IMG/VR virus record: IMGVR_UViG_3300031521_000016
Coordinates: 1 to 35,894 of that record
Direction: 5' to 3' (one strand)
Length of the DNA stretch: 35,894 nt
Origin: a virus
Lineage: Duplodnaviria > Heunggongvirae > Uroviricota > Caudoviricetes
Positions 1 through 35,894 of the stretch are shown here, piece after piece. A program made the translations under genes and the position numbers. Positions within the stretch are counted from its first letter, which is position 1. Every line of letters starts with the position of its first letter. The notes under the pieces were generated by a model. It did no database searches and had not been told where the DNA came from. It saw only the letters and a program-made list of their open reading frames with translations.

Positions 1-155
1 CATGAAAATATAGCAATATCACTAAACTTGTCTTGAAATAAGCTTAACATCTTCTTTGTATCTTCAGTTACATGCACATCTGTAATAGACTTCCAAGCCC
101 AATGCTTAGGTGTTTCAACTATTGCATCTCTCTGTGATATAATCCACTCTTCCAT
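1..155 (-). CDS. hypothetical protein, truncated by window edge (not in ORF track)
   Basis: ATG at 155, open frame MEEWIISQRDAIVETPKHWAWKS... to base 1; starts 2 nt after the stop of 158..397. Confidence 0.7.
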   Translation of the reverse strand, partial: MEEWIISQRDAIVETPKHWAWKSITDVHVTEDTKKMLSLFQDKFSDIAIFS

Positions 156-157
156 GA

Positions 158-397
158 TTAAAAATTAATTTCGGTCCATTTACAAACTTTTATTTTACCA
201 GTCATACCTTCAACTGTTAGTTTTTTGTCATTATTGAAAATACGTATAGTTGCAAATCTTGGTTCATATTGATCGACAAAATTAGTAAACTTCGATAATA
301 CCAAAAATTTATCAGTTTCTCGTTCATTTTTCATTCCAACTTTATCAATGATCGTTTGTAGATCAATTGTTTCCTCAAATATATTCCAGTTTATCAT
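158..397 (-). CDS. hypothetical protein
   Basis: Track ORF 158..433 uses a TTG inside the promoter; ATG at 397 (MINWNIFEE) lies just downstream of the promoter. Confidence 0.75.
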   Translation of the reverse strand: MINWNIFEETIDLQTIIDKVGMKNERETDKFLVLSKFTNFVDQYEPRFATIRIFNNDKKLTVEGMTGKIKVCKWTEINF

Positions 398-411
398 AAG
401 ATTGTTTTTTA

Positions 412-454
412 TTATGATACAAAAATAATACAAAAATGAAAGATATGAAAACGC
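412..454 (-). promoter_or_regulatory. repeated phage promoter, copy 1 (Bacteroidota -33/-7 type)
   Basis: GCGTTTTC-N19-TATTTTTGTATCATAA. Confidence 0.85.
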
Positions 455-1041
455 TAGAGGATAAAATTACGTATCAGTTGTGGAAATTTGCAACACCTAT
501 CAGCCATTTCATAACCTCGAGTCGTAAATTTGAGTAATGTTCGATTATCGACAGAATATTCATCCATTACTAAATCTCTGAATTCGTGTACTGTACCACA
601 ATGTGAACATTTTACTACGATTTCATTATCGGGTGGTAACAAATCTTGCCAACAAGAAGCTGGTAAGTCAAGCCAAATTTCACCAAGTCCTTTATAACCG
701 ATATTTACACCATCTTTTACAATGAGCATGTCTTTGAAAGGTAAACCTTCTTTGAACGTTTCAATGTCAGTATTTGGAAATTGTTTGAGCAGTTCTTCAT
801 GTATCTGTTCTATGCTTTGGAACCGTGAAGTTGTATCGCCAAGACTAATGCCGCAATATCGGTCTTTCTTAGTCAGATAAGCTACTTCATCTGGATCAGT
901 AAGTTCCCTCAAGAGGTCGGGTGATCTACTTCCAGCTGATAAATGAGGTGAAATTTTGAACTCTGGAGATTCAGCGTATCTGCAATAGTAGTGTTCTGCT
1001 TCCATCTGGCCGATGAAAGTTGATATATTAGCGTGTATCAT
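454..1041 (-). CDS. hypothetical protein with CxxC
   Basis: 195 aa ORF, KCSHCG motif, ATGA overlap with upstream gene. Confidence 0.75.
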   Translation of the reverse strand: MIHANISTFIGQMEAEHYYCRYAESPEFKISPHLSAGSRSPDLLRELTDPDEVAYLTKKDRYCGISLGDTTSRFQSIEQIHEELLKQFPNTDIETFKEGLPFKDMLIVKDGVNIGYKGLGEIWLDLPASCWQDLLPPDNEIVVKCSHCGTVHEFRDLVMDEYSVDNRTLLKFTTRGYEMADRCCKFPQLIRNFIL

Positions 1042-1259
1042 ACCTCTTTGAAAAAGGGAAGTAGAGTAATTGGCACTTTAAATGTTTCGCCTTTTGTGTC
1101 AGTGTGTGCTGTGCCGTTAATAGTCTCTGCAAGTTGCATAGTATCAGATGTTACATGAGATACTTTATATACGCTGGTGGGGAAAAGTTCATCAAATAAA
1201 ACAGATGAACTGGAGTGATGGCGTAAGACTATTTTAGTCTTGGGTTGTAAAAGTAACAT
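1038..1259 (-). CDS. hypothetical protein
   Basis: 73 aa ORF directly behind promoter copy 2. Confidence 0.7.
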   Translation of the reverse strand: MLLLQPKTKIVLRHHSSSSVLFDELFPTSVYKVSHVTSDTMQLAETINGTAHTDTKGETFKVPITLLPFFKEV

Positions 1260-1280
1260 TTTGTTATATTTTTGATTATT

Positions 1281-1323
1281 TTATGATACAAAAATATAAC
1301 AAAATGTCTATTTAGAAAAACGT
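1281..1323 (-). promoter_or_regulatory. repeated phage promoter, copy 2
   Basis: ACGTTTTT-N19-TATTTTTGTATCATAA. Confidence 0.85.
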
Positions 1324-1325
1324 GG

Positions 1326-1778
1326 TTATAAATTATGTGATAAAATATCTACTTCATGTTCTACAGTAGAGCGAACTTCATCATTAGCACCAACCAATCC
1401 AGATTTGAAATCGAAATTCTTTTTAAATAGCTCAGATATGTAATGTTTAAAGTTCCATTCATCACCATCATCATTTAATAAATTTTGAACAGTAGATTGA
1501 AATTCTTTAGGAGAAGGAGCTTCATCTTTTTTTACACTTGCGTTTTTGAAAGTTTTCAGAATAATAGCAGTAGCTTTTTCAAACTTATCATGTGCTTCTT
1601 TTGTAAAATCAGCTTCATTTGCAGAAATACGTTTCATTTCTTTGTCAACTTGTGGATAATCGATCTTTTTAGCGTAAATTTTAGCTAATAGATCATCAAT
1701 TTGTTCGACTGTTTTATCAACGTCTTTTGTATCTTTCTTGGGATACGTATATTCCTCAAATAATTGTACATGTTCCAT
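1326..1778 (-). CDS. acidic hypothetical protein with T4-CTS-like N-terminus (possible head-packaged protein)
   Basis: Starts MEHVQLFEEY, resembling the T4 internal-protein capsid-targeting peptide; function is inference. Confidence 0.6.
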   Translation of the reverse strand: MEHVQLFEEYTYPKKDTKDVDKTVEQIDDLLAKIYAKKIDYPQVDKEMKRISANEADFTKEAHDKFEKATAIILKTFKNASVKKDEAPSPKEFQSTVQNLLNDDGDEWNFKHYISELFKKNFDFKSGLVGANDEVRSTVEHEVDILSHNL

Positions 1779-1779
1779 G

Positions 1780-2244
1780 TTATACAGTAATTTTTCTTTT
1801 TAGATTATATGCAAAGGTTTTCGTTTCGGTATCACATATTTTACCGAATATTCTAAGACATAGTGTAGTCCAAGTGATTGATGCAATAACAGACCAGACT
1901 AATACTTTAAAAGGGTCAAAAATTTGATAGTTCATATTAGTCATAAGATATGCAACATAACCGATGCCAATGTATAAAACTACGATACTTAATATTTTTT
2001 GCAGATCATAATCTAACATAGGAATAATAGGCTCTCCTTTGTCCACCCATTCGAATTGTAGAGTATTCAAATCAGATCCTACTAAAACACAGTTGTGAAA
2101 TTTGATAGATATCTTGCTTGAATTACCAAACGATATACTTTCTATTTCACCAACATAACCAGCGAATCCATCTGCAGTATTAGAAGATGGCCATGACAGA
2201 ATTTTTATCTTGTCACCTATTTCTAAATATTCATACCGTTTCAT
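1780..2244 (-). CDS. hypothetical membrane protein
   Basis: ATG at 2244 (MKRYEYLEIGDKIKI); two C-terminal hydrophobic helices; the track's extension to 2304 overlaps the 2246..2416 ORF. Confidence 0.7.
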   Translation of the reverse strand: MKRYEYLEIGDKIKILSWPSSNTADGFAGYVGEIESISFGNSSKISIKFHNCVLVGSDLNTLQFEWVDKGEPIIPMLDYDLQKILSIVVLYIGIGYVAYLMTNMNYQIFDPFKVLVWSVIASITWTTLCLRIFGKICDTETKTFAYNLKRKITV

Positions 2245-2245
2245 A

Positions 2246-2416
2246 CTATAAGTCTTTAAGATATTGTTCGTACCACCATTTGTGAAAATCTGCATGGTAA
2301 TCAACTTTGAACCCGCTCAATAAACTTAAAAATAAGCAAGGAGTTATGATTAAAGCAGAAATAAGCCAACTAATAATCCAAAAAATAGTGCTTCTTAGTG
2401 ATATTAATGTTTTCAT
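2246..2416 (-). CDS. small membrane protein, 56 aa (not in ORF track)
   Basis: MKTLISLRSTIFWIISWLISALIITPCLFLSLLSGFKVDYHADFHKWWYEQYLKDL; first gene after promoter copy 3; TAG-T-ATG coupling to next gene. Confidence 0.75.
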   Translation of the reverse strand: MKTLISLRSTIFWIISWLISALIITPCLFLSLLSGFKVDYHADFHKWWYEQYLKDL

Positions 2417-2426
2417 ATTCTTTTAT

Positions 2427-2469
2427 TTATGATACAAAAATAACTAAAAACTAACAATTATGAAAACGC
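2427..2469 (-). promoter_or_regulatory. repeated phage promoter, copy 3
   Basis: GCGTTTTC-N19-TATTTTTGTATCATAA. Confidence 0.85.
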
Positions 2470-2900
2470 TAAAACCCAAATTTTTTGCTAAGTATCAAAC
2501 CTCTGTTATCTTGGAGCTTCCTTTCTGTATTTGCGTAATTAAGTTGCAATGTCCTACAGCGTAGTTCTACTTCGAATTTCATTTCTTTCAGAGCTTTTAG
2601 CATAGTATCAAATAAATAGTCTTCAGTAAACGTCTCTAGAGCATATTCTTCTATTTGTGACCATGATTTGGGCCATTTAGTTTTGTAACCTGTATAAGAC
2701 ATGACTACAATTTCATGTGTATTACCTTCTATGTCGATTTTTACTTCTGTGTCTTCATGAGTATCTTCTATTATGTAACTTGGGTTGAGTAACAACATAA
2801 TTCTAACACCTGAATCATAATAATTCATGATATAGAATTTATTTAGATACTGATATTCTTCAGTAAGCATAACTTTATCTCTTATCTTCTTGTAATGCAT
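2469..2900 (-). CDS. RG-FGF-tagged protein 1
   Basis: Ends NRGLILSKKFGF*; ATG at 2900 overlaps the upstream TGA (TGATG). Confidence 0.8.
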   Translation of the reverse strand: MHYKKIRDKVMLTEEYQYLNKFYIMNYYDSGVRIMLLLNPSYIIEDTHEDTEVKIDIEGNTHEIVVMSYTGYKTKWPKSWSQIEEYALETFTEDYLFDTMLKALKEMKFEVELRCRTLQLNYANTERKLQDNRGLILSKKFGF

Positions 2901-3325
2901 CAAAATCCGAATTTATTTGACAGTAATTTTCCTCTCATTTCATGCAATCTTTCATCAGTATTAGCATAAATAACTTTATATGAGTTCAGTTCTTTATCTA
3001 GAGAATCTTCTAGTGTTTTTATAGCTTCATTGAACAGTGATTTAGTTTTCCATTTATCTATTAATTTCCACATATCGTCATCTCTTTTCCACAAAGTTAG
3101 TCCACGCGAATCTTTATCTATATTGATATCTGAACTTTCATCTCCTCTACATTCTAATTCGTAACGAATATTCGGCAATTCTTTAAAATTACTTTTACTT
3201 GGATCTAACCTAATATCGATATCGAAAAAATCTTTATTTGCTACTATACCCGTTTTAACAACATAGAACTTCTTAAGTTGTTTCACTTTCTCTGATGAAT
3301 CATAAATTTCTTTCCAAGTTTCCAT
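2900..3325 (-). CDS. RG-FGF-tagged protein 2 (weak paralogue of protein 1)
   Basis: Ends YANTDERLHEMRGKLLSNKFGF*. Confidence 0.8.
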   Translation of the reverse strand: METWKEIYDSSEKVKQLKKFYVVKTGIVANKDFFDIDIRLDPSKSNFKELPNIRYELECRGDESSDINIDKDSRGLTLWKRDDDMWKLIDKWKTKSLFNEAIKTLEDSLDKELNSYKVIYANTDERLHEMRGKLLSNKFGF

Positions 3326-3338
3326 GATTTATATATGG

Positions 3339-3620
3339 CTAGAACCCAAACTTTCTACCTGCTAAAAGTCCTCTTTTAGCATGCATAAATTCTTCTACCG
3401 TTTTATATGGAGAGTTTTTGTATGCTACGTAAAATTCCACTGGACATCCTTCTATTTCAATAGGAGTGGCATTAGAGTAGTCTTTTTTCCAGAGTGTTTT
3501 CGGTGTGGAGATATAACAATCAGATATCATAAGCTTACCGGCTGGATGCCATATCTGATTACCGAGAGTGATAGAGCTAGTGCTCCATTTAGTAACTATT
3601 TGAAGTTGTTTATTTGTCAT
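3339..3620 (-). CDS. RG-FGF-tagged protein 3
   Basis: Ends EEFMHAKRGLLAGRKFGF*. Confidence 0.8.
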   Translation of the reverse strand: MTNKQLQIVTKWSTSSITLGNQIWHPAGKLMISDCYISTPKTLWKKDYSNATPIEIEGCPVEFYVAYKNSPYKTVEEFMHAKRGLLAGRKFGF

Positions 3621-4147
3621 TAAAATCCAAATTTAGAGCCTACGATTTTGCCTCTTGAGTTATACATTTTAGTGTCTGAGTTGACATAATCAACTTGTTT
3701 TCTTTTTAATTCGTCCAAATCGTTGGTTATTGATTCGATAACTTCTGATAATGCAATATCTAATAGAAGTAGCATCTCATCTTTAGACGGGTTGACTATT
3801 TTTTGGTTTGACTTTATCATCCAATAATTTTCATCAAAATCCCACTTTTCAGTAAGAATTTGTGATCTAGTAAGTTCAATATTATAAAGCCCCATGTTGA
3901 AGTTTCCATTTAGTGAACTTCTAAATCTATCTTCAATGAATTTTTCATGACGTTGATTAGTATACAAACTTTTAGAAGTATAGAGAAAATGTTCACCTTT
4001 GAGATAAATTCGTATATAGTGTATATGTTCTTCATCCGAAGAAAAAGTATTCGTGGTTGTTTCTATTCTAAAAAACTTACAGATATATTTCATTCTTTCC
4101 AAAGAATCCAATTCTAAGATCAGTTCAGTAAAATCTTGTCTAGTCAT
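3620..4147 (-). CDS. RG-FGF-tagged protein 4
   Basis: Ends SRGKIVGSKFGF*. Confidence 0.8.
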   Translation of the reverse strand: MTRQDFTELILELDSLERMKYICKFFRIETTTNTFSSDEEHIHYIRIYLKGEHFLYTSKSLYTNQRHEKFIEDRFRSSLNGNFNMGLYNIELTRSQILTEKWDFDENYWMIKSNQKIVNPSKDEMLLLLDIALSEVIESITNDLDELKRKQVDYVNSDTKMYNSRGKIVGSKFGF

Positions 4148-4283
4148 CAGATAGTAATGAAAGGATTATGATTGTTACACCAGCTATAGGATGTCCAAAA
4201 TAGCATAGTACTATACCTAACGTAAACATCGGATATGTTAATGCTCCGAGAATAGTCAAAATACACAAAAGACATGTCATCAT
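4140..4283 (-). CDS. small hydrophobic protein, 47 aa (not in ORF track)
   Basis: MMTCLLCILTILGALTYPMFTLGIVLCYFGHPIAGVTIIILSLLSDD; first gene after promoter copy 4; 8-nt overlap with next gene. Confidence 0.7.
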   Translation of the reverse strand: MMTCLLCILTILGALTYPMFTLGIVLCYFGHPIAGVTIIILSLLSDD

Positions 4284-4293
4284 ATACTTATTT

Positions 4294-4336
4294 ATTTTAT
4301 ACAAAAATAACAAAAAACAATCAATGCTTAAAACGC
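4294..4336 (-). promoter_or_regulatory. repeated phage promoter, copy 4
   Basis: GCGTTTTA-N19-TATTTTTGTATAAAAA. Confidence 0.8.
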
Positions 4337-4846
4337 CTAAAACCCAAATTTTTTACCCAATAGACTGCCTCTATTTGTGTGAACAAACTGATCGATATCT
4401 TGAGAATCTAAAAGCCTTGCTAATAATTGATGTTTTTCGTATATTAGAGCTTTAACTTCTTCACACATTGTTAATAGACTATCATACGAGTTTCTCTTGG
4501 CTGATATCACGATATCGCTTTTTTCATCTTCTATGTAGCTTTCGTCATCATCTTCTTTTTCAACTTTGAAATCATACATGTCTATGTCTATGTCATCTGA
4601 CGATATATCAGCTTTAAATTTACCTTCAAATTCTAATCCTTCTGATGGACCAGAAGTTCCAAGTTCACCAGCCAGTGTAATTATTTTAGTTTCTGGAAAA
4701 CATGCTATGTCAAAATTGAAATAAAAAACGTCTGGACGCTTATCAATATTAATGTTGATATCAGAAGATAGTTCGGAAAGTAGTGGCAGGATAAAGTTAT
4801 CGATATTATCTGCCTCAAAAAGGCTGAAGGGGAGAATACGTGGCAT
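4337..4846 (-). CDS. RG-FGF-tagged protein 5, acidic, with CTS-like N-terminus
   Basis: Starts MPRILPFSLFEA; ends NRGSLLGKKFGF*. Confidence 0.8.
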   Translation of the reverse strand: MPRILPFSLFEADNIDNFILPLLSELSSDININIDKRPDVFYFNFDIACFPETKIITLAGELGTSGPSEGLEFEGKFKADISSDDIDIDMYDFKVEKEDDDESYIEDEKSDIVISAKRNSYDSLLTMCEEVKALIYEKHQLLARLLDSQDIDQFVHTNRGSLLGKKFGF

Positions 4847-5515
4847 TTAAAATCCAAATTTTTTGCTTAGAGTTTTACCTCTTTTGAAATGCTTTATGAT
4901 ATCGAACTGTTCATATAGAGATTTACCTACTAATGAATCTATAAGCTGTGGCGATTCACCTAATTTGTCAAGTAATATAGGTGTCGCTTTCTGTATATTG
5001 TCAATATTTATGCTTATTTTATGACCATTTATGTAAATGATCTTATCTTGTGAAGTCCATGAAGCAGTCTGTGGTTTATCTTCTTTAGAATAGTGGTCAA
5101 ATGCAGTAACAACAGGCTCGCTACTGCTATGGAGTGGGTATATAAAGTTCCATTCAGTTAAATCCTTTTTTGCATCATCAGTGTATTCTAAAAATGCGAA
5201 TACATCGTGCAATTTCAGTATAATAGGTGCAATTTCTTTAGCTAATAGAATCAGTCTGATGGCATCTGCTGAAGTAAATGTGAATTTTCCATTTTTTGGA
5301 AGGTCTGCTAAAATTTTATCTGCTACACTGTTTGGACTATGATGATTATTAGCACACATGTAAATAATGGCATCTTGTGTGACTAAGAAACGCCAATTCA
5401 AGTCATCAAAAATATGAACATTGACTACTGTATGTCCTGCCGATGTATAAGCTTCGGTGAAAAGATTTATGTTAGCAGCTTTTAAATCACGACGGAAATC
5501 ATAAGATAGACTCAT
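4847..5515 (-). CDS. RG-FGF-tagged protein 6
   Basis: Ends KRGKTLSKKFGF*. Confidence 0.8.
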   Translation of the reverse strand: MSLSYDFRRDLKAANINLFTEAYTSAGHTVVNVHIFDDLNWRFLVTQDAIIYMCANNHHSPNSVADKILADLPKNGKFTFTSADAIRLILLAKEIAPIILKLHDVFAFLEYTDDAKKDLTEWNFIYPLHSSSEPVVTAFDHYSKEDKPQTASWTSQDKIIYINGHKISINIDNIQKATPILLDKLGESPQLIDSLVGKSLYEQFDIIKHFKRGKTLSKKFGF

Positions 5516-5517
5516 GT

Positions 5518-5533
5518 TTTTTCTTTATATATT
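5518..5533 (-). promoter_or_regulatory. class II upstream motif (putative late/phage-specific promoter)
   Basis: AATATATA-AAGAAAAA in the short gap before ATG 5515; recurs at 16467 and 28719. Confidence 0.5.
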
Positions 5534-5536
5534 CAC

Positions 5537-6013
5537 TTAGAATCCGTAACGTTTACTTATAATCTTAGCTCTATTCTGTTCTCTGAAATTAGGTATCGTC
5601 AATCCACTTCTTAGCCAGTTTTCTATAAAGTCATCTTCTATCCCTGAAACACACCATCTAGCATAAGTACACCATCTGATTTCTCTTGCTAATGCAACAA
5701 GCCGACAAAGAATAGGATGTGGCAAAGCTCCATCTAAAAAAGTATGTTCTCCTTTTCGCCAAATCATGTTTATTGAAAATCTTGTATCTAACGTTTTGGT
5801 ATCAACAAAATATCCGGCACTTATATCGAAAAATACTTCATTTCCGTTAAATGAAATGCTATTCAATAAGTACCCATATTCGCCTAAACCTACATTTCTT
5901 GGGTACCATTTATAACCCACCTTATACCATCGTGGACGTATACCATGCATTGAGAATTTAGTTCTCGTACTTTTATTTACGTTGCTTCTATATGCATAGA
6001 TAAGAGCTTTCAT
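5537..6013 (-). CDS. RG-FGF-tagged protein 7
   Basis: Ends NWLRSGLTIPNFREQNRAKIISKRYGF*. Confidence 0.8.
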   Translation of the reverse strand: MKALIYAYRSNVNKSTRTKFSMHGIRPRWYKVGYKWYPRNVGLGEYGYLLNSISFNGNEVFFDISAGYFVDTKTLDTRFSINMIWRKGEHTFLDGALPHPILCRLVALAREIRWCTYARWCVSGIEDDFIENWLRSGLTIPNFREQNRAKIISKRYGF

Positions 6014-6324
6014 TAACCTTTGAACTCGAAGAATGCATCATAGGTTTCATTATATGCTGGCTTGTCAAAATTAACGAACCATCCAGCTTTTCTGTAAATA
6101 TCTTCAAAGTCTAGCCAATGTTTTTCGAAGATCATAGAACGAGTCACTTGTAGTTCTTCAGGAGCACATTTTAGAATTTCATCTACAAATAGATCTTGCT
6201 TCACTTTAAAATAACCTTGCTGATAATTTTCCTGAATCACGTTGTTTATAGCACAGATTACGAATTCTGGAAGTGTCTTTACGACAGTTTTCGGTGTAAG
6301 AGGTTGTATTGACATTTTATTCAC
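6013..6324 (-). CDS. phage hypothetical protein
   Basis: 103 aa; WLDFEDIYRKAGWFVNFDKPAYNE resembles a recurrent phage hypothetical family (recalled, not searched). Confidence 0.75.
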   Translation of the reverse strand: MNKMSIQPLTPKTVVKTLPEFVICAINNVIQENYQQGYFKVKQDLFVDEILKCAPEELQVTRSMIFEKHWLDFEDIYRKAGWFVNFDKPAYNETYDAFFEFKG

Positions 6325-6526
6325 GATTTTTTATTTCGAAATGTTCAAAAAATTCAGAATCATTTAGTTGTTCATCATTGAATCCGTCGAACATTCGAGC
6401 TATGTTATAGTATTTATTTAGAATGTAATCTCCACAGTTCCACCACTGTGCAGTTTGAAAATTTAGATTAGTTGGATGAGTACCTTTGCACCATACCCTG
6501 AAGCCTTTTCCTATGCTAGAATCCAT
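6317..6526 (-). CDS. hypothetical protein
   Basis: 69 aa ORF overlap-coupled to both neighbours. Confidence 0.65.
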   Translation of the reverse strand: MDSSIGKGFRVWCKGTHPTNLNFQTAQWWNCGDYILNKYYNIARMFDGFNDEQLNDSEFFEHFEIKNRE

Positions 6527-7019
6527 ATTGAGTCGATTTTATTTTTCCACGTTTTAACTGTAATATTTTTTCGAAACCTATCCCCAGCTTTGATAGTCTC
6601 GTTATCTCTGACATTATCTCTTCATCATCTGCTGTACTCGATACTACTAACTTATAGAAAGGAGAAATAAGAATTAAGTTTGTGATGAATCGAAATTCAA
6701 ATGTAGTCTTTATGTTTATCCCCAATATTGCTACTTCATTTTGTGTAAATTCATTACAATCTATACTATCTTTTCTTACTTCGATATTGATCGATTTTTC
6801 AAGCTTGACATTTCGATATGTGCCCTTTAGCGATAAATTAAACCTTAAACCTGTGTCATTATTTATGATAAACACAATTTTTATTGTTCCAGTAAATAGA
6901 GTAGTATGTATTCTTTTTTCTTCTTGTACTAATTCTAGCCAACTAGGGTTGACTGTATACATCAAATTATTGAAGTAATAGTCTTCTTTTCCTGCTAGTG
7001 CATAAACATAGTGTCTCAT
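6516..7019 (-). CDS. RG-FGF-tagged protein 8
   Basis: Ends KRGKIKSTQYGF*. Confidence 0.8.
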   Translation of the reverse strand: MRHYVYALAGKEDYYFNNLMYTVNPSWLELVQEEKRIHTTLFTGTIKIVFIINNDTGLRFNLSLKGTYRNVKLEKSINIEVRKDSIDCNEFTQNEVAILGINIKTTFEFRFITNLILISPFYKLVVSSTADDEEIMSEITRLSKLGIGFEKILQLKRGKIKSTQYGF

Positions 7020-8242
7020 GAGAATGAAAATAGTCGTTGCATCATAGGTATTTCTGTCATATGGAATCTTGCAGCCGACATTTGTCTTTGTGCTATACCA
7101 ATCTTCAGTAATCCTTCACAACACATTTGACCATAAATGTATATTTTATTGATTTGTTCTTCAGTTATAGCAATCACAGGTTCATCGATTCTTATATTGT
7201 CATAACCTTCGTACAGAATCCAACCATCGTGATATCTTACCCATCCTTTTCTACACATCCATGCATCAGGATTTCCTTTATGCATCTCATCTGGCTATAT
7301 AATTCCAGCCTTTTCAAGTGCATCAGCTATCTGATTATGTAGCATATTGCTTATGACTCCCTTTAAAGCATATACGTCACCATTAGGTGCTATCCAGCCA
7401 GCATTATATCCATCTTTGATGTCTACGGGCTTTATCTTTTCTAGTACCGAGTCTATGTTACGTTGAAATTCGAAAAATTCTTCTATATCCTCAGAGTCAT
7501 CAGCATCAATTTTTCGAAGTTCATTTATATCGAATTTAGTTAATGCCATTAATCGATAACCAATCTGATCAACTACCATATGTCTGCCAGTATCGATTAT
7601 TCGTCGATTTTCCTTTTTGAACATTGCAGTATCTTCACTTTCCCAGTCCCATGCATCAAAAACTTTAGGATAAGCTTTTTCTAACCATGCAAATGTACCC
7701 CATAGTAAATATGTCTTATCGAGATACTGTTTAGATATACGAATCAGTGTGGCTATATCATCGATGCGTTCATTGTTCATTGCTAATTCAGCTGCATACT
7801 CACCAATTTCAACAGTATCTTTATTCATTACATATCACATAATAATCTCGTATGGGATCGTAATGTCAAGTGTCTTTTCTCTAATTACATGAGTAGTTAA
7901 TGACTCAAGCGCATGATAGATGCTCTGTCCATCATCTCCAATTTGATCGAACTTTCTATTGTACCAATCTATGATATCAAGTACTGGCCAAGCCTGATGT
8001 ATTTCAGGATTGCGAGGACATACGTTGAACATTTCATGATCATCCTCAGTAACTACTTCTATGACATGATCACCTTTTATGATACTTAATACTAAGTCAT
8101 CTGGACAACCTGGTAGTGAATCAGATATCACTTTAACAGCTTTTATCGGATTAAATTCACAAGTTATTTTTTCTTGAGCTATTCTAGCTAATAGTCTTCC
8201 TGTGTCTTCGCCTATTCTAAAATGTAATAATTGAGTTGTCAT
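7016..8242 (-). pseudogene. single 408-codon reading frame interrupted by TGA (7835-7837) and TAG (7295-7297): pseudogene or readthrough gene
   Basis: Track ORFs 7835..8242, 7295..7828 and 7016..7285 share one frame, with only 2 and 3 sense codons between each stop and the next ATG: YEIIM*YVMNKD and AGII*PDEMHKG. Confidence 0.65.
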
Positions 8243-8244
8243 AG

Positions 8245-8514
8245 TTATGAAAGTGAAAGTAAATCGATATATGTTTCTTTTGAAATAACGCGATATGTCC
8301 AGTTATCTGGATCTTGAACTTGTGATTCTAAATCACATCTTATTTCATAACAATCATTGGTGATGTCGTGTGTTACTACTAGATCACCAAGTTCTGATTC
8401 TCCGATGATGCTTGAGACATTGAAATCATCAGCATACAATATTTCTGGTGTAATCATTGTAGAACTGATACCGTAGAGTGATTGTATCAGTGATTGTTTT
8501 TCAGGATAGGACAT
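8245..8514 (-). CDS. hypothetical protein
   Basis: ATG at 8514 (MSYPEKQ); track start lies inside the promoter. Confidence 0.7.
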   Translation of the reverse strand: MSYPEKQSLIQSLYGISSTMITPEILYADDFNVSSIIGESELGDLVVTHDITNDCYEIRCDLESQVQDPDNWTYRVISKETYIDLLSLS

Positions 8515-8530
8515 AATGTTTTGTTTTATT

Positions 8531-8573
8531 TTATGATACAAAAATAAACAATTTCTACATTATGCCAAAACGC
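8531..8573 (-). promoter_or_regulatory. repeated phage promoter, copy 5
   Basis: GCGTTTTG-N19-TATTTTTGTATCATAA. Confidence 0.9.
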
Positions 8574-9085
8574 TAAAACCCGTATTTAGTAGACATGACA
8601 AGTCCTCTTTTTTCATGCCGCATCTCTGGAGTTTTTAAATAGACACAGCCTCTAGTTTCTATGCCATCAACAAATTTTACCCATTCAATATATGCTTTCT
8701 GTATAGCATCTTTCCATCCTTCGAATGTACTTAAATCTTTGTCTATTCTTACAGTAGCTCCATTATTAAAACGAGTAAGTGATGTATTATCGTAAAGTAA
8801 AATAGATATTCCCAAAAATATTTCTCTAGCCGCTACATTTCCTTTTAACGTTAAAGGATCAGTATTGGTGTCATTAACGATTAGATTGTTGCCGATAGGT
8901 GTAGTGAAAATAGAAATTCCTCTATCATCTTTCGTAATATTTACTCTTAATCCTAAGTCTTTAAGTTTTTGAAATTCTTCGATATTCTCATACGGTTCAT
9001 ATACTGATACAGTAGATGCAATCTCTGAATATTGCTTTAGAGCTTCGGATAAATTATATTTATTCAATACTTCATCGTGTCCCAT
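8573..9085 (-). CDS. RG-FGF-tagged protein 9
   Basis: Ends KTPEMRHEKRGLVMSTKYGF*. Confidence 0.8.
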   Translation of the reverse strand: MGHDEVLNKYNLSEALKQYSEIASTVSVYEPYENIEEFQKLKDLGLRVNITKDDRGISIFTTPIGNNLIVNDTNTDPLTLKGNVAAREIFLGISILLYDNTSLTRFNNGATVRIDKDLSTFEGWKDAIQKAYIEWVKFVDGIETRGCVYLKTPEMRHEKRGLVMSTKYGF

Positions 9086-9086
9086 G

Positions 9087-9380
9087 TCAATACGATAACA
9101 ATTCCCATACGTTAGACGAGTGTTCAGAATCGGCTTCGGGTTTTTGATTAGGGTGTAGCGAGTAAACTATTTTAAATGACTTGTAACGGGAGCTTTTGCG
9201 AATTTCATCTATTTGCACTGTTCCCATGGGTACATTCAATGCATCCGATAATTCTCCTCCTATTGAGTAAGCATCTATAACATTTATCGATCCACCGCCG
9301 AAATACCCTAATACCCAGTAATTTCGCTTTTGTGTAGTATCGTAATACTTTTTGAAATCTCCATTTTTTTCGTATGACAT
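9087..9380 (-). CDS. phage hypothetical protein
   Basis: 97 aa ORF in operon context. Confidence 0.7.
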   Translation of the reverse strand: MSYEKNGDFKKYYDTTQKRNYWVLGYFGGGSINVIDAYSIGGELSDALNVPMGTVQIDEIRKSSRYKSFKIVYSLHPNQKPEADSEHSSNVWELLSY

Positions 9381-9391
9381 AACTTTTATTT

Positions 9392-9949
9392 TTAGAATCC
9401 AAATGATTTTGAAACAATCGTACCTCGCTTTTCGTGACGTTCTTCAGGAGTAGAATAGAATTTATTTCCATTCTGTTCAAGTTCTTTTATCTTAAGTTTT
9501 GTTCTAGTGTATGCAGCTCTCATAGCCTTATTTAGATCATCTCTTGTGTAAAATCCGATATTTCGTGGATAGAGACTAGGTAACTGTATTCTAGAGATGC
9601 CTCTTCTATCGACATATTCTCCGCCCTTCCTAGTACAAGTTTCTGTAACTGTTATCTTATGATCAATCCAGATGGCAATTTTCCAATGCTCAGCAGAATA
9701 TTCTTTAATTGCAAGATATTTATGATCGAATGATACGTGCAATGAGTTTGAAGTAAGCTTATTTAATGTAACTCCTAGTTTTTCTAGAGCTTTGTAATAA
9801 TGATGATGTTCAATATTAGCAATCTCTTCAGGTTCAGAAATAATTTTAATATCATCCGGAAAAGTAGGGATTTTACTATTATCGTATACGGTTTGTATAT
9901 TCTTACAAAGCGACTTTGTAAACTTTAATTTTTTCTTTTTCATTTTCAT
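9392..9949 (-). CDS. RG-FGF-tagged protein 10
   Basis: ATG at 9949 (TAATG overlap); ends STPEERHEKRGTIVSKSFGF*. Confidence 0.8.
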   Translation of the reverse strand: MKMKKKKLKFTKSLCKNIQTVYDNSKIPTFPDDIKIISEPEEIANIEHHHYYKALEKLGVTLNKLTSNSLHVSFDHKYLAIKEYSAEHWKIAIWIDHKITVTETCTRKGGEYVDRRGISRIQLPSLYPRNIGFYTRDDLNKAMRAAYTRTKLKIKELEQNGNKFYSTPEERHEKRGTIVSKSFGF

Positions 9950-10182
9950 TAAGAACAACGTGCGTCTGATGAAGTTTCATAGATATTATTAACTATAATT
10001 TCGCAAACGGTTAACGTTCCGTCTTGAAAATTCTGATTAAATTCAGCCAAAGCATTCTCTTTTGCTTGTTCTTTTGCCTCCTTTTTATTTTTTTCTTCAA
10101 TAATAGATGTATAATTTTCCGAATCTTTGAAATTGTCTGCGTCAGTATAATAAACCGACGTCTCTGAATAATAAGTTTTCAT
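9949..10182 (-). CDS. hypothetical protein
   Basis: ATG at 10182 (MKTYYSET) behind promoter copy 6. Confidence 0.7.
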   Translation of the reverse strand: MKTYYSETSVYYTDADNFKDSENYTSIIEEKNKKEAKEQAKENALAEFNQNFQDGTLTVCEIIVNNIYETSSDARCS

Positions 10183-10198
10183 AAGTTGTATTTTATTA

Positions 10199-10241
10199 TT
10201 ATGATACAAAAATAAACAAATTGATCAACATTAAAAAACGC
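10199..10241 (-). promoter_or_regulatory. repeated phage promoter, copy 6
   Basis: GCGTTTTT-N19-TATTTTTGTATCATAA. Confidence 0.85.
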
Positions 10242-10759
10242 TAGAAACCAAATTTTTTGCTTATCATTATGGGTTTATATTTTAACATTGGATCTTTTTT
10301 GGACATCCATTCACTGTATGGAATGTCGATATTTCTGCCAAACATGAACCATGAAAATGGAGTAGAATTTCCGACTTTTTTCATTATGAGATTAGTAATA
10401 AGTGTATCAGAGCTTTTGACAATGTAACTATCTTTCACTTCTATATAGTGATCGACTCTTCTCATTTCTTTGATATGCTTTACTTTATCGACATTATAAT
10501 AGTTGAATACAAACATGATACGATTCAACTGTATCTTAAATATGATCGATACTAATTTTAACTTGCGGTTATCTGTGGGGTACCACTTATGTAATGCAGT
10601 TTGATAGTCTGGCATATCTATAATTTCATGCGTTATACTATTACCTGAAAACCACCAATCATATCTTTTCATGTCAGACTTCAAGTTTCTCAAGTTTTCG
10701 TGAACGAGGAAAAAATGAATAGTATCTCCGTCGTCACGAAATTGTTGAACAACTTTCAT
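10241..10759 (-). CDS. RG-FGF-tagged protein 11 (variant tag lacking RG)
   Basis: ATG at 10759 (MKVVQQF, ATGA overlap); ends YSEWMSKKDPMLKYKPIMISKKFGF*. Confidence 0.75.
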   Translation of the reverse strand: MKVVQQFRDDGDTIHFFLVHENLRNLKSDMKRYDWWFSGNSITHEIIDMPDYQTALHKWYPTDNRKLKLVSIIFKIQLNRIMFVFNYYNVDKVKHIKEMRRVDHYIEVKDSYIVKSSDTLITNLIMKKVGNSTPFSWFMFGRNIDIPYSEWMSKKDPMLKYKPIMISKKFGF

Positions 10760-11220
10760 TCTCCGCCTCCACCATCTCCGCCTCCGTCGCTGCCACAATC
10801 ACTACCCGCATCTGATGATACATCTGAAGAAGATTCGGAACCGACTTCTGATGATTCAGTATTGCCAACGTCTGTGCCTTCTTCTGTAGATACTTCTATC
10901 TCATTTTGAATATTGTCGGGTAAATCTTGAGTATCGATTGTTACTTCATTTTCAGGAGTCTGATTAGCCAATTCACTAGGAGTGCCCACTGTCCAAGAAA
11001 TGCTAGAAAAATTAGTTATAGGTTCTGACGATTTGCAATAATAGCTATCTCCATCTGACATAGTCATTAAGTACCAATAACTGAAGCCGTCATCGTCATC
11101 TGACATAGAATGTGAACCAGAATAAATTCGGTATTCAAGAACTTTCATTCTTTTATGATGCATATTACATGACATTATCATGAACATGCTAATAAGCAAA
11201 ATTAGAAGTTTTCGTGTCAT
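10756..11220 (-). CDS. putative lipoprotein with acidic Ser/Gly/Asp tail
   Basis: Signal-like MTRKLLILLISMFMIMSC (lipobox Cys); tail SSDAGSDCGSDGGGDGGGGE. Confidence 0.65.
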   Translation of the reverse strand: MTRKLLILLISMFMIMSCNMHHKRMKVLEYRIYSGSHSMSDDDDGFSYWYLMTMSDGDSYYCKSSEPITNFSSISWTVGTPSELANQTPENEVTIDTQDLPDNIQNEIEVSTEEGTDVGNTESSEVGSESSSDVSSDAGSDCGSDGGGDGGGGE

Positions 11221-11420
11221 TTCTTTTTTGTTTTTAATTCGATTAGTATAGTTCCTTTTTTATTCGTTATTATTGCTGTATCGCCCGTAGTAGTCATGAC
11301 TTTTACTTGATCTACATTTTGAACGGCATTAGATTTAGGGGCTAATGTAGCTATTCCTACTATTATAAGACATGCTATTACAATACAACCCATTCCAAAA
11401 TATTCATTATGTCTATTCAT
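11217..11420 (-). CDS. small membrane protein
   Basis: N-terminal hydrophobic helix GMGCIVIACLIIVGIATLA. Confidence 0.7.
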   Translation of the reverse strand: MNRHNEYFGMGCIVIACLIIVGIATLAPKSNAVQNVDQVKVMTTTGDTAIITNKKGTILIELKTKKK

Positions 11421-11899
11421 TAATGGGTTGCAGTTTTAGAATGTAAATAGTCTATTACTGCAAGTATCAAAGCTCCACCTAAGAAGATTCCATGAATATA
11501 AGTCTGTTTATAGATTATGTCCCATGATATCTTTTCAGCTGCGATGAATGTTTGTAATAAATGTATCATTGTTACACCAGTTATAGACGTGGCAATCTTG
11601 ACTTTTAGACCGCCGCTACTTATCTTCTCAGACGATTCTTCATGCGTTTTACTTACGAAAGAGTTATAACTACCAGTTATAATCATTTTCACTAAGTTCG
11701 CTATCATGACTACGTCTACTGCTTCAAGTGTGGTCATCAGTTCTTCACTGGTAATATGTCCGTTCTTCATGAAACAGTACATAAGAAATAACAGTGTCCA
11801 AAATAACTTCAGATAGAATGGAATTAAGAGCCATTTACTAAAGAAAATGATTTTTTCTACTGTTGTTTTGATCAAGTCTCCTGCGTAAGGTGTTTTCAT
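11420..11899 (-). CDS. yqhA: YqhA/UPF0114-family membrane protein
   Basis: SKWLLIPFY...LEAVDVVMIANLVKMIITGSYNSFVS...LKVKIATSI...IHLL matches the UPF0114 pattern. Confidence 0.75.
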   Translation of the reverse strand: MKTPYAGDLIKTTVEKIIFFSKWLLIPFYLKLFWTLLFLMYCFMKNGHITSEELMTTLEAVDVVMIANLVKMIITGSYNSFVSKTHEESSEKISSGGLKVKIATSITGVTMIHLLQTFIAAEKISWDIIYKQTYIHGIFLGGALILAVIDYLHSKTATH

Positions 11900-11904
11900 T
11901 CAGT

Positions 11905-12144
11905 TTATTTTTTATTGTGTCTAAAATTGATTTTTTTATCCCAAATCTCAAGATCTATTATACGATGCAGGAGCAGTGCTATTACAGTTGCCCCTGAAGC
12001 AAGTATTGTAGCAATTACACATGAGGCGTAAAAATTACTTGACTTCATATATCCAAAAGGATTACCGTACTTAATGCAGAAATTGATATCAGATATCATT
12101 ATGATAATTAACAAAAAGATGATAAATAACGTCTTAACTTTCAT
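11905..12144 (-). CDS. small membrane protein
   Basis: Two hydrophobic segments, 79 aa. Confidence 0.65.
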   Translation of the reverse strand: MKVKTLFIIFLLIIIMISDINFCIKYGNPFGYMKSSNFYASCVIATILASGATVIALLLHRIIDLEIWDKKINFRHNKK

Positions 12145-12155
12145 ATTGTTTCATG

Positions 12156-12413
12156 TTAAAAATTTCTTGTTCCTGGCGAATCGGCATTGCAATAAATACA
12201 TGTGCAGGTCTCACTGTAAGGATTGCAGTCAATCCATTCATATTTATGTTCACACGTATCCCATAGCTTTTTAATTTCTTCTTGAGCTTTTTGTATTTGA
12301 TAGCCGGTATGATTATAACTATTTCCGGCTATTAAAAGTAAGGATTCTACTTTCTTTTTAATTTCTAATCCCTTCTCAATTTTTATAGCCTCTTCCTCAC
12401 TTATCTGTTCCAT
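12156..12413 (-). CDS. hypothetical protein, coiled coil plus Cys-rich tail
   Basis: ATG at 12413 (MEQISEEE); CEHKY...CTCIYC. Confidence 0.7.
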   Translation of the reverse strand: MEQISEEEAIKIEKGLEIKKKVESLLLIAGNSYNHTGYQIQKAQEEIKKLWDTCEHKYEWIDCNPYSETCTCIYCNADSPGTRNF

Positions 12414-12414
12414 T

Positions 12415-12990
12415 TTAAAATCCAAATTTAGGTGATACTAATTTTCCTCTATATGTAAATATTGGGTCATCACAAGCCATCCAGTCTTTATACTTCGGTC
12501 TCGAACGTTGATCAGCCTCTAACCATTTTATGGGTAGATCGTTCTTGACAATATGATACAGAACGTAAGATAGTGGTGTATTCTGTGATGGATGATTAAA
12601 TTGATAGATACTTTTGCATTCAGTATTTTTATCTTTATGTTTCCAGCAAAAATAAATTTTATTATCGAACGGAAAATGTATAACTATTCTCGTTAATAAT
12701 CTACCTTTAAACTGCTCATGTAATCGTGGCCATGAAGCTTTATACACGGTAGTATATTCACTTATACTTTCAGCATGAAGTTTAAGAATAGAGTTTGACA
12801 CATATGTATCATCAGTAAATAAACTAATTATGCCTTTTATTTTATCTTCTGAGTACTGATGACATGTTGCATCTTCTACATTCTTGAATACGAGGCAATT
12901 TTTATATTTAGTCTCTTGTATCACGGGTGAATATGTTATGTGAATTGAAACCGATAACTGGATTACTTTTACGTAATCCATATATTTCAT
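12415..12990 (-). CDS. RG-FGF-tagged protein 12
   Basis: Ends YKDWMACDDPIFTYRGKLVSPKFGF*; start uncertain (ATG 12990 or GTG 12924). Confidence 0.75.
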   Translation of the reverse strand: MKYMDYVKVIQLSVSIHITYSPVIQETKYKNCLVFKNVEDATCHQYSEDKIKGIISLFTDDTYVSNSILKLHAESISEYTTVYKASWPRLHEQFKGRLLTRIVIHFPFDNKIYFCWKHKDKNTECKSIYQFNHPSQNTPLSYVLYHIVKNDLPIKWLEADQRSRPKYKDWMACDDPIFTYRGKLVSPKFGF

Positions 12991-13450
12991 ATTGTTCGGT
13001 TACTAAACGTGCAAAATCTGGTTCATCAATATACTTGGCACAAGTTTTTGAGAATAGGGTATTTGATTCTTCGATATCTTTGTCAAGATGATCGCTATAT
13101 ACACTGAATAGATAAGCTTCATCAACTTCTGATATAATCATGCCAGTGTAATGTCCATTAAGCTCATATTTTTCAAAAAATACATTGGCGTTGCACCAGA
13201 TACCTATGCAAATCTTTTCTCTTAATAACTGAACATGTGAAGGAGATATAACGATTCGTTTAGCATCTAAATCGTACAGTCCTCCCTCATATCCATGACC
13301 GAGCATGATAATTCTATCGTGTGCTTGTATCTGTCTTTTTAGTTCAGAATTAGATACTCCACTTCTGATAACTTTCCATCCTTTATTGTAATAAATTTTT
13401 GAAAGAAAGTCAGTTGTATGATCTATCGGATGTATTACGAGTGTTTTCAT
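12908..13450 (-). CDS. phage hypothetical protein (HP..D and MLGHG motifs)
   Basis: MKTLVIHPIDHTTDFL...HDRIIMLGHG...IGIWCNA. Confidence 0.75.
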   Translation of the reverse strand: MKTLVIHPIDHTTDFLSKIYYNKGWKVIRSGVSNSELKRQIQAHDRIIMLGHGYEGGLYDLDAKRIVISPSHVQLLREKICIGIWCNANVFFEKYELNGHYTGMIISEVDEAYLFSVYSDHLDKDIEESNTLFSKTCAKYIDEPDFARLVTEQYEIYGLRKSNPVIGFNSHNIFTRDTRD

Positions 13451-14253
13451 TTTAACTGAAGTTTAATGAGTGTATTTGATGCATGAAACTGAGCTTCTTC
13501 TGGTGTAAACCATTTTACGTTTCCGTCTTCATCTTGAACATCAAACTTTCCAATTTTTGCATAATAGTGTTGTCCACCTGGCCAAATCATTATCTTTATG
13601 TCATCGGACGTTGGTACTTTTTCGTCTGGAAACAGCATAGATTTGCGATCTATATCATCGACTATTTTCATAGAGTCGATTAAAATGTGGTATCGCATGT
13701 CAGCCGTTAATAGTAGAATCTTTCCGTCATTGATATGACGCATTCTATCTTGTAATGTTCTATTTTCTAGCTGTAAAGCAACTACTGCAGCTGAAAGTGG
13801 TGTACCACGTTGGTTACCCATCATCAGCTCTAATGATTTGCCGAATACAGTATTGAGTCGTTTATCCCGTTTAAAAAACTCGGGAGATAAATCAGCTATA
13901 GCATTATCGATATAGTTGCGAATGCCATCTCTGATTTCTGTACCACAATATTTTTCAAAATGGATACGCATTTCATCCATTGTAGAAGCTACAAAATACC
14001 ACTGCGATAAATCTTTTTCATTATCCTTGTACCGAATAAACCGATACTTGTCGGGATGTTTAGGTCGTTTAACGTCGAACATTATTCTACCACATGCCGA
14101 TTCAATAGGAGGTTCTCCTTGAAGTCTCCTAGAAACTTCCTCTTTTCCACCATTATCATAACATTTGCAACAATATAGTCCGTACGGAGTATTGTAGCAA
14201 CCAGTATTCGGTGGAATTGGATTATCGCAACATCTACATTTTAAAGTGCTCAT
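13447..14253 (-). CDS. hypothetical protein with N-terminal Zn-binding Cys cluster
   Basis: CRCC...CYN...YCCKC; first gene after promoter copy 7. Confidence 0.75.
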   Translation of the reverse strand: MSTLKCRCCDNPIPPNTGCYNTPYGLYCCKCYDNGGKEEVSRRLQGEPPIESACGRIMFDVKRPKHPDKYRFIRYKDNEKDLSQWYFVASTMDEMRIHFEKYCGTEIRDGIRNYIDNAIADLSPEFFKRDKRLNTVFGKSLELMMGNQRGTPLSAAVVALQLENRTLQDRMRHINDGKILLLTADMRYHILIDSMKIVDDIDRKSMLFPDEKVPTSDDIKIMIWPGGQHYYAKIGKFDVQDEDGNVKWFTPEEAQFHASNTLIKLQLK

Positions 14254-14267
14254 TTTTTATTTTTTGA

Positions 14268-14310
14268 TTATGATACAAAAATAAACAAAAACTTCGATAT
14301 TGCAAAACGC
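14268..14310 (-). promoter_or_regulatory. repeated phage promoter, copy 7
   Basis: GCGTTTTG-N19-TATTTTTGTATCATAA. Confidence 0.9.
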
Positions 14311-14311
14311 A

Positions 14312-14614
14312 TTACATACCAAATTTTGTCCCAATTACGAGTCCTCTTTTCTCATATTTGAACTGATCAATAGTCATTCCACTTTTGTACCATTCCACGG
14401 CAAGAGAATCGTCTATTTTTCCTTTTTTCCAGATGTCAGATTTTACAATTATTTTGTAGATTGTATCATCTAACTCTTCTATCGTATTACCGGCAGTACT
14501 ATGCAATGGTGATACCATTGATCCTGTATAATCTACGATAGAATTATACAAGTTGTATAGTCGTTGAGAATCGTAGCCTTGTGTATTATATTTTGGTTCC
14601 ATTTTTATTTTCAT
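14312..14614 (-). CDS. RG-FGF-tagged protein 13
   Basis: Ends WYKSGMTIDQFKYEKRGLVIGTKFGM*. Confidence 0.8.
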   Translation of the reverse strand: MKIKMEPKYNTQGYDSQRLYNLYNSIVDYTGSMVSPLHSTAGNTIEELDDTIYKIIVKSDIWKKGKIDDSLAVEWYKSGMTIDQFKYEKRGLVIGTKFGM

Positions 14615-15038
14615 TCAGCATTTTACGTTCAATGTAATTATTACACCAGAATATATCTTGAAACAATATATTGTCATAGAGATATCCTACTTTTCTACTA
14701 TTAGGATACGCATGAAAATGAAACTGTATCATTTCAACAGGTGTTGTACCGATCATGAAAATATCATTCTTCAGTAAATCTATCTGTGTTTTACAAGCTT
14801 CTTTTCTGCCGAAATGTGTATTGTCGTATATCTCATAGTTCAAACGACCGTACGATCTCTCAGTATGCCAAGAACAGTTTACTTGCATTACTTTAGATGA
14901 TATCTTATTCCAATTGGATCGCCAAGTAAACCATCTATATTTATAGACTGTTTTCTTTTCGATAAAATAGTCACATACATCTTCATCACGTATATCTTTT
15001 AATATACGTGTCTGTATTCTGTATCGAGTAGTTTTCAT
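14586..15038 (-). CDS. hypothetical protein
   Basis: 150 aa ORF. Confidence 0.7.
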   Translation of the reverse strand: MKTTRYRIQTRILKDIRDEDVCDYFIEKKTVYKYRWFTWRSNWNKISSKVMQVNCSWHTERSYGRLNYEIYDNTHFGRKEACKTQIDLLKNDIFMIGTTPVEMIQFHFHAYPNSRKVGYLYDNILFQDIFWCNNYIERKMLNENKNGTKI

Positions 15039-15068
15039 AATGCGCGTATCTTGTGCAGAATGAACAAG

Positions 15069-15230
15069 CTATTTATGCTTGCAATTCTTATGTTTTATAT
15101 TTACATGGCCCTTAACGATTCTTTTGTTCTTTGGTGATTTGTAAATTTCTACACCTTCTCCTAAATCATGTTCTATTACAGTGATGACACTATAGATAAA
15201 ATTGTCTACTAATTGGTATTGTACTTTCAT
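15069..15230 (-). CDS. small basic protein, 53 aa (not in ORF track)
   Basis: MKVQYQLVDNFIYSVITVIEHDLGEGVEIYKSPKNKRIVKGHVNIKHKNCKHK fills the gap between neighbours. Confidence 0.6.
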   Translation of the reverse strand: MKVQYQLVDNFIYSVITVIEHDLGEGVEIYKSPKNKRIVKGHVNIKHKNCKHK

Positions 15231-15248
15231 TCTTAATTTGTTACGATT

Positions 15249-15488
15249 CTAATCTAAAAATTTTTTACATTTACAGTTTTGATCATGTCTATCACGCCAA
15301 GAACTTACATAACACCACTTACCTACAATATTTGACTTATAATGCTTAGTGCTACAATTTTTACATGTTCTAACAGTTCCATTGTCGATATGTTTATGAT
15401 CAAACATATTTACAACGTATTTCTTGTAAATTACGAAAATGATCCCTATGACTAGTAATGCTAGTCCAGTAAATGTTTTAGAATCCAT
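15249..15488 (-). CDS. small membrane-anchored Cys-rich protein
   Basis: N-terminal TM segment, CKNC...CKC. Confidence 0.7.
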   Translation of the reverse strand: MDSKTFTGLALLVIGIIFVIYKKYVVNMFDHKHIDNGTVRTCKNCSTKHYKSNIVGKWCYVSSWRDRHDQNCKCKKFLD

Positions 15489-15939
15489 ATTTTTTACTTT
15501 TTAAAATTCCTCGTTTTTTGAATATAAATTCATCAGCTGTCATATTCGATACTTTGAATTCATTCATAATTTTCTCAAATTCATTTCTGTGCATATAGTT
15601 GAATGTTACAATAATTTTATATGAGTCTTCGCTGTATATGTATAGACATTTATCTTCAGCTGCAGCCTTTTTACCGTAACGTTTAAGTGTCACATGTTTA
15701 CATACAGGCAAATATTCAATTTGATTTACATATGCATAAAATTGAATTTCACCTTTATCCATAAATAGTCTAATGCTACTTGACATATACATAAAGTCAT
15801 GCACTACACATTCCGATATTAGTACTACATACTTATCAGCTAACATATTAGAAAATATATACTCAAATATTCCTGCATGTGTAGTATGCATGGTATCACT
15901 TAAATATGCAACTAATTCATCTTTATCGTATATTTTCAT
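15478..15939 (-). CDS. RG-FGF-tagged protein 14 (possibly leaderless)
   Basis: ATG at 15939, 4 nt after the -7 box; ends KRGILKSKKYGF*. Confidence 0.8.
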   Translation of the reverse strand: MKIYDKDELVAYLSDTMHTTHAGIFEYIFSNMLADKYVVLISECVVHDFMYMSSSIRLFMDKGEIQFYAYVNQIEYLPVCKHVTLKRYGKKAAAEDKCLYIYSEDSYKIIVTFNYMHRNEFEKIMNEFKVSNMTADEFIFKKRGILKSKKYGF

Positions 15940-15978
15940 AATACAAAAATAACACATTTTATCAAAAGTGCAAAACGC
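15936..15978 (-). promoter_or_regulatory. repeated phage promoter, copy 8
   Basis: GCGTTTTG-N19-TATTTTTGTATTATGA (contains the start codon). Confidence 0.85.
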
Positions 15979-15979
15979 A

Positions 15980-16432
15980 TTATTTCATCATAGTTAATGC
16001 TCTAGTTAAGTTCTTTATTATGTCCGTCATTTTAGCAATATCGTTTATTGTGATACTATTCAATGATTCATTCACTTCACTTACAAGGTCTTTAAAATTC
16101 TGGGTCTGATCAGTAAATATGTATGGGTGTAAAATCCAAGTTCTTATTAGATCTTCTATGACTTCGCAACTATTATCTCCATCAAACGGCTCATTTAGAC
16201 TTGCATATACAGAACCGTCATAGCATACACGAATAATATTATTCGATATAGCTTGATCAGTTCCCCAATTATTAAAGAAACAAGTGAACCAAAGTTCGTA
16301 GTTGCCTTTTGCAACATAGCGTTGTTTTTCGAAAATAATAGGTCCAGATATAGATGTTTCACTGATAGCTTCGATCTGACTGTTTAAATAGTCTACTATT
16401 TCGCATCCATTTATAATGCTTAAATCAATCAT
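15980..16432 (-). CDS. hypothetical protein
   Basis: 150 aa ORF. Confidence 0.7.
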   Translation of the reverse strand: MIDLSIINGCEIVDYLNSQIEAISETSISGPIIFEKQRYVAKGNYELWFTCFFNNWGTDQAISNNIIRVCYDGSVYASLNEPFDGDNSCEVIEDLIRTWILHPYIFTDQTQNFKDLVSEVNESLNSITINDIAKMTDIIKNLTRALTMMK

Positions 16433-16466
16433 TTTTTATTTAATGTAACAAAAAATGTCGGATTTG

Positions 16467-16483
16467 AATATATACAAGAAAAA
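16467..16483 (+). promoter_or_regulatory. class II upstream motif
   Basis: AATATATA-C-AAGAAAAA before ATG 16492. Confidence 0.5.
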
Positions 16484-16491
16484 GGTTTTTA

Positions 16492-17238
16492 ATGAAACTA
16501 ACTGATGAACAAACAGAATTTCTTAATAAAGTATGTGATCATAAATGGACAGAAAAAGACGGTTTAGTTGAGGTAGATGGTAACGTATCTATTATTAGTT
16601 ACAAATATCCTAGGCTTCCCGTAATGTTTGGTACAGTTTCAGGTATGTTTAAAATGACTAACTGTATGGTCGAATCTTTAGATGGATTTCCAACTTACAT
16701 AGGCAATAAATGTCTTTTAACGAATATAGATGTAACTGAAATAGTAAATCTATGCAAAGTGAAATACAGAATTGTCATAAATACTTGTAAGAAACTAAAG
16801 AAGATAAAAAATTTACACGCTGAAACTATTTCTATCACATTCTGTGACGTACTGGAAAAAATTGAATTAGAAGAATCAGTTGTAGATACATTTAGTATTG
16901 CAGATTGCAAAAAGATAAAAAATTTACACGGATTTCCTAAAACTGTGACTAAAATGTTCAATATTTATCAATGTGAAGGTTTAGAAGACTTATCAGGGAC
17001 TATAGAACATACTGATACATTTAGAGTATCTGATTGTAAGAAATTGCGTTCAGGTAAAGGAGCTTGTAAGAACGCTAATAAATATGATATAGATCTACGT
17101 TTAATAAATAATATTGATGAACTTAAACTGTATCGCGATGACGATATCTATGCTCAATGGCTACATTCTGGAGAACCAGCTGAAGGTTTCTTGGAGAAAA
17201 AAAGAGGATTCATATTGGGAAGAAAGTTTGGCTTCTAA
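16492..17238 (+). CDS. RG-FGF-tagged protein 15, LRR-like repeat protein
   Basis: Repeats VESLDGFP, IKNLHGFP, LEDLSGT; ends QWLHSGEPAEGFLEKKRGFILGRKFGF*. Confidence 0.8.
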   Translation: MKLTDEQTEFLNKVCDHKWTEKDGLVEVDGNVSIISYKYPRLPVMFGTVSGMFKMTNCMVESLDGFPTYIGNKCLLTNIDVTEIVNLCKVKYRIVINTCKKLKKIKNLHAETISITFCDVLEKIELEESVVDTFSIADCKKIKNLHGFPKTVTKMFNIYQCEGLEDLSGTIEHTDTFRVSDCKKLRSGKGACKNANKYDIDLRLINNIDELKLYRDDDIYAQWLHSGEPAEGFLEKKRGFILGRKFGF

Positions 17239-17507
17239 AACCCGAACCGTTTAGCTACTATTTCTCCTCTTATTTTAAGTAAGAAAGCATCTAAACTTAA
17301 ATGACAATTTTCTTTATTTTTCCACTTCACGTAATTTTCTGGACTTAAATCACTCTGTGCAAACTCTTTAAGTATATTCTGTGCAATTTGATATTGATCA
17401 TTTGAAGTGAAATGTAGATATACGTCACCTGTATAAAATTCTACTCTGCCAAATAACACTATAGTAGCTGATCGTAAATCTGATACTAATAATGTGAAAT
17501 CGACCAT
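17235..17507 (-). CDS. RG-FGF-tagged protein 16
   Basis: ATG at 17507 (MVDFTLLV) avoids overlap with the divergent gene; ends IRGEIVAKRFGF*. Confidence 0.7.
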   Translation of the reverse strand: MVDFTLLVSDLRSATIVLFGRVEFYTGDVYLHFTSNDQYQIAQNILKEFAQSDLSPENYVKWKNKENCHLSLDAFLLKIRGEIVAKRFGF

Positions 17508-17522
17508 AATAAAAAGTAAAAA

Positions 17523-18173
17523 ATGAATAAAAATACAATTCGTAAATTTAATAAACAGATGACTACAATAAAGGGTGCAGTTATGATAACTGAAGAGTCT
17601 TTTAAAAAGGGAATAGCTACAGTTACAAGAATATTGAATGATGGAAAAGAACATAAGATCGTCTTGCCTCTGCCAAGTTTGTCTGGTGCTATAATTGATG
17701 GTAACTATGAATACTATGTAAGTGGAGCGGACATAAAACATGCACCGTTGACTGTGTCGAAACAGATAAACATAGGCTACAATAAATTAGAGTCTCTTAA
17801 AAATTGTCCTGATACTTGTGAATCAATAAACTTATCTTCTATTGAATCTCTAAAAACTTTGCATGGTATATCTAAATATATCGAATCTGAATTGAATATC
17901 AGAGACTGTAAAGATATTGAATCATTAGATGGCTCTCCATCCGAAGTACAATACTTTATATTATTTAATGTACCAAAATTGAAAACATTAAAATTTGCTC
18001 CTATTGCTGATACCTACAGAATCTTAAAATGTCCCGATGTACCAGATGAAGAAATAGATTTAAGCAAAAATGATAAAGAGTTATTTCATAAATGGTTAAA
18101 GTCAGGTGAAGACTTTAAAGATTTCATGTATAAGAAAAGAGGTATAACCCTCGGTAAAAAATTTGGGTTTTAA
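17523..18173 (+). CDS. RG-FGF-tagged protein 17, LRR-like repeat protein
   Basis: Repeats LESLKNCP, LKTLHGIS, IESLDGSP, LKTLKFAP; ends KWLKSGEDFKDFMYKKRGITLGKKFGF*; start could be a later Met. Confidence 0.8.
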   Translation: MNKNTIRKFNKQMTTIKGAVMITEESFKKGIATVTRILNDGKEHKIVLPLPSLSGAIIDGNYEYYVSGADIKHAPLTVSKQINIGYNKLESLKNCPDTCESINLSSIESLKTLHGISKYIESELNIRDCKDIESLDGSPSEVQYFILFNVPKLKTLKFAPIADTYRILKCPDVPDEEIDLSKNDKELFHKWLKSGEDFKDFMYKKRGITLGKKFGF

Positions 18174-18194
18174 ATAAAACCTTTATAACAAAAC

Positions 18195-18237
18195 AAAAAA
18201 CCCATGACATATAATCGAGTATATTGTCATGGGTTTT
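18195..18237. terminator. bidirectional intrinsic terminator
   Basis: 13-bp inverted repeat AAAACCCATGACA / TGTCATGGGTTTT between convergent genes. Confidence 0.8.
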
Positions 18238-18257
18238 GTCTGTTCTTATAGATGAAT

Positions 18258-19085
18258 TTATGAATTTAGCATATCTGTTTTTATTTTCGATACTAATTCC
18301 AAATGAGCTGGTCCAAACGGAGTCCATGCAATACCCATTTCTTTAAGATCATATTTTTGAACTACTGTACTATAATCGGTTACTCCTTCTGGATGTCCAA
18401 TTAAATAAATAACATCGGCTAATTCGGTAGCAAGATGTAAATCATGAGTTGAAAAAATGATAGTATTTAATTCATCACTTGATTGAATTAATTCGAAAGC
18501 CTCTTTTACACTTTCAATATTTCCAACATCTAAACCAGAAAATGGTTCGTCGAATATCATGAAATGCTTTGATGTAAGAAGCTGTTCAATAATTGCTGTA
18601 CGTTGTCTTTGACCACCGGATAACTCGCAAGGGTATTTATCTTTATGTTCGATTAGTCCCCATTTGGTTAACTGTTCATCGATAAGTTTCGTTTTTTCTT
18701 CTTTTGGTAACATACATTTTTTCAGTGCATAGAACATGATTTGATTCACTGTCTTATGTCTAAATAATGTATATTTTTGATCAACAAAACCTACATCTCC
18801 TTCAGCTACTTCTTTAGCAGCTTCTGGTTGTCCAGGCATTGAAGTAGAAATTAAAACTCTTCCGGAAATTGGTTTATCAAGTCCAGATAAAGCTCTGAAT
18901 AATGTAGATTTTCCTCTTCCAGAGCGTCCTACTACAGCTATAACTTGTCCAGTGGCTTTGACACCTTCACGAACCACATCTTTTTCGACAATCGTAACAT
19001 TTTTCAAAACACCTTTTCCACTATAACCGACTGAAATATTGTCGAGATAGAAAATTGTCTGTTTAAGTTCGTAATTATAGCTCAT
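18258..19085 (-). CDS. ABC transporter ATP-binding protein (NitT/TauT-like)
   Basis: Walker A GRSGRGKST, signature LSGGQRQR, Walker B MIFDEPF, switch THD. Confidence 0.93.
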   Translation of the reverse strand: MSYNYELKQTIFYLDNISVGYSGKGVLKNVTIVEKDVVREGVKATGQVIAVVGRSGRGKSTLFRALSGLDKPISGRVLISTSMPGQPEAAKEVAEGDVGFVDQKYTLFRHKTVNQIMFYALKKCMLPKEEKTKLIDEQLTKWGLIEHKDKYPCELSGGQRQRTAIIEQLLTSKHFMIFDEPFSGLDVGNIESVKEAFELIQSSDELNTIIFSTHDLHLATELADVIYLIGHPEGVTDYSTVVQKYDLKEMGIAWTPFGPAHLELVSKIKTDMLNS

Positions 19086-19855
19086 ATTTTTGAAAATCTA
19101 AAAGACATTTTACGTATTGAAGTTAGAATATAGTCAAGGAGTATACCGATTGATAGAATAATGATCTGTAATGCAATAACCCTTCCTTGATTACCTAACT
19201 TATCTGAATTTTTAATTAGAAATCCTAAACCTCCGGCTGCAGCTAATAAACTTTCAACCGTTATTAGCATCATCCAAACGATAGCCAAATTTTGTCGAAT
19301 ACTTTCGATTACATAGTCGAATCTTCCTTTTATGACAACTTCATAAAGAATTTCCCATCTACTGCAACCTAATGCTCTGGCATGGTCAAATTCCTCTTGT
19401 GGAATATCTTTGATGACACCTAATATAGAAGTTGCAAAGAACGTACTCATGAATACCACGAGGATAGATACTTGTGTTATTCTGGCATCCGATATCAAAA
19501 TAGATAAGTAGAATGCGATACCTGCAAGAGGTAAGTATCTAAACTTTGAAATAAATGAAGAGATCGGTTGTAAAATTGGAACAGGTGATAAATAACAAAA
19601 TGATAATGAAAATAAGACCGATATTAAAACAGCTTGACCACATAGTGATAAAGAGCTTCCGATATGAACAGTTAAACCTTCATTCCATAATGCACCGAAA
19701 CCTTCTAAGACTTGAATTGGCGTTGGAAAAATGTGCGTTTGACCAATGTAGCTTGATGTGACCCAAAGAGTAAGAATAGAAATTAACCATCCTAAGCGGA
19801 TGGTTAATTCTGTGGAACTCTTTATTTTTTCAAAAGGGCTTAATATTCCTTTCAT
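19082..19855 (-). CDS. ABC transporter permease (NitT/TauT-like)
   Basis: Multiple TM segments, FPTP, EAA-loop-like EEFDHARALGCSRW, GGLGFLI. Confidence 0.9.
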   Translation of the reverse strand: MKGILSPFEKIKSSTELTIRLGWLISILTLWVTSSYIGQTHIFPTPIQVLEGFGALWNEGLTVHIGSSLSLCGQAVLISVLFSLSFCYLSPVPILQPISSFISKFRYLPLAGIAFYLSILISDARITQVSILVVFMSTFFATSILGVIKDIPQEEFDHARALGCSRWEILYEVVIKGRFDYVIESIRQNLAIVWMMLITVESLLAAAGGLGFLIKNSDKLGNQGRVIALQIIILSIGILLDYILTSIRKMSFRFSKI

Positions 19856-21663
19856 TATTTCATGATGTTAATTTCGCATCTACGATTCTTTGCTCTACCA
19901 GCTGCCGTTACATTAGTTGCAATAGGGTTGGCTTCACCTAATCCATCGACCTTTTGGAAACGTGTTTCATCGATGCCTTTATTAGCAAGATATGTTTGAA
20001 CCGCTTTAGCTCGTTGTTTAGATAGAGTTAAGTTTGTGTTATCATCTCCTGCATTATCAGTATACCCGGTGATTACTACTTTAGAATGTTCTCCTTGAAC
20101 CAATAGGCCGTAGATAATTTCTAGTTCTTTTGTACCGATTATGTTAGCAGAACCTGAAGCGAAATTGATTTGCCATTGTCCTGATGCCATAACTGTAGTT
20201 TGTGTAGCAGTATAGTCTTGTTTTGTTACAGAACCGGCATCTACATCGGTGATAGATTTTAAGAAGTATAAATTCACAGCTTCTGAATAAGGAATGATAC
20301 CACCTTTTACAGATTCATTAAAGCCACATGGATTTAATTCTACAAGATATTTAGAAATTTGTTCATATACTGTCTTGTATCTATTTGTACCATCGGTTAG
20401 TCCAAAGTATTGCATTGCATCAGCATAATTCAATGCTCTTGTTCCACCGATATTGTATTGTACTCCGGCTTTTGTTTTATGAATACCTTTGAACATTGTA
20501 TACCAGTATTCAGGAGATTCAAAGTTGTAAGTTTTACATACAACTTCTGATCCGAATCGTGCCCATTCATCATATTGTTTTACTTGGTTAGAAGCAGTAT
20601 ATGCATTCTTTAAAAGTGCTACGACTTGTTTTTCATGTGCCACTGCCCATTCTTTAACTACTACAATAGAAGTTGCCATTTGATTAGTGAACTCTTTAGT
20701 TGAGATTACATCTGTATATCCTGATAAAGCATCGAATGCAATTTTATCTCCCGGAGTCCATGTGGTAGCACCATTGATTTTGATATTTACTGTGTTACCA
20801 GTCAATTTACCATCTTTTACTTCTTTAAGTGGAACAGTAAAACCTGTGTTTTGTGATTTAATAAGCTCTTTTACAGAGTTGATATAGTCATCATTTTCAG
20901 AAGGAGTAAAGTTGATAGCATCAGGGTCATATGTTTTTACATCCGGATTAACTTTGATGTTATTAGCAAAGGCAAAGTTGATAGCTACTACCCAGTCACC
21001 ATCTCCTACTACTGATGAAATAAGACAACCTTTCATTAATTGTGGATTTTTCTTCCATGCATCTGGTCCGATTAATTTATCTTCACCGTCCGACATTCCA
21101 ATTGCTCCAATATTTTGTAAGTGATACTTATCTTTACCGAATTTATCGTTTAAAGCCTGTTGACCGGTTGCTATATAAAATGGAACACCATCACCCATGA
21201 TAGATACTGCGAATGCCGATTTGTCAGCATCTGGGTATTCTTTACCGGCTGCTAGTTCTTCTACGAACTTAAGTTGCATATTACGTAAATCCGATACTCC
21301 GTCGATACGTACAATTTCTAAATTAAGGTCGGATGCTTCATTTAATGATCCTTTTGTAGTACGAGGTCCACCATTAGCAGCAATCATTCCGATGTTTCCG
21401 TTCCATGCATATTCGGCGATACGAATAAGTGGTTTCTTTGCGGCCGAAGTAGAAGGAGTTTGTGAAGGGGTTTCAAGTTTTGCAGCTTTTTGCATGTTAT
21501 CGATATGATCTTTACTCAACGATAATCCAGCAAGTCTTTTAGCTGCATCAATACGAAGTCCCGGTGAAAGCCATGCGATGGCACCTAATACAATTGCTAA
21601 ACCGATTGTTACAATGACTGCTTCAGCACCACTGGTCAATTTAGTCTTTAAAATTTTTCCCAT
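19855..21663 (-). CDS. membrane-anchored substrate-binding protein fused to an OmpA-like peptidoglycan-binding domain
   Basis: N-terminal TM; periplasmic binding-protein-like core; C-terminal INFASGS...ITGYTDNAG...NLTLSKQRAKAV...NRRCEI. Confidence 0.85.
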   Translation of the reverse strand: MGKILKTKLTSGAEAVIVTIGLAIVLGAIAWLSPGLRIDAAKRLAGLSLSKDHIDNMQKAAKLETPSQTPSTSAAKKPLIRIAEYAWNGNIGMIAANGGPRTTKGSLNEASDLNLEIVRIDGVSDLRNMQLKFVEELAAGKEYPDADKSAFAVSIMGDGVPFYIATGQQALNDKFGKDKYHLQNIGAIGMSDGEDKLIGPDAWKKNPQLMKGCLISSVVGDGDWVVAINFAFANNIKVNPDVKTYDPDAINFTPSENDDYINSVKELIKSQNTGFTVPLKEVKDGKLTGNTVNIKINGATTWTPGDKIAFDALSGYTDVISTKEFTNQMATSIVVVKEWAVAHEKQVVALLKNAYTASNQVKQYDEWARFGSEVVCKTYNFESPEYWYTMFKGIHKTKAGVQYNIGGTRALNYADAMQYFGLTDGTNRYKTVYEQISKYLVELNPCGFNESVKGGIIPYSEAVNLYFLKSITDVDAGSVTKQDYTATQTTVMASGQWQINFASGSANIIGTKELEIIYGLLVQGEHSKVVITGYTDNAGDDNTNLTLSKQRAKAVQTYLANKGIDETRFQKVDGLGEANPIATNVTAAGRAKNRRCEINIMK

Positions 21664-21703
21664 GTTTTTGTTTTTAAATGATTATTTTTTAATATGAATT
21701 ATT

Positions 21704-21746
21704 TTATGATACAAAAATAATACAATTACGTCTATTTGCAAAACGT
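21704..21746 (-). promoter_or_regulatory. repeated phage promoter, copy 9
   Basis: ACGTTTTG-N19-TATTTTTGTATCATAA. Confidence 0.9.
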
Positions 21747-21770
21747 AATTGTATTATTTTTGTAAATATT

Positions 21771-22877
21771 TTAGAAAATGCTTCCTAATGAACCGAGAGA
21801 ATCTTTATCAGTAGATGATAATTTATAGTCAGGGTTATTATACTTTTTAGTATCAGTAGTTGCTTTTTCTCCGGCAGTAATACTATTTGCCAACTTATCA
21901 AGATTAGCATAAAGATCATCACTATTTAAGTTATAGTCTTTAGTAGCAGTATCGATATCCTGAAGATTAGTTGTAGTTATTGCAATATCGGCAGTAATTG
22001 CACTTGATACACATTCGATAGCATACTCAACTTCCCAACCGGTAGTAAATAAGATAGCATCTTTTGCTGCAGTCGTAGCATCTTTCGATTTTTCAGCAAA
22101 GTCATAATCACGTTTTAGCATATCTACTGTAGCATCGAAGTCAGCAATTTTGATATCCATAGAAGTTGCCACCATAGTCAATTTTTGACCAAGTTTCTTC
22201 ATGATAGTTGCACGAGACATGTATTTCTGTACAAAATTCTGTTCTTGTTCTAATTGAGCGGCTAAACGTGTACTTTTAGAAACAAGGGTAAGAAGTTCAG
22301 CGCTATCATTAACATAGTCATCTTCCTCTTTAGCTTTTACACCACCTTCTAAAAATCGTCTATCTAAGTCATCATGAAGAGCTTTTGCTTGATCTCGTAA
22401 TCTAACGATTTCTTTTAGATCTTTTTCAGCATCTCTTTCATTTTTCTTAGCTTCTACTTCCATATCTCTTCGGAGATTTTCAATTTTAGCTTTAGAAAGA
22501 TAAAATTTATCTCTATTTGCGAGTAAACCTACTCGTTTATTTGCTAATTCACCGAGTGGATCATATTGTATAATCGATTTATGAATAGCTCTAGTTAATA
22601 ATCGTAAGCCTCTGATGATATTTGGTATCATCATAATTACAAATACAAGAAATGCACCGGTAGCTACTAATGCAATAGCCTTGCCAAGATATATGAAAAG
22701 TGGTGGTAGAACATATTTGAAGATAAGGAATCCAGCGAGTCCAAATACAGCTAGTTTAATAAACCAGAAGAGATTTTTTTCACCTTTTCGGAATACGTCT
22801 ACTTGTTTAGTTACATTCTCAGGAAAGTGTTGCATAAAAGGCAACTGTTGCAAACCATTACTTACATTGTTTGTCAT
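21771..22877 (-). CDS. membrane-anchored long coiled-coil protein (PspA-like architecture)
   Basis: Two N-terminal TM helices then more than 250 aa of heptad-rich helix. Confidence 0.65.
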   Translation of the reverse strand: MTNNVSNGLQQLPFMQHFPENVTKQVDVFRKGEKNLFWFIKLAVFGLAGFLIFKYVLPPLFIYLGKAIALVATGAFLVFVIMMIPNIIRGLRLLTRAIHKSIIQYDPLGELANKRVGLLANRDKFYLSKAKIENLRRDMEVEAKKNERDAEKDLKEIVRLRDQAKALHDDLDRRFLEGGVKAKEEDDYVNDSAELLTLVSKSTRLAAQLEQEQNFVQKYMSRATIMKKLGQKLTMVATSMDIKIADFDATVDMLKRDYDFAEKSKDATTAAKDAILFTTGWEVEYAIECVSSAITADIAITTTNLQDIDTATKDYNLNSDDLYANLDKLANSITAGEKATTDTKKYNNPDYKLSSTDKDSLGSLGSIF

Positions 22878-22891
22878 CTTTTTATTTTATT

Positions 22892-23617
22892 TTAGATTGT
22901 TGAAAGATTATTTTTTACTTTTACTAATGAAGTCGTAATATGTTCTTTTGCCATATCGTTAGCTGCGAGCTTTAATTTTATTTCATTAAGCTCAGGATCA
23001 AATTTACTATCGATAGTGGCAAGTTCGGCTGTTTTATTTCCGAGTTGAGTTTGCAACGTTGATATTTGTTCAGTCAATGACTGAATATCGGTAGTTAAAT
23101 TCCGGGTGTCTGTTTCCTTTTGAGTAGCTATTGCAGCTGCTTTTAAATTCCCATCAGTATCGAAAGTTGTGTGAATGTTGTCGATCTCCTTGATATAAAA
23201 ATCGGCTTGTTCCAATAAAGTTTCTTTCGTTACAGATTTGTCCATTCTTACGGCCATTCCAAGTCCCATAGTATAAACTTGTGGATTATCTATACCCATT
23301 TCTGATACAGATTGGTAGAACTCGAAGAAGTCGTATCCAGGTTGATTTAATGCTTCAAACCTCTTATCATATACCTCAATAATTTTATCCATAAATGGAT
23401 TACCTACCTGTGTAGGTTGAGGTTGTGAAAATGATGTTGCAGCTGGTGGAACAAATGATGTTGCAGCCGGTGTAACGGGGAATGAAGTCGCAGAGGGAGC
23501 AGCAGTAGTAACGGGAAATGAAGTTACTGGTGGGGCAGGTGTTGCTTTTACTTTAGCTTCTTCTTCTGCTGCTGGGGCTTCAAAAATTGCATTTTTAATA
23601 ATGTCTTTAAAACTCAT
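22892..23617 (-). CDS. hypothetical protein with Pro/Ala/Thr linker and C-terminal coiled coil
   Basis: Four TSF repeats in the linker; GYDFFEFY core; coiled-coil tail. Confidence 0.75.
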   Translation of the reverse strand: MSFKDIIKNAIFEAPAAEEEAKVKATPAPPVTSFPVTTAAPSATSFPVTPAATSFVPPAATSFSQPQPTQVGNPFMDKIIEVYDKRFEALNQPGYDFFEFYQSVSEMGIDNPQVYTMGLGMAVRMDKSVTKETLLEQADFYIKEIDNIHTTFDTDGNLKAAAIATQKETDTRNLTTDIQSLTEQISTLQTQLGNKTAELATIDSKFDPELNEIKLKLAANDMAKEHITTSLVKVKNNLSTI

Positions 23618-23688
23618 CGTTAATTATTTTTGGTGGATTATTTTTTTGAATTAGATAAATATAACAAATATACACGCTTAGAAAAAAT

Positions 23689-24207
23689 TTAGAACCCAAA
23701 TTTAGCACCTGCTACAAATCCGCGTTTCTTTTCTGAGAATTCATCAGGTGTCATACCTGATTCTAACCATGCTAAGAAGATATCTTCTTGTATTGTAACA
23801 TTTTTATGCTTATTCAGATAATCTATAGCCATTATCGTTGAATCTTCAGTATATTTTTTATAAAATGTGGTATCGTACACAGACAGGTATTGTGACCAAT
23901 CTTTTTTATATTCCCATGTAGCTATAGTATAAATTTTAGACCTATTAGTTGATTCTACGGCAGCTTGTTTAGTAAGCATTGTAGAAGTGAATTTTTCGGG
24001 TATAGGTTTTAAGACATTATATTTACCAGGTGTATACTTATCCATCTGTAAATATTTAAGATGACAAAATTTTATTCTTATGCTATCTACAGTAGAGTTT
24101 GCTCTGTCTAAGCCATTAGCTATAGCAGTAAGGTCACGTCGATAAATATCTTTACCAATGTGACTATTTATGTATAGCTTTATATGTGAATATAAAGAAT
24201 CGGTCAT
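23689..24207 (-). CDS. RG-FGF-tagged protein 18, possible winged-helix N-terminus
   Basis: Ends AWLESGMTPDEFSEKKRGFVAGAKFGF*; STVDSIR...KYLQ...PGKY..LKPIP is wHTH-like (inference). Confidence 0.8.
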   Translation of the reverse strand: MTDSLYSHIKLYINSHIGKDIYRRDLTAIANGLDRANSTVDSIRIKFCHLKYLQMDKYTPGKYNVLKPIPEKFTSTMLTKQAAVESTNRSKIYTIATWEYKKDWSQYLSVYDTTFYKKYTEDSTIMAIDYLNKHKNVTIQEDIFLAWLESGMTPDEFSEKKRGFVAGAKFGF

Positions 24208-24704
24208 GATATTTTTCTAACGCGAGAGTCTTTATATTTTGCACCTGTAATCTTACAGAATACTAAACGCATATCGTTTCTTGAATGACCCGATCTAAAA
24301 AAGATGCTATCTGTTGAACCGTCATGTGAAGAGGCAATATAGTTTGCTTCCGCTAACGAAACAGTAGTAATAATGGTTCCATTACGTTTCGTGTATACAT
24401 AACTCAAATCTGGCAATTGAATGAAAGAAATTGATCGAAAGACATTTTTTGTCTTTTTTACTGTTCCATAAAGAGGAGTTTGAATCTTTATAGGCGCCAA
24501 GTTTTTGGCGGTATAGATTCTAAATGATCCGTTATGAGTAAACGAAAAGTCTAATTGAGCAAGAGCAGCTGATACTTCAGCTTGTTCAGCAAAAAATCCT
24601 TGATTACGAAGTTCGTTCTTTACGTCCAGTGTCGTAGTAGAACCATTTGTTGCAATCAAATCCGATGCGACTAATTCTACATCAGTGATAGTAAATGTTT
24701 TCAT
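24204..24704 (-). CDS. hypothetical protein
   Basis: ATG at 24704 (MKTFTITDV); the track extension overlaps the upstream gene. Confidence 0.75.
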   Translation of the reverse strand: MKTFTITDVELVASDLIATNGSTTTLDVKNELRNQGFFAEQAEVSAALAQLDFSFTHNGSFRIYTAKNLAPIKIQTPLYGTVKKTKNVFRSISFIQLPDLSYVYTKRNGTIITTVSLAEANYIASSHDGSTDSIFFRSGHSRNDMRLVFCKITGAKYKDSRVRKIS

Positions 24705-24741
24705 ATTGTTTTTTATGTGTATGTGTAAAAAGTTTTGAGAA

Positions 24742-25041
24742 TTATTTTGTATGAGTATCAACAAACCGATCAATATCTTTTGCTTCCTGATCGACGTATG
24801 CAGTTTCTTCATTTTTTGCAAAGTCATCCTTTAGTAATTGTAATATTGTCTTGGCATGTTTTCGTTTTCTATTTTGCTTTGTATTCAGAAGATTGAACAG
24901 TTTTACTTTAGTAGTATCATTAACTTCATCTAGCCCTTCAATGCATAATTTACCGTCTTCTTCATACACATATATTTTCTGTAAAGTTACGACAAATATA
25001 CCTGAAACATCTCTTACACTTTTTACTTTTGTTAGGCTCAT
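24742..25041 (-). CDS. hypothetical protein
   Basis: 99 aa, ATGA-coupled. Confidence 0.7.
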   Translation of the reverse strand: MSLTKVKSVRDVSGIFVVTLQKIYVYEEDGKLCIEGLDEVNDTTKVKLFNLLNTKQNRKRKHAKTILQLLKDDFAKNEETAYVDQEAKDIDRFVDTHTK

Positions 25042-25487
25042 GATACTAATCTTGAAATTACTTCTTTAACTTTAGTTATATCAGCTCTACCCATGAAGCG
25101 TTTATTGAATTCACCCATAGTTTTTCCTCTACGTGCATTTTCATTTGGCAGACCAGAAAATTCCTGTGCTATTTTTGTTATAGCTTCTTCTATTTCAGTG
25201 TCAGTTAATGCAGCTGGAAGATATTTCTTCATTTCTGCTGCTTCTGCTAGTTCTGCTTCTGCAAGGTCAGGACGAGATTGTTCAATGTAGATTTTAGCAC
25301 TTTCTTCACGTTGCGTCATAGCTTTTGTTATGACTTTGATGACATCCTCATCAGTAGCTTCTACATTTTTTTCTTTCTCAAACTCTACTATTTTTGCTTT
25401 AATACCGCTGAGTGATAGTTTAGCAACTGAGTCTTTGTTCTTCATAGCAAGGATAAAATCTTGCTGTATAAGTTCTTTTAGTGTCAT
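25038..25487 (-). CDS. yqeY: GatB/YqeY domain protein
   Basis: LAMKNKD...DEDVIKVI...QREESAKIY...RPDLAEAELAE...YLP...GKTMG. Confidence 0.9.
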   Translation of the reverse strand: MTLKELIQQDFILAMKNKDSVAKLSLSGIKAKIVEFEKEKNVEATDEDVIKVITKAMTQREESAKIYIEQSRPDLAEAELAEAAEMKKYLPAALTDTEIEEAITKIAQEFSGLPNENARRGKTMGEFNKRFMGRADITKVKEVISRLVS

Positions 25488-26455
25488 TTTATATATTTGT
25501 TTATCGGGTATGATCTATAACCTTTCCCTTCTATTAATTGATTACTGAATTTATTACATGAGTTTGTCATAAAAAATGTTAAGGCTTCTAGATCACAATC
25601 TTTATTGTCACTTAGATATTTATAAGCACGACTTATTTCATATGAATACTTTGCCTTTAAGATATGTTTCGATAATTCTGGACAAGGATATGAAGCTTTA
25701 AGAGCAAGTTCTGCATTTGCAACTCTCATATCGTCAGAACTCCAAATTTCATGGCTGTTGTATATGATAGCTTCACGGTTAAGAGCCTTGTCAGTAAAAA
25801 TCTGTTCAGTTCTATTAAGACAGATTAAATCTTTAATTGCTTTATTTGTTGGAGCATAATTAATAATACTCCATTTTTTACCAACTAAGCAACCAAAAAA
25901 TGCACGTTTAACAGTATCTTCTTTTATGTGATGAGCGTAATCATATTCTGAATAATATCCTCCTCTACCTGCTCTACTTGTACCGTAACATGCAGTTTGC
26001 TTACAGTACCATGATCCCAAATATACCATTTCAGTGCCATGTTCACATCTAGCTCCTTTGTACATATCTCCAATCCTCGCCTTCGTCAGTGGTATGATTT
26101 GATCAGCAATTTTAGTTAAAGCTTTCTCTTTATATAAGAGATCGATATATTCTGTATCTAAAGTACGGATAAGTTGCATCTCATGCCTTACTATATTTTC
26201 TACAAAAGTCAATTCATCTTCAATAGTACCATTTATTATACGTAATCTGGTAAGTGGAAGTTGTGCAAAATCTACCCAAACCTCTTTCGGTAAGTTAGGA
26301 TGAGTTATTTCAAACCCGTCTGAACAGTAATCAGATATTTTAATTCCAGACATTGGAATATTATTGAATGCCACTGTATCTTTACCGCCGGTCATTCTTA
26401 CTCTTTTCCCGATATATGCTTTCGTTAAAAGCTTTATACTACACGTATTGATCAT
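25484..26455 (-). CDS. hypothetical protein
   Basis: 323 aa ORF. Confidence 0.75.
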   Translation of the reverse strand: MINTCSIKLLTKAYIGKRVRMTGGKDTVAFNNIPMSGIKISDYCSDGFEITHPNLPKEVWVDFAQLPLTRLRIINGTIEDELTFVENIVRHEMQLIRTLDTEYIDLLYKEKALTKIADQIIPLTKARIGDMYKGARCEHGTEMVYLGSWYCKQTACYGTSRAGRGGYYSEYDYAHHIKEDTVKRAFFGCLVGKKWSIINYAPTNKAIKDLICLNRTEQIFTDKALNREAIIYNSHEIWSSDDMRVANAELALKASYPCPELSKHILKAKYSYEISRAYKYLSDNKDCDLEALTFFMTNSCNKFSNQLIEGKGYRSYPINKYIK

Positions 26456-27057
26456 AATGTGTAAAGAATAGTAGGTGAATTTTTTTGAATATCTGGTACT
26501 TTTGCAGGAGCTATTTTTTCCTCTAACATTCTATTGAACTTTTCAGGATGGAATGCAGTAGAAATAATGTGACAACCATTCTTGCTTGGAACTATTGCAA
26601 CTATTCTTCCTCTTGATTCTATGTGAAGTTCTTTAAGTGTATCGATCACTAGATCTATAAAGGGCAAATGTTCAGGGTCCATATCTATTACCCATTTCTT
26701 TTCTGATTCAGATGGATAATTACCACAAGTAGTAGTATATGCATTTTGTACAGATGCATATTGTCCCTTCCTCATATATTCTACAATGGTTTGAATGGTC
26801 ATCAATGCAATTAGCTTAGCATCGAGTCTGTTCAAATTGATATATGCTCTTGCATTATGTAATGTACAATCCTCTACTATTTTATGTCGAATTTTCTCCA
26901 AGTCTTCTTTACAAAAGATGTAGTAGACATTTATAGTTTTGGAATTTTTAGACATTTCAGGATTCTCTTTACGTCTCTTTAATATTTGAATAAAGTAGAA
27001 CGTATCGATAACTGAGAAGTCGAGTAATGATGAAATTAATGAGAAATTATCTGTCAT
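26452..27057 (-). CDS. putative AEP (primase/polymerase-fold) protein
   Basis: ATG at 27057; WVIDMD (DxD) and PSKNGCHII (sxH) resemble AEP motifs I and II. Confidence 0.5.
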   Translation of the reverse strand: MTDNFSLISSLLDFSVIDTFYFIQILKRRKENPEMSKNSKTINVYYIFCKEDLEKIRHKIVEDCTLHNARAYINLNRLDAKLIALMTIQTIVEYMRKGQYASVQNAYTTTCGNYPSESEKKWVIDMDPEHLPFIDLVIDTLKELHIESRGRIVAIVPSKNGCHIISTAFHPEKFNRMLEEKIAPAKVPDIQKNSPTILYTL

Positions 27058-27320
27058 AACGCATATTCTTTTACTTTGTCCCAAATAAACCAAGCCTTGA
27101 TACGGTCATCAGTCGGTGAATTAAATGCAGCGAATTCATTTTTGTCATATGCATAACCTGCTGCCGCAAACATTACATTATCTACTACACAAACAAGATT
27201 TTCTTGAAATGTGTCTGGCTTTCTGATCTGTACAGCACCATCTTCTACTAGCGCAATACATTTTTCACTGTATGAAGAACCTAGAGGTCGTTTACTTGTT
27301 TGATTAATATACTTTCCCAT
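27054..27320 (-). CDS. phage hypothetical protein
   Basis: LVCVVDNVMFAAAGYAYDKNEF. Confidence 0.75.
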   Translation of the reverse strand: MGKYINQTSKRPLGSSYSEKCIALVEDGAVQIRKPDTFQENLVCVVDNVMFAAAGYAYDKNEFAAFNSPTDDRIKAWFIWDKVKEYAL

Positions 27321-27334
27321 TTATTTTATTTTTA

Positions 27335-27350
27335 ATGATATACAAATATA
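27335..27350 (-). promoter_or_regulatory. possible -7 element (variant promoter)
   Basis: TATATTTGTATATCAT fits TAnnTTTG; no matching -33 box. Confidence 0.4.
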
Positions 27351-27354
27351 ACAC

Positions 27355-27385
27355 AAAAAAGGTGACATAATAAAATGCCACCTTT
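27355..27385 (-). terminator. intrinsic terminator
   Basis: AAAGGTGGCAT-TTTATT-ATGTCACCTTT followed by a T tract. Confidence 0.8.
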
Positions 27386-27409
27386 AAATCATTCAGCGAA
27401 ATGATTTTT

Positions 27410-28261
27410 TTATTCTATTTTATCTCCACAAACAGGACAGAATTTCCATGTTTGTTTCTTTATTTTTGCTCCACAGTTAGTGCAATGTTTATTCAATTCT
27501 TTTATTTCGACTGGTTTAGCAGAAATAGGAAGAATTTTTATCTCTAATCTTTCATCATAGAAAGAGTTGAAATTGCCATCTGAATATGAAAAGGATTGTG
27601 ATGATTTATCACCTTGAGCTATTCTACCAGTCTCTTTTACATTTTCAGATAATAGTTGACAATCTGCAAGATTAGCATTATTAGATGAAGTGTATGAGTA
27701 TAATGCAGAAGTAGTATCTGATACATAACTTGTAGAAGTTGTAATAGAAGATACTCCTATACAACCTGGTCCGCCCATAGTTCCTGATACTCCTATATTA
27801 CCAGGGACGTTTGAAGTCCAAGGGATAGTGTAAACATCAGGTGATCCTAACACTCCACCTGAGTTTGGTGATCCGTATATGGTACGATAGTTAGTAGATA
27901 ATAATTGTAGATTCAAAATGTTTTCTTTATAGAAGAAAACTTCAACTTTACCGTTGTTCTTTGTAGCATTTGCAGCTGCTTTTGAATCTTCAATTTCGTA
28001 TACATCAAATGTAAACTTCTTGTCTACATCTATGAAACGTTCGAGATATTCTCTACGGCCAGGACGTATAATTATACCTGACTCTGAAATGAAATTACCA
28101 TTAATCGATATTTTTGCTAGAACTGGTACTCCGTGTGGATTAAACAGTTCTATTTCGAAATTTTGGCCATTCTTTAGGTAGACTGAATCATTATATGATT
28201 TAATTCTACCTCTTTTTACTGTGATATTGGCTGTGCATCTAGCACTTGCATAAGTATTCAT
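27410..28261 (-). CDS. phage protein with C-terminal zinc ribbon
   Basis: Beta-rich N-domain (VYLKNGQNFEIELFNP), Ser/Gly/Thr linker, CTNCG...FCPVCG. Confidence 0.8.
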   Translation of the reverse strand: MNTYASARCTANITVKRGRIKSYNDSVYLKNGQNFEIELFNPHGVPVLAKISINGNFISESGIIIRPGRREYLERFIDVDKKFTFDVYEIEDSKAAANATKNNGKVEVFFYKENILNLQLLSTNYRTIYGSPNSGGVLGSPDVYTIPWTSNVPGNIGVSGTMGGPGCIGVSSITTSTSYVSDTTSALYSYTSSNNANLADCQLLSENVKETGRIAQGDKSSQSFSYSDGNFNSFYDERLEIKILPISAKPVEIKELNKHCTNCGAKIKKQTWKFCPVCGDKIE

Positions 28262-28394
28262 TGCGATTTTGTTTTTTTGTTTTCCAATTTACTTGAGTCC
28301 ATTTGAACTCTCGAAGGGCTGATACCTGAAACTGAAATTCCGCTGTATGATTCTACTATTTTAGTGTATGATAATAAATAGTTCTGATAACGCA

Positions 28395-28426
28395 AAGGTC
28401 GGTGAAATTCTTGTTTCACCGACCTT
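28395..28426 (-). terminator. 13-bp perfect hairpin overlapping the stop of 28416..28715
   Basis: AAGGTCGGTGAAA-CAAGAA-TTTCACCGACCTT, weak T tract. Confidence 0.6.
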
Positions 28427-28715
28427 CGAAGCTCATATCTCCTAATTTTGGTAGTATGAGTGTAACACCTAATTTTTCTGCTACCCACTGCAAGACGTAG
28501 CTATTATCTACTCCCCAGTTTGTATAAACTGATTTGTCCATAAGCAACCTACCTGTTTGGATAACTTTATATCCTATCTCAGCTTCGGCTTGGCCTCTCA
28601 ATTCATATTGAATCCAAATTGTTTCATCTTCAAGTGAAAATGGTTCAGTTATAACGTTTAATAGTGTAGCTGTACCAAGAGATAATGGAAAAATAACGGG
28701 TTCTATTTCTATCAT
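28416..28715 (-). CDS. small phage protein, possibly virion/tail-associated
   Basis: G.L.M...Y..WG.DN.Y...WVA.KLG.T pattern recalled from small genes near phage tail-fibre loci; unverified. Confidence 0.55.
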   Translation of the reverse strand: MIEIEPVIFPLSLGTATLLNVITEPFSLEDETIWIQYELRGQAEAEIGYKVIQTGRLLMDKSVYTNWGVDNSYVLQWVAEKLGVTLILPKLGDMSFEGR

Positions 28716-28718
28716 ATC

Positions 28719-28735
28719 TTTTTCTTCTATATATT
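28719..28735 (-). promoter_or_regulatory. class II upstream motif
   Basis: AATATATA-G-AAGAAAAA before ATG 28715. Confidence 0.5.
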
Positions 28736-29114
28736 AAAGAAAAAGTAATTTATATGAATAAAATAAAATGACGTAATGTAATACTTGATCAAAACCTATG
28801 CTTACGAAGAAATCATGGGTTCTTTTTTGCTTCCAAAGTGAGGAATTTACCCTACTCGTAACATAATCAATTCCAGTATGTGTAACAAATTGTATGATAC
28901 TGAATAATAGAGGTGTATACCAATATTGTGCACCCATCATTCTATAATGTCCAGACATTATTTCTACTCCAACAAACATTAGCAATGAATATGTTAATGT
29001 ATGCTTAATGAGGTTTTTCGTGTCGAAGCTTTTAGTAGATTGCCATTCTGATTTCTGAATTACGAAATCTGCGATCCAGTGGATAAAAATGAGAAGTAAA
29101 AGATTTTCGATCAT
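28734..29114 (-). CDS. DUF3307-family membrane protein
   Basis: HWIADFVIQ, KH...Y, H..ID, GFDQVLH. Confidence 0.8.
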   Translation of the reverse strand: MIENLLLLIFIHWIADFVIQKSEWQSTKSFDTKNLIKHTLTYSLLMFVGVEIMSGHYRMMGAQYWYTPLLFSIIQFVTHTGIDYVTSRVNSSLWKQKRTHDFFVSIGFDQVLHYVILFYSYKLLFL

Positions 29115-29743
29115 ATTTTTGTATCATTTAGATTTGTCAAGTCATATACTTCAATATCTTTCATAATTTCAAGGATATCATCTACGTGATAAGGCTTAAG
29201 GCCGTTACCACACATTCCACAGTCCATTCTTTTTCCCAGCCCAAATCTTTTGTCACCTTTTAGATGTTGATGACCATGAAGCATAATTGTTCCGGTTCTC
29301 ATATCGTTCCATGAAAGTATAGGGTAGTGGCTTAGCACAAATCTACCTTTTCCTTCAATTATAAGTTCTTCGTAATCTGAAACATGTTTAAATAGATGAC
29401 TGTAATATTTACGTATATGATGATCATGATTACCGAATATTAGAATTATATTCTTACAGTTAATCTGATTTCTGAATTCTTCTACTTTTTCTTTTCCGCC
29501 AAATGACCAGTCTCCAAGATGGATAAGAATGTCATCTTCCATTACTACGTCATTAATATTATTAATGATAGCAGCATTCATGGCGACTAGATCAGGATAT
29601 GGTCTAGTAGACCATTCATGAACATGAAAAACACCATTATCGTCTGTTGATCCCCAGCTACTAACACCTCTGCATATATTCTTATGCATATAGTGAGTAT
29701 CACTTGTAAACCAGATATTTACATTGGGTTTAAGCTTTATCAT
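29111..29743 (-). CDS. calcineurin-like metallophosphoesterase
   Basis: SDTH, LGD, GNHD, SHYP, HGHQH motifs. Confidence 0.92.
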   Translation of the reverse strand: MIKLKPNVNIWFTSDTHYMHKNICRGVSSWGSTDDNGVFHVHEWSTRPYPDLVAMNAAIINNINDVVMEDDILIHLGDWSFGGKEKVEEFRNQINCKNIILIFGNHDHHIRKYYSHLFKHVSDYEELIIEGKGRFVLSHYPILSWNDMRTGTIMLHGHQHLKGDKRFGLGKRMDCGMCGNGLKPYHVDDILEIMKDIEVYDLTNLNDTKI

Positions 29744-30395
29744 TTTCTAAATCTTTTTTAGGTGGAAGATGCATTTCCAGTCCTGTTTCTTCTAGTACAT
29801 ACTGAGAGGAAATAACTAAATCTCTTTTCATAAAGTCATACACTAGATGCATCTTTATCATAGCTATGGGATTATGCGATATAGCTATTATTTCTACGCC
29901 GTATTTCTTTGAAATATTGTAGAGCATATTATGAAAGTTACTCATATATGCTAAACTGAATCCCTTATCTACTTCATCGAATATCAACAGTGTCTTCCCA
30001 AGTACTATCTTGTCTTTAATTTTCTTCATGAAATTGTCAAACTGAATAAGTGATGACTCTCCATGTGAACTATTACGTGATCCAAAACCTCCCGAATTGA
30101 CATAATTTACAGCATCAAATGCTACCATAAAACTATTACCGTCATCTTTTACAGAATCATAGAAGAAGATTTTCTCATAGTCATGTTCTACAGTTATGTC
30201 ATCCATGAGTAGTCCAAAATATGAATCATTCAAGTTTTTTACTGCATCATTTCCGTGTTGTCCTCTTAATGCATGAAATAGAGATGATTTACCACAGCCA
30301 TTCTTACCAACAACCAAAGTTGGAAATAGTACAAAATCATATACATCTCCAGCTTTTAATTTGTTGAAATCGTTTTTAACAGTTATCTTCAGCAT
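29730..30395 (-). CDS. small ABC-type ATPase (non-transporter)
   Basis: GKNGCGKS, SHGE signature, LLIFDE, ISHN; no long coiled coil. Confidence 0.85.
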   Translation of the reverse strand: MLKITVKNDFNKLKAGDVYDFVLFPTLVVGKNGCGKSSLFHALRGQHGNDAVKNLNDSYFGLLMDDITVEHDYEKIFFYDSVKDDGNSFMVAFDAVNYVNSGGFGSRNSSHGESSLIQFDNFMKKIKDKIVLGKTLLIFDEVDKGFSLAYMSNFHNMLYNISKKYGVEIIAISHNPIAMIKMHLVYDFMKRDLVISSQYVLEETGLEMHLPPKKDLENDKA

Positions 30396-30661
30396 TTTTC
30401 CTGATCAGTTATCACCTTTTCTTGAGGTAAAATGGGTTTCTTTACGACTTTAGCTCGTTTCGGCTTAGTTTTCTTTCTACTATCTTTTATATCTTCGCGG
30501 ATAGATTCATCTGACTGTAAATGTTTATCAATTTCAGCATCAGAGAATTTAACAGATATCACATTCTTTTTGTATGTGGCCTTTAGTTCGAAAGATTCAG
30601 AAAATAGGACGTCTTTAACACATATTAAACGTAGAATTAGTTTAATGAGTAATTTTTTCAT
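30389..30661 (-). CDS. hypothetical protein
   Basis: ATG at 30661 (MKKLLIK). Confidence 0.65.
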   Translation of the reverse strand: MKKLLIKLILRLICVKDVLFSESFELKATYKKNVISVKFSDAEIDKHLQSDESIREDIKDSRKKTKPKRAKVVKKPILPQEKVITDQEKC

Positions 30662-30668
30662 TGATTGA

Positions 30669-31511
30669 TTATTTTTTATGCTTGTTGAGAACAAAGTATG
30701 GTTCGAGTATTTTAGTGAGTGCTGTAATTAGTTCTTCAGTCGTATCATTTTTTATAATATGATCGAACTTATCGTAATCATCTAATGAGACTTCAGATTC
30801 ATGAACTAAAGTTTTCCAGATATCATTATTGAATCTTTTAATCCAAGATCGAAAAGGTAGAACTTCAATCTTCATATCTACCGAATCGGCAAGAAAAAAT
30901 AATTTTTCTTGAGCTACGATATAATTTTGGTATTCTGCATACAAGCCAGGCCAACGTTGTTCAATTGGTCTTTCTAATCTGATAAGTATACTGTTTCGTT
31001 TCTTGATTGCTTCAGCTTCATTAGGAAATCTAAGATCAGTTATGATCCAATTCGGATACTTATTTTCCTTTTCATATTCAATCATTGTAGCATTTATCCA
31101 AATGCTTGGATGAACTATATTTCTACCTGCATTTGTACCAATTAATTGCATCAAATTGCGAGGCGTCAGCATTTCATATTCTATTGTCAAATCATTGTAT
31201 GCGATATTGTCGATATCGGCGTATCCGTATAACTCACAATACTTTTTTACTTCATCATACGTAGAAAAAATCATTTTTCCATTATCGCATAATTGTACTT
31301 TCCATACTTCCCATTCTTTTCCTAGAGGAGTATTTTTGAATGTGATATTTTCTAATTGCAGTCTTGTACAACCAATTAGAAGACATACGATGTCTTTTAC
31401 TTTATCTGCAAATTTTACTATTTTCCAATTATGGTTTGGGAGCAGTTTTTTTATTTCTTCTGCTGAAAAATCTTTGCCGGATTGTTGTTTACCCGAAATT
31501 GCTATTATCAT
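30669..31511 (-). CDS. deoxynucleoside monophosphate kinase (T4 gp1-like)
   Basis: IAISGKQQSGKD, FADKVK, TPRNLMQLIGT, IITDLRFPNE, HESE. Confidence 0.9.
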   Translation of the reverse strand: MIIAISGKQQSGKDFSAEEIKKLLPNHNWKIVKFADKVKDIVCLLIGCTRLQLENITFKNTPLGKEWEVWKVQLCDNGKMIFSTYDEVKKYCELYGYADIDNIAYNDLTIEYEMLTPRNLMQLIGTNAGRNIVHPSIWINATMIEYEKENKYPNWIITDLRFPNEAEAIKKRNSILIRLERPIEQRWPGLYAEYQNYIVAQEKLFFLADSVDMKIEVLPFRSWIKRFNNDIWKTLVHESEVSLDDYDKFDHIIKNDTTEELITALTKILEPYFVLNKHKK

Positions 31512-31514
31512 ACT

Positions 31515-31730
31515 TTATAGTCTATTTACGAAACGATATAATTCAAACTCAGAACGTGATAGCCCTAAATTCAATTCATTTTGAAATTCATCAAGTGAAA
31601 AAACTTTCCCTTGATCATATGCCATCTGTTCAAATATATCGTCTGAACATGATAGCCAATATTCTTTATCGTGCCTTTTCTTTATTTCAGCTCTAGAAAT
31701 ATCTACAGCTAAGAGTAAAATATCGTTCAT
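31515..31730 (-). CDS. hypothetical protein
   Basis: 71 aa, ATGA-coupled. Confidence 0.7.
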   Translation of the reverse strand: MNDILLLAVDISRAEIKKRHDKEYWLSCSDDIFEQMAYDQGKVFSLDEFQNELNLGLSRSEFELYRFVNRL

Positions 31731-31999
31731 TTATTGTCTCTGTTTTTTCCTAAGTGATATCCATCACAGTATACACATTTGTATACTGAGAAGTGTTTAT
31801 TTTGTTTACGCTTCATACTATCTGCAGCCTTTTCTGCAGTAGCTCTAGTATTATACATGACTTTCAGTTTTCCATCTTCTCGTTGATGACTTCTTTTACT
31901 GAACATTCCCAATGCATTACCAGTTACGATGAAATTGACAAAAGCCCGCTTTATAGGTCCTTGATCTTTAAGCGCAATATATAAGTTTCTAAGTTTCAT
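31727..31999 (-). CDS. small basic protein with C-terminal CxxC..H
   Basis: YKCVYCDGYHLG. Confidence 0.75.
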   Translation of the reverse strand: MKLRNLYIALKDQGPIKRAFVNFIVTGNALGMFSKRSHQREDGKLKVMYNTRATAEKAADSMKRKQNKHFSVYKCVYCDGYHLGKNRDNK

Positions 32000-32008
32000 A
32001 AGCTAAAA

Positions 32009-32148
32009 TGAGCCACTATAATCAGTGTAATTAATTTGATAGAAGTTTGACAAGCGAAGTGTGAGGTTTGATATCTTGAATTTTAAACTTTAACTTCAGT
32101 ATCGATATCTTGTCATAAATGTTCAATTACAATAAGAATAGTGGCTCA
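32009..32148 (-). ncRNA. candidate structured RNA (four nested helices)
   Basis: Pairs 32009-19/32138-48 (11 bp), 32026-32/32125-31 (7 bp), 32048-54/32109-15 (7 bp), 32056-60/32093-97 (5 bp). Confidence 0.65.
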
Positions 32149-32156
32149 AGTGAGGT

Positions 32157-32585
32157 TTAAATTTCAGTAGTCAAGTTGTGCATATCTAACTCATCTTGAA
32201 GAGCACCGATTTCGTCTTCTAAGAGAGTGATACGTTCCTTAATGTCTTTTGCATTAAGTTCCACTTCTTTCATTTGTGCTACTGAACTGTAATGTCCGTA
32301 GACTTTACCTTCTTCAGTAGAAATTGCACGAAGTTCTTTAACGTAATTTTTATATTCAGACAATAAGAAGATTTTGCCGTATACTGGAGCATTTGCTACG
32401 TGAATTTTAGATTTTAATTCTGCTAGTTCAGCAGCTTTAGTCTTAGCTTCATCTAGCGAAGCTTCAACACTAAAATGTCTTACGTTTCCTACTTCTATAG
32501 AATTGTTTAGACGGGCTACTTCATATAGTCCATTAAGTTCTTCTATTAATTTGTTTTTTAGTTTTAATGCTTGTTTTACGTTCAT
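32157..32585 (-). CDS. DIP1984-like helical protein
   Basis: MNVKQAL..K..L...N...EL.ELK.KI..AN...LQDELD.HN.TTEI resembles the DIP1984 family pattern (recalled). Confidence 0.6.
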   Translation of the reverse strand: MNVKQALKLKNKLIEELNGLYEVARLNNSIEVGNVRHFSVEASLDEAKTKAAELAELKSKIHVANAPVYGKIFLLSEYKNYVKELRAISTEEGKVYGHYSSVAQMKEVELNAKDIKERITLLEDEIGALQDELDMHNLTTEI

Positions 32586-32627
32586 GATAATATTTGAGTA
32601 TTGAATTAGATTTTAAAATAACAAAAA

Positions 32628-32879
32628 TTAGTCTTGGTATAAAATTTCTATGATTTCATTTGGAGTAATTTTATGACCATATTTAGCTTCAAATTCTTGT
32701 AATACGATTGTTTCTGTAGCTTTTAGTTCAGCTAATTGAGTCTTCAATGAACTGATATTATCAGTTGATTCTTGCATTTGTTTTTCAGCTTTTCCAATCT
32801 CTTTCGATATAGTTGAATATGTGTCAATTATATTCTGTATACGTGCTCTAAATTCAGGGTCTAAGTTTCTTCTGTCCAT
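32628..32879 (-). CDS. small coiled-coil protein
   Basis: 83 aa heptad pattern. Confidence 0.7.
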   Translation of the reverse strand: MDRRNLDPEFRARIQNIIDTYSTISKEIGKAEKQMQESTDNISSLKTQLAELKATETIVLQEFEAKYGHKITPNEIIEILYQD

Positions 32880-33190
32880 TCTAATAAGTATATAAGTTCT
32901 GCTAATGTGTAAATTTCTTGATTACTTTCTAGTATTGATCGCCATATCGTATACATATCTATTGCATCTGAGTCAGTAGAAACGTACATTTTATCTTTGA
33001 TATAAATCATAGCTTCCATTTTCGAAAACTCTTTATCTAGCTGATCACTTTCTTCATAACCAAATATATCGTGTGGCTCTTTCCATGGAATTTCAATTTT
33101 GAACTCTCCTTTTGTCAATGTTAATGAAGCTTCTTGATCGAATTTTAATACAGGTTCGATCTTTCTTGAACCATTCGTCAAACCATTCAT
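32861..33190 (-). CDS. hypothetical protein
   Basis: 109 aa ORF. Confidence 0.65.
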   Translation of the reverse strand: MNGLTNGSRKIEPVLKFDQEASLTLTKGEFKIEIPWKEPHDIFGYEESDQLDKEFSKMEAMIYIKDKMYVSTDSDAIDMYTIWRSILESNQEIYTLAELIYLLEWTEET

Positions 33191-33226
33191 CAGATATCTG
33201 ATTGGCCATATCCTGTATGTGACTGT

Positions 33227-33433
33227 TCATATATTAAACTTTTCTATGATTCTTGAATGATAAACTTTTGCCATCTGTTTAGATTCTCTTAAGACTTGTT
33301 TCAGATGATTATGTGGGCAGTCATTGCATGGATCATCTGCGTCGCATCCAGCTATACTCTCCATGTCACATAATGCAACAATACCCCACTCAAACCAATA
33401 TACAGGTGTGAGTTTATGTTCTATTCTATCCAT
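33227..33433 (-). CDS. hypothetical Cys-containing protein
   Basis: 68 aa; C...C...C..CPH. Confidence 0.6.
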   Translation of the reverse strand: MDRIEHKLTPVYWFEWGIVALCDMESIAGCDADDPCNDCPHNHLKQVLRESKQMAKVYHSRIIEKFNI

Positions 33434-34430
33434 GTTGTAATGTTTTCAAAATTTCTAGAAACTTCTTAGAAGAAGTTCCGTCTCCGTATGGACATGCATA
33501 GTTTATATCAAAAGTTAATATATGCGTGTCAAAAGAAGATTTCAGATCATTTACTAAAAATGAACTTTTACCCAATGATTCTTCTCTTTCGGTCGAAGTT
33601 CTACAAACTAAACATTTTTTATTTAGAAAGCTACACTCTTCTTGTATACCACCTGAATCTGTAATAACAAGCTTACACTGAACTAGAATGTCTAACAAGT
33701 CTTTATGCGAAAGTGGATCTATGACATTTACTTTCTTAAAAATACTAGCATGCTTGCGTATTTCAGGACTTGGATGCATAGGAAAGATAAATTCTAACTG
33801 CGGATAGTCATTAGCTAAATCCTCAATTTCTGCACATAAGAATTTGAATACTCTTTGATTTTCTCTTCTATGTAAAGTTATAAGTACTTTATTGTCATAT
33901 ACACATTTGTCTTTATACGGTAGAAGATTATCTATACTAGTATTCCCGATTACGTATGCTGATCCTTTAATCCTTTCCCTTTTGAGATTAGATAAATTAG
34001 CTTCAGTAGGACATAAATGAATGTTAGTGATATGCGATATCATTCTTCTGTATGGTTCTTCAGGCCATGGAGTAGTTGTATATGTACGTAAGCCAGCTTC
34101 TAGATGTATCACATTTATTCCATTATTAAAAGCAGATAACGCAACTGCAAATGCCGATGCCGTATCACCTTGTACTAAAATATGATCAATTTTATGTTCG
34201 CTTTGTATTACATCTATAAAATTTGAACTTACTATTTTACCGATGATACTATCTAATCGATTATTGATAGATGCTTTATAATCGATTCTATAATCATATC
34301 TGAAATCAGCTAGTGTTGTATGTTGATTAGTATGTAAGATTTTAAATGGATAGTTTGATTTTTCTAATAAGTCAATTATTGGTGATATCTTTAAAAATTC
34401 TGGACGGGTACCGTATGTAAGGAGGATCAT
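33426..34430 (-). CDS. wecB: UDP-N-acetylglucosamine 2-epimerase (non-hydrolysing)
   Basis: GTRPE, QGDT, HLEAGLRT, PEE..R, GNT.ID, TLHRREN, TDSGGIQEE. Confidence 0.95.
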   Translation of the reverse strand: MILLTYGTRPEFLKISPIIDLLEKSNYPFKILHTNQHTTLADFRYDYRIDYKASINNRLDSIIGKIVSSNFIDVIQSEHKIDHILVQGDTASAFAVALSAFNNGINVIHLEAGLRTYTTTPWPEEPYRRMISHITNIHLCPTEANLSNLKRERIKGSAYVIGNTSIDNLLPYKDKCVYDNKVLITLHRRENQRVFKFLCAEIEDLANDYPQLEFIFPMHPSPEIRKHASIFKKVNVIDPLSHKDLLDILVQCKLVITDSGGIQEECSFLNKKCLVCRTSTEREESLGKSSFLVNDLKSSFDTHILTFDINYACPYGDGTSSKKFLEILKTLQHG

Positions 34431-35383
34431 TTGAAAATAGTTTTAGTTAAAGATTGAATTTGGACAAAATATTGTCTTGCAGCTTCAATTGTCTGACTAC
34501 AAGGAACAATTTGCTTAAGTCCATGAAAATTATTTGTGATGAAATGATCAGTTCTCAAATTGTCTGCTAAATCTCTTGCTTTCTCTATAGAATCTGGCCA
34601 AGACAACATACTTCTATTAAATTCGAATTTTGAAGCTGTGTCGGACATGCGTTGATCATGTCCTCTTTTCACATAGACTAAATCTTTCATAGCATAATAC
34701 TTGAGACCTAGATACTCACATTTGCCTAAGAATTCTAAATCATCTCCTTTTGACATTTCAACACGAAGTCGTGAGTGATCAATTTTAAGTACAGATGATT
34801 TTCTTAGAGCAAATGGCAAAGATATGATTTGAATATTATCTCTAGAACAATGTACTATCGATGTATAGGGCATACCGTTCAATTCATGTGTATTGAACCT
34901 AAATTTTGTATGATTGTCATTAAAGTATGGCGCCCAAAAGTTGGTACATATTAACTCTTGTGGATATTTAGCTTCTATGAATCGTTCTACATTTCCATTA
35001 TTATCGATCATTACAGATGAACCGTACATGAAGTCTAAATTTGAATACTGTACGAATTTATCCACATATTTCTCTATTGCATCAGGTAAAAGTACATCAT
35101 CAGAATCAGGAAAGAAAAGGATTTCACCATCCGCAAAAAGATGCGAAATCCATTTCATTCTGAATATTCGAGTAGGGTCATCGCAATAAAAATACTTGAC
35201 TGTTCGTTTCGAAATTCGTTCGAATTCTTTTATGATAAGCTTTGTATTATCGTCTGACCCGTCATCGAGTATGTAAAGATCAAACTTTCTATACGTTTGA
35301 TCTAAAAGTGATGTGAAAAATTCCGTTATGTATTGTCCCATATTCCATGTAGGAACTATGATTGATACAAGAGGCTGATTCAT
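34427..35383 (-). CDS. GT2-family glycosyltransferase
   Basis: VSIIVPTWN, ILDDGSDD, FPDSDD (DxD), EDL-like GDD. Confidence 0.92.
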   Translation of the reverse strand: MNQPLVSIIVPTWNMGQYITEFFTSLLDQTYRKFDLYILDDGSDDNTKLIIKEFERISKRTVKYFYCDDPTRIFRMKWISHLFADGEILFFPDSDDVLLPDAIEKYVDKFVQYSNLDFMYGSSVMIDNNGNVERFIEAKYPQELICTNFWAPYFNDNHTKFRFNTHELNGMPYTSIVHCSRDNIQIISLPFALRKSSVLKIDHSRLRVEMSKGDDLEFLGKCEYLGLKYYAMKDLVYVKRGHDQRMSDTASKFEFNRSMLSWPDSIEKARDLADNLRTDHFITNNFHGLKQIVPCSQTIEAARQYFVQIQSLTKTIFK

Positions 35384-35385
35384 AG

Positions 35386-35894
35386 TTAATTGCTTAATGG
35401 AAATTTAATAGATGTTAGCGGTGTATAATTAAGAATTTTGAAATCTTCAGGCTTCCAAGCATCTACATTAAACTTCTTTGCAAATATAGCATTTATTTCT
35501 AACTTAGGCAAAGCAGACGGTATACGTGAAATCTGTTCTATTACACCAGGCATTTGATTCAAGTAAATATGTGTATCTCCTAGATTGCATTTCAATTGAT
35601 CAGTTACCATGTTACATTCTTTTGCTATAATTTCCAATAGAAGTGCATATGATGCGATATTATAGGGTAAACCTAGAGGAGTATCTACTGAACGCTGATT
35701 CCACATTAAAGATATGCTTCTAGTTGGTACGTCGAAATCATTGCATAGTTTAGAAGCCCAATCGAAATCTTGCTTAGTAGGATTTAGACCTGCCAGTTTC
35801 CATCTTTCTTCTTGTGACAATTCTTTTGTGTAACATTGAAACCCATAATGACAAGGAGGTAAAACCATTTCTGAAAGTTCTCCTGGATTCCATG
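35386..35894 (-). CDS. thyA: thymidylate synthase, C-terminal part (5' truncated by window)
   Basis: Frame open to the edge: WNPGELSEMVLPPCH...QRSVD..LGLPYNIASY...GDTHIY. Confidence 0.93.
   Translation of the reverse strand, partial: WNPGELSEMVLPPCHYGFQCYTKELSQEERWKLAGLNPTKQDFDWASKLCNDFDVPTRSISLMWNQRSVDTPLGLPYNIASYALLLEIIAKECNMVTDQLKCNLGDTHIYLNQMPGVIEQISRIPSALPKLEINAIFAKKFNVDAWKPEDFKILNYTPLTSIKFPLSN

What the first reader, a model, noticed from the sequence alone, without database searches (positions are those of the whole stretch)
2469..24207. 18 unrelated proteins share a fixed 11-residue C-terminal tag (RGxxx[SGA]x[KR][FY]GF-stop): candidate phage protein-addressing system
Seen in sequence: ORFs with stops at 2469, 2900, 3339, 3620, 4337, 4847, 5537, 6516, 8573, 9392, 10241, 12415, 14312, 15478, 17238, 17235, 18173 and 23689 end in R(-11)G(-10)xxx[SGA](-6)x[KR](-4)[FY]G[FM]. 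The last three residues and the spacing to the stop are invariant. Deviations are RA in one, no RG in one, and Q or S at -4 in two. The protein bodies are unrelated (LRR-like, wHTH-like, acidic, orphan). All four Gly codons and all three stop codons are used, so selection acts on the peptide and on a free aromatic C-terminus, not on a DNA repeat. No recognisable enzyme or membrane protein in the window carries it. Inference: a modular tag that delivers many effectors to one hub. Candidates are a capsid-packaging/ejection signal, a compartment-import signal, a docking peptide for a host machine (xGF recalls the IGF loops of ClpX that dock on ClpP; C-terminal Phe docking is also how SSB tails work), or a timed degron. 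I do not recognise it as a described motif.
Basis: partly seen in the sequence, partly recalled or inferred. Interest (0 to 1): 0.95.

Follow-up and report, generated by a model that had tools for sequence, protein, structure and literature searches.

The report
Portable C-terminal "FGF" helical tail module
Eighteen genes in this window (24 in the phage fragment) really do end in the same short peptide, which is the core of an undescribed ~32-residue helical add-on. A small group of uncultured T4-like phages attaches it to unrelated proteins, probably as a shared docking handle whose partner is unknown.

Summary
All 18 listed ORFs end in R-G-x-[ILV]-x-[SGA]-x-K-[FY]-G-F-stop. Six more in the rest of the 140-kb contig do too, about 10% of its ORFs.

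- **Always terminal.** A profile of the tails hit 41 proteins among 1.84 billion, each at its extreme C-terminus.
- **Peptide-level selection.** Half of the identical residues use different codons.
- **Longer than 11 residues.** These are the core of a ~32-residue unit that AlphaFold2 models as three short helices (pLDDT 89 alone, 87-93 in a full-length protein).
- **Carriers.** The commonest is an LRR-like solenoid family (two window genes). The unit also sits on a UvrD-type helicase, whose 72-79% identical orthologues lack it, and on more than 20 orphan bodies.
- **Second signal.** In sister lineages most carriers also start with a T4 capsid-targeting-like N-terminus; none of this contig's carriers do.
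- **Distribution.** I did not find it in Lak phage or four related uncultured huge phages, GenBank phages, 185,000 prokaryote species, Pfam, PHROGs or PDB.

Best reading: a docking handle for one unidentified partner in the infected cell. It is probably neither the capsid signal nor a sliding-clamp tail.

This scan had already noted the same tail on three proteins elsewhere in this genome (e1-1696467).

The parts
2469..2903 (-). carrier ORF (144 aa); module = last 34 codons, 2472-2573
   Evidence: 44.4 bits. Tail ...NRGLILSKKFGF. A public gene call gives 143 aa.
2900..3325 (-). carrier ORF (141 aa); module 2903-3004
   Evidence: 48.8 bits. Tail ...MRGKLLSNKFGF.
3339..3620 (-). carrier ORF (93 aa); module 3342-3443
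   Evidence: 46.2 bits. Tail ...KRGLLAGRKFGF.
3620..4147 (-). carrier ORF (175 aa); module 3623-3724
   Evidence: 48.1 bits. Tail ...SRGKIVGSKFGF.
4337..4846 (-). carrier ORF (169 aa as the longest ORF; a public gene call gives 80 aa); module 4340-4441
   Evidence: 43.7 bits. Tail ...NRGSLLGKKFGF.
4847..5515 (-). carrier ORF (222 aa); module 4850-4951
   Evidence: 42.8 bits. Tail ...KRGKTLSKKFGF.
5537..6013 (-). carrier ORF (158 aa); module 5540-5641; RA variant
   Evidence: 50.3 bits. Tail ...WLRSGLTIPNFREQNRAKIISKRYGF.
6516..7019 (-). carrier ORF (167 aa); module 6519-6620; Q at -4
   Evidence: 38.4 bits. Tail ...KRGKIKSTQYGF.
8573..9085 (-). carrier ORF (170 aa); module 8576-8677
   Evidence: 49.3 bits. 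Tail ...KRGLVMSTKYGF.
9392..9958 (-). carrier ORF (188 aa); module 9395-9496; S at -4
   Evidence: 47 bits. Tail ...KRGTIVSKSFGF.
10241..10798 (-). carrier ORF (185 aa; start uncertain); module 10244-10345; KP instead of RG
   Evidence: 46.9 bits. Tail ...YKPIMISKKFGF.
12415..12990 (-). carrier ORF (191 aa; a public gene call gives 169 aa); module 12418-12519
   Evidence: 51.2 bits. Tail ...YRGKLVSPKFGF.
14312..14614 (-). carrier ORF (100 aa); module 14315-14416; ends FGM
   Evidence: 53.8 bits. Tail ...WYKSGMTIDQFKYEKRGLVIGTKFGM.
15478..15957 (-). carrier ORF (159 aa; a public gene call gives 153 aa); module 15481-15582
   Evidence: 49.5 bits. Tail ...KRGILKSKKYGF.
16492..17238 (+). carrier ORF (248 aa): LRR-like beta-solenoid followed by the three-helix module (17134-17235)
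   Evidence: AF2 model with pLDDT 94.1, helices 217-226, 230-236 and 238-245. The top PDB and AFDB matches are mostly LRR-type solenoids, at weak scores. Member of the 31-protein LRR carrier family.
17235..17741 (-). carrier ORF (168 aa as the longest ORF; a public gene call gives 90 aa, i.e. about 17235-17507); module 17238-17339
   Evidence: 45.5 bits. Tail ...IRGEIVAKRFGF.
17523..18173 (+). carrier ORF (216 aa), second LRR-family member; module 18069-18170
   Evidence: 48.8 bits; body HMM E = 8e-38.
23689..24207 (-). carrier ORF (172 aa); module 23692-23793, canonical full form
   Evidence: 50.8 bits. This tail headed the alignment folded.
1326..1778 (-). context: 150-aa ORF with a T4 CTS-like N-terminus (MEHVQLFEEY...) and no module
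   Evidence: It shows that the two signals sit on different proteins in this phage.

Best explanation
**Shown.** The shared tail is a portable, strictly C-terminal add-on.
- Its core is about 14 residues: H-x-K-R-G-x-[ILV]-x-[GSA]-[KR]-x-[FY]-G-F-COOH. This is modelled as a helix with small residues at -10, -6 and -2.
- The core is usually preceded by two short helices (W-L-x-S-G-[LM]-[ST]-x-[ED]-[ED]-F), giving a ~32-residue mini-domain.
- A small clade of uncultured T4-like phages has put it on an LRR-like binder family, on a UvrD-type helicase and on more than 20 orphan proteins. In this phage it has spread to about 10% of the ORFs in the contig.

**Inferred.** It works as a common docking handle. 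It brings different effector or enzyme bodies to one partner in the infected cell. That partner is more likely a protein hub, or else the DNA, and it is not identified. The handle would serve proteins made after infection (this phage) and proteins that may be injected from the capsid (sister lineages, where carriers also have a CTS-like N-terminus).
For: **Reality and selection**
- 24 of 24 copies are terminal, and all 21 strict motif matches are followed by a stop.
- HMM scores split cleanly into two groups.
- 51% of identical residues use different codons.
- All 41 hits among 1.84 billion proteins lie at the C-terminus.
- 46 of the 48 matches in the other contigs examined are terminal; the other two have altered ends.

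**A folded unit**
- AF2 predicts three helices with pLDDT 88.7 on the tail alone.
- It predicts the same three helices at pLDDT 87-93 behind the solenoid in 16492-17238.

**Portability**
- The bodies are unrelated.
- Helicase orthologues that are 72-79% identical exist with the ~45-residue extension (533-535 aa) and without it (484-493 aa).
- LRR homologues in module-less relatives lack it.

**Not the capsid signal**
- 23 of 36 complete carriers in other lineages also have an MKxIKxFEEF-type N-terminus, against 6 of 105 non-carriers.
- 0 of the 23 scored carriers in this contig have it.

**Not a clamp tail**
- The C-terminal half of the split DNA polymerase ends ...STQLF.
- The FEN homologues end ...STALF.

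**Cytoplasmic carriers**
- No transmembrane segment or signal peptide was seen on a simple hydropathy scan. Body pI ranges from 4.1 to 10.2.
Against: - No partner was identified, and nothing was measured.
- The three-helix fold is a prediction from 46 related tails.
- Some carriers keep only the last ~14 residues, so the two preceding helices may be dispensable.
- The CTS reading of the N-terminal motif rests on analogy with T4 only (PMC3012670).
- Most CTS-positive carriers belong to one LRR family, so the association counts are not independent.
- The contig is about 57% complete by CheckV, so a phage-encoded reader could lie in the missing part.
Confidence: 0.5

Rival explanations
1. Virion packaging or ejection signal. 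The module holds carriers on a capsid-internal, portal or tail component, so that they are packaged and delivered with the DNA.
For: - The carriers are diverse, fast-evolving small proteins in arrays, like T4 internal proteins, which share only an address tag (PMC3012670).
- In sister lineages the carriers also have CTS-like N-termini, so they may be virion proteins.
- Carrier genes sit inside the neck, portal and terminase modules in L141, L155-157 and L167.
Against: - A second packaging signal on proteins that already have a CTS-like one would be redundant.
- This phage's 24 carriers have no CTS-like start, although about 10 other proteins in the contig do.
- A 535-aa UvrD-type helicase without a CTS carries the module.
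Confidence: 0.18
2. Generic nucleic-acid clip. The basic last helix, with glycines that allow close backbone approach, tethers bodies to DNA non-specifically. No protein hub is involved.
For: - The last 13 residues carry a mean net charge of +3.7.
- The module is appended to a DNA helicase.
- T4 internal proteins are embedded in the packaged DNA (PMC3012670).
Against: - The preceding 21 residues are net acidic, at -1.4.
- Lineage 2 has Glu at -4.
- No similarity to any known DNA-binding domain was found.
- The strictly invariant G-F end is hard to explain by charge alone.
Confidence: 0.12
3. Self-association or structural cap. Modules pair with each other, or simply stabilise the C-terminal end of the body.
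For: The weak structural neighbours of the 34-residue model are helical-hairpin dimerisation domains, with Z of 3.9 or less.
Against: - Random heteromers among more than 24 different proteins make little biological sense.
- The structural matches are at noise level.
- The module occurs on bodies with unrelated folds, so it is not a fold-specific cap.
Confidence: 0.08
4. Timed degron read by a host protease such as ClpXP, ClpAP or a tail-specific protease.
For: The position is strictly terminal, with a hydrophobic end and basic residues, as in some ClpX C-terminal motifs (general knowledge, not tested here).
Against: - About 32 residues are conserved and confidently predicted to be helical, whereas degrons are short and disordered.
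- There is no reason to append a degron to a conserved helicase.
Confidence: 0.05
5. MinD-type amphipathic membrane-targeting helix.
For: The composition (K, R, G, F, L/I) recalls the MinD C-terminal membrane-targeting sequence (from memory).
Against: - The helical hydrophobic moment of the last 11 residues is 0.30. That is no higher than other C-termini in the contig, at 0.31.
- Lineage 2 has K at -7 and E at -4.
Confidence: 0.04

Closest known systems
T4 capsid targeting sequence (CTS) of internal proteins IPI-III (Rao and Black 2010, PMC3012670)
   Same: One short conserved address peptide on a diverse, fast-evolving set of small phage proteins in a T4-like phage. A CTS-like motif co-occurs on the same proteins in sister lineages.
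   Different: The CTS is N-terminal, about 10 residues long, and cleaved by the prohead protease. This module is C-terminal, about 14-32 residues, predicted helical and unrelated in sequence. It occurs on proteins that lack any CTS.
C-terminal sliding-clamp-binding tails of T4/RB69 gp43, gp33 and gp55 (recalled from memory)
   Same: Several different phage proteins share an extreme C-terminal peptide ending in aromatic residues (F-x-F) that docks on one hub.
   Different: This phage's own polymerase C-terminal half ends ...STQLF and the FEN homologues end ...STALF, not the module. The clamp tails are acidic and hydrophobic and unstructured when free.
Villin headpiece (VHP, PF02209; HP35, PDB 1VII/1YRF)
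   Same: A ~35-residue unit always at the extreme C-terminus, with three short helices of similar lengths, a G-M-T-x-x-x-F stretch and a basic ...K-x-G-x-F-COOH end. It is a portable handle that docks varied bodies on one polymer (F-actin).
   Different: No detectable homology: hhalign probability is 0.7%, no Pfam VHP hit appeared among 46 tails, and it is not among the structural neighbours. VHP is eukaryotic. This is an analogy only.
C-terminal translocation signals of type IV and type I secretion substrates (recalled from memory)
   Same: Unrelated effector bodies share a short, often basic, uncleaved signal at the extreme C-terminus that one machine reads.
   Different: I did not look for secretion-system components, and no link to one is evident. 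The ABC pair in the window is importer-type (BPD_transp_1). The module's sequence is unrelated.

Membership tests
T4 capsid targeting sequence (CTS) | Located at the N-terminus, about 10 residues, MKTYQEFIAE-like, ending in a [LI]-x-E cleavage site | tested here: not met
   The module is at the extreme C-terminus in 24 of 24 own carriers and 41 of 41 database carriers. A separate CTS-like motif exists on other proteins.
T4 capsid targeting sequence (CTS) | Directs the protein into the prohead core and is removed by the prohead protease | not testable with these tools
   This needs virion proteomics. Only a weak gp21-like hit was found in the contig (E = 0.001, below the cut-off).
T4-type sliding-clamp-binding C-terminal tail | Carried by the phage's own DNA polymerase and other replisome or late-transcription proteins | tested here: not met
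   The polymerase C-terminal half (116839-118020) ends ...STQLF. FEN homologues in L142 and L159 end ...STALF. No clamp gene lies in the 57%-complete contig.
Villin headpiece (PF02209) | Match to the Pfam VHP profile or to the HP35 sequence | tested here: not met
   No VHP among the Pfam hits for 46 tails at E up to 10. hhalign of A3 against HP35 gives probability 0.7%. The HP35 letters were checked against PDB 1VII.
Villin headpiece (PF02209) | Three-helix headpiece fold | tested here: inconclusive
   The AF2 helix layout (2-12, 16-22, 24-32) resembles my recollection of HP35's layout. No headpiece chain appears among the Foldseek or VIA neighbours, and all Z values are 3.9 or less.
MinD/FtsA-type amphipathic membrane-targeting sequence | Strongly amphipathic C-terminal helix | tested here: not met
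   The mean helical hydrophobic moment is 0.30, against 0.31 for other C-termini in the contig.
PDZ or tail-specific-protease ligand (phi-x-phi-COOH) | A PDZ or S41 reader encoded alongside | tested here: inconclusive
   No PDZ_2 or Peptidase_S41 match in the contig. The contig is incomplete, and host readers were not examined.
Leucine-rich-repeat-like solenoid proteins (bodies of 16492-17238 and 17523-18173 only) | Repeated ~21-residue L-x-x-L-x-G-x-P-x-x-V-x-G-x-F-x-C units forming a beta-solenoid | tested here: met
   The repeats are visible in alignment A5. The AF2 solenoid has pLDDT 94. The top PDB and AFDB matches are mostly LRR-type proteins at weak scores, and there is a weak Pfam LRR_EndoS hit.
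Any catalogued domain (Pfam, PHROGs, PDB sequences) | A significant profile match to the module | tested here: not met
   Pfam and PHROGs on whole carriers gave nothing. Pfam on 46 tails gave nothing. The PDB HMM search gave a best E of 0.41.

The most novel reading that the evidence does not exclude
The module is the address label of a phage effector-targeting system. One hub in the infected cell, host or phage-encoded, reads the free ...K-x-F-G-F helix. Dozens of interchangeable bodies converge on that hub: LRR binders, a helicase and orphan effectors. Some would be injected from the capsid through a separate N-terminal signal and others made after infection. New effectors would be recruited simply by acquiring the ~15-45-residue 3' cassette.
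Probability: 0.3. Interest if true: 0.85.

Novelty: new variant of a known kind. Interest (0 to 1): 0.66.

Why it matters
- **Possible shared target.** About a tenth of this phage fragment's ORFs carry one uncatalogued C-terminal unit, so many orphan proteins may share a destination. Finding the partner would assign a site of action to dozens of orphan phage proteins at once.
- **A natural comparison.** The helicase and LRR families exist with and without the module, showing what it adds.
- **Two signals on one protein.** In sister lineages an N-terminal capsid-type signal and the C-terminal handle sit on the same proteins. This suggests a two-address architecture for possibly injected effectors, which I found no description of.
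- **Possible use.** A ~34-residue portable handle could serve as a tethering tag if its partner is found.

Tried and rejected
- **Mis-spaced pattern scan.** My first IMG/VR pattern scan had one N too few, so all 120 hits were chance.
- **Corrected pattern scan.** It found only an unrelated repeat that reads ...KRGRIFLRKFGF in a frame full of stops.
- **Word-indexed search.** A search with one tail region found only the query itself.
- **The search for related loci.** With A2 it found nothing in IMG/VR. In 185,000 species genomes it found one chance match.
- **tblastn.** Two tails against 50,697 GenBank phages gave no match.
- **Huge-phage relatives.** The module profile found nothing in LR756500-504 or Lak-A1. 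The positive control on the window's own genome gave 23 hits.
- **Fold and feature searches of the 34-residue model.** Foldseek PDB gave nothing. VIA-wide gave only generic helical hairpins, Z of 3.9 or less. ESM Atlas gave nothing usable.
- **Villin headpiece homology.** Rejected.
- **Homodimer job.** Complex prediction on two copies of the module returned no verdict (score 0.02, controls not run). I do not count it either way.
- **PHROGs.** It found nothing for six further carriers and four neighbouring proteins.
- **Small-terminase idea.** I dropped the idea that the carrier just upstream of the large terminase in L141 is the small terminase. Its body is an LRR-family member.
- **Hub candidates.** The 521-aa CTS-like neighbour of the conserved 468-aa carrier also occurs in module-less relatives, so it is not module-specific.
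- **Promoter motifs.** Counts of TATAAATA and TAnnTTTG gave no usable timing signal.
- **Literature.** Four searches found no description of the motif.

Full report
**Context**

The window is the first 35.9 kb of a 140,106-bp IMG/VR virus record with 32.7% GC. CheckV estimates it at about 57% complete. By portal protein, its nearest GenBank relatives are:
- uncultured huge phages LR756500-504 (34-44% identity);
- Prevotella Lak phages;
- Tenacibaculum phage PTm1, more distantly.

It carries a T4 gp15-like gene, a family-B DNA polymerase split into two ORFs, and a dNMP kinase. Earlier notes of this scan call it a T4-like phage of Bacteroidota. I did not test the host.

Six more carriers lie further along the contig: 41940-43346, 57478-57900, 86031-86528, 102522-103055, 135946-136446 and 136449-136925. 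That makes 24 of about 236 ORFs.

- Every one of the 21 strict motif matches in the six-frame translation is followed directly by a stop.
- A tail HMM scores carriers at 28-50 bits and all other ORFs at 5.6 bits or less.
- All four Gly codons and all three stops are used.
- 51% of identical-residue comparisons between tails use different codons.

Selection therefore acts on the peptide, not on a DNA repeat.

The bodies have no transmembrane segment or signal peptide on a simple hydropathy scan, and their pI spans 4.1-10.2. By BLAST and by a family HMM they are unrelated, with two exceptions: the pair 16492/17523, and a pair outside the window, 135946/136449.

**It is more than 11 residues**

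Right-aligned tails show weaker conservation back to about -26: W-L-x-S-G-M-T-x-D-E-F-x-x-K-K, then the RG core. A profile of the 34-residue tails was searched against 1.84 billion representative proteins.
- It returned 41 hits at E of 0.001 or less.
- Every match ended at the last or second-to-last residue of the protein.
- About half of the hits come from other metagenome contigs.
- One group of these has a near-invariant form, d-L-L-x-x-W-L-x-S-G-L-S-I-E-D-F-L-H-K-K-R-G-T-I-K-G-K-E-F-G-F.

AlphaFold2 on the 46-tail alignment gives three short helices (residues 2-12, 16-22, 24-32) at pLDDT 88.7. The same three helices appear at pLDDT 87-93 behind the body in a full-length model of 16492-17238, which has pLDDT 94.1 and pTM 0.88.

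Some carriers elsewhere keep only the last ~14 residues (H-x-K-R-G...F-G-F). That core is probably the functional part.

**Who carries it**

A scan of JGI metagenome contigs found 19 more loci, with 32-47% GC. Across the 26 contig loci examined (L139-L145 and L153-L171, several of them overlapping copies of the same phage), I counted 48 module matches. Of these, 46 are terminal and two have altered ends...EFGILT and ...EFRF. Carrier genes cluster there as they do here: 5 of 7 genes in L140 and 3 of 3 in L144.

- **LRR-like family.** With the module trimmed off, 31 carriers from 19 loci, including the window's 16492 and 17523, form one family. It is built of ~21-residue L-x-x-L-x-G-x-P-x-x-V-x-G-x-F-x-C repeats in variable number. 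The AF2 model is a beta-solenoid whose top PDB and AFDB neighbours are mostly LRR-type proteins, at weak scores.
- **Module-less LRR homologues.** LR756501, Lak phages and two Vibrio phages have LRR homologues without the module. The three tandem copies I inspected in LR756501 share no other tail. The module was therefore probably added within a sub-lineage.
- **A helicase.** L166:3513-5120 is a 535-aa UvrD-type SF1 helicase (PF00580, E = 6e-23) that ends in the module. Among its closest relatives, seven clusters of 533-535 aa carry a linker of roughly 20 residues followed by the ~30-residue tail region; the HMM recognised six of these. Orthologues that are 72-79% identical (484-493 aa) stop right after the helicase core. 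This is the clearest evidence of portability. It also shows that an enzyme acting on DNA uses the module.
- **A conserved 468-aa carrier.** The protein at 41940-43346 has a module-bearing homologue in L171, within a conserved four-gene block.

**Where it is absent**

| Searched | Result |
|---|---|
| LR756500-504 and Lak-A1 | no match; same search found 23 in the own genome |
| 50,697 GenBank phage records | no match |
| IMG/VR, by two pattern scans | nothing apart from chance |
| One genome for each of 185,000 prokaryote species | one chance match |
| Pfam, PHROGs, PDB sequences | no relative |
| Four literature searches | no description |

**A second signal on the same proteins**

In the other lineages, 23 of 36 complete carriers begin with M-K-x-I-K-x-F-E-E-F-(x-N-E). 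Only 6 of 105 non-carriers from the same loci do. The counts are not independent, because many carriers are LRR paralogues.

This start resembles the T4 capsid targeting sequence, which is the only element shared by T4's diverse internal proteins (PMC3012670). In the present contig, none of the 23 carriers scored has such a start, while about 10 other proteins do. The window's 16492 begins exactly where the motif ends in its homologues.

If the N-terminal motif is a capsid address, the C-terminal module must do something else. That function would be needed by possibly injected proteins and by newly made proteins alike.

**What it is probably not**

- **Not a sliding-clamp tail.** The polymerase C-terminal half ends ...STQLF, a 400-aa protein ends ...ITALF, and the FEN homologues in related contigs end ...STALF.
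- **Not an amphipathic membrane anchor.** The helical hydrophobic moment equals the background.
- **Not a villin-headpiece relative.** There is a suggestive likeness in layout and in the ...K-x-G-x-F-COOH end, but hhalign gives probability 0.7% and there is no structural match.
- **No reader found.** No PDZ or S41 reader is encoded in the contig.
- **Homodimer test uninformative.** A homodimer prediction gave no verdict.

**Best reading**

The module is a portable docking handle that brings varied bodies to one partner in the infected cell. I put this at 0.5. The rivals are:
- a virion packaging or ejection signal (0.18);
- a non-specific DNA clip (0.12);
- self-association or a structural cap (0.08);
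- a degron (0.05);
- a membrane anchor (0.04).

The existence, terminal position, portability and predicted helical nature of the module are shown. The docking function, and where the partner sits, are inferred.

**Relation to earlier notes**

- e1-1696467 reported the same tail on three proteins downstream in this genome and reached a similar 'address tag' reading. I re-derived it independently. I add the LRR carrier family, the helicase pair with and without the module, the three-helix model, and the N-terminal co-signal.
- e1-5413717 first pointed out the CTS-like N-termini in this genome. I confirmed them here and found them joined to the module in other lineages.

Noticed in passing
window 18258-21663: The phage encodes an importer-type ABC pair (BPD_transp_1 permease 19082-19855 and ATPase 18258-19085) next to a 602-aa protein with a C-terminal OmpA domain (19855-21663). 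The same trio lies in another module-bearing contig. The ATPase is 76% identical at the DNA level to huge phage LR756500.1.
   Followed up: partly
G000 129652-131034 and 116839-118020 (outside the window): The family-B DNA polymerase is split into two ORFs about 11.6 kb apart. The C-terminal half ends ...STQLF. A 400-aa protein (136941-138143) ends ...ITALF, and FEN homologues in L142 and L159 end ...STALF. This is a likely clamp-binding tail consensus, [ST]-x-L-F-COOH, for this clade.
   Followed up: partly
G000 109906-110214 (outside the window): A 102-aa ORF ends ...PDDNNLPF, like the acidic D-D-x-x-[IL]-P-F tail of bacterial SSB. It could be a small SSB or a mimic of the SSB tail.
   Followed up: no
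window 1326-1778; G000 45249-46814, 55590-55970, 90823-91140, 122971-134064: About 10 proteins start with a T4 CTS-like M-[KR]-x-x-K-x-[FY]-[DE]-[DE]-[FY]-x-N-E motif and lack the C-terminal module. One lies in the window (MEHVQLFEEY...).
   Followed up: partly
L142:6177-6512 and L159:12916-13269: A small hydrophobic protein family (111-117 aa) encoded near the clamp-loader gene ends ...GQKLFGL or ...KNKFFGF. This loosely echoes the module's end and may be coincidence.
   Followed up: no
window 10241-11220: The longest ORF of carrier 10241-10798 starts MWQRRRRRWWRRRM, and that start overlaps ORF 10756-11220. The latter encodes a 154-aa Ser/Asp/Gly-rich acidic protein. The carrier's true start is probably further downstream.
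   Followed up: no
window 11420-11899: A UPF0114-family membrane protein (PF03350, E = 1e-12) sits in the middle of the carrier array.
   Followed up: no
window 30669-35383: A dNMP kinase (30669-31511), a UDP-GlcNAc 2-epimerase (33426-34430) and a GT2 glycosyltransferase (34427-35383) lie together. They may serve sugar or nucleotide modification.
   Followed up: no
L172 (LR756501.1 233218-239619): Three tandem LRR-like paralogues (289, 277 and 238 aa) in a 735-kb huge phage lack the module and share no other tail.
   Followed up: partly

What the first reader, a model, noticed from the sequence alone, without database searches (positions are those of the whole stretch)
32000..32585. Candidate ncRNA-protein module: 140-nt four-helix RNA right behind a DIP1984-like gene
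Seen: the whole gap between the stop at 32157 and the next ATG at 31999 folds as nested stems on the minus strand: TGAGCCACTAT/ATAGTGGCTCA, TGTAATT/AATTACA, TGACAAG/CTTGTCA and GAAGT/ACTTC. The apical loop holds short repeated units (TAAAG TTTAAAA TTCAAG ATATCAAA), and there are direct repeats AAACCTCAC (x2) and CAAGATATC (x2). Four colinear helices are unlikely by chance, and the element lacks terminator shape. Inference: a cognate RNA bound by an oligomer of the helical protein, acting either in autoregulation or as a ribonucleoprotein of unknown function.
Basis: partly seen in the sequence, partly recalled or inferred. Interest (0 to 1): 0.78.

Follow-up and report, generated by a model that had tools for sequence, protein, structure and literature searches.

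The report
Partner RNA behind DIP1984-like phage gene
Right behind a small phage gene of unknown function lies a conserved 140-base folded RNA with a row of evenly spaced 7-base units; relatives of the gene in phages and bacteria nearly always carry such an RNA, which points to an uncatalogued protein-RNA particle whose job is untested.

Summary
Observation largely confirmed. The 140-nt element (32009-32148, minus) folds far better than shuffles (z -5.2) and has no Rfam match. The gene is a distant, mostly phage branch of DIP1984/DUF6847 (3KDQ fold Z 12.4; HHalign 97%; family cut-off not met). 175 of 177 homologous loci carry the same RNA core behind the gene; the two exceptions have longer versions. 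The four-helix picture is only half right. The closing helix is conserved by compensatory change (own partner beats foreign partners, p<5e-5). The inner helices are not conserved. What is conserved inside is sequence: three GAU units, then a row of UCA/UUA units 7-9 nt apart (seven here). Bacterial DIP1984 genes also have a closed 3' RNA, with a covarying RGCG/GR loop and YAC units 7 nt apart. Best reading: a cognate RNA that the dimeric protein coats unit by unit, often placed among tRNA and RNA-repair genes. Binding, expression and function are not shown. This copy is the shortest seen. The scan has reported this module before on other DNA (258 notes naming DIP1984). I found no paper describing it.

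The parts
32157..32585 (-). 142-aa DIP1984/DUF6847-like helical protein (phage subfamily), predicted homodimer
32009..32148 (-). Self-enclosed 140-nt structured RNA; shortest of 41 representative elements
32125..32148 (-). 5' strand of the closing helix (outer stem 32148-32138, second stem 32131-32125)
32009..32032 (-). 3' strand of the closing helix (32032-32026 and 32019-32009)
32096..32115 (-). GA(C/U) units at 5-6 nt spacing (GAC 32114, GAU 32109, GAU 32103, GAA 32097); homologues have three GAU 6-7 nt apart
32042..32093 (-). Seven UYR units at 7,7,8,7,7,7 nt spacing (starts 32093, 32086, 32079, 32071, 32064, 32057, 32050), ending in the conserved UCAAACUUC; the only such row in the 140-kb genome
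32048..32115 (-).

Best explanation
The gene and the RNA form one two-part module. Shown: the RNA's two ends are held together by a conserved helix around a loosely structured core whose sequence is conserved, with units at about 7-nt spacing; it is nearly always found with the gene. Inferred: it is transcribed with the gene and released or protected as a discrete RNA. Inferred: the protein, an antiparallel dimer, assembles on the core with one binding site per unit, using conserved residues outside the dimer interface (K8, K10, K12, K79, Q130, D134, N137). Inferred, weakest step: the resulting particle acts in RNA stress, as a scaffold or decoy beside tRNA supply and end-healing enzymes, much as Ro60-Y RNA does, and so helps the phage keep translation running against host RNases.
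For: Core HMM hits 175 of 177 homologue loci; with the window and L187 left out it still finds the window element as best hit in 140 kb (E 0.009). Reverse test: 3 of 8 pattern hits in viral contigs match the core HMM and all 3 follow a homologue. Own 5'/3' duplex -26.9 against -16.2 kcal/mol for foreign partners, own partner best in 24 of 41, 0 of 20000 permutations. 60 two-sided changes against 28 in shuffles, slid controls at 42-48% paired against 77.6% (shuffles ignore kinship). UCA spacings of 7, 8, 9 nt seen 38, 40, 32 times against about 5.5; GAU spacings of 6, 7 nt seen 33, 25 times against about 3. Core 78% identical to L187 while third codon positions are 49%. Bacterial members have their own closed RNA with covarying stems (19 of 20 more) and a different unit, YAC. 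Self-association model 0.64, best control 0.00, runs agree in at least 95% of contacts, pLDDT at least 88; the mark was reached by 20 of 30 known pairs and 1 of 23 single chains; the pass may come from memory of 3KDQ. Context: rnz-rtcB-X-DIP1984-RNA-rtcA; tRNA arrays with GOLLD and tmRNA; RNA ligase, AAA_33 kinase and HAD_SAK neighbours in 12, 13 and 7 of 117 loci; Thg1.
Against: Nothing shows binding. The protein is not basic overall (net charge -5, family median 0). RNA-repair neighbours are in a minority of loci, such genes are common in the variable regions of large phages, and there was no background control. This phage fragment (57% complete) has no tRNA, RNA-ligase or RtcB hit. Many plasmid copies stand alone. 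The unit differs between branches, and L238 lacks the GAU triple.
Confidence: 0.55

Rival explanations
1. RNA-antitoxin module: the RNA keeps its own protein inactive by coating it, and loss of the RNA (RNA damage, transcription shut-off) frees a protein that acts on the cell or on a competing phage.
For: Self-contained mobile gene-plus-RNA unit on 340 Acinetobacter plasmid records and in other phyla; patchy in genomes; repeated units would allow titration.
Against: No catalytic motif or nuclease fold is evident. The RNA lies downstream with 7-nt units, unlike type III antitoxins. Its place inside rtcB-rtcA operons and tRNA arrays fits repair better.
Confidence: 0.15
2. Cis-acting 3' element: the protein binds the end of its own mRNA and sets its stability or the expression of downstream genes; no separate RNA particle exists.
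For: The element starts within about 10 nt of the stop in most loci; here the next gene starts 10 nt after it; about a quarter of elements (11 of 41, crude screen) are followed by a hairpin and U-run.
Against: Downstream genes vary freely. In L228 a whole gene sits between the protein gene and the RNA. Feedback alone does not explain why the module is kept in phages and several phyla.
Confidence: 0.17
3. The RNA works by itself or with a host protein (RNase sponge, processing signal), and the gene is only a linked passenger or chaperone.
For: No direct evidence of binding; neighbourhood of GOLLD, tmRNA and tRNAs.
Against: No orphan RNA core in the reverse search or elsewhere in this genome; the unit sequence changes with the protein branch.
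Confidence: 0.1
4. Chance folding, a terminator, a stop-codon recoding signal, or a DNA-level site.
For: AT-rich spacer; short repeats could be DNA binding sites; the opposite strand of this copy folds at least as well (-39.1 against -33.8).
Against: Covariation with many G-U pairs on the sense strand; no terminator; the stop is almost always TAA and can be separated from the RNA; a 7-9 nt period does not match the DNA helical repeat.
Confidence: 0.03

Closest known systems
DIP1984 family (NCBIfam NF038048, Pfam DUF6847 PF20935, structure 3KDQ; called septicolysin in some plasmid papers)
   Same: Same fold over the whole chain (Z 12.4, rmsd 3.6, 139 aligned), profile match 97%; bacterial members also carry a closed 3' RNA.
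   Different: Below the curated cut-off (16 against 70 bits); 13% identity to 3KDQ; RNA unit UCA rather than YAC; no RGCG/GR loop. I found no paper on an RNA for the family.
Ro60 (Rsr) with bacterial Y RNAs (YrlA; PMC4201824)
   Same: Protein gene plus adjacent ncRNA whose ends pair into a long stem around a large loop; found in bacteria and phages; bacterial copies lie in rtcB-rtcA operons, as Rsr-Y RNA does in Salmonella (own knowledge).
   Different: Unrelated small helical protein; no GNCGAA motif and no tRNA-like domain in this RNA; a periodic unit row instead.
TRAP-trp leader and HutP-hut terminator RNA of Bacillus (own knowledge)
   Same: An oligomeric protein reading short triplets repeated at fixed spacing.
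   Different: Those RNAs are 5' leaders coupled to terminators of metabolic operons and respond to a ligand; here the RNA is 3' of the protein's own gene, closed on itself, with a 7-9 nt period.
Type III toxin-antitoxin (ToxIN, CptIN, TenpIN) and AbiF-type RNA antitoxins (own knowledge)
   Same: Compact mobile protein-plus-cognate-RNA cassette with repeats.
   Different: No RNase domain evident; no upstream array of about 35-nt repeats with a terminator.

Membership tests
DIP1984 / DUF6847 | Reaches the curated HMM cut-off | tested here: not met
   NF038048 16 bits against 70; no PF20935 hit; 26 of 29 homologues hit weakly, best E 2e-6
DIP1984 / DUF6847 | Full-length profile homology to true members | tested here: met
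   HHalign 97.2%, E 3.4e-11, 124 columns; the bacterial profile hits 3KDQ at 1.6e-42
DIP1984 / DUF6847 | 3KDQ fold | tested here: met
   Top hit in both searches: Foldseek TM 0.64; Z 12.4, rmsd 3.6, 139 aligned, next best 8.8 (helical proteins inflate Z)
Ro60-Y RNA (YrlA) | GNCGAAN0-1G motif near the 5' end | tested here: not met
   Absent from the element's sequence; motif defined in PMC4201824
Ro60-Y RNA (YrlA) | tRNA-like domain / Rfam YrlA match | tested here: not met
   No Rfam hit in the window or on homologue elements; no tRNA-like gene
Ro60-Y RNA (YrlA) | Ro60/TROVE gene nearby | tested here: inconclusive
   None in the 140-kb fragment, which is 57% complete; none in 3 of 4 bacterial genomes with DIP1984
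TRAP / HutP attenuation | Short triplets repeated at fixed spacing | tested here: met
TRAP / HutP attenuation | Repeats overlap a terminator in a 5' leader | tested here: not met
   Element is 3' of its gene, has no terminator here, and downstream genes vary
TRAP / HutP attenuation | TRAP or HutP fold | tested here: inconclusive
   Not listed in the fold searches; the best match is 3KDQ
Type III toxin-antitoxin | Upstream array of about 35-nt repeats and a terminator before the toxin gene | tested here: not met
   The RNA is downstream with 7-9 nt units; only 42 nt upstream
Type III toxin-antitoxin | Protein toxic without its RNA | not testable with these tools
   Needs expression; no PADLOC hit for the window protein
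Intrinsic terminator | Short GC-rich hairpin followed by a U-run | tested here: not met
Stop-codon recoding element (SECIS / readthrough) | Fixed position after a recodable stop | tested here: not met
   TAA stop in nearly all homologues; RNA displaced by about 110 nt in L162 and by a whole gene in L228
Cognate RNP (any) | Direct, unit-dependent binding of protein to RNA | not testable with these tools
   No protein-RNA test available

The most novel reading that the evidence does not exclude
DIP1984/DUF6847 proteins across phages and bacteria are the protein half of an undescribed class of ribonucleoprotein. A closed RNA with a row of 7-nt units templates a protein oligomer of set size, the unit sequence co-varies with the protein branch, and the particle acts in RNA repair or in phage-host conflict over tRNA. 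This 140-nt copy is close to the minimal form.
Probability: 0.45. Interest if true: 0.88.

Novelty: categorically new. Interest (0 to 1): 0.76.

Why it matters
It would give a first functional handle to a structurally solved but unexplained protein family that is common on Acinetobacter plasmids, and add a new bacterial and phage RNP class. The shortest natural copy, with a 142-aa protein, is a convenient construct for binding and cryo-EM work. Branch-specific units (UCA against YAC) allow a direct swap test of recognition.

Tried and rejected
Rfam: no match on the window or on phage or bacterial elements. Papers: DIP1984 gave one unrelated paper, 3KDQ and DUF6847 none, septicolysin gave genome surveys and other papers unrelated to an RNA by title, two RNA-focused searches gave none; the Burroughs and Aravind RNA-repair review is not held, so prior mention there or in large candidate-RNA catalogues is not excluded. 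Expression: no RNA holder listed; the one small-share run gave a 177-nt contig upstream of the gene and no cover of the element; this says nothing either way. RNAalifold on the sequence-only alignment gave no consensus structure and column covariation showed no inner helix; structural MAFFT was not installed. A ladder pairing GAU units with UCA units, and GAUAUC with GAUAUC (probability 0.03), has no support, though the near-invariant columns cannot show covariation. A K-turn reading of the bacterial loop was dropped: it is a 4x2 RGCG/GR loop closed by a covarying A-U/U-A pair. UCA pairs at the gene's own start (autorepression) are not enriched, 3 against 1.1 with maximum 5. No promoter above chance. 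TRAP, HutP, ToxN and Ro60 folds were not listed in the fold searches, which does not exclude them. Cultured phages gave only one weak hit.

Full report
Setting. The window is the first 35.9 kb of a 140-kb virus record, about 57% complete. The gene 32157-32585 (minus, 142 aa) is followed by a 157-nt gap and a 90-aa gene of unknown function.

Observation. The gap folds at -34.6 kcal/mol against -18.7 +/- 3.1 for shuffles (z -5.2). The first three helices have pair probabilities of 0.9-1.0, the fourth 0.3. There is no Rfam match and no terminator. Three other assemblies carry the same protein; the two I compared differ from the window element at one loop base, so it is not an assembly artefact.

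The protein. It scores only 16 bits on NF038048 (cut-off 70), but 26 of 29 homologues hit that model weakly. The family profile aligns to true bacterial members at 97.2%, E 3.4e-11. The model (pLDDT 89) finds 3KDQ first in two fold searches (TM 0.64; Z 12.4, rmsd 3.6, 139 residues), and 3KDQ is a true family member by sequence. The subfamily is large (1055 representatives at E<1e-10) and mostly viral. A four-copy prediction passed as an antiparallel dimer: 0.64 against 0.00 for the best control, runs agreeing in at least 95% of contacts, pLDDT at least 88; that mark was reached by 20 of 30 known pairs and 1 of 23 single chains, and the pass may be memory of 3KDQ. Nearly invariant K8, K10, K79, Q130 and N137, plus K12 and D134, are not among the listed interface residues. 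The chain's two ends are bridged, so several of these may form one RNA-binding patch (inference).

The RNA in phage homologues. I fetched 185 loci and kept 41 non-redundant elements of 140-204 nt; the window's is the shortest. A sequence HMM of the core hits 175 of 177 loci with enough flank; the two misses are longer versions with the same closing helix and motifs further on. Part of that count is by construction. Leaving out the window and its closest relative, the HMM still ranks the window element first in 140 kb (E 0.009). Six of seven more distant homologues have a closed element directly behind the gene; the seventh, L228, has it one gene further on. In the reverse direction, the three pattern hits in viral contigs that match the core all follow a homologue; the other five look like chance.

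What is conserved. The closing helix is. Taking the 45 nt after the stop and the 55 nt after the last conserved motif, own partners pair at -26.9 kcal/mol against -16.2 for foreign partners; the own partner ranks first in 24 of 41, including the window and L187; 0 of 20000 permutations reach this. In the long clade 77.6% of cells pair against 66.4% shuffled and 42-48% slid, with 60 two-sided changes against 28; many pairs are G-U on the sense strand (the shuffle ignores kinship). The inner helices are not conserved: helix 3 pairs at chance level, and in L187 (66% protein identity) helices 3 and 4 are broken while the core is 78% identical against 49% at third codon positions. The core is conserved as sequence. 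A GAU pair 6-7 nt apart occurs in all 41 elements (mean 1.46 against 0.30). UCA recurs at 7-9, 14-18 and 22-25 nt. The window has seven UYR units from 32093 at 7,7,8,7,7,7 nt, the only such row in the genome, ending in the family's UCAAAAYUC-type motif.

The bacterial branch. Of 18 loci of true DIP1984 genes from several phyla and plasmids, the 15 non-redundant ones all have a 3' element closed by two stems around an RGCG/GR loop. The first three outer pairs and five inner pairs are canonical in all 15, with up to five pair types per column (partners were picked by pairing of four of the inner positions, so the outer stem and the A-U/U-A swap are the unbiased part). 19 of 20 further relatives have it. 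Their 3' half has YAC units at 7, 14 and 21 nt, so the strongest periodic triplet is CAC/ACA in bacteria and UCA in phages. None is in Rfam. I did not show that the two RNAs are homologous; they share position, closure and period.

Context. In Acinetobacter the order is rnz-rtcB-unknown-DIP1984-gap-rtcA. On small plasmids and elsewhere the gene and RNA stand alone. Phage homologues lie in tRNA arrays with GOLLD and tmRNA, or near RNA ligase, AAA_33 kinase, HAD_SAK, phosphoesterase or Thg1 genes, each in about a tenth of loci, without a background control. The window has a related phosphoesterase 2.3 kb downstream but no tRNA, RNA ligase or RtcB in the fragment. 14 of 40 homologues have the Bacteroidota promoter motif TAnnTTTG upstream (1.6 expected); the window gene does not.

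Mechanism. Shown: linkage, closing helix, periodic conserved core, family-wide occurrence. Inferred: discrete RNA, unit-by-unit binding by the oligomer, and a role in RNA stress. I put the RNP reading with that role at 0.55, a cis-acting 3' element at 0.17, an RNA antitoxin at 0.15, an RNA independent of the protein at 0.10 and a non-RNA explanation at 0.03.

Comparison and novelty. It may work like Ro60-Y RNA in layout and context, and like TRAP or HutP in reading spaced triplets, but it fails the defining features of each that could be tested (PMC4201824). No paper in the library describes it, with the gaps noted. Earlier notes of this scan report the same module in many genomes; they are not independent evidence, and their claims of a circular or knotted RNA and of expression were not tested here. 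One checked note lost its bold functional reading, which is a reason for caution about function. Verdict: real, conserved, uncatalogued, function untested; interest 0.76.

Noticed in passing
L217:1-4762; L212:1-3262: Acinetobacter operon rnz-rtcB-unknown gene-DIP1984-[260-nt gap with the RNA]-rtcA; the unknown 216-aa gene has no Pfam hit.
   Followed up: partly
L211:1498-2170: The DIP1984 gene on the common 8.7-kb A. baumannii plasmids (called septicolysin in papers) is followed by the closed RNA with the GGCG/GA loop.
   Followed up: partly
L192, L214, L215, L218, 3' flanks: Some bacterial DIP1984 RNAs contain a tRNA T-arm-like hairpin (GGGUUCGAYUCCC) and a 5' GGCGA/GGCGU that resembles the Y RNA motif, without a Rfam YrlA match.
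   Followed up: partly
L192, L194, L195, L208, L213-L215, L218, just 3' of the closing stem: A conserved G-rich tail (GGGYGGG..GGGG) that could pair back with inner C-rich segments as a pseudoknot; other members lack this tail and pair the C-rich segment internally.
   Followed up: no
L228:813-1860: A 144-aa gene with a HAD-like DFDST motif lies between the DIP1984-like gene and its RNA; Thg1 is upstream.
   Followed up: partly
L001, L003: GOLLD RNA, tmRNA and up to 24 tRNA genes within 3 kb of the homologue.
   Followed up: partly
window 2469-24207: Many unrelated ORFs end in an RG....KKFGF-type tail.
   Followed up: no
window 18258-23617: ABC ATPase, permease, OmpA-like periplasmic protein and two coiled-coil genes form a transporter-like cluster in the phage.
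   Followed up: no
window 32586-32600: Two UCAA units 7 nt apart just before the gene's own start codon; not enriched in homologues.
   Followed up: yes
L104:3285-3330: The apparent split in this homologue coincides with a run of N in the assembly.
   Followed up: yes
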